Source: Candidatus Omnitrophota bacterium
Lineage (GTDB): Bacteria > Omnitrophota > Gorgyraeia > Zapsychrales > Fredricksoniimonadaceae
Assembly (NCBI GenBank): GCA_903944345.1
Contig: CAJARJ010000001.1
Location: forward strand, 12,339-76,338
Reading direction: 5' to 3'
DNA: 64,000 nt
Shown here: positions 1 to 64,000 of the stretch, one piece after another
Layout: each line of letters opens with the position of its first letter
Position numbering within the stretch: the stretch's first letter is position 1
Made by a program: the position numbers and the translations under genes
Notes under the pieces: model-generated
Databases searched by the model: none
What the model saw: the letters and a program-made list of their open reading frames with translations, nothing else
Told to the model about the DNA's origin: nothing

Positions 1-140
1 TCGACTTCGCTGTTAAAATCTCTCTGGTAAACCTCCCATGCCTCAGGGTCCCTGTCCAGTTCTCTCCGAAGAAAAGAGGACTGCCGACGATAATAATACA
101 GCAACCTATTTAAAGAAGGATTTTCCAGAACCAAGCTCAT
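1..140 (-). CDS. Possible 5' end of a minus-strand gene running off the window (ATG at 138-140; partial product MSLVLENPSLNRLLYYYRRQSSFLRR...), unknown function
   Basis: Open frame from ATG at 140 to the window edge with no stop; no similarity recognised. Confidence 0.25.
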   Translation of the reverse strand, partial: MSLVLENPSLNRLLYYYRRQSSFLRRELDRDPEAWEVYQRDFNSEV

Positions 141-181
141 AGCGCATCACCTCAAGTTTGACTGCTTATGACTGCTTATAT

Positions 182-215
182 AAAAAAAATCGGGCTAATA
201 TAGCCCGATTTTTAA
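182..215. terminator. Bidirectional rho-independent terminator-like hairpin (atcgggcta-ata-tagcccgat) flanked by an A-run and a T-run
   Basis: Perfect 9-bp inverted repeat at 189-209 with AAAAAAAA upstream and TTTTTAAT downstream. Confidence 0.55.
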
Positions 216-412
216 TATTTAAATGTTCTGTTGAGCGCATGCCGATAGAATCACGCACGCCCCCCAAACTCATCCTGTGCCATTCGATAACATGAAAACA
301 GGATCAAACAATTATTATGTCCTGACGTCCACATAGGTCGTTATTGTAACATAAGAAAACTTTCTTTTCAATCCTTTATCATCATCTGCATCGAAGCTGC
401 TACACACTTGCC

Positions 413-444
413 AATAAAAAACCCGCGTCTTTATGGACGCGGGT
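413..444 (-). terminator. Rho-independent terminator downstream of the small basic-protein gene
   Basis: acccgcgtc/gacgcgggt 9-bp stem (421-444) followed on the minus strand by TTTTTTTATT. Confidence 0.65.
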
Positions 445-466
445 CAGAAAAATAAGCAACAATCTA

Positions 467-667
467 TCAGGCGGATTTTTCAGCAGCAGCTGCAGCTTCT
501 GCCGCCAGCTTGGCCTTGGCCTCAGCCTCTTTCTTTGCCTGAGCCTGCCAAGCAGATTTATTAACATAATACTTTCCGTTACGATAATAACGCTTCTTGC
601 GCTTGATCGCTTTTCCGGTATTCGCACATTTGAACTTCCACTCATTCTGCGGCTTAACCTTACCCAT
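467..667 (-). CDS. Small (66 aa) highly basic Lys/Ala-rich protein, possibly nucleic-acid binding (histone H1/Hc1-like low-complexity tail)
   Basis: ORF with KRKKRYYRNGKYY and AKKEAEAKAKLAAEAAAAAEK composition; followed by two terminator hairpins. Confidence 0.5.
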   Translation of the reverse strand: MGKVKPQNEWKFKCANTGKAIKRKKRYYRNGKYYVNKSAWQAQAKKEAEAKAKLAAEAAAAAEKSA

Positions 668-894
668 GTTCTTCCTTTTTTCTCAAGAGACTATATCCTG
701 ACGGACAATTCCGCGGGAAAATTTCTGCTTGAAGCGCAAATTATACCCATCTTCCCCAAAATCCGCAAGAAAAATTTACTCTCTAGCCCAATAATACTAA
801 TCTTGCGCTTTTCCTTAAAAAACAGAACAACTGACTTGATTTCCTCCAGACCAACCCCTTGTTTTCATCCGGATATGTGCTAGACTCTAGAAGT

Positions 895-1386
895 ATGAAG
901 AACCTGTTGCCTGTTTTAATAAGTATTGTTCTCTTCGTGCCGAACGCTTGGTCGGCAGGGAAAACTGTAACCCTTAAAGACGGGTCGCGAATTAACGGTC
1001 AGATCGTAGGCATGAGTAACGGCAATTACATTCTTAAGAGTGCTGTAGGAGAAATTGCTGTCCCTGAAAATTCGGTAACCAGTATTGTTACCCAAGACGG
1101 CCTCTCTCCACAAAACACCCCTGCAGCTCAATCTAAAAACAGCACTATGAGCGCCCAAATCCAGGCTGTACAGGGGCAAATGCTTTCTGATCCGTCAATA
1201 CTCACGGACATCCAAGCCCTAGCTCAGGATCCGGACATGATCGCCGCCTTATCTGATCCGGCATTTATCCAAGCAGTACAAAACCAGGATTTGCAAACGA
1301 TTGAATCCAGCCCTCAGTTCCAGAAGCTCATGAACAATCCCGGCATCCGTGCTCTGATGGGCAAAATGGCTCCCAGCCTCGAATAA
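895..1386 (+). CDS. Secreted protein with N-terminal signal peptide and C-terminal tandem STI1/DP-like repeats (DPxxxxxxxxxxDPxxxxAxxDPxxxxA...NPxxxxLMxKM)
   Basis: MKNLLPVLISIVLFVPNAWSA signal; repeats DPSILTDIQALAQDPDMIAALSDPAFIQAVQNQDLQTIESSPQFQKLMNNPGIRALMGKM resemble STI1 heat-shock chaperonin-binding motifs; start moved to the internal ATG at the signal peptide. Confidence 0.65.
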   Translation: MKNLLPVLISIVLFVPNAWSAGKTVTLKDGSRINGQIVGMSNGNYILKSAVGEIAVPENSVTSIVTQDGLSPQNTPAAQSKNSTMSAQIQAVQGQMLSDPSILTDIQALAQDPDMIAALSDPAFIQAVQNQDLQTIESSPQFQKLMNNPGIRALMGKMAPSLE

Positions 1387-1393
1387 CATCCCT

Positions 1394-2449
1394 CTATTTT
1401 TTTTCACTTAACCGCAATTGTCCGCACGCAGCAGAAACATCCTTACCTCGCGCTCGACGCAGTGTGTAATGAAGACCAACCTCATCCAGCCGCTCTGTGA
1501 ACAACCGGATCTGATCTTTTGTCGGCGGCTTGTGACCAAATTCAGAAACAGGATTGCAAGGAATCAGATTCAGCTTGCACAACATCCCTTTCAACAATCG
1601 CCCAAGTTTTACAGCAGCTTCATCCGTGCAAGTTACCCCATCAATAAGAATATATTCAAAAGTAATCTGGCGATTGGTCTTGCGGATATATTCATGGCAG
1701 GCACGCACCAACTCCCCGACAGGATACTTCTTGTTAATCGGCATTAAAAGATTACGGGAAGCATCATCGTAACCGTGCAATGACACCGCCAGCTCAAACT
1801 GCATCCCTTGATCCGCCAATTCCTCAAAAACAGGAATCAGTCCTACTGTCGAAAGCGTTATATGCCTGGCGGCAATCCCCAATCCTTGCGGAGCATTGAT
1901 AATACGAATAGCCTTAAGAACATTGTCCAGGTTATCCAGCGGCTCACCTGTCCCCATAAACACAATATGCGACAACCTGCGCTGATGCTTGCGAGCCTCT
2001 TGCCTGACATGCAAAACCTGATAGAGAATTTCAGCACACGTCAAATTCCTGACCCAGCCACCAACCCCGCTGGCACAAAACTTGCAGCCGAACTTGCAGC
2101 CTGCCTGCGTTGAAATACAGGCCGTCACCCGTCCTGAAGTCGGGATAAGAACAGTCTCGACTTTCTGCTGATCCGTCAAATCAAAAAGAAATTTGATCGT
2201 GCCATCCACGGAAACAACCTGTCGGGCCACGACAATGGGATCAAAAAGAAAATCACCGTTCAGCCGCTGCCTTAATTCTGCCGGCAAGTTACGCATTTCA
2301 TCGAAAGACTGAACGCCTTCTTCATAAAGCCATTTAATAATCTGCCCGGCCCGGAAAGGCCGGTCAGAAAGTTCTGCGATATAAACGGAGATCTCTTCAA
2401 AAGACAGATCGTGGATATCGCGCTTGCGCGCCATCTGGCTGGGTGTCAT
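1394..2449 (-). CDS. rlmN: 23S rRNA (adenine2503-C2)-methyltransferase RlmN, radical SAM
   Basis: CKFGCKFC radical SAM cysteine motif; DGTIKFLF, VETVLIP and C-terminal SAACGQL motifs co-linear with E. coli RlmN; the track start is TTG, so ATG at 2449 is preferred. Confidence 0.9.
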   Translation of the reverse strand: MTPSQMARKRDIHDLSFEEISVYIAELSDRPFRAGQIIKWLYEEGVQSFDEMRNLPAELRQRLNGDFLFDPIVVARQVVSVDGTIKFLFDLTDQQKVETVLIPTSGRVTACISTQAGCKFGCKFCASGVGGWVRNLTCAEILYQVLHVRQEARKHQRRLSHIVFMGTGEPLDNLDNVLKAIRIINAPQGLGIAARHITLSTVGLIPVFEELADQGMQFELAVSLHGYDDASRNLLMPINKKYPVGELVRACHEYIRKTNRQITFEYILIDGVTCTDEAAVKLGRLLKGMLCKLNLIPCNPVSEFGHKPPTKDQIRLFTERLDEVGLHYTLRRARGKDVSAACGQLRLSEKK

Positions 2450-2467
2450 GGCAGTTGCCGAAAGCAA

Positions 2468-3421
2468 TTATTTCGCAGAAACAAATTGACCAATAGAACG
2501 GAATTTTTGGTAACGCTGCTCGATTAAATCGTTCGTAGAAACCGCATTCAGCCGACGAATTTGGTTCAGAATCGACTCTTTAAGCCGGACAACCACCTGC
2601 TGAGGATCGTGATGAGCTCCACCCAGAGGTTCAGGAATGATTTCATCAATAATCCCAAACTTCACCAGATGTTCTCCCGTCAATTTAAGAGCCTCGGCCG
2701 CCTCCGGGGCTTTGGTCGCGCTGCGCCAGAGAATGGACGCGCACCCTTCCGGGGAAATAACCGAATAGTAAGCATTCTGCAGAATCATCACATAATCCGC
2801 CACTGCAATCCCGAGGGCGCCACCGCTACCTCCCTCACCAATCACAACAGCAACAACCGGAGTGCGCAAGCCAGCCATATCTCTCAGGTTTTCGGCGATA
2901 GCCTGAGCCTGTCCGCGTTCTTCAGCCCCGATCCCGGGGTAGGCTCCAGGGGTATCAATAAAAACAACCACCGGAAGACCGAATTTCTCGGCCAGACGCA
3001 TGGCCCGCATGGCCTTGCGATACCCTTCGGGATGCGCACACCCGAAGTTGCGCCTCAAATTCTCTGTGGTATCCCGGCCTTTCTGCTGGCCGATAACGAC
3101 CACCATCTCATCATCAATTCGGGCAAAACCGGTGATCATGGCCTGATCATCGGCAAACAAGCGATCTCCGTGGATTTCAAGAAAATCCGTCATCATCATA
3201 CTGATATAATCCAGCGTATACGGACGCTTGGGATGCCGGGCAATCTGAATACGCTGCCAGGCTGTGAGTTTGGAATAAACCTGAGCCTTGACCAACTCCA
3301 TCTTTTCCTGTAATTTCTGGATCTCCGGCAACAAATCCACATGCTTGCCTCCCAGACTCTGCAGCTCCGCAATCTTCTTTTGTATATCTGCAACCGGTTT
3401 CTCAAAATCCAGAACGCTCAT
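2468..3421 (-). CDS. accA: Acetyl-CoA carboxylase carboxyltransferase alpha subunit
   Basis: MSVLDFEKP...IDTPGAYPGIGAEERGQAQAIAENL...GEGGSGGALGIAV motifs; GGAGG RBS upstream of the ATG at 3421. Confidence 0.9.
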   Translation of the reverse strand: MSVLDFEKPVADIQKKIAELQSLGGKHVDLLPEIQKLQEKMELVKAQVYSKLTAWQRIQIARHPKRPYTLDYISMMMTDFLEIHGDRLFADDQAMITGFARIDDEMVVVIGQQKGRDTTENLRRNFGCAHPEGYRKAMRAMRLAEKFGLPVVVFIDTPGAYPGIGAEERGQAQAIAENLRDMAGLRTPVVAVVIGEGGSGGALGIAVADYVMILQNAYYSVISPEGCASILWRSATKAPEAAEALKLTGEHLVKFGIIDEIIPEPLGGAHHDPQQVVVRLKESILNQIRRLNAVSTNDLIEQRYQKFRSIGQFVSAK

Positions 3422-3456
3422 AAGCCTCCTTGCAAAATGCCTTACTGAGGACGAAA

Positions 3457-4278
3457 TCAATCAACAACCGTCACCTCGGTGTTCCGGGGAAGAATTTTGT
3501 ACAATTCTTCGACTTCATGGTTGCGCATCCGGACGCAGCCAGCCGTAACCTGCTGACCAATCTTGTCCGGCTCCACCGTCCCATGAATACCATAACCCTC
3601 AATATCGAAACCCAACCAGCGGGTCCCCAACACATTGTCCGGGCTTTCCGGAGGAATAACGGCTCCAGCCTTGAACCAGACCGGATTTTCCAGCTTGGTT
3701 GTAATCTTGAACGTGCCCACCGGCGTAGAATTATTAGCACCGGTAGAAACATGATAGACTTTCCAGACTTCGTCGTTGCTCTTGAGTATAAGAACATTTT
3801 GTGATTTGTCGACATGCACACTAAATTTACCGTTCCAGATACGTAAGCGCTGTCCGAGCCTGACCGTATCCCCGGGAAGATTGTTCGAAACCCGGATTAA
3901 ATCCTTTGTTTCGTTATACTTGGCAGAAATCTTGCCCAAAGTGTCACCCGCAACAACTTCATGAATCGTTGTCTGGGGCGTTTGTAAACTCGAAAAAAGA
4001 ATTTCCATATTTATCCGGTACAACGCTTCCTGAACAGTTTCGATATTTTTATAATCGGAATGCTCGCTAAGAATCTGTTGAAAAACCGACTTGGCCTCAA
4101 GCTTCTTTCCTTCACCAGCCAAAGCCTCTGCCTGGGTAAAAAGATCATCCGCCGGAGATGCCGCCAGATTGATCTTGCCTCCGGCCTGCCCACAACCGGC
4201 CAGAAACAACCCGGCAGATACTACCGCCACTCCCCAGATTAACCTTAAATTTCTCACATCTTCCCCCTTGCAACTCAA
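3457..4278 (-). CDS. Lipoprotein L,D-transpeptidase (YkuD domain) with a LysM domain
   Basis: LAGC lipobox; LysM-like HEVVAGDTLGKISAKY; YkuD catalytic region GIHGT...GCVRM. Confidence 0.85.
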   Translation of the reverse strand: MSCKGEDVRNLRLIWGVAVVSAGLFLAGCGQAGGKINLAASPADDLFTQAEALAGEGKKLEAKSVFQQILSEHSDYKNIETVQEALYRINMEILFSSLQTPQTTIHEVVAGDTLGKISAKYNETKDLIRVSNNLPGDTVRLGQRLRIWNGKFSVHVDKSQNVLILKSNDEVWKVYHVSTGANNSTPVGTFKITTKLENPVWFKAGAVIPPESPDNVLGTRWLGFDIEGYGIHGTVEPDKIGQQVTAGCVRMRNHEVEELYKILPRNTEVTVVD

Positions 4279-4739
4279 TAAAAAAGAACCGTTAAGCCTA
4301 TCCCCAGCAAAGAACCGACCAGCACCTGGAAAGGAGTGTGCCCCACAAATTCCCGGATACGAATCATATCGACTTTTTGATGGAAGTACATATCATCTAC
4401 AACCCGATTAAGAATTTCTGCCTGTTCGCCCGTGGAACGCCGTACCCCCTGGGCATCAAACATGGTCACCATCGCGAAAATTGCAGCCAACGCGAAAAAA
4501 CCGGAATGAAAACCAAATTCAATTCCGCAGGCCGTGGCCAACGCAGCTACACCGGCCGCGTGGCTGGAAGGCATCCCTCCGGTTCCAATTAACCACTTAA
4601 AATTAAACCTCTTGCCTCTTATGAGGTTAGTTACAATCTTGATAAACTGCCCGACCACCCAGACCAGCAAGGTCACAATAAGAATTCTGTTGTGCGCCAG
4701 CTGCAGGAAAATCTCTTTTAATTCGGATATATTGTTCAT
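4275..4739 (-). CDS. Divergent PAP2 / DUF212-family membrane protein (acid phosphatase/vanadium haloperoxidase-related)
   Basis: GGMPSSHAA motif and multi-TM profile typical of DUF212. Confidence 0.7.
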   Translation of the reverse strand: MNNISELKEIFLQLAHNRILIVTLLVWVVGQFIKIVTNLIRGKRFNFKWLIGTGGMPSSHAAGVAALATACGIEFGFHSGFFALAAIFAMVTMFDAQGVRRSTGEQAEILNRVVDDMYFHQKVDMIRIREFVGHTPFQVLVGSLLGIGLTVLFY

Positions 4740-4897
4740 GATCCCGGACCAGGATAGGCTTTTTCTGGATTAAAAACACGAATAACGAGATGTCGGCAAA
4801 GAACGCCTGAAACTGAAGTCATTATAAAGGGGAAGAAACAAAAATCAAGCAAAAGAAGGTTCAACCCGCATTTCGACTTTCTAAAGAAAGATTCGGG

Positions 4898-7800
4898 TTA
4901 AAGGCGAATCCAGCCACCAAAAGATTTTACCGGAGCAATTCCTGTTATTACCGGGACAAGGCTGTCAATATTTACAACCTCTGAAATCATGGCCCAATCC
5001 AAAGAGAACGTTTGTCCCGAACGCTCCAAGGGAATTGCACCAGTATCCAGATCGATACCGCCATAACCAGAATCTTCCACAACGGCTGCGGGGTCTTCTA
5101 TTTCCATAAAGTCACCCCCAGAAAGGCGGGAAAAAACCCGGACTCCACCGTCTTCCCCGGTCATCCGAACAGTGTCTATCTGCTTGCTTTCATCTTCTTT
5201 TAAAGCTGCAATAAGATCATCCAGATGCAAAAGACCTTGAATCAGCGGAGCTTTCTGCGTCATTTGCTCAAACAAAAAGTCTGGCATTAACAAATGACCT
5301 GTAGAAGTCCGCCGAGTACTTTCCTCCACAAGGCTCAGTGCATTTTCTCTTGTAGCCGCGACCCGGAAGCTGCCCAAATCTTTAAGCTCGAACAAGCGTC
5401 CTGGCGTAAGCTTATAACCATCTGCAAGCATTATTGTAATCTCATCTCCACCCATCCGGGTCACGAAGTCCTCAATGCCCCAGAATCTTAACTTTTCAAC
5501 AACCCTGTTATATGCCTCTTGAAACTGAATAGTCACCCGGTCAGCCGCCGTTCTCATCAGGGCTTCCCATTGGTCTGAAGAAACCTTGCCCATGCTTTGC
5601 AAAAGAACCTGAAATTCTTCTGCATTCCGCAAACCAAGCCCCACAACATCCATCGCAATGATAGCCGGGTAACGATAACCTGACGCTCTAATGAAAAAAG
5701 CAAATTCGGAGTCTACCTCCGGCAACTTGCTGTTGCTAGAAACAAATTTCACCGCAGTATTTATAAAGGCCTCTGTCCTGGGATCATACGCTATTCTAAA
5801 ATCTTCCTGCTTGTTTCGAATCAATTCACGCAAAGCATTAACCAGAACAAGAACCCGCTGCGCACGATGCCTGGCCCGAATCGGGTCAGTTGACCACTGT
5901 TTGATATAATCTACCGTTTTCAGCAAACTGTAGTACCGCTGAAGTTTCCGATAACTTCCTTCATTGTCAATCAAAAACCGTTCATCAGGACTAAAATCCT
6001 GCCAAGCCGTTCCTTTACGTAACGGTTTCAAAATCTCCGGCTTTAACAACCCGAAAACAACGCCTTCTCGTTCTTGCTCATTAAAGAATCCTTCGCGGGT
6101 CAACTCTTGCCGCAACTGATTCTCTTCGTCAATAACCTCCTGCATATGCTCCTCATAAAACCTGGAGCTGCCGCCAAGCAGTCCTAACGCTGCGAAAGCA
6201 ATCATACGCTCTGCCTGCATAACCGCTTCTGTCTGATTTGTATATCCATCGCCAGTTTCGGCAACACGACTGATCCCATAAGGGAGCGGAAAAAGATATT
6301 CTTCATTAGGACCGGTCAAACTTATCTGCCCTGCAGAAACCTGCGGCGAGGCTAACTCCAGAGAAAGCCTTTCCGTGATCGAAGCAACTGCTCTTTGCCG
6401 GGCACGAACCACGCGCTGCTCAAACTGCAGGTCATTAAAGTCTGCATCATTATCAAAAGTGTAAATCGTGGTCTTGTAATCCGACAACACTATACGGGGG
6501 ACAAGCCCTTCGCTTTGTAAAGCTTTCGTTAAATAGGATCGTGTATCCGCAATCACAAGATTATTCAAAGATTCCCCCAGAATAGCATTAAGATCTTTAA
6601 GCCCCAAACGCCCGGGCGCACTACCCGGACGCTGAAAGACAACGACGCGCCGACCGGAGGGAATGGACATGATCCCCGCCAATGGAGCCGAGCGCAAAAG
6701 TTGCTCGATCAGCACCCTAATGTCCTCAACAGAAATCCGTACTCCTCGCCGATAGAGATCAACAGTCCGGTAAATTCTTTCTATCCAGATAATTTTGCGG
6801 GCCATACGCTGAGCATGTTCCTGCTTCTGCTCAGCCGTCAGTTCGGCCAGATCCAAAGACTCTTCCGGAACAAACTCGAACAACAACGAGGGCTCCTGAT
6901 CTTCCGGAACCAAGGCCATGCCGGTCGCAAACTCCCTGGTTACAGCCAGCAACGCTCCGGATACAACTGCATCCGCAGCTGTCTGCGCCCGATCCAAGGG
7001 AAAATTCTCAACAAAATTAACACCGCCAGAAAAATACCGCCGAGCAATAACTTCTGAATAATCAACGGACACCTCTTCCCGAATCAGAGAAAAAGCTCCC
7101 TTACGAAACGCTTCCATGTAGCGCCCGTAAAGCTGCTTACTGTCATCCGGCCCGGCCAGGTCTATGCCCTTAACCTTGTTCTGCCCGGTATAGCCGGCAT
7201 TAAGAGGACTTCCGGTCAAACCTTCCTTATACCATCTCGCCAAAATAAGCGAATGGTAAATCTGCCGTAGCGGCGCAAAATGATCCGCTTCGTTCACCGC
7301 CTGCTCCAGAAGCGGCACGATCACCTCGCGCAAGATATCATCCATCTGCAAATCCGGCATTGTCTCTGCCGCCGCCGGCTGTTCCCCGGCCTGCGAATGC
7401 GACGAGCGATACTCGCGATCCAGAAGAACCTTTAAGCGGGCTTCAAGAATAATCACCCGGCCGTTATCCTCATATATCCTGGCCTTCGCCGGAGTTACCC
7501 AGACCCTGTTTAGCACATCCGTAGGGACTTCCGTATTGCCGTACATCTCGTAGGCCTTTCGATAAACCTCGGCCCAGAAGCGCTTCCCGCTGACGCTGTC
7601 GGGATGAAGCATAGACGCGGACACCTGCTTAAGCAGATAATCCTGCGCCAGCAAATCTCTTCCCATTTCTGTTCTGGAGAAATCTTCCGGAATAATCCGG
7701 TCTTTGTCATAAGGAGAAAGGTTAACCCATAATTCGCCGGCAGGCACGGTCAGTGCCGCCAGAAAGTAGCGGATCAATCGGGCAGATTCATCTTTAAAAT

Positions 7801-8062
7801 CGTCGGGCTGACCGGAAAGGTTTCCTGTATCGAGAAGAAAGCTGAATTGAAACGGCTTTTGAGGGTCAATTTGCATGCCCTTGAGCACGGGAGGCGTCAG
7901 CGGACGGCCAGGACTGACCATGACACCAGGCATGGGCAATTGGCCAGGAACCGAAAATGTCTCGGCACGAAGCGGTAAAGGTAATGTGAAACAATAAGCT
8001 ACAACAAGAAAACTGGCAATAACCCGACGAAGAAATCCTGCAAAAAAAACAAATACCGACAT
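4898..8062 (-). CDS. Large secreted/membrane-anchored protein, paralog 1 of a three-member family (conserved about 350-aa N-terminal domain, variable middle, shared C-terminal GGIDL tail)
   Basis: Shares PPVLKG...F.F.LD.G...WVNLSPY(E/D)KDRIIPE.F..TEMGRDLLAQDY(V/L)LKQ...(Q/K)RFW..VY...NEG..F..LRQIY.SLILA.WYK...LIREE...RKYF(A/S)GG with ORFs at 8186-10573 and 20655-23990; the track start at 8095 is GTG, so ATG at 8062 is preferred. Confidence 0.8.
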   Translation of the reverse strand: MSVFVFFAGFLRRVIASFLVVAYCFTLPLPLRAETFSVPGQLPMPGVMVSPGRPLTPPVLKGMQIDPQKPFQFSFLLDTGNLSGQPDDFKDESARLIRYFLAALTVPAGELWVNLSPYDKDRIIPEDFSRTEMGRDLLAQDYLLKQVSASMLHPDSVSGKRFWAEVYRKAYEMYGNTEVPTDVLNRVWVTPAKARIYEDNGRVIILEARLKVLLDREYRSSHSQAGEQPAAAETMPDLQMDDILREVIVPLLEQAVNEADHFAPLRQIYHSLILARWYKEGLTGSPLNAGYTGQNKVKGIDLAGPDDSKQLYGRYMEAFRKGAFSLIREEVSVDYSEVIARRYFSGGVNFVENFPLDRAQTAADAVVSGALLAVTREFATGMALVPEDQEPSLLFEFVPEESLDLAELTAEQKQEHAQRMARKIIWIERIYRTVDLYRRGVRISVEDIRVLIEQLLRSAPLAGIMSIPSGRRVVVFQRPGSAPGRLGLKDLNAILGESLNNLVIADTRSYLTKALQSEGLVPRIVLSDYKTTIYTFDNDADFNDLQFEQRVVRARQRAVASITERLSLELASPQVSAGQISLTGPNEEYLFPLPYGISRVAETGDGYTNQTEAVMQAERMIAFAALGLLGGSSRFYEEHMQEVIDEENQLRQELTREGFFNEQEREGVVFGLLKPEILKPLRKGTAWQDFSPDERFLIDNEGSYRKLQRYYSLLKTVDYIKQWSTDPIRARHRAQRVLVLVNALRELIRNKQEDFRIAYDPRTEAFINTAVKFVSSNSKLPEVDSEFAFFIRASGYRYPAIIAMDVVGLGLRNAEEFQVLLQSMGKVSSDQWEALMRTAADRVTIQFQEAYNRVVEKLRFWGIEDFVTRMGGDEITIMLADGYKLTPGRLFELKDLGSFRVAATRENALSLVEESTRRTSTGHLLMPDFLFEQMTQKAPLIQGLLHLDDLIAALKEDESKQIDTVRMTGEDGGVRVFSRLSGGDFMEIEDPAAVVEDSGYGGIDLDTGAIPLERSGQTFSLDWAMISEVVNIDSLVPVITGIAPVKSFGGWIRL

Positions 8063-8185
8063 GACCTCATCCCACCTTCTATTAACCCAAATCACTAATA
8101 ATTATTTGATAAACATATAAAATATAACAAACTATATCCTGTATTATGTACTTTGGCAAGGATCGAGGAAACCCCGAATCCGAAT

Positions 8186-10573
8186 TCAGGGCCGCCCGTT
8201 TGGGAATTCGCCAAAAAACTCGGCGGCATCCAGAACTCGTATAGACCCAATAACCGGAACAAAACCAGCCGAACCTTCTGCCTGTACTGATAGCCCAGTC
8301 GAATAAAGAATATTTGCTCCTGTTTTGGAATCAGACTTATCCGAATCCATTACAACCTCCGTCAGATCAATCCCGCCTTTCGCCGCTTCAGAACTATCCC
8401 GGGCCGTCAAAGAATAACCTGTCGTCAGCAAAGAAAAAGCGGGAGCATTGCTATTGATGTTCAAAAGCAATCCGCCCGTCGCTCCCCAATACTGCGAGAC
8501 TGACACTCCCGTCGTCGGGATTATCCCGGCAGAACTTACGGGCGGATGAACATCCGGTGAAGAAAGTGTCAAGGCTGCGGGAACCTTTCCGGAAAACTGC
8601 CAGAAACTTGTCTCCTTCAGCACCTTGAGCGTCCGTATCGCAAAATGAAAAGACGATGAATTATTGATTGCCACGTCTCCCGCGGGAACAAGAACTCTCA
8701 AATTTGAACCGTATCTCTGCCGAGCGTTTTCCAGCCGGCCTGGACGGATTGAAGAAATGAGCTGCGACTGTTCGTTAGCCCCTGCGTCCAGCAGAATCGA
8801 CGGCAGGTTTAACAACCTCTTTTGGTGCTCCCGAGCTTCATCCAAGGAAATATCTGTCTCCAGATTGGAAAGATTAATCCATTTCAGAATTGTGCCCTTA
8901 AGACGCAACAGGACTGCAATCTGCTTCATAGCCGCGACATTCAAGATGTCAACATGCGCCACAATCACCCTATCCGAAGCGATAAGCGTCTTGAGGGCCC
9001 GGAATTGTTGCTCGTCTATTGCCCACAGCAAAGGAGTCCTCCCTCTGTAACGATACCCATCCTTAATGTAGGATTCAAAGCCGCCATCGCCAAACCTGAC
9101 TGGATCTGCCTCCACGAGCACTTTGCGAACAGCCGCAAGCAACCCGCCAAAATCCTCGGAGTGCTCCACCAAACGTAAAAGTTCAAAAGTCACGCGAGCC
9201 ACCTTGCTGTCAATATCAAGAATGACTATCAGGTCTGCCTCTCTTTCCAGCGCAATATCTATATTGTGAAACGAGCCTATGCCCAGATAGCCTCCGCCTT
9301 TCTCCCCAAAGCCATCAAGCCCTGCCAATAAATAATTAATATCCTCGTTCGACATCATCCATCCCTCCGAGCGGATGCTGATACCGGAATCAATCCACCT
9401 GACTCCTGGCTGCATGGCCATATCCACCTCAAGAAGAACGCCTTCTGCAGCCACCAAATTCGGCACAGAAACAAGATTGGATTCAACTATCTTCATAAGT
9501 GAGCTGACCTGGAAATGGGCTCCGCCAGCGAAATATTTCCGTGATATCAGCCCGGACAAAACATCCTCCTCTTCCCGGACCAACACGCTGACTCCCTGGC
9601 TGAATGTTTTCAGATAACGTTCCCAAATCTTCCGAGCTTCGCCGAAATCACTAATCTGAACCCCCGAAGTTTTGTTACGATCAACGTAGGCCATTGAAAA
9701 AACTGAGTGGCGCATCTTTTTCTTGTACCAGGCAGCCAGAATAAGGGATTGATAAATCTGACGAAGTTGCGAAAAATTCCGGCCCTCGTTGACTTCTTGT
9801 TCCAGAACAGGAATAACGATTTCGCGCAGGACAGATATGGCAATCTCGTTCTCTCTCTGGTCAGGTACCAGCTTATTTCCCTGGTCCGATTTCACACTTA
9901 ACCCTGGTGGGGTCGGCAAAGCGTTGTTCGATGTTGCCAGATAATCCGTCTCCAACTTAACCTTCAGGCGCGAATCCGTGATATAAACTGCGCCGACTTT
10001 AGCATTCTCGTAAACTACAACTTTATCCGGGACAATCCACACCTTGTTGAACGTATTAATAGGGATATCTGTTGTGCCATACCTTTCCTGCGCCAAAGCG
10101 TACACTCTCTGCCAGAATTTCTGACCATTCTCTCCTTGAGGAGATAACAATAACGCTGTGATCTGCTTGAGAACATAGTCCTGCGCCAGAAGGTCTCGAC
10201 CCATTTCGGTCTGCCCGAAAGCTTCGGGGATGATACGGTCTTTTTCATACGGCGAAAGGTTGACCCATAAGTCTTTCTCTGGAATGGTCAAGCTGGCCAG
10301 AAAATATTTGACCAATTTTTCGGATTCTTTTTTCAGGAGACCCTGCTCCCTGATTGACTGCAGAGTTTGCTCCCCAGGATCCAAAATAAAGTCAAATCTG
10401 AGCGGATCGTTAGGATAAACTTTAAGTCCTTTAAGGACAGGAGGATTAAACGCTGCACTCAAGGGCAACATCTGCCCCGAATCTGATGACGGAAACTGAG
10501 CCGAAACCGGACTTTCAATCTGAACAATAAAAACAGAAAGAAAAACCGAAGACAGGAATTTACGTATAAGCAT
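8186..10573 (-). CDS. Secreted protein, paralog 2 of the same family (795 aa), in tandem with paralog 1
   Basis: Signal peptide MLIRKFLSSVFLSVFIVQIESPVSA; conserved N-terminal domain and C-terminal GGIDL tail. Confidence 0.8.
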   Translation of the reverse strand: MLIRKFLSSVFLSVFIVQIESPVSAQFPSSDSGQMLPLSAAFNPPVLKGLKVYPNDPLRFDFILDPGEQTLQSIREQGLLKKESEKLVKYFLASLTIPEKDLWVNLSPYEKDRIIPEAFGQTEMGRDLLAQDYVLKQITALLLSPQGENGQKFWQRVYALAQERYGTTDIPINTFNKVWIVPDKVVVYENAKVGAVYITDSRLKVKLETDYLATSNNALPTPPGLSVKSDQGNKLVPDQRENEIAISVLREIVIPVLEQEVNEGRNFSQLRQIYQSLILAAWYKKKMRHSVFSMAYVDRNKTSGVQISDFGEARKIWERYLKTFSQGVSVLVREEEDVLSGLISRKYFAGGAHFQVSSLMKIVESNLVSVPNLVAAEGVLLEVDMAMQPGVRWIDSGISIRSEGWMMSNEDINYLLAGLDGFGEKGGGYLGIGSFHNIDIALEREADLIVILDIDSKVARVTFELLRLVEHSEDFGGLLAAVRKVLVEADPVRFGDGGFESYIKDGYRYRGRTPLLWAIDEQQFRALKTLIASDRVIVAHVDILNVAAMKQIAVLLRLKGTILKWINLSNLETDISLDEAREHQKRLLNLPSILLDAGANEQSQLISSIRPGRLENARQRYGSNLRVLVPAGDVAINNSSSFHFAIRTLKVLKETSFWQFSGKVPAALTLSSPDVHPPVSSAGIIPTTGVSVSQYWGATGGLLLNINSNAPAFSLLTTGYSLTARDSSEAAKGGIDLTEVVMDSDKSDSKTGANILYSTGLSVQAEGSAGFVPVIGSIRVLDAAEFFGEFPNGRP

Positions 10574-10689
10574 AAGAAAAATATATACGTAAAGAACGTA
10601 ATCGGCAAATAAACAAAGGATCTACTACCAAAATATCCAGTTGATATATACTTACTGCCGCCCCCTTCTTTAACTTATATGCAAATAAT

Positions 10690-10718
10690 TTGACATTTAA
10701 TCTAAACAATGCTAATCT
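10690..10718 (+). promoter_or_regulatory. Sigma70-like promoter candidate for comM (TTGACA - 17 nt - TAATCT)
   Basis: Consensus -35 hexamer at 10690-10695, 17-nt spacer, -10-like TAATCT at 10713-10718, about 50 nt upstream of the comM ATG, in an AT-rich divergent intergenic region. Confidence 0.4.
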
Positions 10719-10766
10719 TCAGTCCCCCTTTTGAATTCTTCCTGCAATTTGATAAAAGGATCTTCC

Positions 10767-12287
10767 ATGCTCGCCAAAACTTTCAGCTTTGGACTCAACG
10801 GACTGGACGCGTCCCTCATCACAATCGAAGCCGACAGCGGCCGTGGACTACCTTGCATGTCGGTAGTTGGCCTGCCCGACAGCGCCGTCAAGGAAAGCCG
10901 TGACCGCGTCCGTGCCGCCATTCGCAACTCCGGATTGGCCTGGCCTCAGGGGAGAGTCACCATCAATCTGGCTCCGGCCGACACCCGAAAGGAAGGCCCC
11001 TCCTTTGACCTGGCTATTGCTCTGGCCGTACTCGGCGCAGATGAAAAAATAGCTTTGGAAAATCTGGAACGTTTTGCTTTTCTGGGCGAGCTTTCCCTGA
11101 GCGGCAGCATCAAACCCGTTACAGGTGTTATCTCTGCCGCCATAGCAGCATCTTCGACCCCGGGGCTGCAAGGACTAATCGTTCCTGCAGAGAATGCCGC
11201 AGAAGCCGCCCTGGTCGCCGCCATTCCTGTATTCGGCTTCAGAAACATTAATGATGTTGTCCTGTTCCTCTCCAATCCCGCGAAAGGGATCCCTCAGGAT
11301 TGTCCGGAGCCATTGTCTCCTGTGCACGACAACACGCCGGATATGTCCGAAATCAAGGGACAACACCGCGCACGCCGCGCGCTTGAAGTGGCTGCCGCCG
11401 GCGGACACAATATTCTGCTTATCGGGCCGCCCGGAGGCGGGAAAACGATGCTGGCCCGCCGTTTCGCCGGCATTCTTCCGGCCATGACCCGTAGAGAATT
11501 ACTGGAAACAACCCGCATCCGCTCTGTTTGCGGCCTTCTGCGCCCCGGATCCATCCTGCAGGAGTCCCGGCCTTTTCGTTCACCTCACCACACCAGCTCG
11601 CATATTGCCCTGATCGGAGGCGGAAGCAGCCCCCGCCCCGGAGAAATCACCCTTGCTCACAATGGAGTATTGTTTCTTGATGAGCTGCCGGAGTTTTCGC
11701 GCGCTGCTCTGGAAGCCCTGCGCCAGCCCCTCGAGGAAGGGGTAGTGCACGTTTCCCGGGCCGCGCGCGCCGTGCATTTCCCCGCGCAATTTCTACTAAT
11801 AGGTGCTATGAACCCCTGTCCTTGCGGACGCGGCGGCGACCGGCAGAATTCCTGCCGTTGCAACGATGAAAACATCCGCCGTTATCTGCACAAAATATCA
11901 GGCCCTCTCATGGAAAGAATTGATTTGCACCTGCGTCTACCCGGACTAACGTCCGCAGAACTGATCGATCTGCCGTCGGGCGAAGCTTCCACCTGCATTC
12001 GCCAACGCGTCGAACAAGCCCGTTTGCTGCAGTACGCCAGACAGCATAAAACAGAAGCCATGTGCAATGCGCAACTCCCCCCTCAGAAAATAAAAGAATA
12101 CTGTTCGCTGGACAAAGAATGTCGCAATCTTCTTAAGGATGCGGTTGACAGCCTCGGACTTTCGGCCCGGGCACACGACAAGATTCTTAAAGTCGCCAGG
12201 ACAATAAGCGATCTGGCAGGAACAAGAAACATTCAAACCGAACACCTGGCAGAAGCCATCAGTTACCGGATACTCGACAGATCATAG
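10767..12287 (+). CDS. comM: YifB/ComM family Mg-chelatase-like AAA+ ATPase
   Basis: N-terminal Lon-protease-like domain, Walker A GPPGGGKTMLA, ChlI-type AAA+ core, C-terminal Cys cluster CPCGRGGDRQNSCRC. Confidence 0.9.
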   Translation: MLAKTFSFGLNGLDASLITIEADSGRGLPCMSVVGLPDSAVKESRDRVRAAIRNSGLAWPQGRVTINLAPADTRKEGPSFDLAIALAVLGADEKIALENLERFAFLGELSLSGSIKPVTGVISAAIAASSTPGLQGLIVPAENAAEAALVAAIPVFGFRNINDVVLFLSNPAKGIPQDCPEPLSPVHDNTPDMSEIKGQHRARRALEVAAAGGHNILLIGPPGGGKTMLARRFAGILPAMTRRELLETTRIRSVCGLLRPGSILQESRPFRSPHHTSSHIALIGGGSSPRPGEITLAHNGVLFLDELPEFSRAALEALRQPLEEGVVHVSRAARAVHFPAQFLLIGAMNPCPCGRGGDRQNSCRCNDENIRRYLHKISGPLMERIDLHLRLPGLTSAELIDLPSGEASTCIRQRVEQARLLQYARQHKTEAMCNAQLPPQKIKEYCSLDKECRNLLKDAVDSLGLSARAHDKILKVARTISDLAGTRNIQTEHLAEAISYRILDRS

Positions 12288-12330
12288 AACCAGGAAAAAT
12301 CCAGAATAACCATTCAGTTTCTTGTATCCG

Positions 12331-14190
12331 TCACTTCAGGTAAATCTGAAGAATTTTCAAAATCTCGCCAGTATTCTTATCGGTCAGCATAATATAAAAC
12401 GGCAAATCCGGGCAAAGACGCTCATTCCCCTGAAGTCTCAGATAAATATTTTCCCTAAAGACATCCCCTGATCGCCAAAAACGCGCCGGATAAGCACGAT
12501 ACAACAACGGGACTGAAACCATTCTGGCTGCCCCCTTGTTCCAGTCCCCAATCCAAAAGAAACGCTTCATGTCCCGCTCTGGATTCCCGGTCACAACCCA
12601 GAACAATTCCAGATGCTGCCGCCCTTCATCAAAGCGTTGGGACTTGCGCACCTGCAGCGACACCCCGGGCAAGATCTGCACCTGAGTATAAGGTCCTGCT
12701 GCGGACTCTTGCGGCAACTTCTCCCAGAGAGGAAAAATCTCTCCTTGCCGACCTTTTCTGAAAAGAACCACCGAGTCCCAGACCTCATGGCTGCTCCAGT
12801 CTTGCATAAAAAGAAACAAGCGACTGTTAAGCTCGTCGAAAGCTGGATCCCAGGAAAGAAAAGTGTCATCAAAATCAATCAACGCCTGCTCTGTATTATC
12901 CGGCAACTCGAACGGACGCAACGAAAACGTATACGTCCCATCAAGCACATGATGAAAAGAATACAACTCCCTGCGTTCGGCCGCATGAGAAAGAAAAGAG
13001 AAACTGGTTAGAAGAGGCTGACTATTATCTACCCGACCCATAACCTCGGACATAAGCTGCTTCTTTTGCGGTTGCCGCAGAGCTTCCAGAACACGGGACA
13101 CCTCCATCCGCGGTCCCAGAACCCACGAGGTTGCAGTCAGCAAGAAAACCACAGCAAGTGTCACCTTTATCCGGACAAACCGAGCCAGCCTTGGTGCGCC
13201 CAGAATCAGAGCAAAAATCAGGAAAGGCAACATCTCCGCCGTATAATGAAATTCGAGAACAAGCTCCGCACTGCGCCCGGACAACATATGCTGAAGAAAG
13301 AGCGGTAGAACGGGAATCAACCCCCTGCTCCCCAGAAAGGGTATGAAACATAATGGCCAGAACAAGGAAAACAGATAAACGAGCCTTTCCTTGCCCAGAA
13401 GCATTGCCACGACCTCCCATGGTCTGGTCAGGAAAGACCAGAAAACCTCATTGGGACTTGTTCCCCACCGGGCATAAATGGAAAAAAGATTGATCCTGTC
13501 TCCCGCAAGAGATGGCAGAACCCAATAAATGCAAACAAAAAAATAAACCAATCCCGAAAGAAACGGAATCAACACCCATTTCCAACCCCTTCTGTCCACC
13601 AGGGATAACACGCCTGTAAACATGACCACCAGGGCAATATTCTCCTGGCACAACATCCCCATCCCCGCCCAAAACATGGTTCTGTTAAAATCATGGCGGA
13701 CATAGAAATAAAGCATCCAGGCCAGAAAAAGCGCGGCAAAACATGTCGGGTGGAATTCATAAAGATTGGAATACCATAATCCGGGGTACAGCAAATAAAC
13801 AAAAAGAATCCAGCGGGCCGAAACCGTGTCCAGAAAATATCTTGCAGTCAGAAAAACTGGAACAGCACTCAACGCAAACGCAACCGTCTGCAAAACAAGC
13901 AAGGATTGCGCAACAGGGGAAAAAGGGACAAAAGGCAGTACAAGCAGGTTGATCAGATGAACATGATTGCCCAGGTAACCCGTCCCCAGAACAGAGCTTG
14001 TCCAGTCTCCCTGGGCAATATTCCACAGCGCCTGGGCGTGAACAGCAAGATCAAAGTCTCCATAAAGAAAATATTCGTACTTGAGCAAAACAAGTCCGAC
14101 CATCACTAGACTGTAAAAAAAAACCGGCGCCCACGGCCAGAGAACCATTCTGACTGCCGACAAATGTTTTAAAACGTCCTGGCGGATCAT
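12331..14190 (-). CDS. Polytopic integral membrane protein, DUF2079-like (putative membrane glycosyltransferase-like)
   Basis: About 12 predicted TM helices followed by a large soluble C-terminal domain; N-terminal YGDFDLAVHAQALWNIAQG resembles the DUF2079 signature. Confidence 0.6.
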   Translation of the reverse strand: MIRQDVLKHLSAVRMVLWPWAPVFFYSLVMVGLVLLKYEYFLYGDFDLAVHAQALWNIAQGDWTSSVLGTGYLGNHVHLINLLVLPFVPFSPVAQSLLVLQTVAFALSAVPVFLTARYFLDTVSARWILFVYLLYPGLWYSNLYEFHPTCFAALFLAWMLYFYVRHDFNRTMFWAGMGMLCQENIALVVMFTGVLSLVDRRGWKWVLIPFLSGLVYFFVCIYWVLPSLAGDRINLFSIYARWGTSPNEVFWSFLTRPWEVVAMLLGKERLVYLFSLFWPLCFIPFLGSRGLIPVLPLFLQHMLSGRSAELVLEFHYTAEMLPFLIFALILGAPRLARFVRIKVTLAVVFLLTATSWVLGPRMEVSRVLEALRQPQKKQLMSEVMGRVDNSQPLLTSFSFLSHAAERRELYSFHHVLDGTYTFSLRPFELPDNTEQALIDFDDTFLSWDPAFDELNSRLFLFMQDWSSHEVWDSVVLFRKGRQGEIFPLWEKLPQESAAGPYTQVQILPGVSLQVRKSQRFDEGRQHLELFWVVTGNPERDMKRFFWIGDWNKGAARMVSVPLLYRAYPARFWRSGDVFRENIYLRLQGNERLCPDLPFYIMLTDKNTGEILKILQIYLK

Positions 14191-14213
14191 AGCTTTACTT
14201 TAATAAATATTTT

Positions 14214-14633
14214 TTACGCCAGGGCGATATTAAAAATATCATGCCGACCCACAACTCCGACCAATATCTTGCCATCAAAAACAGGAATGGTCACTGCCCC
14301 TTTTTTGTGCAACAAGGCCAACGCTTTAAGAGCACTGTCATCTTTCTGGAGGCTTGGATAAACCGGGTCAATAAATTCGCTGACCGGACGCTCGGCAACC
14401 ACGTTCAGGGCCTGGATCTTCTGTCCTCCTTTATCCATTACATCCCCGATAATATCCATCAGGTCTTCGGTGGTAAATATCCCCAGAAGCCCCTCAGGAG
14501 ACTGTGGATCAACCACCAATACCCCATTAATCCGGTAGCGTAACAACAAGTGTGCGGTGTTTCTGATAGAAACATCCGGACGAACCTTAATTGGATGATC
14601 ATTCATGATATCCGCAACCGGTAAATTAAGCAT
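14214..14633 (-). CDS. CBS domain pair protein
   Basis: Two CBS-like motifs (VADIM...PIKV; VSEFI...PSLQ) in a 139-aa protein. Confidence 0.75.
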   Translation of the reverse strand: MLNLPVADIMNDHPIKVRPDVSIRNTAHLLLRYRINGVLVVDPQSPEGLLGIFTTEDLMDIIGDVMDKGGQKIQALNVVAERPVSEFIDPVYPSLQKDDSALKALALLHKKGAVTIPVFDGKILVGVVGRHDIFNIALA

Positions 14634-14751
14634 ATCCCTCCTTGACCCAAAGTCTCTCCCAGAATTATTTTTAAACAGCCCCCTTTAAAAATATCAAGTA
14701 ATAGCTTATACTTTAACCGGATTGGCAGGACTGTCAACTCTAAGGATATAT

Positions 14752-16293
14752 ATGATAAACAAACGACATGGTCAGTCAGTTGTTGAGTATTCTATCCTGA
14801 TCATGCTTGTCGTGATCAGTATTGTTATCGGCGGCCCATTTCTCAGAAGATCAGTTCAGGCTTTTCTCAGAACACAATCCCAGGCAGTAAAAGACGCAGA
14901 CCGCGAGAACATCCGCCAGAGTGGCAACATCCCTCCAACTCCTCCCTGCACCTGTAGCGGATGGACGGACGGCGGCTGCGGAGCCGGCATTTGTGACGAA
15001 ACCCAACGCTACTCATCACGAATCTGCACTCCCCTGGCCTGTGAACGCGAATATGCCTGTACTAGCGACGCATCCTGCTGTACCACAGGTTACAAATTTG
15101 TCGACTGCGGTTCTATTGTGGATTATTCCGCTTACGAATATCTGGAATGCCCGTGGCGCGCTAGCGTAGACCCCCAATTGTCGGCTGCAGCCTCAGCTGT
15201 CGGCCAGGCCTCCTGGGGCACATGCATGACTGCCCAAGGCGCTGACACCTTGCTTTGCGCGATTGGAGAGGCTCGCATAACGTTGCGTTGCGGCAGTGAT
15301 AACGGCAGCACCATGGTTTACGCCTGCGTTGATCAACCCGCCTGCCGTCCTGCCTGCTGGAACATAAAAGACGAAACCTCCGAACCGTCTCCCGGCTCCC
15401 AGGCCTGTCCGGCCTCCGAAGAGTATAGCCGCGGAATGATCCTGACACAGGAAGTCGCCTACCGGAAACACGGGGGGGCTCCCAGCAACACTGATATGCC
15501 CACGCGGGAACTCAAACTTTTCAAATATGAAAGTACTGACCTGTCTCCCCAGTATAATGGCGATAGCGCCTTGCGCGGCGCATGGCAAATCCCCTGGGCC
15601 TATGTTGACAGCGAAGAAGACTGCACACACGGACCAACATATTGGCCACGCGGGTGCACACGTTTTTGCACGAACGGCTATGTCCCCGGAGTAACCGCCG
15701 ACACCTGTGAGCCACCGTCCTGCGACACCAATCGCGTGCGGACAAATACAACTTATACCGGAACAGCGCCGGCTTCAGCCACCTCGCCGCTCTCTGCAAC
15801 CGGAATTGTCGAAAAAACAGAAGAACTTTCTGCCCCGCTTGGTGCTACTCTGCCCGTCAAAGGCGGAACCGCCATCAACTATAAGAGCCCGTTAATACGA
15901 GTTCCTTCGATTTTTACTTTCGACGTTTGGGCGGAAGATCTCAACTTTTACGTTGCCTGCTTTAATGCCAGCGGAGAAATCGTTGAAGAATATTATTCGA
16001 ACCCCAAACCGGTTGAGTTCTTTGAATGCCCCTCGGCAAATGCCATTGAAATCAACGACCACAAGTACTGCTACCGGGACATCTCTGGGCAAGTGTATGT
16101 GGACACCGATGACCTGATCAACCACAACATCGACCAGGCTTCCTGCGGCTGCACCAACTGTGACAATCCTGCCACGGCAACATATTCGGCTAACCAGATT
16201 TTCATCCGTGTTTTTGAGGGCGGCATGAAAGGATCCAGTGCTTTGGGAGCCCGAGTCCGTTACAACGAATTCCGGCCCTTGACAGATCCTTGA
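14752..16293 (+). CDS. Cysteine-rich (over 40 Cys) exported protein with an Flp/Fap-pilin-like class III signal and N-terminal hydrophobic segment
   Basis: N-terminus MINKRHG-QSVVEYSILIMLVVISIVIGG matches the Flp prepilin G/xxxxEY processing motif; AAGGA RBS 7 nt upstream of the ATG at 14752 (the alternative TTG at 14722 is less likely); C-terminal 480 aa Cys-rich, non-repetitive. Confidence 0.7.
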   Translation: MINKRHGQSVVEYSILIMLVVISIVIGGPFLRRSVQAFLRTQSQAVKDADRENIRQSGNIPPTPPCTCSGWTDGGCGAGICDETQRYSSRICTPLACEREYACTSDASCCTTGYKFVDCGSIVDYSAYEYLECPWRASVDPQLSAAASAVGQASWGTCMTAQGADTLLCAIGEARITLRCGSDNGSTMVYACVDQPACRPACWNIKDETSEPSPGSQACPASEEYSRGMILTQEVAYRKHGGAPSNTDMPTRELKLFKYESTDLSPQYNGDSALRGAWQIPWAYVDSEEDCTHGPTYWPRGCTRFCTNGYVPGVTADTCEPPSCDTNRVRTNTTYTGTAPASATSPLSATGIVEKTEELSAPLGATLPVKGGTAINYKSPLIRVPSIFTFDVWAEDLNFYVACFNASGEIVEEYYSNPKPVEFFECPSANAIEINDHKYCYRDISGQVYVDTDDLINHNIDQASCGCTNCDNPATATYSANQIFIRVFEGGMKGSSALGARVRYNEFRPLTDP

Positions 16294-16302
16294 TAGAAGA
16301 AG

Positions 16303-16680
16303 TTAGTTCGAAAAAAAACGGGTAAGCTTCATCAGCAACGACTCATTGTGAAAAGGCTTGGCCAGATAATCATCAGCACCGAGCTCCATCATCCGCTCCA
16401 TCTCCGCCGTATCCAGCACACCGGACACCACCAGAATCTTGATCGGATCGCTTATAGTTTCCCTGATAGACCGACATACATCATAGCCATCCATTCCAGG
16501 CATACGAATATCCAGTAAAACCAGATCAGGCTTGGAATCCGCGATCATCCGCAAAGCGGACAAGCCGTCATTGGCTGTCTCAACCACAAAATTGCCTATC
16601 ATATACAAAACCCTGCGCAATGAGGCACACATCTCAGGGTCATCATCAACAACCAGAATCCTTTTGGCAACCTTTGTCAT
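16303..16680 (-). CDS. Stand-alone response-regulator receiver (CheY-like) domain protein
   Basis: VVDDD...DLVLLDIRMPGMDGY...KPF receiver motifs with conserved Asp/Lys. Confidence 0.85.
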   Translation of the reverse strand: MTKVAKRILVVDDDPEMCASLRRVLYMIGNFVVETANDGLSALRMIADSKPDLVLLDIRMPGMDGYDVCRSIRETISDPIKILVVSGVLDTAEMERMMELGADDYLAKPFHNESLLMKLTRFFSN

Positions 16681-17033
16681 AAAACATCCTCTTTTTGTCC
16701 TGACTTAAGAAGAAAGAAACTGTAACAACGCAAGAAGTTCTCACACACTTCGGCGGGAGTATCCACCAGCTGGACTCCGGTGTGATAATACTTTTCCTTG
16801 GCCACAAAACCTGACCAAACCACTTCTGTACGAACCACCAAAAGAGGAAACTCCCTGACCTCAAGGGAAATATCAATCTTGTTCCCCGGCTCAAAAGGAG
16901 TTAACCCTGAGAAACACACGCCATGGCTGTTAATATCCACAATCCTGACCGACATGTCCCGCCCCGATACCAGCGGACGCGCCTGCGCCGGAAAATCAAC
17001 CTTGACCCTGCACCAATGACGTTTGTTAGACAT
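16677..17033 (-). CDS. PilZ domain (c-di-GMP-binding) protein, overlapping the receiver gene by 4 nt
   Basis: RHWCR...DINSHGVCF resembles the PilZ RxxxR and D/NxSxGG motifs; ATGA start/stop overlap with the downstream receiver gene. Confidence 0.65.
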   Translation of the reverse strand: MSNKRHWCRVKVDFPAQARPLVSGRDMSVRIVDINSHGVCFSGLTPFEPGNKIDISLEVREFPLLVVRTEVVWSGFVAKEKYYHTGVQLVDTPAEVCENFLRCYSFFLLKSGQKEDVL

Positions 17034-17071
17034 TGTTCTCCTCTATTGTTCGCTGATCTGCAACAAAAAAT

Positions 17072-17716
17072 TTAACGAGCAAGCTTGGTCACAAGAAAAT
17101 AACTTCCGAACAAAAGAACCATGAACGCCAGTGAAAGGATATCAAAATATTTCTCGATAAACTTTTCGATCCTCGCACCAAACAAGCGCAGCAAGCCCGC
17201 GACCAGAAAGAAACGGCCCGCTCTTCCGAATACGGAAGCCACCAACAAGATCGGAAGCGATATTCGAAACAGGCCAGCAGCAATCGTAAAAACTTTATAA
17301 GGAATCGGGGTAAAAGCTGCCGTAAAAACCGCCCAGAAAGCATTATCCGCATAAAGTTTACGAACTGTTTCTACATGCGACCCCAGATGATATGTGGAAA
17401 CAATAATCTTGCCAAGCGTTTCAAAAAGAAAGAAACCGATAAAATACCCAAATAAAGCCCCCAGTACCGATCCGGTCGTGCAAATCAGTGCGTTGCGCCA
17501 CCACGCCCTTCGATCAGCAATGACCATTGCGATCAGAAGAACATCTGGAGGAATCGGAAAAAAAGAACTTTCAATAAAAGCGATGAAAAAAAGCGCCCAG
17601 GGTGCATGCCGGGTTTTGGCCCAATGAATCGTCCAGGTATATATTCCTCTCAACCAGGCCAATGGGCCCTTGCAAGAACAACCTGAGGTTTTCTGTGAGA
17701 ACATTCTTTCCCCCAT
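17072..17716 (-). CDS. YqaA/DedA-family (VTT/SNARE-associated domain) membrane protein
   Basis: FFIAFIESSFFPIPPDVLLIAMV...GRFFLVAGLL profile typical of the YqaA family. Confidence 0.7.
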   Translation of the reverse strand: MGERMFSQKTSGCSCKGPLAWLRGIYTWTIHWAKTRHAPWALFFIAFIESSFFPIPPDVLLIAMVIADRRAWWRNALICTTGSVLGALFGYFIGFFLFETLGKIIVSTYHLGSHVETVRKLYADNAFWAVFTAAFTPIPYKVFTIAAGLFRISLPILLVASVFGRAGRFFLVAGLLRLFGARIEKFIEKYFDILSLAFMVLLFGSYFLVTKLAR

Positions 17717-17720
17717 AAAA

Positions 17721-18923
17721 TTATTGAACCTTCAAAGCAAACTTCCGGCCATATTCAACACAGCGCGCCAGATCAGCATCACTCGGCTGCCACATATTGC
17801 GGATGCCATCATCAACACACTCATAGCCAATTTCTTTAAGAATCGAATTGAGCCGCACCTGTCCCTCGCCTGACCAGCCGTAACTGCCAAAAGCCGCGGC
17901 CTTCTTTCCCTGAAAAGACAACCCTCTTAACTCCTCCAAAAGCGCTCCGACAGAAGCCAGGGCACACTTGTTATGCGAAGGAGAACCCAGAAGAAACGCT
18001 TTGGAACGAAAGATATCGGTCATAACATCATTCTTGTCGGATTTTGCCAACGAATGCACCGCCAGGACAACTTCGGAATCTGCCTCACGAATACCCTTGG
18101 CAATAGCCTCGGCCATGGCCCGGGTGGCTCCCCACATCGAATCATAGGCAATAGTAATGCGGTCCTCGCGGTACCCGTTAGCCCATAAAGCATACGCGTC
18201 AATAATCTTGTGAATATCCTTCCGCCAGCAAGCACCGTGACTGGGGCATATAATATCAATTGGCAAATCCAGCGACTTGAGCTCGCGCAGCTTGGAGTCA
18301 ACCAGTTTACTCCAGGGCGCGATAATATTAGCGTAATACTTTATGGCCTCTTTCCAGAGACTGTGCTGATCAACCAGATCAGCAAAAATCTTGTCCGTAG
18401 CCAGATGCTGACCAAAAGCATCGTTGGAAAAAAGAATATTGTCCTGTGTCAAATAAGTGAACATCGTATCCGGCCAGTGCAACATGGGCGCTTCAATAAA
18501 CATGAGCTGTTTGCCATTGCCAATGTCCAGGCGGTCACCTGTACGCACCGGTTTGAAATTCCAGTCCTTGTGAAAATGCCCCCGCAGGGATTTCACCCCG
18601 TTATGACTGCAATAAACCGGGACATCAGGAAGATGCTGCATCAAATCCACAATTGCCCCCGAATGATCAATCTCGGCATGATTAATGACAACCGCATCAA
18701 TTCTGGAAAGTTCCACTTCTGCCGGCAATTCGCGCATGAACTCGGCCGAAAAAGGAGCCCAGACCGTATCGATAAGAACGGTCTTCTGTTCTTTGATAAG
18801 ATAGGAGTTATAGGTCGAACCATGATGGGTGGACAATTCGTCGCCATGAAAACGCCGTAATTCCCAATCAACTTTCCCGACCGAATAAACATTGTTTTTA
18901 ATTTTTTTACTCATCTTGCACAC
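17721..18923 (-). CDS. Class A flavodiiron protein (rubredoxin:oxygen / nitric oxide reductase-like; metallo-beta-lactamase plus flavodoxin domains)
   Basis: Di-iron site motif HAEIDHSG, C-terminal flavodoxin-like domain, 400 aa. Confidence 0.85.
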   Translation of the reverse strand: MCKMSKKIKNNVYSVGKVDWELRRFHGDELSTHHGSTYNSYLIKEQKTVLIDTVWAPFSAEFMRELPAEVELSRIDAVVINHAEIDHSGAIVDLMQHLPDVPVYCSHNGVKSLRGHFHKDWNFKPVRTGDRLDIGNGKQLMFIEAPMLHWPDTMFTYLTQDNILFSNDAFGQHLATDKIFADLVDQHSLWKEAIKYYANIIAPWSKLVDSKLRELKSLDLPIDIICPSHGACWRKDIHKIIDAYALWANGYREDRITIAYDSMWGATRAMAEAIAKGIREADSEVVLAVHSLAKSDKNDVMTDIFRSKAFLLGSPSHNKCALASVGALLEELRGLSFQGKKAAAFGSYGWSGEGQVRLNSILKEIGYECVDDGIRNMWQPSDADLARCVEYGRKFALKVQ

Positions 18924-19013
18924 TCCTCAATAAAAATACACCCGACTCATGCTTCTTCGGGAGTCATCAAGTTATCATACTATTACGTCTAAATGAAAGC
19001 ATTTTCCTTACGC

Positions 19014-19042
19014 AAAAAAATCCCCCGGCCTGCACCGGGGGA
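19014..19042 (-). terminator. Rho-independent terminator downstream of the DEAD-box helicase gene
   Basis: tcccccgg/ccggggga 8-bp stem with a 6-nt loop followed on the minus strand by TTTTTTT. Confidence 0.65.
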
Positions 19043-19071
19043 CTTGATAAACAAAAACACCCCGTAACATT

Positions 19072-20310
19072 CTAGCGGCGGCGGAACCCTTTACGAGCAG
19101 AAAAACTACGCCCCATAAATTTCCTGTTTCCCCCCGAAGATGCGGGCGCATGCACTGAACGCACCGGCAACAAAAACTCTTCGGTCTGAACATCCGGATG
19201 CTTAATCACGGGAATATCCGCACGAATCAGACGCTGAATCGTGGTGATAGACTCAAACTGATCGGGAGTGGCAAACGAAATAGCCCGGCCTTCCATTCCT
19301 GCCCGCCCAGTGCGGCCAATACGATGCACATAATTCTCGGCATCATCCGGAAGGTCATAATTAACCACCAGCTCAATTCCCTTGACATCAATACCACGAG
19401 AGGCAATATCGGTAGCCACCAGGACACGAAAACGGCCAACTTTAAAGCCTTCCAGAGCCGCACGACGCTGGGACAAGGAACGGTCAGAATGTATTTCGGC
19501 GGCATTATGCCCCATTTTACGCAGGTCACGGGTGATTTTGCTGGCGCCATGCTTGGTCCGGCAAAAAAGCAGAACCGAACCGCGATATTGCGTAAGAATC
19601 TTGCCCAAAAGGGTCGTCTTGGCCTCACGCCGGATAATAAACAGTTCCTGGGAGACTCTTTCGGACGCTGTTCCCGAGGGAGCCACCTCAATATTCACCG
19701 GAAGCTTCATGTGCCGGGAGGCCATATACATGATCTCTTTGGGCATGGTCGCGGAAAACAGCATGGTCTGTCTTTCCTTGGGTACAAATCTGAGTATTTG
19801 CTCAATCTGGGGGGCAAACCCCATGTCCAGCATGCGATCCGCTTCATCCATAACCAGAATGCTCACATGATCAAGCTTGAGGGTATGGCGCTCGGTCACA
19901 TGATCAATCAGTCGCCCGGGCGTGGCAATAATAATTCTGGGATTACGCCGCAGCATCCGCACCTGTTCTTCCATGGATGCTCCGCCAATCAAAACCGCAG
20001 TCTGCAGAGCAAACGGAGGGGCAACCTTGCGAAAAGTTTCATCGACCTGCACGGCCAATTCGCGGGTCGGCACCAGAACCAATGCCAATCCTTGTCCTGC
20101 CGCCAGGCGCTGGACAACCGGAATGGCGAACGCGAGGGTTTTGCCCGTTCCTGTCTGAGCCACCCCCATCACATCTTTACCTTCCGTAGCAACAGGAATT
20201 GCCTTGTGCTGAATCGGAGTCGGGGTCTTGAACTTCATCCGCTCCAGAACCTCCAGCACCTTGGGGGCAATGCCGAGTCCATAAAATGTTAACGATTGCT
20301 GTTCTGTCAT
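19072..20310 (-). CDS. DEAD-box ATP-dependent RNA helicase (RhlE-like) with a basic C-terminal tail
   Basis: Q-motif TPIQ, AQTGTGKT, DEAD, SAT, HRIGRTGR motifs. Confidence 0.9.
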   Translation of the reverse strand: MTEQQSLTFYGLGIAPKVLEVLERMKFKTPTPIQHKAIPVATEGKDVMGVAQTGTGKTLAFAIPVVQRLAAGQGLALVLVPTRELAVQVDETFRKVAPPFALQTAVLIGGASMEEQVRMLRRNPRIIIATPGRLIDHVTERHTLKLDHVSILVMDEADRMLDMGFAPQIEQILRFVPKERQTMLFSATMPKEIMYMASRHMKLPVNIEVAPSGTASERVSQELFIIRREAKTTLLGKILTQYRGSVLLFCRTKHGASKITRDLRKMGHNAAEIHSDRSLSQRRAALEGFKVGRFRVLVATDIASRGIDVKGIELVVNYDLPDDAENYVHRIGRTGRAGMEGRAISFATPDQFESITTIQRLIRADIPVIKHPDVQTEEFLLPVRSVHAPASSGGNRKFMGRSFSARKGFRRR

Positions 20311-20654
20311 AAAAAGAATCCTCTTTTCCTAAAAAGGGCGTCACAGAAAACAAGCGGCATCCGGATAGGCTCCAGCCTCCCGGTCATACCTGATTTTTCA
20401 GGGTGCGCTTGTATGTCAACGCGGTAAATGGCCGACCCAAACTGTAAGGTCGCAAGTGGCAGGAGCAGGCGGCAAAACTTTTGGCACGCGATAAACTACG
20501 CCTACCCGAACAAGGTGGGTTGGACATTCAATTAATATTGGGGTAATTATACCACACGGAACGGGCGGCTGCCAGAAATATTATTTCTCCCGCGCGTTTC
20601 ACCTTATTATTTCTACAAAGTGCTTTTCTGACCTTCGCCCTTCTGGAAACCGGT

Positions 20655-23600
20655 TCACCTCTGACCATCAAAGAAAACAGCACCCCCCTGACTGGGACGA
20701 ATAGCTGCGATCTCAGGAAAAAAACCGCGACAGGACTGATACTCTTTCCACAAATCCGATCCGGAATAAAACCCTTTCCAGTCGTCCGTTCCCTGAATTT
20801 CAAGAAGATCTTCTGTTGAATTCAAATCAATACCACCAGGGGCCTCTGCTGCGTCTTCCCCTGAATCAGACATCTCTCGAATCAGGACTTGTCCGGAAGC
20901 ATCAAATTCGAACTCAAGTTTTATTGATCCATAAGAATACAATTGTCTTGTCCCGGCCTTGTACGGCCCCCTTTCATCTCCTCCCTGCCGTTGAAAAAAG
21001 AAATCGTCCCCGGATCGTCGCAACAAAAAAACAAAAGAACCGACGGGCCCCTGTTTCCTGGAGTCCCTCTCCATAGGCACCAAAGCACGCGCCTTACCAC
21101 GATAGAAAACATCCCCTGTCACAGGATCTTCGACTCTGAACCCCTCATTTCTGGAGAACGTAAAGCGCAGGCCAAGAGCCTCAAACCCTTTTTGAACGGC
21201 ATAATAAGAATTCTGTGACATCCCCGGAACACCATCAGGATAGAAAATGGGCCTTAAAGCATCCGCAATCTGAGGAGCAACGGATTGCATGCGTAAAAAA
21301 AGAAACTGCAAATCAAGACTCGGGATTTCGCCGACAAGTTCTTCGCTCATCCAGAAACCATCCGCCACCTTTGTCCCGGTAAGATTATCGTCTCTATAAT
21401 AATCACGCACAATCCTGGCGACTGCATCTATAGCCTTTTCCTGCTCGTCGGACGAGCGAAAAGATGTAAAATATATATTTATCGAATCGTGACGATTCTC
21501 CGGCGAACTGCCCGCCCCCAAAGACGGTCGACCTGATTTGTAATTCCCCTGAATCAACGGACCGGAACCGTCCTGGTCGATAAACAAACGATCCAGAGCC
21601 TGAATGCTTTGCGGATTGACCATAATATTCAGTTTCATACGACCACGCAGCGGCCCCTGGATATTATGACCACCACGAAAGACCCAACCCCCTTGCTCTG
21701 TAACCTCTATGCCCGAGGCAGAAGCCCGCAAAGCCGCCTCAAACTCAACCTCGTTCGATGCCCCGTAAGTTCTTGCTGGAGCATAAGAAGCCTCTGTAAG
21801 ATACATATAATAATCCCTTACAATCTGAAATAATACATCCCCCCATTTCTGCGGAAATCGCGTCAATTGATCAATTCTTTTTTGTTTCACGATATCTGGA
21901 TCAAGCTGCAAGCGTCGATAAACCTTATCAAATTGATCAAAAGAACTGATAAGTTGTTTCGCGCGACTCCTGTCCAGTGGCGAAGCAACAGGCATAGCGC
22001 CATCCCAATACTGTTGAAAGTCTTTTTCTTCAGTATCAAAATAATCCGATAGCGCCCTGTACACGGGCTTGTATAAAGTCGTATCGTAAAATTTTACAAG
22101 CTGGGTAGGAAACGATTGATCATCAGGTATCTTGTGGTCAAAAGTTGTCAGACTCTCTGCCCGATAAAAACTCTCTTCCCCTTGATCAAGCACTCCCCCG
22201 ATCGAATCAAAGATATGCATCTGCTCTGCACCCAGAACTTCATCCAGAGTCACCATCTTTTGGCCATATAATAATTCCACCTCAACCCTGCCAACAAACG
22301 ACTGCAAAAGACTCTCTGCCTCAGTGGTCACAAAAGGAGCCGCAACAATAAAACGGGGTCTTTCTCCTTTTGCGTTCTCCTCAAACCAGGCGTTAACCTG
22401 ATCAATGGTTCTTTTAATCTGCTGGCCTCCATACAAAGCATCGTCAAAAATTACAAAATCCCTGATCCCTGCATTGAACATTTTCCTCAACGCCCCGGTT
22501 CGGCTCTCAGATGCTCCCTGAAAGTATGATGCCATCTGAGGGGTTGTCTGCAAATCCTCTTCCACTAGCGAATAAACCCACCGGCGTGACTTGTGCTTGT
22601 CGAAATCCCACAAAACAGCATATGGCCTCTCTTTGTACGCATGCCGGAGATCATTAAACCTTGACACAAGCCTGTCCAGCTCACTCTTAAACTCGGGGAA
22701 AGAAATATGCCGCAGATTTTCAGCTATCTTTTTCTTAATTTCCCGTATTGACGAATCAGGCTCATTCTTCCACCAAGCCTCAAGCTCCTCTGTTTTCAGT
22801 CTTGGGACAAAGTCCGGTGACTGAAACAAATCAGATTTTAATCCCGGCCCCGTCCCCTTAATAACAGAGACCTCCAGGCCATCATCAACCGGATGAAGTA
22901 TTATCTCGACAAACATATCGCGCCCTGAAACATCTCCGAAGACAACCGGCGGATTTCTAAAGAGAATCGATCCCTGGGAAAAGTCCATATTCATTCCCCC
23001 GGAGAAATACTTTCTCGGGATCACTTCATCCGAATAAACATCCTTCTCTTCCCGGATCAGGTTATAGGCCCCCTGGCGAAATGATTCCGCATACCGCTGC
23101 CAGATTTTTTCCGCTTCCTTCGGATCGTCAATATTGACACCCGCTGTTTTGTTGCGGTTCACATACACCTCCGACAACAACGACTGCCAGATTTTCTTCT
23201 TGTACCATGTTGCCAAAATCAGGGACTGATAAACCTGACGCAGCCGGGCAAAGCCCTCCCCCTCATTGACCTCTTTCTCCAGTGCAGGAACGACCACCTC
23301 ACGCAGGACAGCGCGAGCTATGTCCGATCCAGCGGATACCGTCCGATCCGCTCCAAGTCCGCCTCCTGCCGCCAGATAATCCTGCTCCAGCATAACCTTC
23401 AGGCGTGACTCCGCAATGTACACCGCTCCGGCTCCGGCATTGCCGTACACCACCGCCTTGTCAGGCACAATCCACACCTTGTTGAACGTATCTATCGGAA
23501 TATCCGTAGTACCGTATTTCTCCTGTGCCAGGGCGTAGACTTTCCGCCAGAACCTCTTGCCTGTTTCCCCTTCCGGGTGCAATAACGAAGACGTGAGCTG

Positions 23601-23990
23601 TTTAAGAATATAATCCTGCTCCAGAAGATCCCGGCCCATTTCAGTCTGGCCAAACGCTTCGGGAATAATGCGGTCTTTCTCGTAAGGAGACAGGTTGACC
23701 CACAGGTCTTTTTCGGGAACAGTCAGGCTGGCGAGGAAATACCGGACGAGCTTTTCGGATTCTTTCTTGAGATCCGGTTCTGATCGCGTCCCCGGATCAA
23801 GAATGAAATCAAAGCGAAGAGGTTCTTTCGGATATACCTTAAGTCCTTTCAGCACAGCAGGTTGAAACCCTGCTCCGGAGACAGCCATCCCTCCGGCAGA
23901 AGGCAGAACGGGCTGGGATTGCCCCCAGGACAACTGCTCCAGAAAAAAGACCACCGCAAACAGAACAGACAAAACTTTCCTTATAACCAT
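20655..23990 (-). CDS. Secreted protein, paralog 3 of the three-member family (1111 aa)
   Basis: Signal peptide MVIRKVLSVLFAVVFFLEQLSWG; conserved N-terminal domain with the WVNLSPYEKDRIIPEAFGQTEMGRDLL stretch (identical to paralog 2 except one residue); C-terminal GGIDL tail. Confidence 0.8.
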   Translation of the reverse strand: MVIRKVLSVLFAVVFFLEQLSWGQSQPVLPSAGGMAVSGAGFQPAVLKGLKVYPKEPLRFDFILDPGTRSEPDLKKESEKLVRYFLASLTVPEKDLWVNLSPYEKDRIIPEAFGQTEMGRDLLEQDYILKQLTSSLLHPEGETGKRFWRKVYALAQEKYGTTDIPIDTFNKVWIVPDKAVVYGNAGAGAVYIAESRLKVMLEQDYLAAGGGLGADRTVSAGSDIARAVLREVVVPALEKEVNEGEGFARLRQVYQSLILATWYKKKIWQSLLSEVYVNRNKTAGVNIDDPKEAEKIWQRYAESFRQGAYNLIREEKDVYSDEVIPRKYFSGGMNMDFSQGSILFRNPPVVFGDVSGRDMFVEIILHPVDDGLEVSVIKGTGPGLKSDLFQSPDFVPRLKTEELEAWWKNEPDSSIREIKKKIAENLRHISFPEFKSELDRLVSRFNDLRHAYKERPYAVLWDFDKHKSRRWVYSLVEEDLQTTPQMASYFQGASESRTGALRKMFNAGIRDFVIFDDALYGGQQIKRTIDQVNAWFEENAKGERPRFIVAAPFVTTEAESLLQSFVGRVEVELLYGQKMVTLDEVLGAEQMHIFDSIGGVLDQGEESFYRAESLTTFDHKIPDDQSFPTQLVKFYDTTLYKPVYRALSDYFDTEEKDFQQYWDGAMPVASPLDRSRAKQLISSFDQFDKVYRRLQLDPDIVKQKRIDQLTRFPQKWGDVLFQIVRDYYMYLTEASYAPARTYGASNEVEFEAALRASASGIEVTEQGGWVFRGGHNIQGPLRGRMKLNIMVNPQSIQALDRLFIDQDGSGPLIQGNYKSGRPSLGAGSSPENRHDSINIYFTSFRSSDEQEKAIDAVARIVRDYYRDDNLTGTKVADGFWMSEELVGEIPSLDLQFLFLRMQSVAPQIADALRPIFYPDGVPGMSQNSYYAVQKGFEALGLRFTFSRNEGFRVEDPVTGDVFYRGKARALVPMERDSRKQGPVGSFVFLLRRSGDDFFFQRQGGDERGPYKAGTRQLYSYGSIKLEFEFDASGQVLIREMSDSGEDAAEAPGGIDLNSTEDLLEIQGTDDWKGFYSGSDLWKEYQSCRGFFPEIAAIRPSQGGAVFFDGQR

Positions 23991-24051
23991 AAGGAAAGTT
24001 TACCCTATGAAATACTCCGAAACCACTTAACCGGATCAGCCGAGAAAAGAA

Positions 24052-25962
24052 TCAGGATGAACTATCAAGAAGAGTTTCCCAGCGCTGATACGCTTCGGCA
24101 AGCTCGAAACCCAAAGCAGACGAACGCTCTTTAACCCGGGCAATTTCATCAGAAGGTTTTTTGTAGAACTCGGGGTCTGAAAGCCGCGCGCATAACTCCG
24201 CCTGCTCGCGTTCAAAGGTTTCAATCCTCGCCGGAAGCTTTTCCAGCTCGCGCTGTTCACGGTAAGAAAGCTTGGCACCCGTCACCGGCTTTTGAGCTGC
24301 GACACTCTTGATTGCAGGCGGGTTACCCGCAATGCTTTCTGGCCCTTTTTCTCCACCCGGAAAGATCGAAGCCCGCTGGGCCAGCTGATCATCGTATCCC
24401 CCCGGATACTCATTGACCGCGCCGCCCTCTTCCATAACAATCGTTGAGGTCACCACGTTGTTGATAAATTCGCGGTCATGACTGACCAGAATCAGCGTTC
24501 CGGGATATTCCAGCAAAAGCTCTTCGAGCAGTTCCAGCGTTTCCATGTCCAGATCGTTGGTCGGCTCGTCCAGCACCAAAAGATTGGCCGGACGGGTGAA
24601 CAAACGCGCCAGCAGGAGGCGGGCTCTCTCTCCACCGGAAAGAACCTTGACCGGCGTACGCGCCCGGTCTGGAGTAAAAAGAAAATCCTGCAGATAACCA
24701 ATAATATGCCTCGGCTTGCCGTTGATCAGCACCGTATCCGACTGACCGGCCACATTCTCCATCACGGTTTTTTCCTCGTCGAGCTGTTCGCGCATCTGGT
24801 CAAAATACGCCGGAATAAGAGCTGTTCCGTGACGAACGGTTCCCTTTGCCGGTTCCATCTGACCCAAAAGAATCCTGAGCAGAGTACTTTTTCCGCAACC
24901 GTTAGGGCCGATGACGCCAATACGATCTCCGCGCATGATATTGGTTGAAAAATCCCGGATAAGAACCTTGTCGCCCCAGGAATGCCCCAGACGCGAAAGC
25001 TTGGCCACCAGATGCCCGGAGATATCGGTCTCCTGCAAACGGAAACGCACTTGTCCCGGATCCTGCCTGAGTGCAGATTTCTCCTGCCGCAGCGTTTCCA
25101 GCGCCTTGACCCTGCCCTCATTGCGGCAGCGGCGGGCCTCAACCCCACGCCGGATCCAGACTTCCTCGCTGGAAAGCTTCTTTTCAAATTTCTCCAGACG
25201 GGCAGCTTCAATATTGGCCTCGACCTTCCGGTGCTCCAGAAAGGTTCGGTAATCGCAAGTCCAGCTGTAAATCCGCCCGCGATCCAGTTCAACAATCCGG
25301 CTGGCGGTCTCGGCCATAAAACGCCGGTCATGCGTTACAAAAAAAACTGTTCCGGCGAAATTTCTTATAAATCCTTCCAACCAGATAATAGAATCAATGT
25401 CCAGATGATTGGTCGGCTCATCCAGCAGCAGCAAATCGGGCGCCGAAACCAGTGCCCGCGCCAACAAGGCCCGGCGTCTGGCTCCGCCGGAAAGCTGCTC
25501 AAACCGGTCACGGGGAGAAAGCTTCATGCACGCGATAGCCTGCTCGACCTGATGATCAGTCTGCCAGCTGGCGGTGCGATCCAGTTCCGCCTGCAAACGG
25601 GAAAGCTCCTGCAACAGCTGCGGCGAAGCGCTTTTTTCAAGCAGATGGGTGACGTGATGATAATCACTCAGAAGCCGGCCCCGCTCGCCCAGGCCGGAAG
25701 CCACCACGTCAAAAACTTCTCCCTCGATGTCGCGCGGGACATCCTGCGGAACAAACGCTGTCCGCAACCCCTTCTGCCGGCTAACTCGACCATCGTCGGG
25801 GTTCATCTCCCCGGCCATCAGTCGCAGCAAGGTGGTCTTGCCGGTTCCGTTACGTCCCAAAAGAGCCGTACGTTCACCTGGCTCGAGATTAAAGCTGATC
25901 CGGTCAAACAGTAACGGTCCGCCGAAAGCCAAAGAGACATCCTGAAAGGTGACAAGCGCCAT
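24052..25962 (-). CDS. ABC-F family ATPase with two ABC domains and a C-terminal coiled-coil/DNA-binding-type extension (Uup-like)
   Basis: Two Walker A (GRNGTGKTT; GPNGCGKST) and two LSGGE signature motifs, 636 aa, no TM domain. Confidence 0.9.
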   Translation of the reverse strand: MALVTFQDVSLAFGGPLLFDRISFNLEPGERTALLGRNGTGKTTLLRLMAGEMNPDDGRVSRQKGLRTAFVPQDVPRDIEGEVFDVVASGLGERGRLLSDYHHVTHLLEKSASPQLLQELSRLQAELDRTASWQTDHQVEQAIACMKLSPRDRFEQLSGGARRRALLARALVSAPDLLLLDEPTNHLDIDSIIWLEGFIRNFAGTVFFVTHDRRFMAETASRIVELDRGRIYSWTCDYRTFLEHRKVEANIEAARLEKFEKKLSSEEVWIRRGVEARRCRNEGRVKALETLRQEKSALRQDPGQVRFRLQETDISGHLVAKLSRLGHSWGDKVLIRDFSTNIMRGDRIGVIGPNGCGKSTLLRILLGQMEPAKGTVRHGTALIPAYFDQMREQLDEEKTVMENVAGQSDTVLINGKPRHIIGYLQDFLFTPDRARTPVKVLSGGERARLLLARLFTRPANLLVLDEPTNDLDMETLELLEELLLEYPGTLILVSHDREFINNVVTSTIVMEEGGAVNEYPGGYDDQLAQRASIFPGGEKGPESIAGNPPAIKSVAAQKPVTGAKLSYREQRELEKLPARIETFEREQAELCARLSDPEFYKKPSDEIARVKERSSALGFELAEAYQRWETLLDSSS

Positions 25963-25965
25963 AAA

Positions 25966-26973
25966 CTACATAACCTTCCCGACAGCCTCAAGCAGTTCGC
26001 GATTGGTGGGATACTTCTGCATCTGTTCCAGAAGGACACTGGCCGCTTCCACAGGACTAAGCTGAACCAGCGCGCGGCGCAACAGATTGACGCGATCAAG
26101 TTCCTGGGGTTCAAGCAGCAATTCGATACGTCGGGTGCCACTCTTGGCCACATCAATAGCCGGATAAATCCTGCGGCTGGATACATCTCTGGAAAGAACA
26201 ACTTCCATGTTGCCCGTTCCCTTGAATTCCTCAAATATCACATCGTCCATACGGCTTCCTGTCTGCACAAGAATTGTAGCCAGAATGGTAAGCGACCCGC
26301 CATGCTCAATCTTGCGGGCAGCTCCGAAAATGCGTCGGGGAACTTCCAGTGCACGGGCATCAAGTCCTCCCGAGATGGTTCTTCCGCTAGAACGCCGCTC
26401 GGCATTATGTACCCTTGCCAGCCGGGTCAAGGAATCAATAAGAACCATAACATGCTGCCCTGCTCCGGCCTCGCGCATGGCCTGGCGCATAAGATCGTCA
26501 GCCGTGCGGACGTGATGCTCGTATTCCAGATCTGACGACGACCAGCGCACATCCGCGGTGACACTGCGGCGAAAATCGGTAACCTCCTCCGGGCGCTCAT
26601 CAATCAGAAGACAATACAGCTTGACCTGAGGATAAGCCCGTCCGACAGCCTGACAAATATGTTTGAGAATCGTGGTTTTGCCGGAACCGGGAGGCGCAAC
26701 TATCAGTCCGCGCTGCCCCATGCCGATTGGACAAATCAAATCCAGACCGCGCATGGTCGGATCCGCCAACCCGTCTTCCAAGCGCATCCGTGGACTGGGA
26801 TCAACCGGAATGCCTTCAAGAAACAGTCGATCAGCAGGATCCTGGGACGGCCGGGATGAAAACGCCGCCCGCGCAGGTGCCTGAACACGCGGATAATGCC
26901 GCGCGGCCGAATGCGGACGGGCATGTTGCCGCCCTCCCCGCCCTGATTTTCCATGATCATAAGGTTTTTTCAT
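25966..26973 (-). CDS. rho: Transcription termination factor Rho, apparently lacking the N-terminal primary RNA-binding (OB-fold) domain
   Basis: Co-linear with E. coli Rho from about residue 130 to the C-terminus (PIGMGQRGLIVAPPGSGKTT, LIDERPEEVT, DSLTRLARVHN, GGSLTILAT, EFKGTGNMEVVL); only 46 Arg-rich residues precede it; a stop lies 12 codons upstream of the ATG and the ATG overlaps the ygiQ stop. Confidence 0.8.
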   Translation of the reverse strand: MKKPYDHGKSGRGGRQHARPHSAARHYPRVQAPARAAFSSRPSQDPADRLFLEGIPVDPSPRMRLEDGLADPTMRGLDLICPIGMGQRGLIVAPPGSGKTTILKHICQAVGRAYPQVKLYCLLIDERPEEVTDFRRSVTADVRWSSSDLEYEHHVRTADDLMRQAMREAGAGQHVMVLIDSLTRLARVHNAERRSSGRTISGGLDARALEVPRRIFGAARKIEHGGSLTILATILVQTGSRMDDVIFEEFKGTGNMEVVLSRDVSSRRIYPAIDVAKSGTRRIELLLEPQELDRVNLLRRALVQLSPVEAASVLLEQMQKYPTNRELLEAVGKVM

Positions 26974-28766
26974 CGTCCCGGCCTCCGCATTTTCGCAACT
27001 TTCTGTTTAGCTGGTTCACGTCCAATAATCCGCATGGCCTTTTGCACCAACGAGGCGCTGCCAGCGTTCTGCGGCTGAAAAAGAGCCCGCTGCATATCTC
27101 TTTCCAACGGCTCTTTGGGCACATAAATCTTCTCGCCAGTAAAAGGATGCCGGCCGGTATGATACATGCATCCGGCCACCGTCATAGGCAACGGAATGAA
27201 ATCCTGAACCTGCTCCGGACGCATATGCCGCACAGCCAGTGCATCCGCACAAGCCACGGCCTCATTGAGTCCGCAACCGGGATGCGCACTGATAAAATAG
27301 TTCACCAGATATTTCCGGCTCTTCAACCCGCGATTGATCCGCTCAAACCTGCGCACAAATTCCTCATAGGCCGAATAGGGCGGCTTGTTCATCAGACGCA
27401 ACACAGGGTCACTGGCATGTTCGGGAGCAACCTTCAACTGCCCGCTAACATGATATTCACACAATTCCCGAAAATAAGTCTCAGCCTCGGGACGCATCAG
27501 CAGGTCGTAACGCAGACCGCTGGCGACAAAAACGTGTTTCACCCCGGGAAGCCGACGCAGGGCCCGATAAAGAGAAAGGGCTTTTGCATAGCCTGTTTCC
27601 AGGGATGGACATTTTTCCGGCATGAGACACTGCCGTTTTGCGCAAGGGCCGCTCTTGTCCCAAAGACGACAGTCCGCGCCATAAAGATTTGCCGTGGGGC
27701 CTCCGACATCACTAATTGTCCCGCGGAAAGCGGGATCTTTTGTCAGCCGCCTGGCCTCTTCAACAAGTGAACGTTCGCTGCGACTCTGAATGATCCGCCC
27801 CTGATGCATGGCCAGACCGCAAAAACTGCACTCACCACTACAGCCGCGCACCGCGGTCAATGACCAGCGTACTGTTTCCAGCCCCCGCACTCCACCAAAC
27901 TGATCATAATACGGATGCCAGTTACGCACATACGGCAATTCATAACTGGCATCCAGCTCTGCCGTAGTCAACGGACGTGCCGGTGGCAACTGCATCACAA
28001 CCCGGTCAGCATGCCGCTGGATCAAGGCCACTCCAGCCCCGGAAGTCATATGCCGGTACGCCAGAGTAAAGGCTGCGTTAAAAGCCACTTGATCCGAACT
28101 AACTTGCTCGAAGGAGGGCAATTCCTGAACTTCCGGCAACGCCCCTGTGTTCCTGACAAATACAACTGTACCGCGAACATCCTGAATGTCGGCAATACTC
28201 TCCCCGCGGTCAAGGCGGGAAACAACTTCGACCAAGGACAACTCGGCCATCCCGTAAACGATCATATCCGCCTTGGCGTCAACTAACAGCGAACGCCGTA
28301 CGGCATTATCCCAATAATCGTAATGTGCCAGGCGGCGCAAACTGGCTTCTATACCTCCCAAGATCACTGGAAGGCCTTTGAAGCAAGCACGTAACCGGCT
28401 GGTGTACACTATAGAAGCGCGGTCAGGCCGCCCGTCCGACATCCCAGAAGCCCCGTAAGCATCGTCCCGGCGCAGGCGCTTGTTGGCCGTATAATTGGCC
28501 ACCATGGAATCTACATTGCCGCCACTGACCAGCGCACACAAACGGGGACAGCCAAGACGCGAGAAATCCTTGTTGGAACGCCAATCCGGACGGGCAATAA
28601 TTCCCACCCGATAACCACGGCTCTCCAGTAATCGCCCGATCAGGGCCATACCATAGGAAGGGTGATCAACATACGCGTCTCCCGAAACCAGCAGCACATC
28701 CAGACCATCCCAGCCCCGGCGCGCCACTTCTTCGGGAAACATCGGCAAAAACGAAAAACCGGCCAT
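26970..28766 (-). CDS. ygiQ: YgiQ (UPF0313) family radical SAM protein
   Basis: N-terminal B12-binding-like domain, CSGECSFC radical SAM motif, 598 aa, Lys/Arg-rich C-terminus. Confidence 0.8.
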   Translation of the reverse strand: MAGFSFLPMFPEEVARRGWDGLDVLLVSGDAYVDHPSYGMALIGRLLESRGYRVGIIARPDWRSNKDFSRLGCPRLCALVSGGNVDSMVANYTANKRLRRDDAYGASGMSDGRPDRASIVYTSRLRACFKGLPVILGGIEASLRRLAHYDYWDNAVRRSLLVDAKADMIVYGMAELSLVEVVSRLDRGESIADIQDVRGTVVFVRNTGALPEVQELPSFEQVSSDQVAFNAAFTLAYRHMTSGAGVALIQRHADRVVMQLPPARPLTTAELDASYELPYVRNWHPYYDQFGGVRGLETVRWSLTAVRGCSGECSFCGLAMHQGRIIQSRSERSLVEEARRLTKDPAFRGTISDVGGPTANLYGADCRLWDKSGPCAKRQCLMPEKCPSLETGYAKALSLYRALRRLPGVKHVFVASGLRYDLLMRPEAETYFRELCEYHVSGQLKVAPEHASDPVLRLMNKPPYSAYEEFVRRFERINRGLKSRKYLVNYFISAHPGCGLNEAVACADALAVRHMRPEQVQDFIPLPMTVAGCMYHTGRHPFTGEKIYVPKEPLERDMQRALFQPQNAGSASLVQKAMRIIGREPAKQKVAKMRRPGR

Positions 28767-30382
28767 CAGTCGTACAAAGCCGCTCTCTGGGCTCTGATCC
28801 GCTCGTCGGCCAGATAATCGTCAAAATTTGTACCCGCCCGGTCAATACATCCCCGGGGACTCAACTCGACAATCCGGTTGGCCACTGTCTGAACCAGCTG
28901 ATGATCATGCGAAGAGAACAAAAGCGTTCCGCGAAACTTTTCCAGTCCGCGATTCAGAGCCGTGATGGATTCCAGATCCAGATGATTGGTAGGCTCATCC
29001 ATGATCAAAACATTTGGCTTAATGAGCATCATACGCGACATCATGCAGCGAACTTTCTCTCCTCCGGAAAGAACCGTCACGGGCTTAAGAGATTCCTCCC
29101 CGGAAAATAACATTCTTCCCAGAAATCCACGAATAAACTGCTCGCTGGTGTCATCGGAATACTGCCGCAACCAGTCAATCACAGTCAAAGGACGAGTGAA
29201 ATAAGCCGTATTATCTTTGGGATAATAGCCTCGTTTTGTGGTCACACCCCATTTGAAGGTCCCCTTATCCGGCTGCAGCTCTCCGGCCAGCACCTGAAAA
29301 AGTGTTGTCCGGGCCAGATCATGAGTCCCTACAAACGCCACCTTGTCACCAGGATGAATATCCAGAGAAAGCCGGTCGAACATAAGCTGCCCGTCCACGG
29401 TCTTGGACAAGCCCTCGATATGCAAAATATCGTTCCCGGCCTCGCGCTCCTGCTCGAACCCGATAAAAGGATACTGACGGGAAGAAGGCTTGATCTCGTC
29501 AACCGTCAACTTTTCCAGCATCTTCTTACGGCTGGTGGCCTGACGGGACTTGGAAAGATTGGAACTAAAGCGGGCGATAAACTCCTGCAACTCCCGACGG
29601 CGTTCCTCAATCTTTTTGTTTGCCTCGCCGCGCTGACGCAAGGCCAGCTGACTGGATTCCGACCAGAAAGAATAATTGCCGGAATAAAGCTGAATCTTGC
29701 CGAAATCAATATCGGCAATATGGGTACAAACATTGTCCAGAAAATGACGATCGTGCGAAACCACAACTGCAGTATTTTCAAAACGACTTAAGAAATCTTC
29801 AAGCCACAGGCAGGTCTCGACGTCCAGATGATTGGTCGGCTCGTCAAGCAGCAAAATATCGGGATTTCCGAACAACGCCTGCGCAAGCAGCACCCGGACT
29901 TTCTGTCCGGATTCCAGTTGCTTCATCGGCAGCTGGTGCAAAGCAACGGGAATGCCAAGATTACACAAAAGCTTGCCAGCGTCTGCCTCGGCATCCCAGC
30001 CATTGAGCTCGGCAAACTCGCTCTCCAGCTCAGAAACGCGCATCCCGTCCTCGTCAGTAAAATTCGGACGGGCATAAATCTCGTCTTTCTCCTGCGTAAC
30101 CGCGTACAAACGCTTGTGGCCCATGATGACTGTGGTCAAAACCATGCAATCATCGAAAGCAAACTGATCCTGTTTAAGAACCGAAAGTCTCTTACCGGAA
30201 GGAACAGAAACAGAACCAGCAGTAGATTCGATCTCTCCCGAAAGGATTTTTAGAAATGTGGACTTTCCGGAACCATTGGCTCCGATCAATCCATAACAAT
30301 TCCCAGGAGAAAAAACAATGCTGACATCGGAGAAAAGTTTTCGCTGGCCGTACTGGAGCGAAACACCATTGACGGTAATCAT
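28766..30382 (-). CDS. ABC-F family ATPase (second paralog, YbiT/EttA-like, 538 aa)
   Basis: Two ABC cassettes (GANGSGKST; LSGGE x2), no TM domain; 1-nt overlap with ygiQ. Confidence 0.9.
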   Translation of the reverse strand: MITVNGVSLQYGQRKLFSDVSIVFSPGNCYGLIGANGSGKSTFLKILSGEIESTAGSVSVPSGKRLSVLKQDQFAFDDCMVLTTVIMGHKRLYAVTQEKDEIYARPNFTDEDGMRVSELESEFAELNGWDAEADAGKLLCNLGIPVALHQLPMKQLESGQKVRVLLAQALFGNPDILLLDEPTNHLDVETCLWLEDFLSRFENTAVVVSHDRHFLDNVCTHIADIDFGKIQLYSGNYSFWSESSQLALRQRGEANKKIEERRRELQEFIARFSSNLSKSRQATSRKKMLEKLTVDEIKPSSRQYPFIGFEQEREAGNDILHIEGLSKTVDGQLMFDRLSLDIHPGDKVAFVGTHDLARTTLFQVLAGELQPDKGTFKWGVTTKRGYYPKDNTAYFTRPLTVIDWLRQYSDDTSEQFIRGFLGRMLFSGEESLKPVTVLSGGEKVRCMMSRMMLIKPNVLIMDEPTNHLDLESITALNRGLEKFRGTLLFSSHDHQLVQTVANRIVELSPRGCIDRAGTNFDDYLADERIRAQRAALYD

Positions 30383-30439
30383 AGAATTGTATGCCTGTTA
30401 TGCCGGATCTGCGTCCCGAATGCCCTTTGTCACCGGGCC

Positions 30440-30500
30440 AGAATGAAAGGAATCCAAACGCAACAGGCCCCTCAGCTTGACAGCCAAAGGGCCTGTTGCG
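30440..30500 (-). terminator. Rho-independent terminator downstream of the cold-shock protein gene
   Basis: 12-bp stem cgcaacaggccc/gggcctgttgcg (30459-30500) with a T-rich tract following on the minus strand. Confidence 0.5.
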
Positions 30501-30518
30501 CAACAAAAACGGAAGCTA

Positions 30519-30719
30519 TTACAGCTTCACCACGTTCTTGGCCTGCTCGCCCTTGGGGCCCTGAGCAACCTCAAACTCGACCTCCTGACCCTCAAGAAGG
30601 GTCCTTCTGCCTTCGCAGCGGATCTCGCTGTGGTGAACGAAAACATCCTTACCGGATTCAGGGGTAATAAATCCAAACCCTTTTTCGTCATTGAACCATT
30701 TCACTTTACCTTTTGCCAT
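30519..30719 (-). CDS. Cold-shock protein (CspA family, 66 aa)
   Basis: [18 protein letters not shown]...DVFVHHS RNP motifs; strong GGAGG RBS; about 270 nt of upstream non-coding leader. Confidence 0.9.
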
Positions 30720-30987
30720 TTTATTTAGTCCTCCTTCCTTCGACCTCAACTCAACCAATCTGTCCATCAGAAGCTGGAGAGGCATAATCTCCTTGTGAAC
30801 AGACATGCCACGCACGGAGAACTTCCCGCAACGTTCATCTCACATCCAAAGGGGTGATAAAATTTGCGATAATTATACATCATCTATAAATAAATGCTAC
30901 CTTTTTTTACAACTCATTTTTTCTCGACAGCGCCAGCGAAGAAAAAAACTGTCATCCCGACGGTAAAAATGATTGTTCCCGAAAAAA

Positions 30988-31338
30988 TTAAAGCTGTTCC
31001 GCTGCCAGATCCTCGGAAATACGCACCACCTGTCCTTTATATCTGGGAATAAAATGAATGTGCGCGTGCGTGATCTTTTGTCCGGCCGCTTTACCTGAAC
31101 TGACAAAAAGATTAAAACCGTCCGGGGCCAGCTCGTTCTGCAAAAGCGACTGGGTTTCCACGATCAGCTTGAACATCGCCCCCCATTCCAGCGGGCTGAA
31201 TTCCATAAAAGTAGCCACATGCCTCCGGGGGATAATCAGCGTGTGCCCCTGGGAGACCGGATTGATATCATAAACAGTAAAAGCCAGATCATTTTGCAAA
31301 ACTTTTGGTAAAGGAGAGCAAAACTCGCACTGTGCCAT
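30988..31338 (-). CDS. HIT (histidine triad) family hydrolase
   Basis: HAHIHFIPR histidine triad motif, 116 aa. Confidence 0.8.
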   Translation of the reverse strand: MAQCEFCSPLPKVLQNDLAFTVYDINPVSQGHTLIIPRRHVATFMEFSPLEWGAMFKLIVETQSLLQNELAPDGFNLFVSSGKAAGQKITHAHIHFIPRYKGQVVRISEDLAAEQL

Positions 31339-31414
31339 ACATCCTCCTCAAAGTTGTCTCTTATTGTAAGAAATCAGGCGCTCACCGGGCCATTTTCTTT
31401 TGCAGCAGGGGTAT

Positions 31415-31831
31415 TTATTCCTGCCAATTAACAACATCATCCTGCCCCTCGACCCCGTCCCGCCCAAGGGAGAACAGGTCAAAATCATGCGACCGGTGGC
31501 TGCCTGGCGATTTATACTGGTACAATCGACCCCAGGGATCAACCGGATTTTTGTCCAGATAAGGCCCTTTCCAGCGCAAAGCCGATGATGGCGCCTTGAG
31601 AAGCGCCGCCAGACCTTCTTCTGTCGTCGGAAAGGCTCCATTGTCCAACTCATACATCTTAAGAGCCGTGGCCAGATTCAGCTCCACGTCAGCCTGGGCC
31701 ACACTACGCCTGGCCTCCTCGGAACGCCCGGAAAGTTTTGGCACAATCATCGCCGCCAGAACACCGATAATGATCACCACCAACATAATCTCAACCAAAG
31801 TAAAACCTCTGCGAAAACGCCTGAAACTCAT
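31415..31831 (-). CDS. gspG: Type II secretion major pseudopilin GspG
   Basis: Class III prepilin signal RRGFTLVEIMLVVIIIGVLAAM; GspG core LDNGAFPTTEEGLAALL...WKGPYL...DPWG..Y.Y..PG...DFDL.SLG.DG; the track ORF start is extended spuriously, so ATG at 31831 with a GGAGG RBS is used. Confidence 0.85.
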   Translation of the reverse strand: MSFRRFRRGFTLVEIMLVVIIIGVLAAMIVPKLSGRSEEARRSVAQADVELNLATALKMYELDNGAFPTTEEGLAALLKAPSSALRWKGPYLDKNPVDPWGRLYQYKSPGSHRSHDFDLFSLGRDGVEGQDDVVNWQE

Positions 31832-31847
31832 AAGCCTTTGCCTCCGT

Positions 31848-32693
31848 TCAATATTCACGCCAGGAAAGAATTTTTTCCTGGCCAACAACCACTTCGTAAT
31901 CAACTCCTCTGCGGCCCAGAACATATGTCCTAACCTGCAGCCTGAGCGCTGAAGACTTGACATCCAGCGCCCCGGACAAGGACTGCAACAACGCCAGCTG
32001 GGACTGGCCCAGCATGATTTCATTTGAAAGAGTCGCAGCCAACGCGTCAGCGCTTTCAAAAAAACCGTCGTCGTCCGTCCCTTCTGTCTCGTCGGCTCCG
32101 GCACGAACCGCCAGCACCGCCTGAACCAGATTAATATCAAAACCCAACGCCCCCAGCACAACCGAAGAGGCGGTGTTAATGTTAATTTTGCTCTCACCGT
32201 AAACGGTCAAATGCTCCCGACACTGAGCCCATACCTCGGGAGTGACGCCCTCAACCAGTCGCAATTCTTCCAGAACGGCATAAGGGCGCGCTGAACGGAT
32301 AATATTTTCGGCGATGGCCTGGCTTAACCCGGGAATACGAACCAGGATCTCCTGTGTCGCGGTATTCACGTTAATCCTGGCAGTCTCATCTGCCAGGACG
32401 TATTCGGCCTTACCGGACCCCGCCGCAAAAGCCCTGGAACGACCAAGATCGGTCAAAGCATCGTACTCTTTAACCGGCTCTAGTCGCTCGTCAATGACCT
32501 CCAGCGCAGCCGAACGGGCCAGCGGCCAGCCAAGAACCAGTTCCTCATATTTCTTCAGAATGCGGATCCTGGTGGATATCCCGGAAGAAACACCCAAACC
32601 GAGAATGACAAAAAAAACCATCACCCAGAGCGCCGCGATCAGAATGCTGCCGTTATCCCGCGGGAATAAAAACAACTTTCTCGAATTCCTCAT
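31848..32693 (-). CDS. gspK: GspK-like minor pseudopilin with two helix-hairpin-helix motifs
   Basis: Hydrophobic N-terminus GSILIAALWVMVFFVILGL; HhH-like INVNTATQEILVRIPGLSQAIAENII and ININTASSVVLGALG; internal ATG chosen. Confidence 0.65.
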   Translation of the reverse strand: MRNSRKLFLFPRDNGSILIAALWVMVFFVILGLGVSSGISTRIRILKKYEELVLGWPLARSAALEVIDERLEPVKEYDALTDLGRSRAFAAGSGKAEYVLADETARINVNTATQEILVRIPGLSQAIAENIIRSARPYAVLEELRLVEGVTPEVWAQCREHLTVYGESKININTASSVVLGALGFDINLVQAVLAVRAGADETEGTDDDGFFESADALAATLSNEIMLGQSQLALLQSLSGALDVKSSALRLQVRTYVLGRRGVDYEVVVGQEKILSWREY

Positions 32694-33204
32694 CCTGATA
32701 TTTCCCCCGCAACGAAACTGCCTGGCATAACCCGAGTTCTTTGGTCCACTCTTCACTACGGGTCACCCCTTGCCCGCTGATGACCAGATATTCCAGCGAC
32801 AAGTCCGTCGCAGCCAGCATACGCTTTTCAACAGGAGTTTCCTGCCCGGCACGAATATCCGCAAGCCGCTCGACGCGCCGGACCAGACCCCCCTCGTTCA
32901 CCCTGACTTCATAGGCGACGCGAACCACCTGTCCGTCGTGAACCATCGCAAAAATAAAATGACTGCGATCACCTTCCATTCCGATCTCGGGTACGGATTG
33001 CGCCTGACGAATGTCCCGGGCCACAACTTCCAGATCAATACGGAACATATCCTGCACGCCGCTCGAACTGGTAATCCTGCTCCACAAACGCAAGCCCGAA
33101 ACCAGTACCCCGCCCAAACCTGCCGCCACGCAGCCCAGAATCACGCTGACCAGCATAATCTCGACGAGGGTAAATCCGTAGCGGCGCCGACTACTCTTTT
33201 TCAT
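32653..33204 (-). CDS. Minor pseudopilin (GspJ/PulJ-like) with an N-terminal prepilin methylation motif
   Basis: RYGFTLVEIMLVSVILGCVAAG class III signal. Confidence 0.65.
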   Translation of the reverse strand: MKKSSRRRYGFTLVEIMLVSVILGCVAAGLGGVLVSGLRLWSRITSSSGVQDMFRIDLEVVARDIRQAQSVPEIGMEGDRSHFIFAMVHDGQVVRVAYEVRVNEGGLVRRVERLADIRAGQETPVEKRMLAATDLSLEYLVISGQGVTRSEEWTKELGLCQAVSLRGKYQDEEFEKVVFIPAG

Positions 33205-33589
33205 GCACAAGAAAGCCCAGCACTTCATCCCTGGCTACCACCCCTTCCTTCCAGACTACTGACAGCAAAACCCGGCTGAGGCCAGTCTGCTGATCATCCC
33301 GACGCCAGGCAGAAACATCCTGACTGAAAACCGCCTTCCGCCCTCCGGCCATAAGCCGCGGTTCCGACGTAAAAAGCTCGTCGTCGCCCCCGGCCTCCTG
33401 CCAACGCGCAAGACCGGTATCCAGCCACACAAGAGCTGCAAAACGATTATTAAGATGATCCAGAGCGGACGCCGCCGAAAGAAATGAACGCAAAACACCG
33501 ACAATACCAACGGAAAGGATGCAGACGGCGACCATCAGCTCAACCAGGGAGAAACCGGAGCCGGCAGGCTCACTGCAACGCCAGCTCAA
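33191..33589 (-). CDS. Minor pseudopilin (GspI/H-like)
   Basis: GSGFSLVELMVAVCILSVGIVG class III signal, 132 aa. Confidence 0.7.
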   Translation of the reverse strand: MSWRCSEPAGSGFSLVELMVAVCILSVGIVGVLRSFLSAASALDHLNNRFAALVWLDTGLARWQEAGGDDELFTSEPRLMAGGRKAVFSQDVSAWRRDDQQTGLSRVLLSVVWKEGVVARDEVLGFLVHEKE

Positions 33590-34106
33590 TGGTCAACTCC
33601 CCTTTCAGCAGGGCAGCGGATTCGTCCTTGGCGCTCAAAGACAGGCGGATAATCCGAATGAGAAGACGGCTGTTTTCAACCAACCGGACAAAATCCATGA
33701 CTTTCTCCGGAGTGCCTTCCATGCGCAAATCAACCTTGAGAATTTTGCTGCGCAAAATGGCTTCCTGAGTCCCCTGTGGACTGAGATTTATAATGGAAAC
33801 CCCGGCTTCTTTGGCAATACGCTCGCTCTCGCGTAAAAGCGCCTCGGAAAGCACTCGCACATCGGACTCTTTGCCAGGCAAATACTCCTTGTAGCGGGAA
33901 TGCTCCTCCTGAATCGCCTGCGCACCCTGGCGTATGCCTAAAAGACGCACAAACTTTTCTTCGGAAGCAGACGTCTGCTGGCTGATCGCCCGGAATTTGG
34001 CACGAATATCCTTGACGATCCAGACCACCACAAACAACGTCAGCAGCAGACAAGCCGCACCGATGAGCATGACACTGTTCTTTTTATCAGACAGAAAATT
34101 GGCCAT
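33570..34106 (-). CDS. PilO/GspM-like bitopic inner-membrane assembly protein
   Basis: Single N-terminal TM, coiled-coil, periplasmic domain; located between the pilM-N fusion and the pseudopilins. Confidence 0.5.
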   Translation of the reverse strand: MANFLSDKKNSVMLIGAACLLLTLFVVVWIVKDIRAKFRAISQQTSASEEKFVRLLGIRQGAQAIQEEHSRYKEYLPGKESDVRVLSEALLRESERIAKEAGVSIINLSPQGTQEAILRSKILKVDLRMEGTPEKVMDFVRLVENSRLLIRIIRLSLSAKDESAALLKGELTIELALQ

Positions 34107-34109
34107 AAA

Positions 34110-35480
34110 TCACTCAACCGTAAAACTGACTTCGAATTCCGTCAGATCCCGATCCCTGACTTTTTTCTTACGTGTCGAACGTGTCTGGACATCGCGAAAC
34201 CGCTTGATGCCCCCCAGGCTATCAATAAACTGAAACGCTGTAGCCAGCCCGTCCGCCTGGCCGCGCAAAAAAACCTTGCCCTTTTCGTCAAGCGAAACAG
34301 CGGTAATCGCCACCGTATCCGGAATAATGGACTGAACCTCAGACACAATAACCCCGGGGGTCTGCCGGGCATTCAGATTCTTTTTAACAAAATCGGTCTT
34401 GCCCGCCTTGTCGACAACCTCAGAAAGTTCCCGCTCCAGCAGAGCAGTCTTGAACTGGACAGTTTTTAAATGACTTTCCCGAATATATACCTGTGACCAG
34501 TAAAAACCTCCGACCAGAACCAGCAGATAGCAAAACAGGCCGGAAAAGAAAACCAGATCCGCCGTATCCTTGCGCAGGGTCTTGCGAATCTGAATCTCCG
34601 GAAGCAAAAGCGTAGCCTCGGCCGAACCCTCACCGCCAAGGACAGCCATGCTGCTCACGGAAACATCGGATCCAACCCCCTTGGCAGACGACTCCACTGT
34701 AACCGGAACATCAAATTCGTCTTTAAGTTTCTGCTCCAGCAAGCCTGCCGCCTTGGCCCCACAAAGCACAATACCGGCAATCTTCTGGTTCATTTCCTCG
34801 TTATGAAACATGACCAAAGACTGCTTGACCTCGCCGATAAATTTAAGCGACGCCGACTCGAAATCGGAAATAAGGCTTCTGGCCCCGACATTGATGCTTC
34901 GGGAGAACAACAAATTATCTTTCTGCATGATTACACAGTCAGTAAAGCCTGCGTCGATGTCCAGAACCAGCATTAACGCCTCGCTGGCGGGTTGGGAGCG
35001 ATACGCGTTCCAAAGACCGTAACTGGACAAAGTCAGACGCTCAACCAGAAGCCCGGCTTTCTCGACCATAGCCACCTGTCGACGCAGAATGTCTGCCCGC
35101 ACAATAACCACCAGCACACGAGTATAACCGACCTCATCCTTGCCGATAATCCGGTGACCGCTGACCACGTCCTCTTTTTTATAAGGAACCATCCTGACAA
35201 TATTGAGATCCACCATCTGGGCAATTTCGCGCTCGTCTTCGGAAGGAAGGTGCAGATTACGAACAGTTGCGGCATTCCTGGAGATCGACAACGTCACCCG
35301 GCCCGAACGGGAGCGCCAGCGTTTGAGGCAGGAAGCCAGCGCCTGGGCCGAAAGGACATCGTTCTCCTGAACGTCTTCGGCAGCGAACTCTTCGGCACGA
35401 AAGCCTGCTCCGGCAGACTGTGCCTGGGCAACCTTGATATGCTCTCTGGAAATTTGAACAATGTAATTCTGTTTTGCCAT
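34110..35480 (-). CDS. PilM (actin-like ATPase fold)-PilN fusion protein
   Basis: About 330-aa PilM-like cytoplasmic domain, TM helix LVFFSGLFCYLLVLVGGFYW, about 110-aa PilN-like periplasmic domain. Confidence 0.7.
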   Translation of the reverse strand: MAKQNYIVQISREHIKVAQAQSAGAGFRAEEFAAEDVQENDVLSAQALASCLKRWRSRSGRVTLSISRNAATVRNLHLPSEDEREIAQMVDLNIVRMVPYKKEDVVSGHRIIGKDEVGYTRVLVVIVRADILRRQVAMVEKAGLLVERLTLSSYGLWNAYRSQPASEALMLVLDIDAGFTDCVIMQKDNLLFSRSINVGARSLISDFESASLKFIGEVKQSLVMFHNEEMNQKIAGIVLCGAKAAGLLEQKLKDEFDVPVTVESSAKGVGSDVSVSSMAVLGGEGSAEATLLLPEIQIRKTLRKDTADLVFFSGLFCYLLVLVGGFYWSQVYIRESHLKTVQFKTALLERELSEVVDKAGKTDFVKKNLNARQTPGVIVSEVQSIIPDTVAITAVSLDEKGKVFLRGQADGLATAFQFIDSLGGIKRFRDVQTRSTRKKKVRDRDLTEFEVSFTVE

Positions 35481-35484
35481 AAGA

Positions 35485-36705
35485 TCAGCTTACAAACTGG
35501 GTTATCTGGAACGTCGGCAGCAGGATCGAAAGAACAATTCCCCCAAGAACCACGCCGATAACCAGAATCAGTAACGGCTCAAGCAGGGCCGTCACAACAG
35601 CGATATCCGCTTCGATTTGCTGGGAATAGGAGGCCAGAATCTCTTCCAGAACTTCGACCAGCCGACCTGACTCCTCCCCGATTGCAATCATCTTAACAAA
35701 AAAATCCGGTAATTGTGCATAAAGGTTTAAACTTTTTGCGATACCCCCTCCATCCGCAACCGCACGGCAGGCTTTGGTCAAGCCCTCCCGAAGCCGGGGG
35801 TCTTCCATCGTCGGGACAGCCAGCTCGAACGCGGTCAAGGCCGGCACCCCGCTTTTGAGCAAAAGTACCAGTGCCCGCGTAAACTGCACCAGCTGCTGGC
35901 TTGTCATCAGTTGCCGCAAAACAGGAATGCGACGAACAACCTGCCCAAGGGCAAGGGACAGGAACGCTTTCCCCCGGGGATGGAAACAGGCCGCAACCAG
36001 TCCGACCACTCCCAGAAGAACCAGTGGCCAGGAACGATTTAGCAAAGTACTCGTCTGCAAAACAATCCGCGTCGTCAGCGGAAGCTCCCGGCCCAACCCT
36101 TCCAGCAAAGGACGCAGACGCGGTACTACAAAATTCATCAGGACAAACACGCTGAGAAAACCGACACCCCCCAACAACGACGGATACGCCAGAGCGACAC
36201 GAATGCGGCTGCGCATGGCGGCATCGCGGGACATAAAATCGTTAATCTGCTCGAGCGCGGCATCCAGCCGACCACTCGCCTCCCCCGCCCGGATAATATG
36301 CACAAACAAAGCGGAGAAATATTCCGGATAACGCGACAGCGCTTCGGAGAAAGACTTGCCCTCACGCGCCATCGCATGCAGCTGCTGGATGACATCCCGA
36401 AAAACAGGATTCTCGGTCTGCTCGTGAATAATGGCCAGGCCGGAAAGAATTTCCACCCGCGCGCGCGTCAGGGTAGTCATTTTCTTGACGAACAAAAGAA
36501 CATCTGTCTGGGTCACCCGTTTCGGACGAGCCTGACGTGGGCGCGAGGAAGGCATGGCTGCCACGCCGGATTCCGGCGCAATATGAACAGGAAAAAGCCC
36601 GAGGACAGACAGTTTGGAAACAGCATCTGCCTGGCTCTCGGCATCGATGCTGCCCTCGGTTACTTCGGTAAGATTCTTTTTTGCCTTGTAAACAAACCTG
36701 GGCAT
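35485..36705 (-). CDS. gspF: GspF/PilC family inner-membrane platform protein
   Basis: Two T2SF repeats, 406 aa, 3 TM topology. Confidence 0.85.
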   Translation of the reverse strand: MPRFVYKAKKNLTEVTEGSIDAESQADAVSKLSVLGLFPVHIAPESGVAAMPSSRPRQARPKRVTQTDVLLFVKKMTTLTRARVEILSGLAIIHEQTENPVFRDVIQQLHAMAREGKSFSEALSRYPEYFSALFVHIIRAGEASGRLDAALEQINDFMSRDAAMRSRIRVALAYPSLLGGVGFLSVFVLMNFVVPRLRPLLEGLGRELPLTTRIVLQTSTLLNRSWPLVLLGVVGLVAACFHPRGKAFLSLALGQVVRRIPVLRQLMTSQQLVQFTRALVLLLKSGVPALTAFELAVPTMEDPRLREGLTKACRAVADGGGIAKSLNLYAQLPDFFVKMIAIGEESGRLVEVLEEILASYSQQIEADIAVVTALLEPLLILVIGVVLGGIVLSILLPTFQITQFVS

Positions 36706-36710
36706 AAATT

Positions 36711-40659
<3,949 letters not shown>

Positions 40660-40662
40660 AGA

Positions 40663-42162
40663 TCAGGCCGCGGCTTCCTGGCTATTGCGTCTTATATCCC
40701 TGAAAAAGACGGCAAAGGCCTTCTCCACCGCTTCTCCCGTTTCCGGAGCAATATCCTGCGTTTCTTTGATGCGCGTGGTAACAGTCATGTCGTACTCGGT
40801 CAGAAACCGGAAGAAATTATCAATAAAACGGCGCATATGCTGGGGCGAAACCCCCTGCAGGAGATTGCGTTGATAAAGATGAAAAAGCACCATCTGCTCC
40901 TCTAGTGAAACCGGGGCAAAATTGGACTGTTTGAAAAGTTCCTGCAGAACCTCGCCGCGGCGTAAACGCGCGAGCGCTTCTTCGGAAAGATTGGTGCGCA
41001 GTTTGGTCATACGCAGCATTTCGCGATACTGGGAATATTCCAGCCTGAGCCCGGAACTGACACGCCGTATCCCCGGTCCCTGGACGCGGCTGCCGATACG
41101 CGACACCGACAAACCCAGGTCAATGGCAGGCTTGAAACCTTCATGAAACAACGGGGCGCTGATATAAATCTGCCCGTCAGTAATGGAAATAAGGTTCGTC
41201 TGGATATAGCCGGTGATATCCCCCTGCATGGTCTCGACCACAGGCAGAAAAGTCATGGAACCCCCGCCGTGCCCTGATGTCATTCGACCCGCACGCTCCA
41301 AAAGCTGGGAATGCAGATAGAAAATGTCTCCAGGATAGGCTTCGCGTCCGGAAGCTCTCTCCAGCAGCAAGGACATCTGCCGGTACACCCAGGCATGCTT
41401 GGTCAGATCATCAAAAACCACCAGGACATCACGCCCTCTGGACATAAAATATTCACCCAGAGCGGCGGCGGAATAGGGGGCCAGATACTGTTCGGCCGCA
41501 GATACTCCCACAGCGGCCGCCACGATAACTGTGTGCTCGATTGCTCCGCGTTCATTAAGCGAATTGATAATGCGCTGCAAGGCCGCCTGGGGGCCGCCAA
41601 TCCAGCAGTAAATACAAACCACCCCGGTATTCTTCTGGTTGATAATCGCATCAACACAGATCGATGTTTTCCCGGTCTGACGGTCACCAATAATCAGCTC
41701 TCTTTGCCCGCGTCCGACCGGAATGGCCAGATCAATGATCTTGACTCCGGTCGGCATCTGCTGCATAACCGGCTCGCGTTCCATGATCCCCGGAGCCTCG
41801 CGAAAGATGGCCGAACGTCCGCTGACCGTGACCGGCCCGCGCCCGTCGAGCGGATCACCCAGACTGCTGATCACCCGCCCCAGAAAACCTTCACCGACCG
41901 GAATACTGGCCTGTGCCTCGTAAGAAAGAACTTCATCGCCGACCGAAACCCCGTTCTCGTCACCGAAAATCGTGGCCATAACATCTTTTTCATCAAAACC
42001 CATGACCAGACCATGCATACCGGCGGAGAACTGCACCAGCTGGCCATAGGCACAAGTCTGCAGGCCCTTAATACGGGCAATACCGCGGCGGACATCCTTG
42101 ACCCGCCCGATCTCCCGCACATCCAGCAGGGGAACCTTGTATTGTTCCTGTATCTGTGTCAT
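40663..42162 (-). CDS. atpA: F1Fo ATP synthase alpha subunit
   Basis: GDRQTGKTSICVDAIINQ P-loop and overall co-linearity with F1 alpha. Confidence 0.95.
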   Translation of the reverse strand: MTQIQEQYKVPLLDVREIGRVKDVRRGIARIKGLQTCAYGQLVQFSAGMHGLVMGFDEKDVMATIFGDENGVSVGDEVLSYEAQASIPVGEGFLGRVISSLGDPLDGRGPVTVSGRSAIFREAPGIMEREPVMQQMPTGVKIIDLAIPVGRGQRELIIGDRQTGKTSICVDAIINQKNTGVVCIYCWIGGPQAALQRIINSLNERGAIEHTVIVAAAVGVSAAEQYLAPYSAAALGEYFMSRGRDVLVVFDDLTKHAWVYRQMSLLLERASGREAYPGDIFYLHSQLLERAGRMTSGHGGGSMTFLPVVETMQGDITGYIQTNLISITDGQIYISAPLFHEGFKPAIDLGLSVSRIGSRVQGPGIRRVSSGLRLEYSQYREMLRMTKLRTNLSEEALARLRRGEVLQELFKQSNFAPVSLEEQMVLFHLYQRNLLQGVSPQHMRRFIDNFFRFLTEYDMTVTTRIKETQDIAPETGEAVEKAFAVFFRDIRRNSQEAAA

Positions 42163-42169
42163 AGAAGTC

Positions 42170-42886
42170 TTATTTCTTCATTAACTCTGCCGCTTTTTCC
42201 AGACGACCGCGCAAACTACCGTCCATAAGCAGAGTCGAGGCACGCACCACCATGCCGCAGATAAGAGCACTGTCCTGCTCAAATTTAAGTATCGGCGGGC
42301 GCCCCATCTTACCTTCAAGCACCGCAGTGAGGTCGCTGACCCGGAAATCCTGCAAAGGATAAGCGGTAACAACGGCTATTTCGGTCATGACCGAAACCAG
42401 GGAATCCGCCGGCATAACAACAATTTCGGAAAAAAGTTCGTCGATCATTTCTTCGTGCAGGGCCCGCATGGCGCGCGAACTGAAAACCATCCTCGTCATT
42501 TGCAAACCAAAGTCCGCCGCCATAATCCTGTGGGCGGTCATAAGCTGGCGTTCCTTTTTAGCAAACTCCTCGGATTTGCGGGCCGCTTCCTGGGCAAATT
42601 TCTCTTTCATGGAAGCCGTCATTTCGCTGATCAGGCGTGCCGCCTGCTCGCGAGCTTCCTGAATAATCCGTTCGGCTTCCTCGTTGGCGCGGCGAAAAGC
42701 ATCCTCCTGCTCAAGCCGGGCCTTGACCGCCATCTCTCCCAACTCTGTTTCACGGGCAAGGTTGCGCTCATGCAAAACCTTGAGCCGGCCAAGTGCCCCG
42801 TCCAGCTGTTTCTGAAACAACTGACGCAGGAAAAGAAAAAGCAAAAAAAGCGCAACAATCTGAATAATCAGCAATTGAAGGAACAT
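42170..42886 (-). CDS. atpFH: ATP synthase b subunit fused to a truncated delta (OSCP C-terminal domain only)
   Basis: N-terminal TM plus long charged coiled coil (b-like); C-terminal ...ICGMVVRASTLLMDGSLRGRLEKAAELM matches the delta C-terminal motif; total 238 aa, so the delta N-terminal domain is absent. Confidence 0.65.
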   Translation of the reverse strand: MFLQLLIIQIVALFLLFLFLRQLFQKQLDGALGRLKVLHERNLARETELGEMAVKARLEQEDAFRRANEEAERIIQEAREQAARLISEMTASMKEKFAQEAARKSEEFAKKERQLMTAHRIMAADFGLQMTRMVFSSRAMRALHEEMIDELFSEIVVMPADSLVSVMTEIAVVTAYPLQDFRVSDLTAVLEGKMGRPPILKFEQDSALICGMVVRASTLLMDGSLRGRLEKAAELMKK

Positions 42887-42893
42887 AGGCCTC

Positions 42894-43103
42894 TCACTTG
42901 AAAAGCAGGTAGACCATCAATAAGGACATGACCGCAACCGCTTCGGCAAAAATAAAAGCCATGATCATCGCCATCAAAATCCGGGGCGAAGCAGAAGGAT
43001 TGCGTCCTACCGCAGAAACAGCGCCGTAACCAACGACTCCGATAACAGCAGCCGGCCCCAACGTACTTAACACCACAACCATGACAATGGTAATTTCTTT
43101 CAT
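42894..43103 (-). CDS. atpE: ATP synthase c subunit (proteolipid), H+-type
   Basis: Two-TM hairpin with the conserved carboxylate in IFAEAVAV; no Ser/Thr next to Glu, so not the Na+ motif. Confidence 0.9.
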   Translation of the reverse strand: MKEITIVMVVVLSTLGPAAVIGVVGYGAVSAVGRNPSASPRILMAMIMAFIFAEAVAVMSLLMVYLLFK

Positions 43104-43115
43104 ACTGCTCCCGGA

Positions 43116-43373
43116 CTAAGCGGGCTCCTCCATAACCAAAAGAGTGCCGTCGACAACCTGAGCCACTCCATGAGCGACAGGAAACGACTCCACAAGACTT
43201 CCTGCGGAAGTCAATGCCGGACGACGCAGAATAATTTCTCCGTGCACAAGACCACAAACAATATCCTGATGGGAGTCCATGACGGAAATGACACCACCAG
43301 TGCCGGGGAGGACGACTTCAACCGCCTCGTCGTCGAACACAACAGCCTGCGGTGTCAGAATACGAACCTTCAT
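43116..43373 (-). CDS. atpC: ATP synthase epsilon subunit, N-terminal beta-sandwich domain only (85 aa)
   Basis: MKVRILTPQAVVFDDEAVEVVLPGTGGVISVMDSHQD pattern typical of epsilon; lacks the C-terminal helical hairpin. Confidence 0.7.
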   Translation of the reverse strand: MKVRILTPQAVVFDDEAVEVVLPGTGGVISVMDSHQDIVCGLVHGEIILRRPALTSAGSLVESFPVAHGVAQVVDGTLLVMEEPA

Positions 43374-44167
43374 CCCTTGCCCGCAGGAGGAGCGCCTGCT
43401 GACGGGCCCTTGCGGTCAGCCCCGGTACCGGCAGCCGGAGTGTCGCCCGACGATCCTGACGCTCCGGCAACAGCGTTTAACTGCCTGAGCCAGACAAAAT
43501 AGAAACTTGCCCCCAAAATACCCAGAAAAAGCATAACGGCACCGACGAACTTGAAAATCGCTCCGGTGGAATAAGCCCGCGACTGGCTCATAAAACCACG
43601 GGCCAGATCCAGATCCGCACGAATTGACGCCAGAATATTAAGATGCTCGCGATAAGAAGAAATATGCTGTTCGGGATTGGCCGGAGGGAACCTTGCCGCT
43701 GACTCGATCTGGTCGAGCTTGAGCGTAATCTCTTTATACATGCCTTCAAAACGATCGGCATACTCTGTATTCTTGAGCTGTTTTCCTATCCGCTCCAGTT
43801 CGTGCCGAAGCGTTTCGATCTCATTAACCGGAACCGACCAGATGTCGCGCAACTCGATGTCCTGTTCAAAAGTCTCACCCGGTTTGAGCTCGAAATCACC
43901 CGACACAAAATAAGACCCCTGCTGACTATCATACACCAGCTGCAAATCACCTTTACCCAACACATCATCGGGCTTGACCTCTTTGGGCAAATACGCCTTG
44001 ATCGAAGCAATCTGCGCGTCTTCTTTAGAAGGGTTGGCAGCCATAACCTTGAGCACAATAGCCGCCCGCAGATCTCCCGGAAGACCGGTCAGAAGAAAGA
44101 GCGCTCCCGCAGACACAAAAAGGAGCCGCCACAATAGAATGCCACACGCATTATTCCTTGTACTCAT
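43370..44167 (-). CDS. Hypothetical membrane protein (N-terminal signal/TM, soluble domain, C-terminal TM, Gly/Ala/Ser/Pro-rich tail) encoded between the giant gene and atpC
   Basis: ORF with overlaps at both ends (17 nt with the giant gene, 4 nt with atpC); no family recognised. Confidence 0.5.
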   Translation of the reverse strand: MSTRNNACGILLWRLLFVSAGALFLLTGLPGDLRAAIVLKVMAANPSKEDAQIASIKAYLPKEVKPDDVLGKGDLQLVYDSQQGSYFVSGDFELKPGETFEQDIELRDIWSVPVNEIETLRHELERIGKQLKNTEYADRFEGMYKEITLKLDQIESAARFPPANPEQHISSYREHLNILASIRADLDLARGFMSQSRAYSTGAIFKFVGAVMLFLGILGASFYFVWLRQLNAVAGASGSSGDTPAAGTGADRKGPSAGAPPAGKG

Positions 44168-47100
44168 ACCATACCTGGGTTACCGGTTTGTTATTCATAT
44201 TCTCAAGAATTTTCTTGCTGACTTCCATGGCGGCCTTGAGTTCCTGGGTCTTGTTCTTGAGATAGGTCATATCTCCCTGGCGTTCCTGGGAAACATCAAG
44301 CATTTTACCGAGACTGACGCCACCCTCACCGGTTAAAGACTGGATCTGTTTGGCCATAGCTGTCAACTGTCCGAACAAAGGAGCAACCGCGGATTGCGCG
44401 GCATCCGCCGCCAGACCACCAGCTCCCTTGAAAGCGCCGGAACCCATGTCATTAATCACGGTTTCGATGGACGCAAACTGCTCGTTTAACTTGTTGACCG
44501 TGGTATTGATGCCGGAAATGCCCGATGTGGTTCCCATCAAGGCGGATACCTGGGAATAAACCTGATCCAGATCAGACATCGTGACCGTAATCGTCATGGC
44601 ATCCATAGTGCCCAACGTTGGCTCGGAACAGACAATAGTAAAGTCGCCACGCCCCCAGGACGAGTAGAAAAGAACCGGATACTGGTAAATTCCGGTTCCT
44701 GTCATCTCGGTCATCCGGGCGGAAGTAACTACCTGCAAATTTTGAGCATTGTAAACATCGATCACAGGCACCAGCCCGGAGCCGGCACGATAGCGTATGG
44801 TCAGCGTTTCGCCGGCTTTAACCGCGCTTTCGGTATTAAGAATTTCAGAACTCAACTCGCGCTGGACAGTTTCCTGCAACAGACTGATACGTTCAGGCAG
44901 TTCTGTCTGCGTCGAGAAAAGAATCTTGCGGGTTTCATTCTGCAGTTCCGTCTTGATGGACGCTATGTCTTTTGACACAACTTCTTTCATATCCTCGGAA
45001 GTGGCCGCAACCGTGGACTGAATATTGGACACCGCAGACATAAGTTGCTCGGTCGTTTCCGTGAAAAACTCGTACTGCATGATCTCTGAGCCGACATCAA
45101 TATTGGCCGCCGAAGTGTATTCACGTCCGCGATATTCAATAGTCAAAGTTGCCGGATACACCTTGCCCGCCTCGAAAGCGGTCTCAGCGAGAGTAAAATT
45201 ATACATACCTGTAGCTCCCGGAGCGGGCGAGGCCATACTGTTGCGCACAGTTTCTCCGTCAGGTTCGTAAATCTTGAACGTTGCCGTTCCCATATCGGAA
45301 CGCTCGGTTTCGTTGGTGCCGACCAGTTTCCCCTTGCGCTGAAGAGACCCGACCGCAGTCAACGAATCCGTTGCCGGAGAGAAGCTGTAGGTCAGGATAG
45401 ATTCCCATGTTACCTGGGCAGAAGCTGCATTTTCCAGATAAACAGTGACAACATAAGGCTCAACACCCTGCTTGGGCGGCGTCCAGGTGACACTGTTATC
45501 TATATACTCCTGCTTGGAGAAAAAGGTTGTATATGACCCGTAAGGATATTCTTCTGTTCTTGTAAGAGGAGAAGCCAAAGCCGTATCGGTCCAGCCGCTG
45601 GCCGGCTCGTTAACCGAAAAGTCTGTCAAATGCTGGTAAGTATCATAATCCATAACCTTGAAAACCGCTGTAGCGTAAACCAGCGCCAGATCGCTGTCGC
45701 TGGTGTCCATAGTGGTGTTGTCATCTACATCCGAAACCCTCACCCGGACATGTTCGGATTTGATGTCCGGCGTAGTCCAGTTGTAGGTTCCCGTATTGAC
45801 TGCGGTGCCAATAAAAGACCAGTTTAGGCCGTCAGTTGTATACTCCAGACGGACATTGCTTATTGTTCCCATGGTCTGCCACGTAATGGCATGCGTGGAA
45901 CGAGCCACAAGCTTCTCGCCACCATTAGGAGAAAGGATTCTGAAACCACCGCGAATACGCACATTCCCCTGGCTGGTGGCGGTGATCTGGCTGCGAACCC
46001 CATCAGTCAGACGGAACTTGATGGTGCGTCCGGTAATGGCATCCGCAGGCACAACCCAGTCATAACTTCCGGTATTGGCCAGATTGGTTTCAATAATACG
46101 GCGGGTGATAAAATTATCACTGGAATAATCCAGTGTAAGATTGGCAATAGATAACCCCGTCCATTCCCAAGTCACCGGGATGGTATCGGCCAGAACATAT
46201 TCATCGCCGGAGCCGGGAGTAAGGAAAGTCATGGTCGGCAAAGGATTGATTACAAACACATCATCCGAAACATCAAGAACGGCCGGACGGTTACCATCCA
46301 CAAGCCTTACAAGGCACTGGGTGGTTATATAATCTGGTACGGTCCAGCTATAAGATCCACTATTGGGAATACCGCCACGCACCAAGTACCAGGTGATCCC
46401 GTTGTCCGGCGAATAACTCAATAGCAGATTTTCAGACACCGTGCCCTCGGACTCCCAGCGAACAGGGCCACGGTCTCCCACCGACCAGACCTCACTGCCA
46501 TTAGGTGCCGTAATTGTGATCCCCGGAAGCGCTAGATTAAAAGCCGGTGAAGTTGCCGTAGTGGAAGGACGCGACTCGTCCATAATGCGCACCAGCGCCG
46601 TGCTAAAGACATTGTCGGGAATAGTCCAGGAATGTGAACCGGTATTATGCACTCCGGTGGCGATCTGTATCCAGGACGCGCCATTATCCACCGAATAGGA
46701 GAGGCGCAAATTGTTGGAAACACGCCCGCCATTATCTTCCCAGGTGATGTCATGTACGCTCCCCACACGCCAGACCTCGCCCCCCTCCGGATGAAGCATG
46801 GTAATCTGCGGTGCTGGAAGTATTGTAAAAGACGCATCCGACTTGTCCCAGACCGCGGAACGGTCAGCATCGGTGATGCGCACCCGCAAAGTGGCGCTGC
46901 GATCATCCGGCACCGTCCAGGCATAAGTTCCGGTGTTGGGCACACCCTGTGCAATCAGAACCACGTCGGAAACAAAATTGTCATCAGAATACTCAATTCT
47001 AAGATTATTGCTGATGGCGCCCAGGGGCTGCCAAACAATATTTTCCACATCACCCACCGAAACGATTTCCCCACCATTAGGCCAAGTTACAATAATCCTG

Positions 47101-50100
47101 GGCAGGGTAATGGCAAAAGTAAGATCCGAAGTGTCCGAAATCTGGGTCCGCAGGTTATCAGTCAACCTCAGGCGGACAGTATCAGACATATCATCCGGAA
47201 CAGTCCAAAGGTACTCCCCGGTATTGGGCGCACTGCCGGCAATGGTATGAACCGTAGCGAAGTTGTCGGTCGAATACTCCAGTTTGAGATCATTGCTAAC
47301 CGAGCCTACGGACTGCCAGGTGATGGGATACTGCATTCCGACCGGCCAAAGCTCTCCGCCGTTAGGCGAAGTTATAATTACTTTGGGCAGGGAAATCTCA
47401 AAAACCGCATCCGAAACATCAGTTGTGGCCGGACGGGTGGCATCAAAAATCTTGACCAAAGAGTTAGTAGAAAGACTATCGGGGATCATCCAGTAATAAA
47501 GGTCATTGTTGGCTACTCCGGTAGCAATGTTGTTCCAGGTGCTGCCGCCATTACTGGAATACTGCAAGGTAATATTGTCGCGCACAGCCCCGAAATCGGA
47601 ACCTTCCGAATACCAGCGAACTTCCTGGGTCGTTCCAACTGCCCACATTTCCCCGCCATTGGGCAGAACAAGGGTAATGGCAGGCGGCTTGATCGTAAAG
47701 TTGGCCGGCGAAGAAGACGTAACCGACGGATAAGACATGTCGGTAATCCGCACCCGCATCGTCTGGCTATTGGCATCGGCAACCGGCCCCCACAAGTAAT
47801 TGCCGGTATTCGACTGCCCGGTACGGAAAGTCGTCCACGTAGAACCGCCATCCGTTGAATACTCCAGCTTGAGGTTGGCGCTCAGACTTCCCACTGAAGT
47901 CCAGGTGACTGAATAATTTCCGGTCGCATACCAGGACTCGCCACCCACCGGAGAGGTCAGGGTCACTGTGGGCAGTTCAATTGCAAAAGGTGCCGGAGAA
48001 ATGCCCGCGGCCAACGCATCGTTCTGGTCTACAACCTTGATCCTGGCCGTTTCGGTTGGCTCATCCGGCACGCGCCAGGTAAAACTCCCCGTATTCGCCT
48101 GGTTAAATCCGGAAAGAGTCCAGGTCGCTCCATCATCCGTGGAATAGAAAATACTGATCTTGTTATAATCCGCACCGCTGCTATCCAGCTTGTGACCGTA
48201 AGTCCGCCAGCGAACGGTATAATCCGTCCCCATGGTGATCCGCTCGCCACCAACAGGCTGAATCAGCTCGATAGTCGTGTGCGCCAGCACCCTGAAAGCA
48301 ACGCTGGTGATCGTGACCTGGGCGCGCTGGGCATCGGTCAAACGCACGCGAACCGCAGAGCCCACGGCCCCTGGAGGAACCACCCAGGCATAAGTTCCAC
48401 TATTAGTCAAATGCTCGGCAATCAGGACAAAGTCGGTACCATTAAGACTATATTCAAGTTTAAGGTCATTTGATACGGTGCCGTCAACAGTCCAGGTGAT
48501 ATTGTTGGTATCGCCAACAACCCAGACCATATCCGCTACAGGACTGGTCAGAGTAAGAACGGGATCCACAATAGAAAATACCGGTGAAGTAAAAGAAACC
48601 TCCTGCTGGGTGCCGCGACCGGCAGGAATGCCCACCTCGGTCAATCGAACCATCATATTGGCCGAGATAATATCAGGGACCTGCCAGTTATAAGTTCCTA
48701 AGATATCGTCGTTATTCCCCGCTCCCTGAGGAGTTCCCACGGAAACCTGCGCGATTTCATGCACATCAGACTGGAAAGCATCATTTGAATATTCCAGCTT
48801 GATCTGCGAAGAAAAAATGAGCGAATTGGTCCGCCAGGAAATAGGCTTCGAGGCCCCGACACTCCAACGATCACCCAAAACCGGAGAAGAGAGGCTGAAG
48901 GCCGGTGTGGGCACAATTGAGAAAGCAGTATTGGAAAGATCCTGTATCCGATCATTGGACGGCGAAGAAATACGTACCAGCACGCTGTCGGCAAAAACAG
49001 CCGGAACGACCCACTCGTAGACACCATCATTGGGCGTGATCGCGCTGATCACGGTCCACGATGTCCCACCATTGGTAGAGTACTCGATCTTGACCACATC
49101 ATTAGGAATGGCTCCGGTGACATTCCAGGTGATATTAAACTGCCGGCCAGCTTCCAGGACTTCACCGCCATTGGGCGCGGTTACAGCCAAAGACAGCACC
49201 CGGAACGAAGCCGCACTGACATCCGCGACTGTCGGCAAATCTTCGCTGGAAATGCGCACATAACCCTGTTGACTGGGCGCGTCAGGCACAAGCCAGTTGT
49301 AGGAACCGGTATTGGACACATGCTCGGCAATAAGCGCCCAGGTATTGGCATTGTCCGCAGAATACTGGAGTTTGACCAGCCCCGATCCGCCTTCAACCTG
49401 CAAAGCCTGGGAGTTCCAGGTCACCGGATACGTCTGTCCAACCACAATAGTCTCGCCGCCGTTGGGGGCAGTGAGATTGAGGAACGCGGTGATGTAATCC
49501 AGGGAAATATCATCGAGAATGGCCGCCTGCTGGCCTTCCGAGAAAAAGAGCGCTCGGTACTGGAACCACTGATCGCTGTCCGCATCCGTATGCAGAGGGT
49601 TGATATTCTCCCCGCCCGAAGGATCCAGATAATACGTCTGCGCCCCCATAAAAGTAACACCGACACTTTCTATTGACGGGGTACGGAAAGATGACGGCTC
49701 CGAATGCAGATAAGCGCGGAAATAAAAGTTCCCCTGCGGATAAATATCCTGGAATTCGGTCAGATGCGCGTTGATCTCGGCAGACGTATTCGTCTGGGAA
49801 TAGCCACCTGTGACATCGTCCCACTGACTGCCGTCCCACCAGTGCCAGGTATAGCCATTGGGCGACACCTGATAACGAACAGTCGTTCCATAAGGCGTCA
49901 GCAGAATATCCTGCATTTGCACCAGGCTCTTCTCGTAATAAAACGTGCCGTTGACCGGTTGAATAACCGGATTGGACGAAGCATAAACGGCAATAGCGCC
50001 AACGGTCTCGGGAGTAAGCACATCAAACAAAAGGGGTTCATTTTCTACCTGTTTATGGCTTTGGTAATGAGCCAGAACCTCACGAGCCAAAAGAACACGA

Positions 50101-53100
50101 TCATAAATGCGAACCCCGTCCAGATTGCCTACAAACGGCATAGCAGCCGAAGCCTCCCGGCCCAACTGCAAATTGTCATTGTTAGTCAACATGGTCGATG
50201 TTTCCTGGGTTGAGGTGTACACCAGATTGCCGTTGACATAAATTTTGACAGTATCCACGGCCTCGTCAAAAGTGGCCACCACATGCTGCACGAGCCCCTG
50301 GGTGAGAACCGCACCGGTCGCGTGAAGTTTCTGGGTGTTGTTACGGAAAGAAAAGGCCAAAGTATCGGAATACTGATAGAGTCCGTAATTGAGACGGGAA
50401 TGCAGGTCACTGCCCTTGGCCAGAATAAGATGGTTACCCTCAATGGTCAGCGGCTGAACCCAGGCCTCCAGCGAAACCTGTCCGGTCACATCAAGCGTGG
50501 CGCTGTCGGCGGCATACCCGTAAGCCGTGGTTCCGTTAAAGGTCAGGGCCTTGGCACCCGGAAAACCCGTCAGATCCGTTGAGGACCAGGAAGTATTGAC
50601 CAAAGAAATCCGGTTATTGTTGACGGTCGCATCGGCCGTGGAAGTGCCCACCCCTTCATCAAAATGCCAGACGGCCAAAGGAGCGCCATCGATGTAATCG
50701 AAGGGACGCGCCAGCCAACCGGCCCCTCCGGAAAGGGTTACATTGTGTCCGTACAGGCTGCCATCCACTGCTGTTGAGCCGGTTGCGTCGTTAAAACGCC
50801 AGAGGCCCAGCAGCCCCGGCTCGGTGCCGGAAAGAGCACGGTAACGGCGCTCGAAAAGATCACCAACGGCCTGCTGCTCTCCCCAGACGCGCGCCTCGTC
50901 AATAAGACCCACCAGTCCGCCGCCAATCTGCAGCGGATTGGCATTGGCTGATACCGTTCCGGTCAAAGCCGAAGAAGCTTTCTCCTGGCCGTCAACAAAC
51001 AGCTTCAAACGGGCACCATCATAAGTCAAGGCCGCATGGGTAAGGGTTCCGGTCGGATAATCTCCGGTTGAAACACTGGTGCCATTGACAAACCCGGTCA
51101 GCCCCAGAGTGGTCAGCTTAAGTCCGAAAGAGCCGCTCTTGACCAGAATAGTCTGATCAGCGGGGACATCTTCGTTTTCTTCATCTCCCCAGACAGGCAC
51201 AATAACCCAGGCATTACTTAACCCGAACACCTCGTCATCCGAGAGGGCCCGGTTATAAATAGTTACCTCGTCAATGATGCCGTCAAAATAACGCGCAGCC
51301 AGGTCTGTGCTGCCTATAGCCAGGTTCTTGGACTGTACGGCCGGAAGATTGTTTAACGTGATCGACATCCCGTTGACCGACTGACCATTGATATACAGCT
51401 TGATCGAGGTTCCATCAAGCACCGCAGCGACATGGTTCCAGGTATTGCCAGCCACCGCCAGTCCCGAAGCAGACACAAAATCGTTACTGAAATTAGTAAA
51501 AGCCAGCCTCCCGTTATTTTGTACGGCCAGAACAAAAGAGTCCCGGCTGCTTCTGTTGCCCCAGCTAATGACCCCGTTCCAGGTGGTCTGAGGAAGCGTA
51601 CGCGGATAAATCCAGGCCCCCACCGACATTTCACTACCCACAGGCAAGCTTATAGTGTCCGTACGGGTCAAATTCGAGGTTCCGGTAAAGTCCAGTGCGG
51701 AACCGGAAAAGCCGGGAACCCACAAGGGCGAACCCATATCGTTAAAATCAATGGAACCCGCGAAATCTTCGGTATTATACCCGGCGTTCTCGTCCATTTT
51801 CCACCAATTGGTCAAACCGTCAACGGGCATGGCTGGCAAAGAGGTGTCTTGTTCGACCTGCGTCCCCGGATTGCCATAATACATAATAACGGTCTTGGTG
51901 CTGCGCCCGGGAACATAGGGCACCTGCACCATAAAACGAGCCTGGGCCGGTGAAGAGGACAGAATGCGATGCGGCAAAGCGGTCCCGTCAGTATCCACAA
52001 AGCGAATATCGCCATAGTCGGAGCGCATCTTGCCATCGGCATAGGCAATGTCAAACACATACAACTTGTTTTCTGCATCTGCCAACCCCGAATTGTCGAA
52101 AGTCAGGACGCGGCGATGGGCAAAACCCGGCAACCATTGCGAACGGACGACCAGGGGCGTTTCCTGCGCACCGAAAGTGACCGGCAAAGTCAGGCCCAAG
52201 GCACCTCCTTCGGTATCACCGCGGTAAACTTTCCAATTGTCAGTAAAGGCATTATAGCCTCCGCGACCGTTATGGATAATGTGCGGAACCAAGGTCGTAT
52301 TGGGGGCAAAGGTAGAGGTGTAAAGAAGTGTCCATGGATCTGAGCCGGTTGTCCGATAATAGTATTTGGCTCCCTGGGTGGGTTGAAGGGTGATCTTGAT
52401 GTCATAGGAAGTGCCAAATGTGTAATTGGTGCTTACCCGTCCACGGCTGGTGCCATTTTCATAAATATAGATAGAAGCATTGTTTTCGAAATAAATAGCG
52501 TATGGCATCTGTCCATAGCTCTGATCTGTGCCAGGTATTTTCCAGCCGATCATGGTGGCTTCGTTGGTACTGGCCTGCCTGAAGGAGGCTTCGAAAGTTG
52601 TGCCCTCGTTATAGCGCTGAAAGGTCTGTTTGGTATTTATATAAGCGTCTGACCAGTTATTATTGCCCAGCAGTCGAACCTCACCGTTCTCAAAATAAAC
52701 ACGAGAGGAGTAATTATAATTTGTGGTCATATAGGAATCAAAGTCATCGAGATACAGATAATCGCTCAACGAGTCGTCACTCTCACTGTTGGCCGCGGCA
52801 TTGCCGTAATAGAGATAAAGCTGTTTAATGCTATCCGCTGGAAGATCGGGAACCTCAAGATAAATAGTCGCCTTGCTGGCACCTAAACTGCGGATGCGGT
52901 AGCGAAGTTTATGCCGCATGTCCTTTTCCCAGAAGCGAATATCGGAGAAATCCGGTTTCATGCCCGGCTCATAATCAATCTCCATGGTCAGAACCAGATA
53001 CTCGACAGCCTCCTGCCCCGCATTATTGATATTAATTTCCTTACGATAAAGCCATCCACCAGGCCAATAATTAAGCGTATGTTCGAAACTGGATTCGACT

Positions 53101-56100
53101 GTAAGGGCGTCCGCAGGAGCGGGCGCGGCAGCAGCCACAGCCATGGCTTCTGGCACAGGCAAACTCAAACCGCTGGCATTTCGTCCGGTTTCGGGAAATG
53201 TCTTGGTCATGGTTGCACTTACACTTGAAACGGCAGACGCATCAGAACGGCCATAATAGAGGTAAATGGTTTCGACACTGTTCGCGGGCACTGCCGGCAG
53301 TTTGACCCAATAAACAGCGGTACGGTTTGCATAATCGAAGCTGACCTGATTATAGGACAAAATAGTGGTGTTATCGCTGTCGACAAAACGCACATCGGCC
53401 CCGTCATTGCGGCAGCGTTCCCAGAAACTGTCCACCGCCGCGGTCAAGGTAACCTTAACCTGATAATCAGTCAGCTCTCCGCCCAAAGAATTGTCGACCG
53501 TGATCTCGCTGCGATGCGACCATCCGGACAAGGCCGGAGAAGTCTCATTGTCCTCGACAGCGGTAAAATAATAACGCACCACATCACTGCCGGCGGAAGA
53601 AAAAGAGGTCCGGAAAAGCTGGGACACCTCGGCATCGGAAAGGTCTTTGTTGTAGATAGCCACTTCGTCCATGGCGCCCCACAAATAATTGTAACTGCCT
53701 GAGGGAGAATACCCAAGCCAGGTGTTATTACTTCCGGGAGAAAGGTTCCAGCTGCCGCTAAAAGTCTGCTTGAGCTCGCCGTCGATATATAACTTGCTGG
53801 TTGTCGAATTGGTTGTATGGGTGATCATGTGCCATTCGCCGGTTGAAATGCCCCAGCTGGTGCGCGGCGCCGTTGTTTCCGCGCCATTCACACTCAAAAT
53901 AAACTGGTTGCGGCTGTTGATCATGGTGCAATACCCCGGATTGCCGCCCCAGGAGGTGCTGGCCACCGGAATGCGCCAATTGCCATCAATATTGACAGGC
54001 AAATTAATCCAGTAGGAGAACGTGACCGGCAAACTCATTTTAAGCGAAGCAGCTCCGCCAAGATTGACATACTGATTGGAGCCGTTAAAACTCAGAGCCT
54101 TGCCGAACTTGCCGTTAACCCATACCGGATTGTTAACGATAACACCATGATTGCCCTGCCCGGAATAATCGTTAAGGGTTGATCCTGCTCCTTCGTCGAA
54201 ACGGTAATAGGCCACCAGATTGGCCATGGCCGGAATAAAATCTTCATCCGGATTGCTGGCGCTTTCGGCATCCGGCTTGCCATACTTCAAATAAATACTG
54301 GTTTTCTGCCCGGCCGGCAGAGAGAAAACCTTGACCATGGCTTCGGCCCGACGGGCGGCGTAATCGAAGTACCCCCCGTTGGAGGTTATGTTGTACCCCA
54401 ACAGATTTCCGGCGGAATCAACAAAACGGATGTCGGCGCCGTCGCTTTTGACATGTTCCCAGAAATGGGGGTTGCTGTCATTAAGCTCGATGGCAAGTCC
54501 GGCATTGACCAGATCCGCACCACTATTATTTTCCACAACAATGCGCTGGGTGTAGGCATAGTCTTCCAGCTGTTTGGCCAGACGCGCGACCCCGTCTCTG
54601 ACCTCAATCTGCGGATCATAAGAATACTCGCTGTCGGTTTCCATATCATTAAGCAAAGTTTGCGCCCCTCCCGGCCCCAGCCAGACACCCCAGGCCCCGG
54701 GCTGTCCGTTATTGTCAGGCGCGGTGCGCAACTGAAAACGGATATCACTGCCGGCCGGTATGGTGCGCGTCCAGGAAATGCCGGTCAGACGGTTAAGAGC
54801 CTGTCCGGAATTGTAAGGAGTAGAAATCAGCTCCTGATCAAACGGATAGCGGAAAAAATTAAAACTGATATCGCGCAATTGCGGCAGGTTTTGAGGGTCT
54901 TCGGTCAACAAAGACACCTGGTATTGCAAATACTGATCCCCGGGACGCACCACCGGGAAAGTGCCGGAAAGATCACTGTTTTTGGTGACCGGATTGATAT
55001 TCTCCCATTTAGACACCCCGGTCATGGCCGAGTCAAGAGCAGTTCGCACCTTGAGCTCGATCACTCCGGAGGCATTGTCACTCCAGTTGACTGTATTATA
55101 GGCAGAATTGCGCCCTACATTCTTGACAGCCGAAGTATACTGCCCCTGCTGATATAAACGGTACTTAAAGACATCGTAAAAATGTCCGTTGCCACCGCGT
55201 GTGGCATACAAAAAGTCGCCCCTGCCGGGATAGATCAGATTAGCCCCGCCGTAGAACACTGAAGGTGACGGATTAAGCTCCTGCCAGGTGTTCTGGGATA
55301 TGGAGTAGCGCAAAAACATATTGGTTCCCCAGGTATAGCCATAGTTCCCAGTAGGAATAAAATACAGATAATCGCCGCGACCAGGATAAATGAGCGATGG
55401 AGTATTCGTATCCGAGCTCATCAGAGAAATCGGAAGCTCCGCCAAAGCGGTCCAGACATTGTTATTGATTGAATACCGGTAAAACTCCGCGCCACCGTTA
55501 CCACGGGTGGCATACAAATAATTACCAAACCCCGGATAAGCCAAGCTGCCGCCAAAATTGACCGTATTGGGCACAGGGGCACCACTGGCCCACTGGTTGG
55601 TGGCAATATCATAAATCCAGAAATCGGTGCGCGAATCGCCGCGCAGGCAATACACCTTGGTGGCGGTGGCGGCAATATCGTGCCCGCTGCCAAAATTACC
55701 GCCAGGAGGAGTCAGTGCCGTCCACTGATTGAGCGTCACCGAATAACGGGCAAAATCGGTACGATTGCGCCCGCGGGTAGTGTAAAGATAATCGCCAGTT
55801 CCGCTATAGGTTAAAGCCGCCCCCCACTCATCCCAGGCCCAGGCCAGATTGGCATAAGGCGAATTGAGGGTAACAAAATTACGTGTACTCAGACTGTATT
55901 TCCAGAAGCCCTGATGCCCGCCGAAATAAAGCAGATCCTCATCGGGACCAGAACCGAATACCCCGTAATTGTAAATGCTCCAGGTACTGGGATGCCCCAC
56001 TGGCTGATCCCAGTCATTGGCGCTCATGGAATAACGCGCCAGAAGACCAAAAGCCGAATCAAAGTAATAAATAAAGTCGCCGCTGCCCGGGTAAAACATG

Positions 56101-58907
56101 TCGCCGTCATTGCTGGTATAGGCGTAATTACGGGAAGACGGCGCCAAAGCAGTCCAGGCATTGTTGGCAATCGAATAGGACGCAAACCGGTTTTGATAGC
56201 TAAGCCAGTAAATATTGTCGCCGCTGCCCGGATAAAGCAAGGCCTGAGCGTTATGACCGCCGGCCGGAGCCGAAGCTAAAGTGGTCCAGGCATTCGCGCC
56301 GATATTGTAACGGTAAAAATTACTGGCCGCATTACCCACTTTCCAATAAAGCATATTGTTGGCTTGATCCACAGCAAAAGTGTTACCCCGTCCTTGATTA
56401 TTGATTATTGCATAAGGCAAATCTACCAACCCAGTCCATGTGTTGGAAGAAATCGTGTATTTCATGAACTTGCGACCACTCTCGGTCGTAGGATGCAGGC
56501 CATACCCGGCAGCGGCAAACAGCTGATCTCCGGCTCCTTCAAATTGAGATTCTAGTACAATTGGCAAAGGCGAATCCGCCATGGCCGCCCAGACATTGTT
56601 GACAAAATCATAGCGCCACAAGTTTGTTTCGCCCCGGCCTTCCAGAACATAGACATAATTTCCGGTGCCCGGATAAGTGGCCTTGCTGCCCCAGCCCAGC
56701 ATAAAAGGCGCCACAACAAACCCGGTCCATTTCTTTTGGGAAAGAGAATATTTCCAGATTGCAGTGGAGTCATTGCCGTAAAACATGTACACCGTGTCAG
56801 CATCCACAAGAACCGTGCTGCCATACGCCGGAGACTGGATATCGCGGTAACGCAAATTCCAGGAGTTGGTGGAAATAGTGTAAACACCCATGTCCCGTTC
56901 GCCGGCACGCGCGATATAAACCTTGTCTCCCTGAGCGACCAACGCCGCATAAGCATCGCCGCACCATAACGGGGTGGAGGGTAAAACTTCCCAGGTATTG
57001 CTTGCGATATCGTAGCGGGCAAAAGAATAAGCCGTGCCAAAAAAAGCGTAAATGTAATTGCCGCTGCCGGGCCAAACCAATTCACTTTTATCATAAAACA
57101 TAAACGGCGCATCAGCCATGCGCGTCCAAGTATTATTGGTTGTCTGATAGCGCCAGAATTTGCGGTTGTAAGCTCCGTTGGAATAACCGGTGGCGGCAAA
57201 AACATAATTTCCGGCTCCCGGCGCATACGGATAAACCATGGCTCCGCCATAATGCACATACTCCGGGGAAGGCAAATCGGCCACACCAGTATCGTCCCAG
57301 ACATTGGATGAAGGGTCATAGCGCCAGAAAGTGGCCGTCTGGTTACCACGAAAACCGTAAATGTAGGTGCCGTCACTGGCCAGGGAGCCGCCATAATAAA
57401 TAGGAGAGGGCACTGAGGCCAGCGTGATCCAGGTGTTATCCGCCGGATTATACCGGGCAAAACCGGAATTAAGATTACCCTGCTGGGCATAGACACGTCC
57501 GCCGTGATGCACCAACGCATGCCCTTGATACTGGGCAGCCCAGGGCATGGCCGTCAACGCTACCCAGTTATTGTTAACCAGAGAATAACGCGCAAACTCG
57601 GCCGAATTGTGCCCGCTGGACGCATAAATATAATTGGCGCCGTCCGAAATCATGCGCGCGTACGTCTGTAACCAGGTGTTGGCCCGCGGCCCCATGAGCT
57701 CGTCCCATTTGGCAGCCACCGGGTCGAAATGCAGGGGCCGGACATAATTGCCCATTGACAAGAAATTGAGGCGACCGCCAACGCCAGGATCGTAAAAAAT
57801 GCCGCGATAGGGGTAGATCGGAATTGAGGCATTGGCCGTTCCCGAATAAAGATCATCCCACTGGGCGGTAACATAATTGTAGCGGGCAAACTGTCCCAGG
57901 CGATCATCCTCCCGCCAGGCATAAAGATAGTTGCCTCCCGGATGCTGCAAATTACCCACTCCAACCGGAGAGGAAGTAAGCCCTACCCACTGATTACCCG
58001 AGATGGAATAACGCGACAAGGTTGTGCCGGTACTGGAAAACATGGCCAGCAAATCCGAACCCGAGCCGGTATAAACCAGACCCGCTCCCCGAGTCACAGC
58101 CACCGGAGTGTTAGCCATATTGGCCCACGTATTGGAAGCAATCGTATAAGCAAAAGCGCGCGTGGTAGCTGCCCCGGCCAGACAGTAAACTTTTGTTCCG
58201 TCTGAAGCCATGGCCGCACCATAACCGATAAAAGTGGAGGCATCCGCCAGACGAGTCCAGGTATCGGTGGAGATGGAATATTTATAAAACTGTTTGGTGT
58301 TGGCCCCGCGGGTGACATAAAGAAAATCCCCGCCGGTAGTCGGATAGGCAAAAGCTGCCCCGGTTCCGATGGGCACAGGCATGTCGGCCAGAAACGTCCA
58401 GGTTTCTGCAGCTATGTCGTAACGCCCCAGCTTGTTGTTGCGCCAAATGGCGTAAATGTAATTGCCGGCCCGAACCCAGGGTGACCACCAGGACAAGGAC
58501 GGCATTTCCGGTAAAGAGCTCCAGTCGCCCGGACGCAAACCAAAGGGGTCTTCGGAAGTAGTCTGCAGGGTCAGATAGGCATCGGCACCGGTACCATCAA
58601 CCTCAACCAGATACGGAATGCCGGAAGCAAAATCAGCGTCCGTAGTGTCGGTTAAAGCCAGCAGCTGGGGAACTCCGGTAAGAACACCGTTAAAGGAATT
58701 GTCAATATAACTATCTTTGGAATAAAAAAGCGACCAGCCTGTTTTGTTGGCCGGATGCAGAGCCAGACCCGCAAGAGACGCTCCGCCCGTCCAGTTGGTC
58801 TGGTGAAAAACATCGCTTTCCTGGGCAGGCAGAGGGCGGTCATTGCAAAAAAGCATAGCCCCCAGAAGAAGCGGAAGCAGCAGTCGGCGAAAATATATCA
58901 CAAACAA
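44151..58907 (-). CDS. Giant (4918 aa) secreted multi-domain surface/adhesin-like protein: signal peptide, about 23 Kelch-like propeller blades, DUF2341-like and LamG/ConA-like domains, about 13 Ig-like repeats, 600-aa C-terminal region
   Basis: Single uninterrupted 14,757-nt ORF; N-terminal signal MFVIYFRRLLLPLLLGAMLF; repeated Y.YSI..N.W..LA..P blades; DUF2341-like modules ending IYLYYG; LamG-like modules (LVAYYRFDEGAGSTLNDYSGQGNHG...); about 95-aa repeats (L/I)TSPNGGE.W..G....ITW...G...N.LKLEYStDgG.TW..IA....NTG.Y.W.VPD. Confidence 0.9.
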   Translation of the reverse strand: MFVIYFRRLLLPLLLGAMLFCNDRPLPAQESDVFHQTNWTGGASLAGLALHPANKTGWSLFYSKDSYIDNSFNGVLTGVPQLLALTDTTDADFASGIPYLVEVDGTGADAYLTLQTTSEDPFGLRPGDWSSLPEMPSLSWWSPWVRAGNYIYAIWRNNKLGRYDIAAETWTFLADMPVPIGTGAAFAYPTTGGDFLYVTRGANTKQFYKYSISTDTWTRLADASTFIGYGAAMASDGTKVYCLAGAATTRAFAYTIASNTWANMANTPVAVTRGAGLVYTGSGSDLLAMFSSTGTTLSRYSISGNQWVGLTSSPVGVGNLQHPGGNYLYAWREDDRLGQFARYNYVTAQWDDLYSGTANASIPIYPYRGIFYDPGVGGRLNFLSMGNYVRPLHFDPVAAKWDELMGPRANTWLQTYARMISDGANYIYASSGHNSAEFARYSLVNNNWVALTAMPWAAQYQGHALVHHGGRVYAQQGNLNSGFARYNPADNTWITLASVPSPIYYGGSLASDGTYIYGFRGNQTATFWRYDPSSNVWDDTGVADLPSPEYVHYGGAMVYPYAPGAGNYVFAATGYSNGAYNRKFWRYQTTNNTWTRMADAPFMFYDKSELVWPGSGNYIYAFFGTAYSFARYDIASNTWEVLPSTPLWCGDAYAALVAQGDKVYIARAGERDMGVYTISTNSWNLRYRDIQSPAYGSTVLVDADTVYMFYGNDSTAIWKYSLSQKKWTGFVVAPFMLGWGSKATYPGTGNYVYVLEGRGETNLWRYDFVNNVWAAMADSPLPIVLESQFEGAGDQLFAAAGYGLHPTTESGRKFMKYTISSNTWTGLVDLPYAIINNQGRGNTFAVDQANNMLYWKVGNAASNFYRYNIGANAWTTLASAPAGGHNAQALLYPGSGDNIYWLSYQNRFASYSIANNAWTALAPSSRNYAYTSNDGDMFYPGSGDFIYYFDSAFGLLARYSMSANDWDQPVGHPSTWSIYNYGVFGSGPDEDLLYFGGHQGFWKYSLSTRNFVTLNSPYANLAWAWDEWGAALTYSGTGDYLYTTRGRNRTDFARYSVTLNQWTALTPPGGNFGSGHDIAATATKVYCLRGDSRTDFWIYDIATNQWASGAPVPNTVNFGGSLAYPGFGNYLYATRGNGGAEFYRYSINNNVWTALAELPISLMSSDTNTPSLIYPGRGDYLYFIPTGNYGYTWGTNMFLRYSISQNTWQELNPSPSVFYGGANLIYPGRGDFLYATRGGNGHFYDVFKYRLYQQGQYTSAVKNVGRNSAYNTVNWSDNASGVIELKVRTALDSAMTGVSKWENINPVTKNSDLSGTFPVVRPGDQYLQYQVSLLTEDPQNLPQLRDISFNFFRYPFDQELISTPYNSGQALNRLTGISWTRTIPAGSDIRFQLRTAPDNNGQPGAWGVWLGPGGAQTLLNDMETDSEYSYDPQIEVRDGVARLAKQLEDYAYTQRIVVENNSGADLVNAGLAIELNDSNPHFWEHVKSDGADIRFVDSAGNLLGYNITSNGGYFDYAARRAEAMVKVFSLPAGQKTSIYLKYGKPDAESASNPDEDFIPAMANLVAYYRFDEGAGSTLNDYSGQGNHGVIVNNPVWVNGKFGKALSFNGSNQYVNLGGAASLKMSLPVTFSYWINLPVNIDGNWRIPVASTSWGGNPGYCTMINSRNQFILSVNGAETTAPRTSWGISTGEWHMITHTTNSTTSKLYIDGELKQTFSGSWNLSPGSNNTWLGYSPSGSYNYLWGAMDEVAIYNKDLSDAEVSQLFRTSFSSAGSDVVRYYFTAVEDNETSPALSGWSHRSEITVDNSLGGELTDYQVKVTLTAAVDSFWERCRNDGADVRFVDSDNTTILSYNQVSFDYANRTAVYWVKLPAVPANSVETIYLYYGRSDASAVSSVSATMTKTFPETGRNASGLSLPVPEAMAVAAAAPAPADALTVESSFEHTLNYWPGGWLYRKEININNAGQEAVEYLVLTMEIDYEPGMKPDFSDIRFWEKDMRHKLRYRIRSLGASKATIYLEVPDLPADSIKQLYLYYGNAAANSESDDSLSDYLYLDDFDSYMTTNYNYSSRVYFENGEVRLLGNNNWSDAYINTKQTFQRYNEGTTFEASFRQASTNEATMIGWKIPGTDQSYGQMPYAIYFENNASIYIYENGTSRGRVSTNYTFGTSYDIKITLQPTQGAKYYYRTTGSDPWTLLYTSTFAPNTTLVPHIIHNGRGGYNAFTDNWKVYRGDTEGGALGLTLPVTFGAQETPLVVRSQWLPGFAHRRVLTFDNSGLADAENKLYVFDIAYADGKMRSDYGDIRFVDTDGTALPHRILSSSPAQARFMVQVPYVPGRSTKTVIMYYGNPGTQVEQDTSLPAMPVDGLTNWWKMDENAGYNTEDFAGSIDFNDMGSPLWVPGFSGSALDFTGTSNLTRTDTISLPVGSEMSVGAWIYPRTLPQTTWNGVISWGNRSSRDSFVLAVQNNGRLAFTNFSNDFVSASGLAVAGNTWNHVAAVLDGTSIKLYINGQSVNGMSITLNNLPAVQSKNLAIGSTDLAARYFDGIIDEVTIYNRALSDDEVFGLSNAWVIVPVWGDEENEDVPADQTILVKSGSFGLKLTTLGLTGFVNGTSVSTGDYPTGTLTHAALTYDGARLKLFVDGQEKASSALTGTVSANANPLQIGGGLVGLIDEARVWGEQQAVGDLFERRYRALSGTEPGLLGLWRFNDATGSTAVDGSLYGHNVTLSGGAGWLARPFDYIDGAPLAVWHFDEGVGTSTADATVNNNRISLVNTSWSSTDLTGFPGAKALTFNGTTAYGYAADSATLDVTGQVSLEAWVQPLTIEGNHLILAKGSDLHSRLNYGLYQYSDTLAFSFRNNTQKLHATGAVLTQGLVQHVVATFDEAVDTVKIYVNGNLVYTSTQETSTMLTNNDNLQLGREASAAMPFVGNLDGVRIYDRVLLAREVLAHYQSHKQVENEPLLFDVLTPETVGAIAVYASSNPVIQPVNGTFYYEKSLVQMQDILLTPYGTTVRYQVSPNGYTWHWWDGSQWDDVTGGYSQTNTSAEINAHLTEFQDIYPQGNFYFRAYLHSEPSSFRTPSIESVGVTFMGAQTYYLDPSGGENINPLHTDADSDQWFQYRALFFSEGQQAAILDDISLDYITAFLNLTAPNGGETIVVGQTYPVTWNSQALQVEGGSGLVKLQYSADNANTWALIAEHVSNTGSYNWLVPDAPSQQGYVRISSEDLPTVADVSAASFRVLSLAVTAPNGGEVLEAGRQFNITWNVTGAIPNDVVKIEYSTNGGTSWTVISAITPNDGVYEWVVPAVFADSVLVRISSPSNDRIQDLSNTAFSIVPTPAFSLSSPVLGDRWSVGASKPISWRTNSLIFSSQIKLEYSNDAFQSDVHEIAQVSVGTPQGAGNNDDILGTYNWQVPDIISANMMVRLTEVGIPAGRGTQQEVSFTSPVFSIVDPVLTLTSPVADMVWVVGDTNNITWTVDGTVSNDLKLEYSLNGTDFVLIAEHLTNSGTYAWVVPPGAVGSAVRVRLTDAQRAQVTITSVAFRVLAHTTIELIQPVGGERITMGTDYTVRWRTYGHKLDSSGADYNKISIFYSTDDGATWTLSGFNQANTGSFTWRVPDEPTETARIKVVDQNDALAAGISPAPFAIELPTVTLTSPVGGESWYATGNYSVTWTSVGSLSANLKLEYSTDGGSTWTTFRTGQSNTGNYLWGPVADANSQTMRVRITDMSYPSVTSSSPANFTIKPPAITLVLPNGGEMWAVGTTQEVRWYSEGSDFGAVRDNITLQYSSNGGSTWNNIATGVANNDLYYWMIPDSLSTNSLVKIFDATRPATTDVSDAVFEISLPKVIITSPNGGELWPVGMQYPITWQSVGSVSNDLKLEYSTDNFATVHTIAGSAPNTGEYLWTVPDDMSDTVRLRLTDNLRTQISDTSDLTFAITLPRIIVTWPNGGEIVSVGDVENIVWQPLGAISNNLRIEYSDDNFVSDVVLIAQGVPNTGTYAWTVPDDRSATLRVRITDADRSAVWDKSDASFTILPAPQITMLHPEGGEVWRVGSVHDITWEDNGGRVSNNLRLSYSVDNGASWIQIATGVHNTGSHSWTIPDNVFSTALVRIMDESRPSTTATSPAFNLALPGITITAPNGSEVWSVGDRGPVRWESEGTVSENLLLSYSPDNGITWYLVRGGIPNSGSYSWTVPDYITTQCLVRLVDGNRPAVLDVSDDVFVINPLPTMTFLTPGSGDEYVLADTIPVTWEWTGLSIANLTLDYSSDNFITRRIIETNLANTGSYDWVVPADAITGRTIKFRLTDGVRSQITATSQGNVRIRGGFRILSPNGGEKLVARSTHAITWQTMGTISNVRLEYTTDGLNWSFIGTAVNTGTYNWTTPDIKSEHVRVRVSDVDDNTTMDTSDSDLALVYATAVFKVMDYDTYQHLTDFSVNEPASGWTDTALASPLTRTEEYPYGSYTTFFSKQEYIDNSVTWTPPKQGVEPYVVTVYLENAASAQVTWESILTYSFSPATDSLTAVGSLQRKGKLVGTNETERSDMGTATFKIYEPDGETVRNSMASPAPGATGMYNFTLAETAFEAGKVYPATLTIEYRGREYTSAANIDVGSEIMQYEFFTETTEQLMSAVSNIQSTVAATSEDMKEVVSKDIASIKTELQNETRKILFSTQTELPERISLLQETVQRELSSEILNTESAVKAGETLTIRYRAGSGLVPVIDVYNAQNLQVVTSARMTEMTGTGIYQYPVLFYSSWGRGDFTIVCSEPTLGTMDAMTITVTMSDLDQVYSQVSALMGTTSGISGINTTVNKLNEQFASIETVINDMGSGAFKGAGGLAADAAQSAVAPLFGQLTAMAKQIQSLTGEGGVSLGKMLDVSQERQGDMTYLKNKTQELKAAMEVSKKILENMNNKPVTQVWYEYKE
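45700..49580 (-). repeat. Array of about 13 Ig-like / Kre9-KNH-like beta-sandwich repeats (about 95 aa) in the giant protein
   Basis: PNGGE(x)W/ITW/LEYS.D.G.TW/NTG.Y.W.VPD pattern repeated; amino-acid repeats diverged, not identical at DNA level; boundaries approximate. Confidence 0.65.
50300..54500 (-). repeat. Alternating DUF2341-like (4 copies) and LamG/ConA-like (4 copies) modules in the giant protein
   Basis: Four units ending (I/V)YLYYG/MYYGNPG with D(I/V)RF(V/W)D cores; four units with the W..DEG.G....D.SG motif and a V.IYN.ALSD.EV tail; boundaries approximate. Confidence 0.55.
55150..58600 (-). repeat. Coding repeat array: about 23 Kelch/galactose-oxidase-like beta-propeller blades (about 50 aa each) in the giant protein
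   Basis: Recurring ...F.RY.I..NTW..LA.MP... units; boundaries approximate. Confidence 0.6.
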
Positions 58908-58931
58908 CTCCAGTTCTCCCCCACCAAAGTA

Positions 58932-59237
58932 TTATTGTCCACGCTGGGCCTGTGCGGCAAGCAACTGCTGCTGTAACTGTTCTACCCGGCGAGCCATCGC
59001 CTGGTAGGACACGCGGTCGGCACTGTATTTCTGTTCCAGATCGGCGGCTATCTTTTTATGTTCCTCCGCAAGCTTCTGTTTGAATTCCGCGCGGCAAGAC
59101 GAAGCCTCCCTCTGAAAACGGGCGGTTTCGGTGCCGGCACGAAAAACGAAAAACCCAAGAACAAGGATAACACCCAGACACAGCAATTGCCAGACGCCCG
59201 GGCGGGAACAGCATCCGTTATTTTTTGTCGTCGTCAT
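58932..59237 (-). CDS. Small membrane-anchored coiled-coil protein (101 aa)
   Basis: Single TM WQLLCLGVILVLGFFVF followed by a Gln/Ala/Glu-rich helix; sits between the TPR genes and the giant gene. Confidence 0.45.
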   Translation of the reverse strand: MTTTKNNGCCSRPGVWQLLCLGVILVLGFFVFRAGTETARFQREASSCRAEFKQKLAEEHKKIAADLEQKYSADRVSYQAMARRVEQLQQQLLAAQAQRGQ

Positions 59238-60036
59238 TAGCTGACCTCCGCTTCTGATCCTTGCGTCCGCCTGAACCCAGATCCAGATCGTACATACGAT
59301 TAATGGTTTCCTGCACCCAGACCGCGTCTTCAGCGTCGGGCCTCAGCTCCAGATAACGGCGAAAATGCAGGGCCGCGCGATTATAATTGGCCTCGACGTT
59401 TTTGTACATAAGCGCCAGATTGTAGTGCGCATCGGCATTGGTGCCGTCACTCTTGATCGCTTCCTCGTACTCGCGCATGGAATCGCGCATAAAGCCTGCC
59501 TTGGCATAGGCAACACCGAGGTCGTAGTGATAAAGACTGCGTTCTTTCTGAATGGTTTCTTCGTGTTTACGGACACTGTTTAGCAAACGCTGACGCTGCA
59601 GGCGCAAAGCCTTTTGCTCTTTCTCGCGATGGGTGAGAATGCGTTTGAGCTGGGCGTCCATATCGGTCTGAATTTTTGTAATCTCGTCCTTGTTGGTGCC
59701 GATCAGCCCGTCAACCCGCTTGAGCCGGGAAGAAAGATCTTCCCGTTCTTTTTCAAGATCATTGTTGCGGGTCATATATTTGAGTGTTTCGGACTGTATT
59801 CTTTCTTTTTCCTGAAGAATAAGCTCCTTTTCCTTCTTGAGCTGCAGGGCCGCTGTTTCGGCCTTGCCCAGGAGAGACTTCATGTTATCCAGGCGGCGTT
59901 CAACAGACTGGCGGGAGGTAAAAAGAAAATAACAGCCCAACGCCAAGCCAAGGCACAACACACCGGATATCAGTGCCAGCCAAAACCGCGAATCGAAGAA
60001 ATTTTTTGCAGATGTCTGGTTCATACCTATTCCCAT
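59218..60036 (-). CDS. Membrane-anchored coiled-coil plus TPR protein (272 aa), tandem paralog of the next gene
   Basis: N-terminal TM, about 150-aa coiled coil, two TPR units (YHYDLGVAYAKAG...HYNLALMYKNV), KR/D-rich tail. Confidence 0.6.
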   Translation of the reverse strand: MGIGMNQTSAKNFFDSRFWLALISGVLCLGLALGCYFLFTSRQSVERRLDNMKSLLGKAETAALQLKKEKELILQEKERIQSETLKYMTRNNDLEKEREDLSSRLKRVDGLIGTNKDEITKIQTDMDAQLKRILTHREKEQKALRLQRQRLLNSVRKHEETIQKERSLYHYDLGVAYAKAGFMRDSMREYEEAIKSDGTNADAHYNLALMYKNVEANYNRAALHFRRYLELRPDAEDAVWVQETINRMYDLDLGSGGRKDQKRRSANDDDKK

Positions 60037-60749
60037 TTGTTGCGGGCCTTGATAGTGTTGATCAGATATTCGACTTCCTTGGTGTTTGACGCGTACGGCA
60101 AGAGCGAAAGATATTCGTTAAGATGCCGAACCGACCCCTCGTCGTTGCCGAGAGCGGCAAACAACATCCCCAGCGCGTAGTGCGACTTGTGATCCTTGGG
60201 ATCCAGAACCAGGGCCTTGTCGTAAGCCAGGATCGCTTCACGCAACATGTGGGCATCGGCATAGGAAGCCCCGACATCCCGGTATATCGAAGATTTTTCG
60301 CGGTCAAACCCGTCGCGCACCAGGTTAAGACGCCGCCGCAATTTGAGATTGTCGGCTTCCAGTGCCTGGCGTTCCTGCTCCAGTTTGGTCAGCTTGCCCT
60401 GTAAAGCCTTGATTTCGGCCTGGGCCAGGCCTTCCTTGCGGGACGCAAGAGCCAACTCGTTCTTGAAACTGTCGTGCTCGGCCTTGAGTGACTGAGCTTC
60501 CAGCGCCAGTCCCTCGGCCCTGGTCTCGGCTTTGCGCACAGCAGCAGTTTTGGCTTTCAGGGTGTCACGCTCCCTGCCGCAGGCCGCCAGCGATTCCTGC
60601 AAATCCAGAACTTTTTCTTCGAGCATGCCCACGACAGGCTGCTGCTCATTTCCGCCGGCACCAGCGGGCAGCTGATCCTGCGCGGAGGCGGTAACCGCCT
60701 GGCACAAACAAAAGGCGCAAATCCATGAGATTATTATCCTGCGACGCAT
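60027..60749 (-). CDS. Signal-peptide coiled-coil plus TPR protein (240 aa), candidate secretin-associated pilotin-like factor
   Basis: Signal MRRRIIISWICAFCLCQAVTASA, coiled coil, TPR units (YRDVGASYADAH...HYALGMLFAALG); immediately downstream of the secretin gene. Confidence 0.55.
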   Translation of the reverse strand: MRRRIIISWICAFCLCQAVTASAQDQLPAGAGGNEQQPVVGMLEEKVLDLQESLAACGRERDTLKAKTAAVRKAETRAEGLALEAQSLKAEHDSFKNELALASRKEGLAQAEIKALQGKLTKLEQERQALEADNLKLRRRLNLVRDGFDREKSSIYRDVGASYADAHMLREAILAYDKALVLDPKDHKSHYALGMLFAALGNDEGSVRHLNEYLSLLPYASNTKEVEYLINTIKARNKWE

Positions 60750-60762
60750 ATCTTCCCCTCGT

Positions 60763-62511
60763 TTAGAATGACCTGATGCCCTTCATACGGATATCCATCT
60801 CTTCTGACTCAACTTCCTGGGCTTCGGGCGGCACACGCGTTGTGTGTCCGTCAAAGCCTTCGGGACCCCGTGCGGGAGCTGTCTGCCTGACCTGGTCAAG
60901 CCCATCCTCTATAAGACGCTCTCTGGTTTGCACAGACGCAATGTCCGGAGGAACAATATCGTCGGTTTCCAGCCCCTTGATCGGGACATCTCCGGGAATG
61001 ATTCTGGGTGTAATAAAAATAATCAGCTCGGTCTTTTTACGCTGCTTGCCTTTGGCTCCAAAAGCACTGCCCAGTACCGGCAGCCGGGAAAGAACCGGAA
61101 TACCTGTTGTATCTTCACGCTTGTCTTCCTTCATAAGGCCGGCAATCATGATCATGGTGCCATCCTTGACCTTGACCACGGTGGACGCCTCGGAAGTTTC
61201 CACAATCGGAATGCGGCTGCCCAAAGCAGTCGTAATAATCTCGCGCACCGAGCTGACTTCAGGCTTGATCTTGAGGACAACATAACGATCCTTGCTGATC
61301 GAAGGCTCGACCTTCAGCTTGACACCAACATCGGTAAACTGGATGTTTTCAGACGTGACTGTGGTGGAATCGCCCTGGCTGAGCGACTGGGTGACATACG
61401 CTTCGCGTGAACCAACCATGATACTGGCTTCCTGATTGTTGGTCACAGAAATCCGCGGTTGGGAAAGAACTTTGGTATCCCCGAGTGTTTCCAGAAACTG
61501 GATGGCGGCAGTGTATTTGTCGGACTCAAGAGAACCCACGGTGACCTTAAGCTGATCGGTCCCCAGACCGGGCGAAGGCGTAAACGAAGAAGCCAGCGGA
61601 AAGGTTCCCTCGACCTTGGCATTATCCAGAGAAGCCCCCATAATTTTCGACCAGTTGATGCCCCGCAGATATTCCTTCTTGAGTGTGACCTGGACTATTT
61701 CGCCTTCTATAAAAACCTGGCGAGTTGGTTCGTCAAAAGCGCGAACCATGGAGCGCACCTTGTCCATGCGCTCGGGCAGATCGGAAACAACCAGTTTATG
61801 CGAGCGCTCGTCAACATAGATTTCGCCTACTCCGGGGGTAAGCACGCCCGACAAAAGGGCTTTAACATCGGCCGGGACGGAATACTGCAACTCAAAGATT
61901 TCGACCTGAAGCGGGCGATCCAGACGCGCAATGGTTTCGGCAATGAGAGGCATCTTTTCGGGAATATCAATTACAAAAAGCGAGCCGGTGTTCTCGTCGA
62001 CCACAATCTTGCCGATGTCAGACTTGAGCTGACCCAAAGCCTCGAAAACAACCTGTGGCTTGGTGTAGGCCAGCTTGAAGAAACGCACCATACGCTTTTC
62101 GTTAAACTTCTTGCCGTAGGCACGCTCGTATTCGGAGGTAGTCATGACATTGATAATGCGGCCATTTTTTTCGTAAGCCAAATCCTGGCTGAACATAACA
62201 ACATCCAGCGCATCCTCGTAACTGAGATTGTTCAGATAAATGTTGATGCGGCCGGAAACGCTACGGGTGGGAACGATAGTAACTCCCATTTTAACCGAAA
62301 GGACGCGTAGAAATTCGTTTATGTCGATTCCCTTGAGATCCAGGGATATTTTCTGGTCGACAGAATTCTGATCGAGCAATTTCTCGACCGAAACCGCCGA
62401 AGGTCCGCCTTGTTCCGATGCTCCGGAAGCCCCCTGGGCCCGGATTGCCGGAGAAGGAAACGCAAGCGATACCGCCAGAACTGCTGGGATAACAAATGAC
62501 CGTCTGTTCAT
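60763..62511 (-). CDS. Secretin (GspD/PilQ family outer-membrane channel)
   Basis: Signal peptide, N-domains, C-terminal secretin domain (...VLSQPRISVTNNQEASIMVG...TELIIFITPRII). Confidence 0.9.
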   Translation of the reverse strand: MNRRSFVIPAVLAVSLAFPSPAIRAQGASGASEQGGPSAVSVEKLLDQNSVDQKISLDLKGIDINEFLRVLSVKMGVTIVPTRSVSGRINIYLNNLSYEDALDVVMFSQDLAYEKNGRIINVMTTSEYERAYGKKFNEKRMVRFFKLAYTKPQVVFEALGQLKSDIGKIVVDENTGSLFVIDIPEKMPLIAETIARLDRPLQVEIFELQYSVPADVKALLSGVLTPGVGEIYVDERSHKLVVSDLPERMDKVRSMVRAFDEPTRQVFIEGEIVQVTLKKEYLRGINWSKIMGASLDNAKVEGTFPLASSFTPSPGLGTDQLKVTVGSLESDKYTAAIQFLETLGDTKVLSQPRISVTNNQEASIMVGSREAYVTQSLSQGDSTTVTSENIQFTDVGVKLKVEPSISKDRYVVLKIKPEVSSVREIITTALGSRIPIVETSEASTVVKVKDGTMIMIAGLMKEDKREDTTGIPVLSRLPVLGSAFGAKGKQRKKTELIIFITPRIIPGDVPIKGLETDDIVPPDIASVQTRERLIEDGLDQVRQTAPARGPEGFDGHTTRVPPEAQEVESEEMDIRMKGIRSF

Positions 62512-62540
62512 AACGTTCAGAGCACAACCTCCGTCCTAGG

Positions 62541-63152
62541 TTACCTCAGATCCCACACTTTGCCGTTTTTTTCGATGACGACACTGTCTCTTTTTATTTC
62601 GTTGACCTTGAAATTGCCGATTGCATCGTTTCTGGCAACCAGATAAGTTTTTTGTTCCTGGACATTCTCAACCATAGCCTGAGGGGTATCAGACCAGAGA
62701 ATACCCACCAGTCTGAATTCCGCGATTTCCTCACGGTCGCCTATCACATCGCCACCCTCAGTCCGGGCTACCGGAACCAGAGAAAAAATATTTCTTTTCT
62801 TGAGCAGAAACTGAACTCTGGTGAAATCAGCACCAGCGGTCTTTTCGTATTTGATTCCGCTGCCAACCGGCGCCGTCTCGATCCGGCGTAAATCCTGTCC
62901 CGCTTTTTCGCTGGCATAAAGAAAATATCCGGCGAAAACAGCTGTAAGAACAATACAAAGAACGACGAGCAAGGGAATAAGCCCCTTGGTTTTCCAAGGC
63001 GCATTGGCCATCATAAGCGCCTTGCTGGAACGGAAGGAAATACTGCGAACCTGATCTGTGCCGACGGCAGCTGTCCGGCCTTCGAGACCCGGGGGCGGCT
63101 TGAGCGCTGACGCCTGCTTTTCTTCCTGCATTTTTGTTGTTCCCCGAAGCAA
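62541..63152 (-). CDS. Bitopic membrane protein, PilP/GspC-like candidate secretin-interacting component
   Basis: Single TM LIPLLVVLCIVLTAVFAGYFLY then a beta-rich periplasmic domain; immediately upstream of the secretin gene. Confidence 0.45.
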   Translation of the reverse strand: MLRGTTKMQEEKQASALKPPPGLEGRTAAVGTDQVRSISFRSSKALMMANAPWKTKGLIPLLVVLCIVLTAVFAGYFLYASEKAGQDLRRIETAPVGSGIKYEKTAGADFTRVQFLLKKRNIFSLVPVARTEGGDVIGDREEIAEFRLVGILWSDTPQAMVENVQEQKTYLVARNDAIGNFKVNEIKRDSVVIEKNGKVWDLR

Positions 63153-63262
63153 TGGCCAAGATCAAACAATGAACGCGCATTTATGATTCTCTCTTAGGTT
63201 ATATAAGCAATCGCTCCAGCACAAGAGATTTTCTTTTTTTTTATGTTCCTGTGTTGTGCGGA

Positions 63263-63985
63263 CTAAAACCGCCGGGCCAATCCGAGCCGCCCGCCAAGCA
63301 GCACATCCCTCCCGGTCAAGGGGCTTTTCCTGGCTCCGGCGCCCAGCCATTCGGTTCCAAGTCCGGTCATTATCACCCAGTTGCGGGATATCCCGCAGAA
63401 GAACGTTGTCCCGGCAAAAAAGTGTCCGGTCGTGCCTGCCCGGTACTCCGGCCGGTCGGGGCGCACTTCATCCGGCCTGACCCCGAAATAATAATCTTCC
63501 AGCCTGGCGGAATGCAGCCGACCGCCCGCAGAAAAAGACAAGCGCCAGTATTTCGAAATGAATTTCTTTTCCAGGCCAAGTTCGGCCGAAGGCCCCGCGT
63601 GCCGGCCGGAAATATCTGCCGCCACCTTGCCCTCCAGAAACAAATTCTGCGTAAAGGGCAGTTCGAGAGAGGCCCCCAACCCGGCATCAAAAGATTTCTC
63701 CCGGTCGTTCATCCCCTCCAAAGCGTCGCTGTCCCCGGCACTATAACCCATCATGCGTGGTGCCGCCAGAATCCTCAACTCCAGAGGTGCGCGATCATAA
63801 AAACGAAAAGACAATTCGGTGCCTTTGAGCGCGACAGGCCCCGCCGACCAGACGAACAGCGGCAGGATGAAAGTCTTGTTGTCCATTCCCTTGTACGGGC
63901 TGGCCGAAATGAAAGCCCCCAGGCCAAGCAGTCTAATCTCCTCGGCCAGAGACACACCGGAGACAAATAAAAGACCAGCCAACAT
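63263..63985 (-). CDS. MipA/OmpV family outer-membrane beta-barrel protein
   Basis: Short signal, alternating amphipathic beta-strand pattern, C-terminal ...GGRLGLARRF typical of MipA/OmpV; the true start may lie beyond the window edge. Confidence 0.7.
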   Translation of the reverse strand: MLAGLLFVSGVSLAEEIRLLGLGAFISASPYKGMDNKTFILPLFVWSAGPVALKGTELSFRFYDRAPLELRILAAPRMMGYSAGDSDALEGMNDREKSFDAGLGASLELPFTQNLFLEGKVAADISGRHAGPSAELGLEKKFISKYWRLSFSAGGRLHSARLEDYYFGVRPDEVRPDRPEYRAGTTGHFFAGTTFFCGISRNWVIMTGLGTEWLGAGARKSPLTGRDVLLGGRLGLARRF

Positions 63986-64000
63986 TATCGATGCCTGTAA

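Follow-up and report, generated by a model that had tools for sequence, protein, structure and literature searches.

Three genes, hereafter A, B and C, located in the 64-kb stretch of DNA that was analysed (the window) encode predicted secreted proteins in which a conserved N-terminal domain and a conserved C-terminal tail bracket a divergent middle region. We tentatively propose that they belong to a three-part exported carrier-and-cargo family that has expanded across Omnitrophota, an uncultured and presumably predatory or parasitic phylum, and serves in envelope display or delivery. The family is undescribed: we found no match to it among Pfam and NCBIfam models, solved structures or publications.

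Three paralogues share an N-terminal domain behind predicted signal peptides

The three open reading frames claimed in a preliminary description of the window were all present at their coordinates, and they and all features given below lie on the minus strand. According to the ORF list and translations, gene A (4898..8062) encodes 1,054 aa from an ATG, and an alternative GTG at 8095 would lengthen its product to 1,065 aa. Gene B (8186..10573, 795 aa) is in tandem with A and upstream of it, and has a full-length orthologue, P0366, with 68% identity. Gene C (20655..23990) encodes 1,111 aa. With at least five copies on the source scaffold, the family is multi-copy, and our results bore out the proposal that A, B and C are paralogous members of a modular secreted family combining a conserved N-terminal domain with variable payloads.

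Each of the three N-termini reads as a basic n-region followed by a hydrophobic core and a small-residue c-region. Sec signal peptides were predicted by inspection at 7964..8062 in A (aa 1-33, junction ...LPLPLRA–ETF), 10499..10573 in B (aa 1-25, ...SPVSA–QF) and 23916..23990 in C (about aa 1-25). Among 197 intact family N-termini, 195 contain a hydrophobic h-region, 190 carry K/R ahead of it, and just 2 have lipoprotein-like leaders. Furthermore, the c-region of the leaders is of the small-residue or AxA type and is followed by acidic residues, consistent with an N-in/C-out orientation. These Sec-type leaders, found throughout the family, are predicted to function as an export signal.

Behind the signal peptides, A, B and C share a domain of about 300 aa, in whose sequences we located the motifs quoted previously. 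Identity over about 297 aa reached 45.6% (A/B), 51.2% (A/C) and 69.6% (B/C). An HMM built from homologues matched only A, B and C across all six frames of the window (E 1e-127 to 1e-146), at 7022..7936 in A (aa 43-347, ending in RRYFSGG, E 2.8e-127), 9521..10483 in B (aa 31-351, RKYFAGG, E 9e-146) and 22995..23903 in C (aa 30-332, RKYFSGG, E 7e-146). Searches of Pfam, NCBIfam, PADLOC and PDB returned no match, confirming that the domain has no named family. It was modelled for B using AlphaFold (pLDDT 76, pTM 0.70). Comparison of the fold with PDB and BFVD structures also yielded no match, leaving an anchoring function without structural support. We found no known translocation fold; Foldseek matches to colicin Ia, NheA and Mak proteins were noise (E>0.1, TM<=0.15).

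A conserved tail closes the three proteins

We identified a second conserved module, missed in the preliminary description, as a tail of about 54-63 aa that closes A, B and C with the pattern GGIDL-x(35-45)-[FL]xP[VE]I..I.[PV]. The proteins had been considered unrelated after about residue 400; this held for the middles, which share no detectable mutual similarity (pairwise BLASTP E>3), but not for the last 54-63 residues, where conservation resumes. A six-frame scan of the window found GG[IV]D[LFMI] only three times, once in each of A, B and C, at a distance of 54-63 codons from the stop. Likewise, a tail HMM searched against 9,251 window ORFs matched only A (4901..5062, 54 aa, GGIDLDTG...LVPVITGIAPV..., E 1.4e-6), B (8189..8377, 63 aa, GGIDLTEV...GFVPVIGSIRVL...FFG, E 6e-4) and C (20658..20837, 60 aa, GGIDLNST...GFFPEIAAIRPS..., E 9e-5). 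In an AlphaFold model of full-length B, a helix-strand-helix of the tail (759-787) was confident (pLDDT ~70-83) between disordered flanks, as was an isolated strand (378-389, pLDDT ~70-83) amid low-confidence surroundings. No Pfam or NCBIfam model, CTD models included, matched the tail.

The middle region is highly variable

The middle of A (5063..7021, 653 aa) belongs to no recognisable family: it had no match in Pfam, NCBIfam, PADLOC or PDB and was a singleton among 120 cargo clusters. The cargo of B (8378..9520, 381 aa) contains DUF7790 (Pfam PF25046) at aa 406-480 (9134-9358; E 6.5e-14, 52.4 bits vs a cut-off of 23). That of C (20838..22994, 719 aa) includes a weak PRTase-like stretch at aa 404-572 (22275-22781), which matched Pfam PRTase-CE below its cut-off (E 8.9e-5, 22.9 bits vs 27); the C cargo also matched PADLOC PRTase_III-A with E 0.0034. 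No family was assigned to the rest of this cargo.

Family-wide, 120 cargo types were found among 184 full-length members, and pairs whose N-domains are 80-90% identical carried the same cargo in just 2 of 359 cases. Judging from these comparisons, cargo is swapped freely between the conserved bookends. Most of it consists of signalling domains and of enzymes that depend on ATP, SAM, NAD or Fe-S. Enolase, PGK, PGM, PPDK, adenosine deaminase, NUDIX, protein kinases, HATPase_c, GGDEF, CheR, GNAT, SAM methyltransferases, radical SAM, PP2C, HAD and HEAT/TPR repeats were all found as cargo. Catalytic motifs are retained in some of these, such as SHRSGE and K.NQIG of enolase and CxxxCxxC of radical SAM. 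Toxin domains (nucleases, deaminases, ADP-ribosyltransferases, pore formers) were not prominent.

The two bookends co-occur in a large Omnitrophota family

Word-indexed searches retrieved 1,261 proteins with the N-domain and 3,108 with full-length B. In species-representative genomes the family occupies at least 593 loci, labelled Omnitrophota in nearly every case, and it is essentially confined to this phylum. The tail is carried by at least 4,441 clusters (50% identity) and ends within about 10 residues of the C-terminus in all of the 150 best tail matches. It was present in 100 of 113 proteins found by searching with full-length B, the remainder being short or partial, and apparent tail-less members are mostly split ORFs with the tail on the downstream piece. 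Conversely, the N-domain is present in those tail-retrieved proteins that measure >=700 aa and have a signal-peptide-like start (39 of 49), and the others look 5'-truncated. Furthermore, in 2,500 randomly drawn pairs N-domain identity was correlated with tail identity, for homologous and non-homologous cargo alike (Spearman rho 0.70), although this value could also reflect shared subfamily descent. At the level of sequence, N-domain and tail almost always co-occur and they co-diverge, whereas the cargo does not.

At the junctions, the N-domain ends with ...YFSGG-x-D-[LFM] and the tail begins with GGIDL. Relative to cargo cores, DxA[MQ] is enriched about 20-fold in two zones, the 50 aa that follow the N-domain and the stretch 4-24 aa ahead of the tail.

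Remote homologues of the core domain were found in Streptomyces surface proteins (HMM E 4e-46), including WP_121549542.1 and WP_266737726.1, and matches in a plasmid collection were exclusively on large Streptomyces replicons. As in the Omnitrophota family, the core is fused to a divergent region and flanked by GG[IV]D[FL] elements, which in Streptomyces read GG[IV]DF immediately ahead of the core and GGVD[LF]S immediately behind it; 28 positions are identical in at least 90% of Omnitrophota sequences and in all four Streptomyces homologues. In contrast, the Streptomyces order is reversed, with the variable region first, then the core, then a linker and C-terminal anchor; the PVIINIQP-type tail is absent and copy number is low. 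All four have a signal peptide, and two carry a LAxTG-like sorting signal that scores below the NCBIfam cut-off (26.4-26.7 bits vs 30); LAxTG is the recognition sequence of class E sortases (PMC5148588). The homologous domain in Streptomyces has an extracytoplasmic, wall-anchored context. No known sorting signal was found in the Omnitrophota family.

Discussion

Under the carrier-and-cargo reading, a cleavable Sec signal peptide would move the chain over the inner membrane, and the N-domain and the tail would each make up half of a single carrier, or "frame", probably packing together with the aid of the short strand and DxAM elements flanking the cargo. Since these halves enclose the middle, the latter would be cargo held between them. 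The frame could thereby give many unrelated enzymes one common extracytoplasmic fate, likely by being retained or displayed at the envelope or surface of the cell in the contact zone with a host or prey cell, where cofactor-dependent enzymes could encounter host-derived substrates. We infer that the N-domain physically touches the tail, that the two act as a carrier, and where the proteins end up. Several observations count against this frame. Cargo requiring ATP, SAM, NAD or Fe-S has no obvious means of working in the periplasm or on the surface, a difficulty that is greatest for radical-SAM cargo, whose leaders are of the Sec and not the Tat type. Furthermore, A, B and C have degenerate tails relative to the family consensus of about 60 aa (GGIDL...PVIINIQP...FLG), a few tail-bearing proteins such as P0297 lack the N-domain, and no partner, receptor or dedicated transporter gene is linked to the family.

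It is possible, if somewhat unlikely, that the proteins are instead injected effectors. After Sec export, the N-domain would serve in translocation or delivery and the tail would signal secretion, and an outer-membrane machine (e.g. T2SS/T4P-like) would pass the proteins into the cytoplasm of a host or prey cell, where the enzymes would rewire or drain the victim. Such a destination would suit cargo that needs cytoplasmic cofactors, keeps catalytic motifs in some cases and is reminiscent of effector repertoires in intracellular pathogens; Omnitrophota have been inferred to be host-dependent epibionts or predators (PMC10066038; bioRxiv 10.64898/2026.06.07.730766). The very strong conservation of the N-domain among paralogues fits a single recognising machine, and the window carries T2SS/T4P-type genes (GspE, GspF, PilM/N, pseudopilin, secretin). 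However, physical linkage to these genes is limited to local synteny, with T2SS genes adjoining just 3 of 81 family loci, and the family shows no genetic linkage to any secretion system. The N-domain resembles no known translocation fold, many cargoes consist of HEAT or TPR repeats and are not enzymes, and the Streptomyces homologues, on membrane- or LAxTG-like-anchored surface proteins, argue for retention rather than release.

An improbable reading, compatible with either the frame or injection, is that the bookends are removable handles and that the exported cargo is released when a protease cleaves the DxAM or Gly-Gly junctions. The enrichment of DxA[MQ] on both sides of the cargo and the Gly-Gly at both junctions are consistent with processing, and C39 (double-glycine) and S8 peptidase domains have been reported on giant Omnitrophota proteins (bioRxiv 10.1101/2023.11.21.568195). 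Nevertheless, DPAM also lies within the folded tail, where it resembles a helix N-cap, residues ahead of the tail GG are not conserved, unlike in a double-glycine leader, no protease gene is family-linked, and A, B and C carry degenerate versions of the motifs.

That the proteins are not exported seems very unlikely: cytoplasmic residence would account for the cofactor dependence of the cargo, but the leaders have the N-in/C-out orientation, and in Streptomyces the combination of N-terminal signal peptide and C-terminal anchor or LAxTG-like signal makes sense only outside the membrane. We consider least credible of all a role as polymorphic toxins in contact-dependent competition, where a conserved trafficking domain would deliver variable toxins, each with an immunity protein. 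CdiA-type families share the signal peptide, conserved N-terminal module, variable partners, tandem paralogues and free exchange, and one cargo resembles a conflict-system PRTase, but here the variable module lies inside the protein, with a conserved tail behind it, payloads are mainly metabolic, modifying or signalling enzymes, PADLOC gave no match at E<1e-3, no TPS domain, TpsB, Rhs or known trafficking domain was found, and neighbours at family loci are housekeeping genes, with no conserved gene, immunity-like or other, and no small immunity-like gene downstream. The initial interpretation was partly supported, but the hallmarks of polymorphic toxins are missing here and nothing supported an adhesin role.

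Among known systems, T9SS cargo likewise comprises Sec-exported, functionally unrelated proteins with a small conserved C-terminal module, here a possible sorting tag, but CTD models do not match the family tail, T9SS cargo lacks the accompanying 300-aa N-domain and the phylum differs. Cellulosomal enzymes are similarly diverse secreted enzymes that dock to a common surface scaffold through one conserved module of about 60-70 aa, and giant surface proteins exist in Omnitrophota; however, the family has no dockerin/cohesin signature, carbohydrate-active cargo or identified scaffold partner. The Archaeovorin giants (West-Roberts et al., bioRxiv 10.1101/2023.11.21.568195) differ in size (tens of kaa vs 0.65-2.5 kaa for family members, which have a single signal peptide and lack serial TM helices), and a 4,918-aa giant in the window lacks the N-domain and tail that are fixed in the family. 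Yet they come from the same phylum, carry "cytoplasmic" domains predicted to be extracytoplasmic, and pose the same localisation puzzle. Both draw on a common domain pool of HEAT, HATPase_c, radical SAM, PPDK_N, NUDIX, GGDEF, HAD and methyltransferases.

Results

Conserved modules at both ends of A, B and C

Genes A (4898-8062; 1054 aa, or 1065 aa if a GTG at 8095 is taken as the start), B (8186-10573; 795 aa; tandem partner of A) and C (20655-23990; 1111 aa) were found in the ORF list of the window at the positions initially reported, all on the minus strand, and the N-terminal motifs quoted in the preliminary description are present in their translations. The N-terminal signal sequences noted there were likewise predicted in all three proteins, each of them combining a basic n-region with a hydrophobic core and a c-region of small residues. 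The common N-terminal domain (N-domain) begins around residue 30-45 and closes with the conserved R[KR]YF[SA]GG at residue 332-351; its pairwise identity is 46-70%. It belongs to no named family, in keeping with the preliminary description: NCBIfam, PADLOC and Pfam returned no credible match to the N-domain or to the C-terminal module described below, the N-domain matched nothing in Pfam at E<=1, and a sequence search of solved structures with its profile was equally negative.

The three proteins had also been described as unrelated after about residue 400. This holds for their middles, for which BLASTP never gave better than E 3, but not for their C-termini, which are conserved in all three and consist of GGIDL, 35-45 residues, then [FL]xP[VE]I..I.[PV]. 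This module, hereafter the tail, was absent from the earlier description. GG[IV]D[LFMI] occurs only three times across the six frames of the 64-kb window, each time 54-63 codons upstream of the stop of A, B or C, and HMMs of the N-domain and the tail made from homologues matched only A, B and C in the window. The order of similarity is identical for both modules, B/C being highest and A/B lowest. A suspected origin of the tail as a copy of the N-domain start was dropped (hhalign probability 0.3). We refer to N-domain and tail together as the frame, and to the variable middle as the cargo. Members of the frame family are defined by a Sec leader followed by a single N-terminal WVNLSPYE...RKYFSGG domain and a GGIDL...PVI.xI.P tail at most ~10 aa from the end, all of which A, B and C possess.

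The frame defines a large family in Omnitrophota

The N-domain of B, used as query, matched 1,261 proteins at E<=1e-3, with E values of 1e-91 to 1e-125 for the top 120, and the named matches were nearly all from Omnitrophota/Omnitrophica. In a survey representing each GTDB species by one genome, at least 593 loci were found, nearly all in Omnitrophota MAGs and often several per MAG; JABDGZ01, for instance, contributed 7 loci with 8 genes to just the best 80. Tandem arrays of family genes are common. The source 335-kb metagenomic scaffold (ENA BUCK21-1 scaffold_4) carries at least five members, namely A, B, C and a tandem pair (1389 and 892 aa) located ~100 kb from them. Furthermore, an exhaustive profile search with the tail detected it in the representatives of at least 4,441 clusters at 50% identity, 1,698 of them at E<=1e-10, and the tail ended within ~10 residues of the C-terminus in all 150 best matches. 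This search was used instead of a word-indexed protein-database search, which returned only contig-end fragments of 49-132 aa that are of no use for architecture. Phage records gave no family match, and we found no description of the family in the searchable literature, including papers on Omnitrophota, DUF7790 and PRTase-CE.

About 52 of the 64 complete ORFs of the fetched loci (403-2012 aa) terminate in the tail consensus (GGIDLt..nMnLqt.N.g..IkF.lDPAMl.qLqNApGF.PVIiNIqPm..L..FLG), and in most seemingly tail-less members a frameshift or a TAA stop has split the gene, leaving the tail on the downstream piece. Conversely, 39 of the 49 tail-retrieved proteins of at least 700 aa bear the N-domain at their N-terminus; the remaining 10 lack a signal-peptide-like start and appear 5'-truncated, P0297 being a possible exception. 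The tail was found in 100 of the 113 proteins retrieved with full-length B, the others being short or partial. These co-occurrence counts establish the order signal peptide, N-domain, variable middle of at least ~225 aa and tail, with one copy of each bookend per protein. Leaders are predicted to be Sec-like across the family: a hydrophobic core is present in 195 of 197 intact N-termini, K/R ahead of it in 190, a strict AxA in 98 and a lipobox-like motif in only 2. N-domain and tail identities are correlated (Spearman rho 0.70, 2,500 random pairs), with or without homologous cargo. We conclude that the family is genuine, large and unannotated, and that its sandwich architecture is unusual.

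Genes broken by an in-frame TAA or a frameshift between their N-domain and tail parts were observed at L026 (4692-4694), L042, L060 and L080; they may be pseudogenes or assembly errors. One tail-retrieved protein, P0242 (1,108 aa), has a second GGIDL at its extreme N-terminus and no N-domain, and may be a gene call starting within the tail of an upstream tandem member.

Cargo is diverse and uncoupled from the frame

Pfam analysis of 65 middles matched 88 different families, including SAM methyltransferases, PPDK_N with PEP-utilizers, HATPase_c, radical SAM, HEAT/TPR, enolase (2e-67), Glu/Leu/Phe/Val dehydrogenase, alanine dehydrogenase/PNT, histidine phosphatase, GNAT and PP2C. Precomputed Pfam matches of full-length database members add adenosine deaminase, PGK, PGM, CheR, GDSL lipase, NUDIX, peptidase M48, NAD-dependent epimerase, glycosyltransferase 1, protein kinases, HAD, GGDEF and DUF1861. 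In the window, the cargo of B matches DUF7790 (PF25046; aa 406-480, 52.4 bits for a cut-off of 23, E 6.5e-14) over model positions 2-74 of 272 only, and an orthologue of B (P0366) also carries this domain. The cargo of C gave PRTase-CE (PF24390) at 22.9 bits, under the cut-off of 27, and a weak match to PADLOC PRTase_III-A (E 0.0034). Nothing in Pfam, NCBIfam, PADLOC or solved structures matched the cargo of A. Sequence searches of solved structures were also negative for the cargo of C, and the best match for that of B was at E 0.09.

We distinguished 120 cargo types among 184 full-length proteins, 78 of them singletons. Homologous cargo was shared by only 2 of 359 pairs whose N-domains are 80-90% identical, versus 13 of 15 pairs at 90% or more. 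Cargo is uncoupled from the frame, and the family is built as a fixed exported frame around exchangeable cargo.

The enolase cargo of a Candidatus Aceula lacicola member (L078:6931-10341, JAVCCC010000032.1) has Enolase_C (cargo aa 579-893) before Enolase_N (912-1006) and retains the SHRSGE and K.NQIG motifs; it looks like a circular permutation.

Cargo is flanked by recurrent junction motifs

The N-domain ends in ...YFSGG-x-[DN]-[LFM], a GGxDL element resembling the start of the tail. A second motif, D-x-A-[MQ], was counted 167 times within the 50 residues that follow the N-domain, where two copies are often spaced 25-30 aa apart, and ~81 times 4-24 residues upstream of the tail. Its density flanking the cargo is ~2 per 100 aa compared to 0.089 per 100 aa in cargo cores (~20-fold), and the tail itself contains DPAM. 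The corresponding regions read PLDRAQT in A, LLEVDMAMQPG in B and MDFSQ in C. These motifs may cap the helices of small strand-helix units assembling with the tail or, alternatively, may be protease sites.

An AlphaFold model of the N-domain of B (51-sequence alignment; pLDDT 76, pTM 0.70) is mixed alpha/beta, with long helices and six strands forming three hairpins, two of them long; Foldseek searches of PDB and BFVD with this model found nothing credible. Full-length B (62-sequence alignment, tails aligned, G733 and G734 invariant) was modelled with a mean pLDDT of 58 and a poorly modelled cargo. Because strand 378-389, which includes the LLEVDMAMQ element, and the helix-strand-helix of the tail (759-787) reach pLDDT ~70-83 amid low-confidence flanks, the model suggests that both pack against something.

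Remote relatives on Streptomyces replicons

A tblastn search of PLSDB plasmids revealed six large Streptomyces replicons that encode the core domain (24-28% identity, 72-90% query coverage, E down to 7e-27), and the N-domain HMM matched S. fungicidicus WP_121549542.1 with an E of 4e-46. The four fetched replicons bearing these remote homologues (L084-L087) are classed as plasmids and measure 0.33-2.8 Mb. Four Streptomyces proteins share the order signal peptide, divergent ~350 aa, PGG[IV]DF[TS]TLE.RY...G.QY hairpin, core, GGVD[LF]S, Pro/Thr/Ser-rich linker and TM segment with a basic end; the PGG[IV]DF hairpin is a weak match to the tail HMM. LADTG precedes the TM segment in two of the four (NCBIfam strep_LAETG, 26.4 and 26.7 bits, just under the cut-off of 30), and LAxTG is the motif recognised by class E sortases (PMC5148588). 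Twenty-eight positions are conserved across both phyla, the polar ones being N105, T122, R126, D132, K136, E189, N262, R271 and Y320 (B numbering). This layout and the cross-phylum conservation therefore indicate that the core is an extracytoplasmic domain flanked by GGxD[LF] elements, which in a monoderm is predicted to adjoin a wall anchor.

The N-terminal region of WP_121549542.1 shows an HSE...CxxC pattern recalling deaminases, with no Pfam or PDB support, and the N-terminal regions of two Streptomyces homologues found nothing credible among solved structures (best E 0.016).

The frame differs from known secretion and anchoring systems

None of the secretion-signal or anchoring families tested (TPS, T9SS CTD, autotransporter, dockerin, LPXTG/PEP-CTERM) fits. 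Two-partner secretion of the TpsA/CdiA type combines an N-terminal, beta-helical TPS domain (Haemagg_act) with an adjacent TpsB, whereas here there is no such Pfam match, no linked transporter, and a predicted mixed alpha/beta N-domain. Por_Secre_tail/TIGR04183, the T9SS CTD, was matched neither by full proteins (Pfam/NCBIfam) nor by 49 tails (Pfam, E<=10). Autotransporters (T5SS) have a 12-16-strand beta-barrel at the C-terminus, or at the N-terminus in the inverse type; in contrast, the tail spans just ~60 aa, the model of the N-domain contains no more than six strands plus long helices, and no Pfam match was found. Sortase and PEP-CTERM signals comprise a short motif, a TM helix and a basic C-terminus, while Omnitrophota tails end in ...FLG plus variable polar residues without TM helix and basic end. 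Cellulosome dockerins (PF00404, with Ca-binding loops) had no Pfam match in proteins or tails.

Co-occurrence with a T2SS-like cluster had been proposed as a check in the preliminary description; the 81 loci revealed no T2SS linkage and no conserved neighbours. Neighbour ORF clusters found at several loci were the family itself, antisense shadows of the N-domain and a handful of syntenic housekeeping genes present at no more than 5 loci. The nearest system by content is that of the Archaeovorins, the giant surface proteins of Omnitrophota, which have the domain pool and the localisation puzzle in common with the frame family but, unlike it, contain many TM helices and no frame.

Discussion

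Omnitrophota are widespread, almost all uncultured, and presumed to grow on other microbes or to hunt them as prey. The logic of a conserved carrier with a variable payload is already known; the modules, their bookend arrangement and the cargo content are new. As to mechanism, we infer that the N-domain and tail would form one carrier unit for diverse enzymes and would send them to a common extracytoplasmic place, the envelope or surface, at the interface with host or prey. We tentatively regard this as the most likely reading.

Its main rival, delivery into the prey cytoplasm, would better account for the dependence of the cargo on cytoplasmic cofactors but is without structural or genetic support, and we consider it rather unlikely. 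A more ambitious and distinctly doubtful proposal is that the frame is the recognition element of a previously unrecognised, Omnitrophota-specific display or delivery route, with an ancestral relative at the actinobacterial surface, taking cytoplasm-type enzymes out to the host. If true, such a route would let ultra-small epibionts export a large, freely exchangeable arsenal to act in or on the host cell, and would account for the "metabolic enzymes outside the membrane" puzzle that giant proteins pose. Proteolytic release at the junction motifs, which could be added to either display or delivery, seems improbable. Anchoring at the cytoplasmic face is very unlikely, as it runs against the charge pattern of the leaders and the topology of the Streptomyces homologues. 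Least credible is a reading as classic polymorphic toxins, one of those initially suggested, in which the variable toxin occupies the extreme C-terminus, a cognate immunity gene lies directly downstream and payloads are nucleases, deaminases, ARTs or pore-formers, whereas here the variable part is internal and followed by the conserved tail at the C-terminus, the 81 loci have no conserved non-family neighbour, and the cargoes (Pfam on 65 cargoes, precomputed Pfam on 113 proteins) are mainly metabolic, modifying, signalling and repeat domains.

Whatever the destination, the family offers a tractable handle, with thousands of members, several per genome, one invariant frame and more than 100 cargo types, and two small HMMs suffice to list the entire predicted exported arsenal of any genome. 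ATP-, SAM-, NAD- and Fe-S-dependent enzymes behind predicted Sec signal peptides pose a localisation puzzle for which the family is a simpler test case than proteins of 10-150 kaa. Furthermore, a frame tolerant of almost any insert is a possible display scaffold, and the Streptomyces homologues open the core domain to study in a cultivable, genetically tractable organism.

Genomic surroundings of A, B and C

The genes around A, B and C are of the housekeeping type (RlmN-like radical SAM, AccA, L,D-transpeptidase, DUF212, Mg-chelatase-like ATPase, DUF2079 and CBS, as well as response regulator with PilZ, DedA/VTT and flavodiiron-like proteins, DEAD-box helicase and ABC-F ATPases). Neither an immunity-like gene nor a dedicated transporter was found among them: A is followed by the DUF212/PAP2-like gene, B by A, and C by the DEAD-box helicase. 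A promoter and terminator scan around A and B gave nothing exceeding chance.

Small adjacent genes for a PilZ domain and a response-regulator receiver lie at 16303-17033 (-); PilZ genes were reported close to giant genes in Omnitrophota (bioRxiv 10.1101/2023.11.21.568195), as were giant surface-type proteins adjoining T2SS/T4P genes. The 4,918-aa ORF at 44151-58907 (-), with four Laminin_G_3 and four DUF2341 stretches, Kelch repeats and Kre9/Ig-like domains, is a giant of this kind; the N-domain and tail HMMs detected neither module in it. T2SS/T4P-like genes (GspG-type pseudopilin, PilM-PilN fusion, GspF, GspE and secretin) occupy 31415-38390 and 60763-62511 (-), the secretin lying 22 kb from the others, past the giant gene and two TPR proteins, and F1 ATP synthase subunit genes (38387-42886) are found between GspE and the giant gene. 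Across the whole stretch, 31 of the 32 2-kb windows have a negative GC skew, and nearly all genes are on the minus strand.

Follow-up and report, generated by a model that had tools for sequence, protein, structure and literature searches.

The window analysed here, a 64 kb stretch of an Omnitrophota genome, carries three paralogous genes on the minus strand, encoding proteins of 1065 aa (paralog 1, 4898-8095), 795 aa (paralog 2, 8186-10573) and 1111 aa (paralog 3, 20655-23990). All three N-termini show a hydrophobic core and a small-x-small site and read as Sec-type signal peptides, at 7964-8062 in paralog 1 (counted from Met12), 10499-10573 in paralog 2 (MLIRKFLSSVFLSVFIVQIESPVSA, followed by Q) and 23919-23990 in paralog 3. 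An N-terminal family domain (hereafter N-domain) follows at 7022-7927, 9521-10477 and 22995-23894 (N-domain HMM, E = 4.5e-139, 1.7e-169 and 1.4e-172), ending in RRYFSGG, RKYFAGG and RKYFSGG, respectively; the HMM matches these three ORFs and nothing else in the window (E 1e-139 to 1e-172). In paralog 2, a junction segment ("module A", 9386-9526), which contains the strand GVLLEVDMAM, comes directly after YFAGG, and its equivalents lie at 6887-7027 in paralog 1 and 22860-23000 in paralog 3. The middle of each protein is a variable cargo region, in which a Pfam scan found no known domain in paralog 1 (5093-6886), DUF7790 in paralog 2 (8408-9385) and a weak PRTase-CE-like match in paralog 3 (20868-22859). 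The three middles do not align to one another in pairwise comparisons, so that their description as unrelated in the original prediction holds.

Each protein ends with a tail module. In paralog 1 it extends from 10 aa before the GGIDL pentapeptide to the last codon (4901-5092; tail HMM E = 1.7e-7, residues 1012-1061), with the GGIDL box at 5048-5062 and a hydrophobic strand, SLVPVITGIAP, at 4931-4963. The paralog 2 tail (8189-8407; E = 6e-9) carries its box at 8363-8377 and the strand GFVPVIGSIRV at 8234-8266, and the paralog 3 tail (20658-20867; E = 2.4e-7) has them at 20823-20837 and 20694-20726 (GFFPEIAAIRP). The 4,918 aa giant ORF of the same window (44151-58907) matches neither the tail nor the N-domain HMM, as had been claimed for the tail. 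The paralog genes are surrounded by housekeeping genes, and genes for a T2SS/T4aP-like apparatus and a secretin are present within the 64 kb. [quoted passage not shown]

Several observations establish that the three tails are related. A six-frame translation of the window contains just three copies of GGIDL, at 54, 63 and 60 residues from the C-terminus of paralogs 1, 2 and 3, and the hydrophobic motif (SLVPVITGI, GFVPVIGSI and GFFPEIAAI, respectively) lies 33-37 residues beyond each copy. An HMM was built from 66 homologues that did not include the window sequences and was run against 1,179 six-frame segments. It matched exactly the three paralog tails (E 6e-9 to 2.4e-7, the next best match having E = 0.95), and 4-8 aa remain between the end of each match and the stop codon. 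These E-values from an independent profile, together with conservation across the whole family, exclude chance or low-complexity similarity. Pairwise identity among the three proteins is 28-40% for the tails versus 46-69% for the N-domains. Sequence comparison thus confirms that the tails are divergent copies of one C-terminal module of 60-65 aa; the coordinates and motif strings originally given for them are correct.

The module consensus comprises GGIDL, a variable stretch, IKFxxDPAML, then PGFVPVIINIQP and FLG, the Gly-Gly pair being the only invariant residues of the tail in the family alignment. The first description of this region as an acidic, Ser/Gly-rich stretch suits the present lineage, but across the family the same stretch forms a defined motif and is not of low complexity. 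One database protein (P0011, 1105 aa) has its final 75 residues identical to the paralog 3 tail.

A search for other proteins ending with the tail had been proposed from the outset, and an exhaustive profile search did return such proteins in large numbers: 4,781 cluster representatives at E<=1e-3, of which 1,766 at E<=1e-10. Among the matches listed from the 4,781 representatives, the tail is C-terminal in 150 out of 150. In reference genomes, where the canonical sub-alignment served as the query, the tail ends 0-17 aa short of the stop codon in every one of the 86 ORFs. Genome loci with the tail are labelled Omnitrophota or Omnitrophica in 53 of 79 cases, and a further 24 bear the label "uncultured Planctomycetales", which we suspect to be a naming artefact. 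Genomes carry from several to many paralogs. Judged by sequence, the tail is therefore the end-piece of a very large Omnitrophota protein family.

The same comparisons indicate that the tail is not a free-standing, portable tag, as it nearly always comes together with one and the same N-domain of about 330 aa. It terminates 103 of the 120 best N-domain homologues and is present on 37 of the 41 N-domain ORFs that are complete at their 3' end, the remaining four being split ORFs; in the two long ones among these four, a tail-bearing ORF overlaps just downstream. Conversely, the N-domain is present in most tail-bearing proteins of at least 800 aa. Tail-bearing ORFs seemingly without an N-domain occur at loci L011 and L036. 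Tandem paralogs are also observed, and at L011, L036 and L040 an orphan ORF with the tail but no N-domain immediately follows a full gene. Since the two ends travel together, either of them, or both, could be the sorting determinant.

The general layout of the family is a Sec signal peptide, the N-domain ending in (R/K)KYFSGG or, more loosely, (R/K)(K/R)YFxGG, a short junction, an interchangeable cargo of 200-2,200 aa and the tail. A hydrophobic h-region is found in 89 of 102 members, and 82 also show a small-x-small site, which is typically AxA with Q or E as the next residue; by sequence reading, these N-termini are signal-peptide-like and probably of the Sec type. The cargo is highly varied and much of it is of the cytoplasm type, such as kinases, methyltransferases, acetyltransferases, NUDIX hydrolases, J-domains and GGDEF domains. 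In about 11% of members, the N-domain is separated from the cargo by a segment that resembles a signal peptide or a transmembrane segment. Some cargo keeps its own signal peptide, as if it had been captured as a whole ORF.

Both tail and N-domain are without match in Pfam, NCBIfam, PDB sequences or the searchable literature: two canonical tails and two full-length members hit no Pfam or NCBIfam family at E<=1, and the motif strings and the family itself do not appear in the Omnitrophota literature searched. The N-domain/GGIDL-tail family, as defined here, is undescribed and absent from Pfam and NCBIfam.

Predicted structures give some indication of how the two ends might be related. AlphaFold models the canonical tail alone, from a 70-sequence alignment, without β-strands (pLDDT 66, pTM 0.27). 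This moderate-confidence model predicts a tail without an autonomous fold, an absence that could also reflect the shallow alignment. In the full-length model of paralog 2, on the other hand, residues 771-781 (FVPVIGSIRVL) form an 11-residue β-strand (pLDDT ~65), the sole strand of the tail. As the tail offers no second strand in this model, the strand partner would have to lie outside it. The N-domain of paralog 2 is modelled with pLDDT mostly between 70 and 95 over residues 40-340, as a mixed α/β domain with long helical hairpins; a PDB fold search with it returned no significant match. After this domain, residues 378-387 (GVLLEVDMAM) form a 10-residue β-strand, which ends in a D-x-A-M motif and belongs to a junction pattern found across the family (GG-x-x-φ, D.AM, strand, D.AM). 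The junction and the IKFxxDPAML segment of the tail show a weak local match in hhalign (17 columns, probability 47%, E = 2e-4), too short and local for the idea of the tail as an internal duplicate of the post-YFSGG junction to count as more than a weak lead. Mutual information with APC between the N-terminal part and the tail (158 sequences) placed only high-entropy linker columns among its top pairs.

The explanation we favour, with a probability of roughly 40%, is that N-domain and tail each form one half of a single frame for trafficking or display, which acts by strand docking. The tail would then not be a domain in its own right, nor a sorting signal of the membrane type. Through β-strand docking, the invariant GG(I/V)D(L/F) box of the tail and its hydrophobic PG-F-x-P-V-I-I-x-I-x-P strand would bind a partner surface, most likely the strand located after the N-domain in the same protein. 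N-domain and tail would in this way close into a scaffold with the cargo looping out of it, and the closed scaffold would be what the cell recognises once Sec export is complete, whether for secretion, display on the surface or delivery. The docking, its partner and any role in trafficking are inferred, the docking from the secondary-structure output of one moderate-confidence model, in which the tail strand has a pLDDT of ~65. The weak and local similarity of junction and tail, and the few tail-bearing ORFs that seem to have no N-domain, also count against it. Moreover, if the intervening segment seen in about one member in nine is membrane-spanning, a clasp in cis could not form in those members.

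The closest competitor, which we regard as somewhat less likely than the frame but still a serious rival, retains the original prediction that the tail is in itself a C-terminal secretion, sorting or anchoring signal. As with the C-terminal domain of T9SS substrates, it would be read in trans by a dedicated outer-membrane machinery after Sec export and perhaps cleaved, the N-domain having a separate job such as translocation or binding. A strictly C-terminal conserved module, signal peptides and variable middles together make a distribution that fits a trafficking element, and to this extent the prediction stands. Motif conservation is very strong over thousands of proteins with many copies per genome, an extended tail that does not fold by itself would suit a ligand bound by a receptor through β-augmentation, and the invariant Gly-Gly pair could mark a processing site. 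The T2SS/T4aP-like apparatus and secretin encoded in the window are also compatible with this reading. What fits less well is that the tail has never been seen on unrelated N-termini, but travels with one N-domain, and resembles no known sorting domain. In addition, the low identity among the tails of this genome is awkward for one receptor reading the whole module, and candidate sorting enzymes or transporters are not conserved beside the window genes.

Comparison with the C-terminal domain (CTD) of T9SS substrates in Bacteroidota, a precedent for such a signal, illustrates both sides. Like the GGIDL tail, the T9SS CTD is phylum-restricted, strictly C-terminal, roughly 60-100 aa long and present in many copies per genome, and its carriers are Sec-signal proteins with very diverse functional domains. 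However, it sits on unrelated N-termini and is removed by PorU, whereas the GGIDL tail is tied to one N-domain, with a cargo consisting largely of cytoplasm-type enzymes, unlike that of T9SS substrates. According to PMC11285876, the T9SS CTD folds autonomously into an Ig-like 3+4 β-sandwich. A T9SS CTD (Por_Secre_tail) was rejected for the GGIDL tail, as there is no HMM match and the tail alone is modelled strand-free at moderate confidence; more generally, the window proteins match neither this nor any other sorting family in Pfam or NCBIfam at E<=0.1.

Similarly, sortase and exosortase signals (LPXTG, PEP-CTERM and GlyGly-CTERM) are C-terminal motifs common to many exported paralogs of a lineage, as is the GGIDL tail. 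In these tripartite signals, the motif precedes a transmembrane helix, and a basic cluster closes the chain. The window tails contain no hydrophobic window (17 aa, Kyte-Doolittle >=1.7) and match no NCBIfam sorting signal, and such a signal was therefore rejected; the extension after the conserved tail is variable, non-basic and 0-20 aa long, its last residues being mostly G, S, L or P. An autotransporter anchor (OMP β-signal) was also discarded: a terminal F or W is found in only 3 of 134 members, no autotransporter Pfam family matches, and the tail has one predicted strand.

MARTX toxins and LapA-like giant adhesins use type I secretion, lack a Sec signal peptide and contain RTX-type or other repeats. 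As in the GGIDL family, two conserved ends surround a variable centre in these proteins, where they bracket effector or repeat domains and act jointly in export or retention. The GGIDL family differs from them in having a Sec-type signal peptide and a single GGIDL box, and shows no sequence relationship to them. On the same grounds (Sec-type signal peptides, one GGIDL box per protein and no tandem GGxGxDxUx repeats), an RTX-type type I signal was rejected. The type I secretion and the repeats of MARTX/LapA-like proteins are partly covered by 10.1101/198937.

TpsA, CdiA, polymorphic toxins and the Crinkler effectors of oomycetes share with the GGIDL family a signal peptide, a conserved N-proximal trafficking domain and swappable payloads, with orphan payload fragments beside full genes. 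In this group, unlike in the GGIDL family, the variable part is C-terminal and has no conserved C-terminal cap. The TPS domain of two-partner secretion was itself rejected, as there is no Pfam match and the N-domain is predicted as α/β with long helices, not as a β-helix.

Finally, a strand that acquires its partner from elsewhere recalls donor-strand complementation in chaperone-usher pili and in the type V pili of Bacteroidia, in which a terminal hydrophobic β-strand, foldless alone, completes the sheet of a partner. This raises the alternative, which we consider improbable, that paralogs donate their tail strands to one another's N-terminal scaffolds, as type V pilins do with their C-terminal donor strands, and so build non-covalent heteropolymers, a "giant protein by assembly" with many enzymes on display at the cell surface. 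An acceptor-like N-domain and a donor-like tail are obligately coupled, the tail is foldless alone and forms a strand when a partner is available, and each genome has several to many paralogs. The same phylum also makes covalent giant proteins whose domains overlap the cargo described here: 10.1101/2023.11.21.568195 lists HATPase_c, NUDIX, GGDEF, TPR, HAD and PPDK_N among them. However, this alternative is purely inferential, no polymer has been reported, and strand placement in cis in a monomer AlphaFold model cannot separate docking in cis from docking in trans. Unlike donor-strand pilins, moreover, GGIDL proteins are large and enzyme-bearing, with no sequence or fold relationship to pilins, and their polymerisation is hypothetical.

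It is very improbable that the conserved 3' and 5' ends matter mainly as DNA, that is as homology arms for cargo swapping by analogy with CDI/Rhs, with a peptide of little function: the extreme cargo diversity between two conserved ends, the tandem paralogs and downstream orphan ORFs, and the cargo seemingly captured as whole ORFs would fit, but conservation tracks amino-acid motifs over very distant genomes and recent gene conversion has left no sign. Within genomes, paralogs share 57-71% protein identity in the tail and 54-69% in the N-domain, a comparable constraint at either end, and the DNA identity of the tail (61-72%) is no higher than that of the protein. This indicates that tail conservation is selected at the protein level rather than maintained by gene conversion; homology arms may thus explain cargo diversification, but not the conservation of the peptide.

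With the two-part frame as the preferred reading, the finding bears on how Omnitrophota may interact with other organisms. These bacteria are uncultured, widespread and ultra-small, and are thought to be predators or parasites (PMC10066038). Pili and giant surface proteins are their known means of acting on other cells. With a simple signature that singles out signal-peptide-bearing proteins by the thousand, a candidate secretome or effector set would come within reach, and the tail and N-domain profiles can be used at once to catalogue the family. We tentatively propose, as a possibility that we hold to be less likely than the frame itself, that N-domain plus GGIDL tail is the substrate signature of an unrecognised, phylum-specific pathway of export, delivery or assembly. 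The effectors of these nanobacteria, putative predators or parasites, would then be recognisable by it: enzymes captured as whole ORFs would be delivered or displayed to prey, and strand exchange between tail and N-domain might build multi-enzyme arrays. Few trafficking systems directed by terminal domains are known in diderms, and the frame would bring in a further class if it proved to be a new system for sorting or assembly.

Three minus-strand ORFs of the window, paralog 1 (4898-8095, 1065 aa), paralog 2 (8186-10573, 795 aa) and paralog 3 (20655-23990, 1111 aa), align well over their N-terminal ~350 aa and end alike, while an alignment of the three leaves their middles unalignable. The six-frame translation of the window contains GGIDL exactly three times, once per paralog and 54-63 residues before its C-terminal end, and a (G/S)-φ-φ-P-x-I-x-x-I motif follows 33-37 residues downstream in each of them. 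As a test against chance similarity, 1,179 six-frame segments were scanned with a tail profile built from 66 homologues, window sequences excluded. The three tails, which are mutually 28-40% identical, were matched (E 6e-9, 1.7e-7 and 2.4e-7) and there was no fourth one, the next best match having an E-value of 0.95. A profile of the N-domain, the ~330 aa N-terminal domain ending in (R/K)KYFSGG, matched the same three ORFs and none other in the window. Because the two profiles match only the three paralogs, and not the giant ORF (44151-58907, minus, 4,918 aa), the original prediction of a shared GGIDL tail with a downstream hydrophobic motif, unrelated middles and a giant protein devoid of the tail is confirmed in every detail. 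The giant ORF encodes four Laminin_G_3 domains, four DUF2341 stretches, and Kelch and Kre9/KNH Ig-like domains.

Searching with paralog 2 yielded over 3,100 relatives, which cover only the N-terminal 40-50% of the query and, where their source is named, always come from Omnitrophota or Omnitrophica. The tail module lies 45-85 residues from the C-terminus in 103 of the 120 best relatives, the remaining 17 appearing truncated. Much sharper than the window copies, the family consensus often begins with D-x-A-M and 5-12 residues, and continues with GGID(L/F), ~14 variable residues, G-x-x-I-K-F-x-x-D-P-A-M-L-x-Q-L-Q-N-A, P-G-F-x-P-V-I-I-x-I-Q-P-x-x-x-L-x-x-F-L-G and 0-20 unconserved residues; only the Gly-Gly pair is invariant. 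When other proteins ending in this tail were sought, as had been proposed, 1.84 billion cluster representatives searched exhaustively with HMMER yielded 4,781 proteins at E<=1e-3 (1,766 at E<=1e-10), with the match at the C-terminal end in 150 of 150 among the matches listed.

One genome per species was scanned, which led to 218 confirmed sites; 79 loci were kept, several genomes contributing at least 5-8 loci each. The tail ends 0-17 residues before the stop codon in all ORFs of these loci (86/86). By label, 53 of the 79 loci belong to Omnitrophota or Omnitrophica MAGs, 24 to third-party (binchicken) assemblies named 'uncultured Planctomycetales' (e.g. L004-L007, L010, L015), one to an 'uncultured Alphaproteobacteria' (L051) and one to a 'bacterium'. 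Loci under non-Omnitrophota labels carry canonical family members, and we suspect that these labels are naming artefacts for Omnitrophota bins. No Pfam or NCBIfam model and no PDB sequence matches the tail or the N-domain, the full-length model has no significant neighbour among PDB folds, and no description of the family was found in the literature through motif strings or in the main Omnitrophota papers. The tail is a real, ancient and abundant feature of the lineage labelled Omnitrophota, and the family is undescribed in the databases and literature searched.

Among genome-locus ORFs containing both the N-domain start and a complete 3' end, the tail is present in 37 of 41; in the remaining four the ORF is split, and a tail-bearing ORF overlaps just downstream of the two long ones (L052, L068). 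Conversely, most tail-bearing proteins of at least 800 aa have the N-domain, and short tail-only entries resemble 5'-truncated fragments starting at internal methionines. The unit is therefore made of signal peptide, N-domain, junction segment (just after YFSGG), variable cargo and tail, and we assign a probability above 0.9 to the tail being a conserved C-terminal family module coupled to the N-domain. Possible true exceptions are tail ORFs without N-domain located directly downstream of full-length family genes at loci L011 (4147-6198), L036 (4600-6195) and L040 (5761-6204), an arrangement reminiscent of orphan cassettes in polymorphic toxin loci. At L011, the ORF follows one stop codon after the upstream gene, with which it is in frame; at L036, the N-terminus of the ORF looks like that of a type IV pilin or pseudopilin (AFTIIELVIVISVL), though the ORF has no Pfam match.

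By their sequence pattern, family N-termini look like classical Sec-type signal peptides: of 102, 89 show a hydrophobic core, which 82 combine with a small-x-small site, usually AxA with Q or E next to it and L-P-x-P-G-x-M thereafter. The GTG start of paralog 1 (8095, minus) is probably too far upstream; from Met12 (8062), the protein has a normal signal peptide, MSVFVFFAGFLRRVIASFLVVAYCFTLPLPLRA, with cleavage before E, and one public assembly annotates the gene as 1054 aa. Cargo ranges from ~200 to 2,200 residues, with precomputed and newly run Pfam matches to adenosine deaminase, phosphoglycerate kinase, CheR and other methyltransferases, GNAT acetyltransferases, NUDIX hydrolases, HATPase, GGDEF, Ser/Thr kinases, ABC1 kinases, HAD, glycosyltransferase, epimerase, M48 peptidase, TPR and HEAT repeats, and DnaJ J-domains. 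Much of this chemistry needs ATP, SAM or acetyl-CoA, a puzzling requirement in exported proteins unless their site of action is inside another cell. J-domains require Hsp70 and ATP, and finding one behind a Sec signal peptide is unexpected; cargo at L009 (1992-2801), L059 (306-4439) and L078 (76-5505) includes DnaJ J-domains, an ABC1 atypical kinase and SAM methyltransferases. In a hydropathy screen, 17 of 150 members (~11%), but none of the three window paralogs, had a hydrophobic segment in the 130 aa that follow the N-domain junction. Many of these segments look like an additional, internal signal peptide of Sec or Tat type, with a Tat-like RRxFL in homologues P0020, P0033, P0059 and P0257; P0055, P0105, P0160, P0228 and others also carry such a segment. 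This gives the impression of cargo acquired by capture of entire precursor ORFs. That recombination shapes cargo diversity is suggested by the conserved ends, by tandem paralogs and orphan fragments, and by signal peptides that cargo has retained.

Modelled alone with AlphaFold (86 aa, 70-sequence alignment; pLDDT 66, pTM 0.27), a canonical tail forms one short helix (PAMLKQLQ) and no β-strand. In a full-length model of paralog 2, built on an 80-sequence alignment with both ends aligned, the N-domain mostly reaches a pLDDT of 70-95, FVPVIGSIRVL in the tail becomes an 11-residue β-strand (pLDDT ~65) and GVLLEVDMAM, just after the N-domain, a 10-residue strand. Since the model has no second strand within the tail, the hydrogen-bond partner of FVPVIGSIRVL must lie outside it. 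Family-wide, the junction segment follows the pattern GG-x-x-φ, D-x-A-M, strand, D-x-A-M, and its profile weakly matches, over a local stretch, the strand-DPAML element of the tail (hhalign probability 47%, E 2e-4). The top pairs of a mutual-information analysis (MI with APC, 158 sequences) are all high-entropy linker columns. As our preferred reading, we tentatively propose a two-part docking and trafficking mechanism, in which a non-autonomous tail would supply a strand and a GGIDL turn docking on a partner, most economically the protein's own N-terminal scaffold. Cargo would be a loop insertion in the closed frame so formed, and this frame would be the unit recognised after Sec export.

The D-x-A-M tetrapeptide is ~23-fold enriched in 134 full-length members (338 observed vs 14.8 expected from shuffles) and clusters at cargo boundaries, with 136 occurrences within 80 aa after YFSGG and 54 within 30 aa before GGIDL; 67 are the DPAM of the tail, 78 fall within cargo and the N-domain has just 3. 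Paralog 2 has EVDMAM within the strand at residues 378-387, and the paralog 1 tail (4901-5092) has LDWAM. The tetrapeptide could be a linker cap or a processing site.

The original prediction likened the tail to a sorting, secretion or anchoring signal, by analogy with CTDs; as a rival reading, such a signal would be read in trans. The tail's position, conservation and unfolded nature fit, and a T2SS/T4aP-like apparatus and a secretin are encoded nearby; but the obligate N-domain partner is left unexplained, and 28-40% identity among three tails of one genome sits uneasily with such a signal. This reading is partly supported and somewhat less likely than docking: C-terminal position and conservation stand, whereas coupling to the N-domain and the lack of a Pfam or NCBIfam match to known sorting families go against it. 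No profile match places the tail among T9SS CTDs, and the AlphaFold model predicts no β-sandwich. The tail also lacks the transmembrane segment plus basic tail of sortase or exosortase sorting signals and the terminal aromatic residue of an autotransporter-type end; RTX repeats of type I secretion are absent, and the Sec signal peptides argue against that route. An attractive variant of the docking idea, donor-strand exchange between paralogs producing non-covalent multi-enzyme arrays, strikes us as improbable. That the conserved ends are purely a DNA-level recombination handle is very unlikely: in within-genome paralogs (tail identity 57-71% vs 54-69% for the N-domain), DNA identity is no higher than protein identity, so selection on the protein, not gene conversion, accounts for the conservation.

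Elsewhere in the window, T4aP/T2SS-like genes (within 31848-42886) encode GspK-like (31848-32756), PilM/N (34110-35480), GspF (35485-36705) and GspE (36711-38390) proteins and directly adjoin an F-type ATPase operon (38387-42886); a secretin gene occupies 60763-62511. This layout matches the 'type-4a pilus plus type-2/3 F-ATPase' arrangement reported in Omnitrophota (PMC10066038). All but one of 32 2-kb windows have a negative GC skew (31; cumulative -3.5 over the whole window), and almost every long ORF is encoded on the minus strand, a pattern that fits a single replichore arm whose genes are co-oriented with replication.

Among known systems, the T9SS CTD is alike in being a module at the C-terminus of varied Sec-exported cargo, MARTX and LapA-type proteins in having two conserved ends around a variable centre, and TPS, CdiA and Crinkler-type headers in joining swappable payloads to a conserved trafficking domain near the N-terminus; donor-strand complementation in pili also counts among the nearest functional analogues. 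We treat the family as terminal modules framing polymorphic exported proteins, with no detectable homology to any described system of this kind. The module is a ready-made signature for the candidate secretome or effector set of putative predatory nanobacteria, and it raises the prospect of a testable new sorting or assembly mechanism.

Follow-up and report, generated by a model that had tools for sequence, protein, structure and literature searches.

The window analysed here, 64,000 nucleotides of DNA from a member of the Omnitrophota, contains a reading frame whose first residues resemble the processing site of Flp pilins, which are small proteins (about 50-80 aa), and whose remainder is a long cysteine-rich region. 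The question raised by this locus is what kind of protein carries such an N-terminus on so large a body, and which machinery would handle it.

The gene and its start codon

The frame is uninterrupted on the plus strand and ends at position 16293. The features that bear on its start are the following:

14684..14712, + strand: promoter-like TTTAAA-17-TATACT upstream of the gene, found by a consensus scan and a pattern match only
14742..14746, + strand: Shine-Dalgarno-like AAGGA, 5-9 nt before ATG 14752, read from the sequence
14752..16293, + strand: coding sequence (513 aa plus stop) of the protein under study, hereafter the target, identical to the database entry P0157 ('hypothetical protein' in its sources)

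ATG 14752 is the most likely start codon, favoured by the Shine-Dalgarno sequence, the promoter-like site and the close orthologue P0001 (96% identical), which begins at the matching Met. Moreover, the promoter-like site, if real, excludes the upstream TTG 14722 as a start, the codon from which an earlier sequence-only reading had counted 523 aa; the likely length is 513 aa. Comparison with the orthologue at locus L001 (96% amino acid identity) yielded 149 synonymous versus 22 non-synonymous codon differences, a pN/pS of 0.057. The frame is thus a real gene under strong purifying selection (pN/pS about 0.06). Its product has 29 cysteines (5.7%), so the figure of more than 40 given earlier was overstated; the target is an outlier in the window, where the other exported proteins carry 0-1 Cys per 800-1100 aa.

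The N-terminal signal and pilin module

The N-terminus of the target reads MINKRHGQSVVEYSILIMLVVISIVIGGP and was divided as follows, the module boundaries being set by the end of free-standing short forms described below:

14752..14772, + strand: predicted leader peptide MINKRHG (aa 1-7), short and basic with Gly at -1; family statistics predict a prepilin-peptidase cut at G7/Q8
14773..14922, + strand: pilin module (aa 8-57) made of QSVVEY, a hydrophobic helix, GGP (Pro at +22) and an amphipathic helix, delimited by conservation, AF2, identity to short forms and Flp_Fap matches in relatives
14923..14946, + strand: Pro-rich linker GNIPPTPP (aa 58-65), read from the sequence; the short forms stop here

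The target shows the features that characterize class III signals: a short leader with positive charge and Gly or Ala at -1 (MINKRHG, then Q), and Glu at +5 (E12) within a hydrophobic helix of ~20 residues. The G-xxxxEY processing motif of Flp/Fap pilins is present as well (G7, then QSVVEY13). It was the sole site in the window to combine G-x4-E-Y with a hydrophobic stretch, the remaining G-x4-E sites being three canonical G/F(T/S)LVE pseudopilins and two matches in non-coding frames. AF2 placed one long helix at residues 10-51, ahead of a separate globular region, with low to moderate confidence (pLDDT about 45-61). Comparison with the Flp_Fap and TadE profiles had been named beforehand as the test that could refute a prepilin signal, and for the single sequence its outcome formally does so: neither the whole target nor its first 62 aa matched Flp_Fap, TadE, N_methyl or Class_IIIsignal at E<=10 in Pfam and NCBIfam. 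At 513 aa the target also lies far outside the Flp size range, which within the family is occupied by short forms of 59-73 aa. The N_methyl signature (PF07963) with F/M at +1 was found neither in the target nor in 47 and 106 relatives, and +1 is Gln. Because no HMM for pilins or class III signals detects the target itself, the class III argument for it runs transitively through its family.

A word-indexed protein search with the target returned the 96% orthologue alone, and a scan of genome contigs with it found nothing; an exhaustive HMMER search exposed the family, with 263 cluster representatives at E<=1e-3. Every named member that we looked up is a 'hypothetical protein' from Candidatus Omnitrophota. 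The family is undescribed and unannotated, has no model in Pfam or NCBIfam, and its source phylum is the uncultured Omnitrophota. Among 102 members, the residue at -1 is G in 62% and A in 37%, followed by Q at +1 (96%), E at +5 (98%), Y at +6 (89%), G at +21 (92%) and P at +22 (93%), and position +30 is A/G/S in 98% of the family. Leaders are mostly 5-12 aa long, with K/R common at -2 and -3, just upstream of the predicted cut. Ala at -1 is cleaved poorly by bacterial PilD enzymes, and its presence in 37% of members counts against reading these proteins as modular pilins. The proteins are otherwise ~30% identical, and the amphipathic helix that follows is conserved too, at lower levels. In family alignments, Q8, E12, G28 and P29 of the target are conserved at >=90%; for Q8, E12 and P29 this level was obtained in MAFFT alignments, independently of the class III position statistics.

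Among Pfam models, Flp_Fap alone gave repeated matches to relatives (11/106 and 13/47, best E 7e-6), and among NCBIfam models only TIGR04205, a class III signal model, recurred (4/47, best E 9e-4). The TadE model was matched by one of the 47 (E 0.03), and N_methyl by no member of either the 47 or the 106. These comparisons support, at the level of the family, a class III (prepilin-type) signal with an Flp-like E5-Y6 signature, and conservation of the motif across the 263-representative family argues that the motif and helix of the target are not a chance match. The earlier claim of an Flp/Fap processing motif can therefore be kept for the family, although the target alone matches no HMM.

The module is also found by itself. 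A profile search with a 131-aa N-terminal alignment gave only eight short proteins, and a search restricted to the module gave 48 proteins of 45-88 aa, with E down to 6e-27. The free-standing versions of the module measure 59-73 aa, one of them bearing the JGI name 'Flp pilus assembly pilin Flp', and several have a complete ORF, on contigs 14-143 kb long. At locus L029, 34 bp separate a 73-aa short form from the 367-aa long form with 31 Cys that comes after it. The two are 67% identical over all 73 residues of the short form, and the similarity stops where the cysteines start. Residues 3-58 of the target are 45% identical to the same short form. This tandem is the pattern expected of a major pilin beside a modular pilin, and it accords with the initial suggestion that the protein could be a minor pilin of large size or an adhesin at the tip; the window itself has no short-form gene.

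The cysteine-rich ectodomain and the genomic neighbourhood

Two regions follow the linker:

14947..15741, + strand: conserved Cys-rich core (aa 66-330, 23 Cys), defined by invariant or near-invariant Cys columns and AF2
15874..16290, + strand: C-terminal beta-rich domain (about aa 375-513, 6 Cys), from alignment A5 and a low-confidence AF2 model of mostly strands

The first ~55 aa of the core form a module, CxCxxW...CGxGxC...QRxxxRxCxPxxC...CC...CG, that is common to the whole family and is also repeated in secreted proteins that are not pilins (for example P0018 and P0030). Neither the target nor its Cys core matched a Pfam or NCBIfam model. AF2 modelled residues 58-335 confidently (pLDDT 85.4, pTM 0.80), and Foldseek with this model found no structural neighbour in PDB or BFVD; PDB sequence searches with the family profile, the consensus, the target N-terminus and a full-length profile gave no meaningful match. 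The core of the family is therefore a domain of confidently predicted structure without a structural neighbour in these two databases. With 10 sequences as input, AF2 gave a poor model of the full length (pLDDT 49), which for that reason was kept out of the fold search. The C-terminal domain is common only to the closest subfamily (P0005, P0006, P0009, P0010, P0014 and P0040). The CGxG...RxxxRxC pattern bears a likeness to thrombospondin type 1 repeats that is a visual impression only, and a TSP1 assignment of the Cys module was rejected: 0/47 members matched TSP1 models at E<=1, and no PDB sequence or Foldseek match was obtained.

The surroundings of the gene and the filament genes of the window are:

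14214..14633, - strand: CBS-domain protein, divergent neighbour; the same neighbour adjoins homologue P0003
16303-16680, - strand: single-domain response-regulator receiver, convergent neighbour, by domain match
16677-17033, - strand: PilZ-domain protein, convergent neighbour, by domain match
31415..38390, - strand: type IV filament machinery, a candidate assembly system with GspG/K/J/I-like pseudopilins, a PilM-PilN fusion, GspF/PilC and GspE/PilB
60763..62511, - strand: secretin at the head of the same minus-strand supercluster, by domain match

Receiver and/or PilZ genes recur near members of the subfamily, which is a hint only of a functional link. No type IV filament machinery other than the cluster at 31415..38390 is visible in the window, and this cluster shows homology to the PilB/PilC genes found beside family members at other loci. 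It begins about 15 kb away, with the secretin at 60763, and so can hardly be called adjacent, as it had been. The absence of tad/cpa genes was borne out: no tad/cpa-specific gene was present among the large ORFs scanned. Taken as a whole, the original observation holds for the ORF, its N-terminus and this absence, and fails for the length, the cysteine count and the adjacency of a T2SS. DNA past the end of the window (L025), searched for pilMNO or a second family gene beside the secretin, contained neither, and a GxGDxK motif scan of the window and of 25 related loci detected no A24 prepilin peptidase.

In seven other species (L007, L009, L010, L011, L012, L014 and L016) a pilM-(pilN)-pilO-x-secretin operon stands on one side of the long form and an operon containing pilC and MshEN-type pilB ATPases on the other, and the long form is the sole gene with a class III signal within +/-10 kb. 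Secretin-domain genes abut family genes in L013, L018, L019, L022 and L030. Family genes also have a gene for an APH-family kinase downstream. No tad-specific gene was found near the ~25 family loci examined, whose recurring neighbours are PilM, PilO, PilC, MshEN-PilB and secretin; likewise, a tad/cpa locus (tadV, rcpCA, tadZABC) was found neither among the large ORFs of the window nor near the family members examined. The genomic company of the relatives is thus type IVa-like (PilM, PilO, secretin, PilC, MshEN-type PilB) and not Tad. The target gene and its closest subfamily (P0003, P0161) are not beside pilus genes, and the synteny, coming from a different subfamily, may reflect shared descent rather than function.

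Proposed role and competing explanations

On balance, we lean towards the view that the target is a modular type IV pilin-like protein that displays an adhesin on a type IV filament. A prepilin peptidase would remove the short basic leader MINKRHG at G7/Q8, leaving a mature N-terminus (QSVVEY, hydrophobic helix with Glu +5, Pro +22, amphipathic helix to about residue 57). This stretch is a complete Flp-sized pilin module, which related genomes also encode in free-standing form. The helix would let the protein leave the inner membrane and enter or tip a filament made mainly of other pilins, and the disulfide-rich ectodomain of ~450 aa, kept clear of the filament core by the Pro-rich linker, would serve as a head for adhesion or ligand binding. 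Such a head would suit the predatory or parasitic way of life, dependent on attachment, that has been proposed for Omnitrophota. In the target we recognised no ligand-binding domain; its architecture and cysteine richness suggest that it is probably an adhesin. Its assembly machine most likely belongs to the type IVa/T2SS kind (PilB, PilC, PilM-O, secretin), because homologues of the target sit inside such clusters in other Omnitrophota and the window shows no other filament machinery.

Modular pilins with grafted adhesive modules are well established: those of Streptococcus sanguinis (PilB/PilC), together with CofB, TcpB and ComZ, combine a pilin module, a short linker and a bulky functional module, and are predicted to be tip-exposed, expected to be of low abundance or tip-located, and to confer adhesion (PMC8179133). 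The target has the same succession of pilin module, linker and C-terminal module not specific to pilus biology, and its family likewise shares the pilin module with small pilins encoded nearby, as in the L029 tandem. However, known modular pilins carry the N_methyl signature (IPR012902) of the original definition, which is absent here, with F/M at +1 and a globular alpha/beta module, whereas the family has an Flp-sized helix only, with Q at +1; nor is the grafted module of the target a recognised domain such as vWA or a lectin, or one with a neighbour in PDB/BFVD.

The target could instead depend on prepilin peptidase without being polymerised, which we regard as unlikely. The signal and helix would then only anchor or hand over a periplasmic or surface protein, or the helix would cap a short T2SS-like pseudopilus, and the Cys-rich domain would work at the cell envelope rather than on a long fibre. 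There is a parallel in the Sulfolobus bindosome, in which class III signals occur on large sugar-binding proteins. Archaeal class III proteins of this kind (PF04021; TIGR04205) resemble the family in [KR]-[GA] followed by Q, in Glu +5 and in large non-pilin passenger domains; unlike them, the family is bacterial, its TIGR04205 matches are weak (best E 9e-4) and it lacks a PIP-CTERM/archaeosortase context. This explanation accommodates the class III signature, the difficulty of fitting a bulky ~450-aa ectodomain into a filament body, the T2SS-type pseudopilins (GspG/I/J/K) of the window machinery and the solitary position of the target gene in its genome. Nevertheless, co-assembly is the more natural explanation of the short forms and of the tandem of short and long form, and conservation extends beyond the cleavage site to the whole 50-residue module, which argues for a role in helix-helix packing. 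Somewhat less probable still is a canonical minor pilin of a Tad/Flp (type IVc) system, TadE/TadF/TadG-like, processed by TadV/CpaA and assembled by a tad locus elsewhere in the genome. Omnitrophota commonly encode Tad as well as T4aP systems, linked to symbiosis or predation (PMC10066038). The family also shares with Flp/Fap pilins (PF04964) the short basic leader ending in G/A, Glu +5, Tyr +6, the hydrophobic helix, short forms of Flp size (59-73 aa) and Flp_Fap matches in 13/47 relatives, and with TadE/TadF/TadG pseudopilins (PF07811, PF13400), which accompany Flp pili, the combination of a larger protein and an Flp-like processed N-terminus. Against this, the target misses the Flp_Fap model and bears a 450-aa Cys-rich extension, TadE is touched by a single relative (1/47, E 0.03), the vWA of many TadG is lacking, and the loci hold PilM/O/Q/C/B-type neighbours and no tad gene. 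The near-invariant Gln +1 and Gly-Pro +21/+22 and a conserved amphipathic RS(I/V)NAHFK...D(D/E)SVxDS segment after the helix also set the family apart; Pro at +22 is not known as an Flp trait and is one of T4a pilins and GspG (PilE, GspG).

We consider it very improbable that the target is a secreted or periplasmic Cys-rich protein with nothing more than a Sec signal peptide or signal anchor, its pilin likeness being generic hydrophobicity. Such a signal would account for the failure of the target to match any pilin HMM, and the small residues at +30 could be read as the -1 site of SPase I. Yet Q+1, E+5 (charged, inside the hydrophobic segment), Y+6 and G+21/P+22 are conserved at 89-98% in proteins that are ~30% identical, and we know of no Sec signal peptides that conserve sequence in this way; unlike any signal peptide, moreover, the module exists as stand-alone proteins of 59-73 aa, and Flp_Fap and class III HMMs are matched at the family level.

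The modular-pilin reading can be taken one step further, tentatively and as a possibility rather than a probability, to a hybrid filament. Its subunits would be the Flp-sized, helix-only Q1/E5/Y6/P22 short forms, polymerised by machinery of type IVa style (PilM/N/O, secretin, PilC, MshEN-PilB), and the same module would mount diversifying disulfide-rich heads of a previously unseen fold (long forms of 250-850 aa, the target included) as prey- or host-recognition adhesins. The family resembles type IVa pilins and T2SS pseudopilins in Glu +5, Pro +22 and the position of relatives between pilB/pilC and pilMNOPQ-like operons, and differs from them in having no N_methyl match, Q-S in place of F-T at +1/+2 and no alpha/beta globular domain. 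If such filaments exist, they would represent a new pilin class, joining a type IVc-like subunit to type IVa-like machinery. The family also widens the concept of the modular pilin, so far based on N_methyl pilins, to a helix-only module of Flp type. Attachment to other cells is the presumed way of life of Omnitrophota, which are ultra-small and uncultured, and the family, with a conserved pilin handle and variable Cys-rich heads, is a concrete candidate for how they recognise and hold their partners. These observations suggest that surveys based on IPR012902 or Flp_Fap miss the pilins of a whole phylum.

Target gene and its family

The target frame is open on the plus strand up to 16293, both in the ORF listing and in translation, but the 523 aa of the sequence-only reading count from TTG 14722, the first possible start, while ATG 14752 gives 513 aa. 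We favor the ATG because AAGGA sits 5-9 nt upstream of it, because a promoter-like TTTAAA-17-TATACT (14684-14712) would leave the TTG in the untranslated leader, because P0001, an orthologue with 96% identity, starts at that Met with a 7-residue leader, and because leaders in most family members are likewise short. The target and the L001 orthologue (96% aa identity) are separated by 149 synonymous and 22 non-synonymous codon differences, and this pN/pS of 0.057 points to an expressed, constrained gene. Database protein P0157, identical to the target product, is encoded on a 630-kb contig and labeled "hypothetical protein". We counted 29 cysteines (5.7%), not the more than 40 claimed earlier; the target is still an outlier, set against 0-1 Cys per 800-1100 residues in the other exported proteins of the window and 8 in the 4918-aa giant ORF.

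The target has no Pfam or NCBIfam match. Searched alone, its first 62 residues matched none of Flp_Fap, TadE, N_methyl and Class_IIIsignal at E<=10, a result that, for the single sequence, goes against the sequence-only reading, which had named the Flp_Fap and TadE HMMs as the check on its class III signal. In an exhaustive HMMER search the target matched 263 cluster representatives at E<=1e-3, of which 67 reached E<=1e-10, with residues 1-120 of the query aligned in nearly all matches. The named genomes are almost all Candidatus Omnitrophota MAGs, and every looked-up member with a name is a "hypothetical protein".

Residue frequencies around the predicted cut in 102 family members
Position -1: G 62% / A 37%
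Position +1: Q 96%
Position +2: S 72%
Position +5: E 98%
Position +6: Y 89%
Position +21: G 92%
Position +22: P 93%

K/R are common at -1, -2 and -3 counted from the G/A, and leaders usually have 5-12 residues. MAFFT alignments, independent of the position counts, show Q8, E12, G28 and P29 of the target to be at least 90% conserved. The hydrophobic helix is followed by a conserved amphipathic stretch, (G/M)GPYV(L/I)RS(I/V)NAHFK..D(D/E)SVxDS, and then by a Pro-rich linker. The short basic leader, the G/A at -1, the buried Glu at +5 and the ~20-residue hydrophobic helix mark a conserved class III (prepilin)-type module, and the G/xxxxEY motif with its helix, noticed earlier in the target, holds family-wide. 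E5-Y6 gives the family a Flp flavor; Pro at +22 is a type IVa/T2SS trait (PilE, GspG). Library matches of the relatives agree with a class III signal at family level: Flp_Fap is the only Pfam family matched repeatedly (11 of 106 full-length members and 13 of 47 N-terminal fragments, best E 7e-6), among NCBIfam models only TIGR04205, which describes a class III signal domain, recurs (4 of 47 relatives), and one additional member matched the "prepilin peptidase-dependent protein" NCBIfam model. N_methyl had zero matches among the same 106 members and 47 fragments.

Short forms and genomic partners

A profile of residues 1-57 found 48 free-standing proteins of 45-88 aa (E down to 6e-27), one of which JGI names "Flp pilus assembly pilin Flp", and several complete short-form ORFs lie on long contigs (L028, L029, L030). 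Particularly, L029 has a tandem pair: a short form of 73 aa that lacks cysteine and, 34 bp downstream of it, a long form of 367 aa that has 31 Cys. The two are 67% identical across all 73 residues, the likeness ending exactly at the start of the cysteine-rich part, and residues 3-58 of the target show 45% identity to the short form. This is how a small pilin and a modular pilin with a common assembly helix are expected to look, and the pair matches the concept established for S. sanguinis PilB and PilC, modular pilins for which exposure at the tip is predicted (PMC8179133).

In five loci the gene directly after a family member, be it a long or a short form, is kinase-like and of the APH family (PF01636):
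L008, 1344-2447
L014, 11629-13787 (two copies)
L015, 11051-12094
L028, 10277-11365
Four of the five match PF01636 (best E 7e-12). The product might modify the pilin, for instance with a phospho-form; no such gene lies beside the target.

The target lies between a CBS protein gene and a receiver-domain/PilZ pair, an order kept in six near-identical metagenome contigs. Among relatives, P0003 has an adjacent CBS gene, with a receiver and two PilZ genes 5 kb off, and P0161 has a receiver immediately upstream. These neighbors hint, at most, at two-component or c-di-GMP control. Three paralogous, almost cysteine-free Sec-signal proteins of ~800-1100 aa surround the target region:
4898-8095, minus strand, paralogous Sec-signal protein
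8186-10573, minus strand, paralogous Sec-signal protein
20655-23990, minus strand, paralogous Sec-signal protein
They have a common N-terminal PxVLKG...LWVNLSPYEKDRIIPE region, one matches DUF7790, and their number and length vary among the otherwise near-identical contigs L001-L006.

As the sequence-only reading had it, the large ORFs scanned in the window include no tad-specific genes. The T2SS/T4P-like system that it placed next to the target (pseudopilins G/K/J/I, PilM-PilN fusion, GspF, GspE; 31415-38390) is 15 kb away, with its secretin at 60763. No A24 peptidase motif was found in the window or the family loci examined. In seven other species (L007, L009, L010, L011, L012, L014, L016) the family gene is bordered by two operons: one is pilM-x-pilO-x-secretin, and the other encodes a coiled-coil protein together with pilC (T2SSF) and MshEN-type pilB ATPases (these 37-39% identical to the window GspE). 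In these loci no other gene within +/-10 kb has a class III signal. Just upstream of the family gene in L013, L018, L019 and L022 (at position ~8-9 kb of each locus) is an unusually short secretin-domain protein of 243-271 aa, in which the Secretin domain is reduced to its C-terminal part, and a 346-aa secretin abuts a short form at L030:8213-9253; an AmiC-type amidase follows in four of these loci. Because PilM/O, secretin, pilC and MshEN-pilB recur beside family genes, the recurrent partners are type IVa-like, not Tad. The loci behind this synteny belong to a different subfamily from the target, and common descent may account for part of it.

Cysteine-rich head and proposed function

All members have a ~55-residue module, CxCxxW...CGxGxC...QRxxxRxCxPxxC...E..C..D..CC...CG, which has no Pfam entry. 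Since large Sec-signal proteins that have PKD and Big domains but no pilin head (P0018, P0030, P0032, P0035, P0070, P0086) also carry it, in 3-5 tandem copies, it is a mobile extracellular module. A likeness to thrombospondin repeats was dropped, as HMM and fold support were both absent. The cysteine-rich passenger is confidently folded in the predicted model, and the head has no structural neighbor in PDB or BFVD. The C-terminal ~140 residues, common to a handful of relatives only, are poorly modeled, and the full-length model places a single long helix (10-51) ahead of the globular part with low to moderate confidence. Hint/intein-like domains (Hom_end_hint, Vint, PT-HINT, Hint) occur in 4 of 106 members or relatives in the family alignment, A1, and VWD, Peptidase_C39_2 or Gly_rich_2 in others, which suggests that some long forms may be autoprocessing or toxin-like.

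We propose that an A24 peptidase would cut between G7 and Q8, that the helix would be pulled from the membrane and inserted into or on top of a filament, and that the head would be displayed as an adhesin. Proposals for Omnitrophota are in keeping with this: Seymour et al. report frequent T4aP and Tad systems and a lifestyle that depends on attachment (PMC10066038). The interpretation of the sequence-only reading is partly supported, as to a pilin-like adhesin but not as to a strictly Flp/Tad nature. A canonical Tad minor pilin with its tad locus elsewhere is improbable. A bindosome-like use of the class III signal, with the protein not polymerized, is unlikely too, if slightly less so. A plain Sec signal is the least credible alternative, and a very improbable one: the hydrophobic segment is conserved in sequence, and the module exists in stand-alone short forms.

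Modular pilins and Flp pilins are both already known. Novel as a family is an Flp-like module that consists of the helix only and carries Q1/E5/Y6/P22; novel too are its combination with type IVa-like gene clusters and a cysteine-rich head for which PDB and BFVD hold no structural neighbor. The three features appear limited to a single uncultured phylum.

A minus-strand supercluster

The region 31415-62511 is a single long minus-strand supercluster, in the order 203-aa ORF, secretin (60763-62511), two TPR proteins, giant ORF, two small ORFs, F-type ATPase set, GspE, GspF, PilM-PilN fusion and pseudopilins. It includes:
44151-58907, minus strand, 4918-aa giant ORF, whose orthologue matches Kelch, DUF2341 and Laminin_G_3
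38387-42886, minus strand, F-type ATPase alpha, beta, gamma and b/delta subunits
In the ATPase set, neither an a nor a c subunit was recognized. A "symbiotic" F-ATPase encoded alongside T4aP genes is described for Omnitrophota (PMC10066038), and a 2026 preprint reports giant ORFs bordered by T2SS/pilus genes; the arrangement here matches both. The GspG ORF (31415-32197, minus strand, 260 aa) is over-extended from a GTG: its pilin signal, MSFRRFRRG/FTLVEIM, begins ~120 codons into the listed ORF, so the real gene would encode ~140 aa.

Follow-up and report, generated by a model that had tools for sequence, protein, structure and literature searches.

To our knowledge, every mechanistic model of Rho starts with the capture of RNA at the primary binding site in the OB fold. 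A family in which the motor is complete and under strong selection, while a basic tail stands in for this site, is as such a natural experiment on what the site is needed for. The window studied here (the whole stretch of DNA that was analysed, 64 kb) holds a gene of this kind: it is a real Rho-type gene with a well-conserved motor, and a tail takes the place of the RNA-recognition domain. The question hence arises whether its product is the Rho of its host or a second one, and how it would take hold of RNA.

Reading frame, missing domain and basic tail

The following features of the window are needed for the argument:

25966..26973, minus strand: coding sequence of a Rho-family ATPase that lacks the N-terminal domain, 335 amino acids plus stop codon
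26839..26973, minus strand: codons 1-45, basic tail rich in R, H, P and G, predicted to be disordered, which stands in for Rho_N and the OB fold
25966..26838, minus strand: codons 46-335, connector and RecA-type Rho C-terminal domain, with PPGSGKTT as Walker A motif
26982..26986, minus strand: Shine-Dalgarno sequence GGAGG, 8 nt before the rho ATG and within the 3' end of ygiQ
26970..28766, minus strand: ygiQ, radical SAM protein (TIGR03904, 791 bits), its stop codon overlapping the rho ATG
28766..30382, minus strand: abcF, ABC-F ATPase of 538 amino acids, first gene of the tight run abcF-ygiQ-rho-uup
24052..25962, minus strand: uup, ABC-F ATPase (NF050005, 780 bits, below the cut-off of 900), starting 3 nt after the rho stop codon
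30519..30719, minus strand: cspA-type cold-shock (OB-fold) gene, 66 amino acids, followed by a terminator-like hairpin at 30512-30528
19072..20310, minus strand: DEAD-box RNA helicase gene, three genes downstream of rho

The ATG of rho overlaps the stop codon of ygiQ in the form ATGA, and an in-frame stop codon lies 12 codons upstream of it. Both points had been made in an earlier note on this DNA and hold on the sequence, as does the statement that no space is left upstream for an N-terminal domain. The note had further described a product of 335 amino acids that matches Rho only from about residue 130 onwards (E. coli numbering), and tblastn, Pfam and NCBIfam all agree with it. tblastn aligns residues 132-414 of E. 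coli Rho at 26826..25987 with 46% identity, and the N-terminal domain of the same query alone reaches a best E value of 2.8 across the 64 kb. Pfam finds ATP-synt_ab alone in the 335-residue protein, with no match to the Rho_N helix bundle (PF07498) or to the Rho_RNA_bind OB fold (PF07497), the latter also being missing from the best 120 homologues. The NCBIfam Rho model NF006886 aligns over profile positions 131-412 only, and solved Rho structures in the PDB match through their C-terminal domain only.

The N-terminus that takes the place of the missing domain is basic. Its first 50 residues comprise 8 R, 3 K, 4 H and 3 D/E, and an AlphaFold2 pLDDT below 50 for residues 1-42 predicts that it is disordered. 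The Arg-rich character pointed out in the earlier note is conserved in the family as a composition, while the tail sequence itself is unconserved: across the 120 homologues, tails consist of 20% R, 15% P, 10% S and 9% H with less than 3% I, L and V taken together, and have a net charge of about +7 and a pI of about 12. They span a median of 40 residues before the equivalent of F133, and frequently begin with MRNF or MKNF and finish in an acidic D-E-A-E motif. Several homologues are annotated with very short N-termini, and in these a longer upstream frame encodes a basic tail (e.g. at locus L006). Other proteins combining a basic tail with a Rho C-terminal domain came up in a profile search of representative proteins (P0265, P0269, P0287 and P0392).

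The unusual length, and nothing further, could suggest a truncated rho remnant created by misassembly, a frameshift or decay. A frameshift or assembly error near 26.97 kb, which the earlier note wished to see checked, is excluded as the source, because at least 12 independent contigs (ENA, Logan, JGI, NCBI) encode the identical protein, with the same abcF-ygiQ-rho-uup order. More than 200 family sequences share the architecture, all motifs are intact, and the gene has a Shine-Dalgarno sequence and is translationally coupled to ygiQ. When the window genes are compared with a 93%-identical relative (L190), dN/dS amounts to 0.039 for the rho core and 0.197 for the tail, against 0.082 for ygiQ and 0.085 for uup; since both parts of rho show low values, both are translated and under purifying selection. 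An artefact or pseudogene is therefore so improbable that we give it practically no weight.

It could also be imagined that the protein is one half of a split Rho, for which a detached N-terminal domain or a nearby CspA-type protein supplies the OB-fold function in trans. The fold of CspA-type proteins is that of the Rho OB domain, and the N-terminal domain of canonical Omnitrophota Rho finds a single, weak match in the window, namely the csp gene. Of 89 related short-rho loci (9 from genomes, 80 from metagenomes), 8 have a same-strand csp gene no more than 10 kb away, compared with none of 80 control loci; these 8 represent only about five independent lineages, and at one of them (L109) csp is directly upstream. 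Against this stands that csp is absent from most loci, that in the window a terminator-like hairpin separates it from the operon, and that it encodes an ordinary CspA of 66 amino acids with no extension. A 98-residue open reading frame with a cold-shock domain was considered as an extended surrogate for the N-terminal domain and dismissed, its extension resulting from a spurious GTG start in front of an ordinary 66-residue CspA. Moreover, neither the window nor the 10 kb on either side of short rho at the 89 loci contains a separate gene for Rho_N or Rho_RNA_bind. Of the two possibilities offered in the earlier note, an Arg-rich RNA-binding N-tail or a separately encoded N-terminal domain, the first is borne out as regards the tail itself, whereas the second finds no support in the window and these flanks. 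We regard a split Rho as very improbable.

The motor core and its place among known Rho classes

In contrast to the N-terminus, the core departs little from canonical Rho. It shares 47% identity with residues 131-415 of the E. coli protein, and the AlphaFold2 model, built with 48 homologues, becomes confident at about residue 45, from where it has a RecA-type fold; over 285 columns, this can be superposed on the C-terminal domain of E. coli Rho at 1.4 A. The earlier note had stated that the ATPase, Q-loop and R-loop are conserved, and an alignment of 121 sequences, in which these motifs are intact, confirms it. Invariant in this alignment are the equivalents of K184, T185, E211, R212, D265, R269, R353 and R366, together with the loop residues G282, G287, G288, T323, G324 and S325, while the changes in the Q-loop (K283R, T286S) and the R-loop (K326R) are conservative. 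The window protein accordingly retains Walker A and B, the catalytic Glu211, the Arg valve, Arg212 and the Arg finger R366, and the secondary RNA-binding site formed by the Q- and R-loops is present by sequence. Two local differences from canonical Rho stand out in the core: the equivalent of K181 is Gly in every member checked among the 121 sequences, and three residues are deleted at the equivalent of E. coli 151-153. Going by the motifs and the predicted fold, the motor is probably intact. As such, the protein would form a hexameric ring like that of Rho, hydrolyse ATP and pull RNA 5' to 3' through the channel by means of its Q- and R-loops.

The profile scores explain how such proteins have been annotated. 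With 371 bits, the window protein exceeds the cut-off of 315 for NF006886, and it remains below that of TIGR00767 (355 versus 509); the best FliI model reaches about 77 bits. Because the NF006886 cut-off is passed, PGAP assigns the name 'transcription termination factor Rho'. It is a practical point for annotation that this name conceals the missing domain.

Several known systems invite comparison. Canonical Rho as represented by the E. coli protein and by TIGR00767 and NF006886 shares the core features listed above, but possesses Rho_N and the OB fold (residues 1-130), where the window protein has a disordered basic tail of about 45 residues, and it evolves much more slowly. The Rho proteins of group B (D'Heygere et al., 2013), or Type 4, subtype 2d, of Moreira et al. 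(2024), resemble the window protein in being shorter and less conserved with intact catalytic residues and in occurring in the PVC group; however, they lack Rho_N only and keep the OB domain (PMC11347177). Since the OB domain is absent as well, the window protein falls outside this group. NF041509 ('paralog_Rho2, transcription termination factor Rho, short form', 360 positions) likewise describes a short Rho paralog, and the window protein aligns to its positions 70-359, but with 311 bits against a cut-off of 628 it is not a member. In that model, moreover, some 70 positions precede the ATPase domain, compared with the roughly 45 disordered residues found here. Representatives of the clade and marine members reach 289-330 bits and other short Rho-like proteins that were tested at most 514 bits, all of them below the cut-off of 628.

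An Arg-rich disordered segment near the RNA-binding face is also known from the Rho proteins of Mycobacterium tuberculosis and Bacteroides, where it is described as raising RNA affinity or shaping rut selection (PMC11347177; PMC13650167). In those proteins, however, the N-terminal domain is intact and the disordered region comes on top of it, whereas in the window protein the tail replaces the domain. As judged from its domain content, the protein belongs to a family of tail-bearing Rho paralogs without N-terminal domain that fits only the uncharacterised 'Rho-like' single-domain class of Moreira et al., for which one of the three Rho domains, here the ATPase domain, can be recognised (PMC11347177). 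A literature search returned no paper linking Omnitrophota with Rho or termination factors.

One Rho or two

The best 120 database matches are 283-357 amino acids long, 65-100% identical and carry PF00006 alone, and most of the named ones are labelled Candidatus Omnitrophica or Omnitrophota. Clade-specific peptides, used to scan JGI metagenomes, added 80 further loci, all with short open frames. Within the clade, which has the P-loop PPGSGKTT, two groups can be told apart. The branch of Omnitrophota-labelled MAGs has tails rich in R, H and P; a second subgroup, brought to light by the metagenome scan and mostly from marine samples, starts with MTRK(T/I)LSLK(G/V)KR followed by an acidic stretch. 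In a profile search of 1.84 billion representatives, a few clade members scored 400-486 bits and all other Rho proteins from about 387 bits downwards. A neighbour-joining tree of the C-terminal domain, computed on uncorrected distances so that long branches can mislead the grouping, places the forms without N-terminal domain together and apart from every canonical Rho, including those of Omnitrophota. From these comparisons, the proteins are a distinct clade of putative Rho-family ring ATPases in which the N-terminal primary RNA-binding domain never occurs.

The earlier note had implicitly taken the short protein to be the Rho of its lineage. This premise has become doubtful, as canonical Rho is abundant in the phylum and the clade extends to a phage-plasmid. 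Three Omnitrophota-labelled GTDB genomes possess a full-length Rho (418-451 amino acids) among the matches listed. With one of these proteins as query, at least 120 clusters of 415-448 amino acids and 85-100% identity were retrieved, all of which have Rho_N and Rho_RNA_bind as well as the ATPase domain; almost all named ones are from Omnitrophica or Omnitrophota, and one comes from the complete 1.82 Mb genome CP070807.1. At every locus inspected, the canonical gene lies in the order polA-glgA-coaE-rho-(rpmE)-prfA-prmC-aroA.

The two proteins also differ in how fast they change. Between Omnitrophota lineages, canonical Rho is 73-88% identical, compared with 49-61% for PrfA and 42-49% for PolA. 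The protein without N-terminal domain evolves only about as slowly as its neighbours, with 75-83% identity between lineages against 83-85% for PtsI and 78-84% for ABC-F. Canonical Omnitrophota Rho is 62-67% identical to E. coli Rho, and the C-terminal domain of the short form 47%. Short and canonical Omnitrophota proteins share 46-56% identity in the C-terminal domain, and this value together with the rate comparison implies that the short protein did not arise by a recent truncation of the local canonical rho.

Spartinivicinus ruber, a gammaproteobacterium in culture, carries a gene of this family on its plasmid pB. The encoded protein has 319 amino acids, begins with MTKKILRLKVKR and shares 75% identity with the marine subgroup and 66% with the window protein. 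As the gene sits between holin genes and small regulatory genes, with terminase, portal and capsid genes adjoining, pB is to be regarded as a phage-plasmid. The survey by Moreira et al. (2024, PMC11347177) lists no species of Pseudomonadota without functional Rho, and the pB copy is for this reason very likely a second Rho of its host. At one marine locus, a neighbouring gene product is 44% identical to E. coli RsuA, which would fit a proteobacterial host there as well. An identity of 66% between Gammaproteobacteria and Omnitrophota, when close relatives share no more than 75-83% (PtsI 83-85%), is consistent with horizontal spread of an accessory gene. An origin in phages or defence systems was considered and rejected: the protein matches no PHROGs family, no phage-borne copy occurs in 50,697 phage records, and the PADLOC match is a trivial P-loop only. 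The phage genes of pB were not found at the other 89 loci.

Given the above, our preferred reading, which we hold to be somewhat better than an even bet, is that the short protein is an accessory Rho paralog beside a canonical rho, with a functional motor that loads RNA without the primary site. The abundance, conservation and synteny of canonical Rho in Omnitrophota-labelled genomes, the unremarkable rate of the short form and the S. ruber copy all argue for it. So does the survey of complete genomes by Moreira et al. (2024): the 2446 of 2730 genomes that have a Rho-ATPase domain equal in number those with functional Rho (2730 minus 284), so that one would not expect a clear case of a genome with an ATPase-only Rho and no other, and two rho genes are frequent in the PVC group, with 30 such genomes (PMC11347177).

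What speaks against an accessory role is that the canonical gene has not turned up alongside the short one. Neither canonical rho nor its N-terminal domain occurs in the window, and canonical rho is absent from the 10 kb on either side of the short gene at all 89 loci, which together make up about 0.95 Mb. The contigs in the result lists for short and canonical Rho have no length in common apart from two chance coincidences: one, at 1757 bp, is too small to hold the two genes, and the other, at 16579 bp, proved on inspection to be a different contig. The two sets also come from separate NCBI accession series, and, as a weak indication, a GTDB scan gave seven species with the short gene and no canonical match among the matches listed. 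In CP070807.1, the gene pair HPr-ptsI is close to canonical rho, and contigs of the RA.bin19 type have it about 9 kb upstream of short rho; a synteny walk starting from PtsI homologues met no canonical rho within 10 kb on either side in three large contigs. Four canonical clusters (P0138, P0156, P0160, P0136) were looked at as sample-matched candidates and set aside, since the samples differ. All these negative searches covered the window, flanks and contigs, i.e. parts of genomes, and we consider it likely that a canonical rho is present elsewhere in the genome from which the window derives.

The contrary explanation is that canonical rho was lost in this lineage and that the short protein terminates transcription without a primary site, its Arg-rich tail, perhaps with NusG, capturing the transcripts. 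At about half the values of its neighbours, the dN/dS of the core is very low, as it could equally be for a single-copy gene that is essential; the operon is stable and of housekeeping type with no sign of a mobile element; and the failure to see canonical rho near the short gene, on any matched contig or in the seven GTDB species would be accounted for. Basic disordered regions are reported to raise RNA binding in the Rho proteins of Bacteroides and Mycobacterium (PMC11347177; PMC13650167). PtsI of the short-bearing lineage is 47-51% identical to that of CP070807.1 at the four loci compared, a divergence deep enough that canonical Rho may have been replaced there. On the other hand, four deeply diverged Omnitrophota-labelled lineages have kept a conserved and syntenic canonical Rho, the short clade does not derive from it (46-56% identity, separate neighbour-joining clade), and the searches that failed to find it reached only parts of genomes. 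The clade is moreover also present on a gammaproteobacterial phage-plasmid, in a phylum with no known Rho-less member, and no clear ATPase-only case is found among the 2730 complete genomes, both according to Moreira et al. (PMC11347177). We therefore consider loss of canonical rho unlikely, albeit worth keeping in mind. Slightly less credible still is its wider form, in which the short protein would be the only Rho of a whole lineage of Omnitrophota-labelled bacteria, dispensing with YC/rut recognition and capturing RNA by its R/H/P tail, possibly with CspA-type help in trans.

A further possibility is that the short subunit joins the rings of full-length Rho through the conserved interfaces of the C-terminal domain, thereby lowering the number of primary sites per ring and tuning or poisoning termination, an anti-termination effect from which a mobile element would profit. 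The domain that forms the ring is complete, one family member is phage-plasmid cargo beside lysis and regulatory genes, and Moreira et al. suggest that hetero-hexamers may form where a species has two rho genes (PMC11347177). A passive poison subunit would, however, have no need of the catalytic, Q-loop and R-loop residues, all of which are under strong selection, and at 46-56% identity to the canonical C-terminal domain compatible interfaces are not assured. The lack of a PHROGs family and of copies in phage records, and the chromosomal position of the window gene in a housekeeping operon, also count against a modulator of this kind, which we judge improbable.

RNA capture and gene neighbourhood

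The YC-specific OB-fold cleft is unavailable to this protein for capturing RNA. Most likely, RNA would be captured by a crown of six basic disordered tails of about +7 each, with no specificity for pyrimidine dinucleotides. These tails would sit where the N-terminal domains are normally found, and partner proteins may help. The protein would most likely act as a second Rho beside a canonical rho elsewhere on the chromosome and not as the housekeeping terminator.

As to its role, the genes around it, although variable between loci, provide a hint. The csp gene, two ABC-F genes and the DEAD-box helicase gene of the window give a neighbourhood themed on RNA and translation, and this association suggests a part in RNA remodelling or translation-coupled surveillance in place of rut-directed termination. 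Among the 89 loci, an ABC-F gene is adjacent in 19, and a DEAD-box helicase and RsuA are neighbours in eight and five, respectively; DEAD-box helicase genes adjoin loci of the marine subgroup, too.

The two readings differ in what they would mean. As an accessory protein, it would represent an unstudied class of Rho-type RNA translocases that is linked to cold-shock, ABC-F and DEAD-box genes and occurs at least once on a phage-plasmid. Should its host have no other Rho, it would be a real surprise that termination can do without rut recognition, and the interest of the gene would rise sharply. A minor observation concerns the downstream side of the gene, where a conserved small open reading frame of 77-84 amino acids follows the rho without N-terminal domain at eight loci.

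Genes beside the NTD-less rho

The primary binding site of Rho is a cold-shock-like OB fold. In 8 of the 89 loci that carry the NTD-less rho, a cold-shock gene of the CspA type is encoded on the same strand no more than 10 kb from it; the corresponding count in control loci is 0 of 80. Lineages differ in how csp, abcF, rho and uup are ordered. Such genes include those of the window and of loci L109 and L110:

Window 30519..30719, (-): CspA-type cold-shock gene
L109 9559..9759: CspA-type cold-shock gene
L110 4653..4853: CspA-type cold-shock gene

In the lineage typified by the short-rho MAG RA.bin19 (GCA_022711115.1), a conserved ORF of 77-84 aa, for which Pfam returned no match, immediately follows the NTD-less rho on its 3' side at 8 loci, among them:

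L105/L106/L107 21490..21723: small ORF, first gene after rho
L010, L011, L151: small ORF, first gene after rho

Canonical and other NTD-less Rho proteins

Canonical rho in Omnitrophota-labelled genomes belongs to the block polA-glgA-coaE-rho-rpmE-prfA-prmC-aroA(-trp), which is strongly conserved, as seen at loci L086-L102, L192-L195, L042, L066, L082 and L096. Across lineages the canonical Rho proteins share 73-88% identity, whereas PolA of the same lineages reaches only 41-49%.

A second subgroup of NTD-less Rho, from marine and TARA metagenome loci (L159-L187), has the conserved N-terminus MTRK(T/I)LSLK(G/V)KR, and its gene is often convergent with that of a DEAD-box helicase. In Spartinivicinus ruber one member is encoded by the phage-plasmid pB, where it is flanked by holin genes on one side and by AbrB, HEPN and XRE genes on the other:

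L196 8001..8960: marine-subgroup NTD-less rho

The NTD-less Rho-like protein P0392, found by profile search, carries a G/Q/H-rich tail of ~95 aa, and its P-loop is degenerate (PPKAMQDD instead of PPxxGKT); it may be an inactive derivative.

Other genes of the window

An ORF that probably encodes a giant surface or adhesin protein is neighboured by type II secretion / type IV pilus-like genes:

44151..58907, (-): giant ORF, 4918 aa, with Laminin_G_3 (x4), DUF2341 (x4), Kelch repeats and a Kre9/KNH Ig-like domain
60763..62511: secretin gene of the secretion/pilus-like set
34110..38390: PilM/N and T2SS E/F genes of the same set

Two further long ORFs gave no match in a Pfam search at E ≤ 1e-5:

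20655..23990, (-): ORF, 1111 aa, directly downstream of uup
4898..8095, (-): ORF, 1065 aa

Weaker Rho-like tblastn matches at ~38.7-41.7 kb are explained by the F1Fo ATP synthase genes located there:

38387..44167, (-): F1Fo ATP synthase cluster, with the subunit genes in coordinate order beta, gamma, alpha, delta
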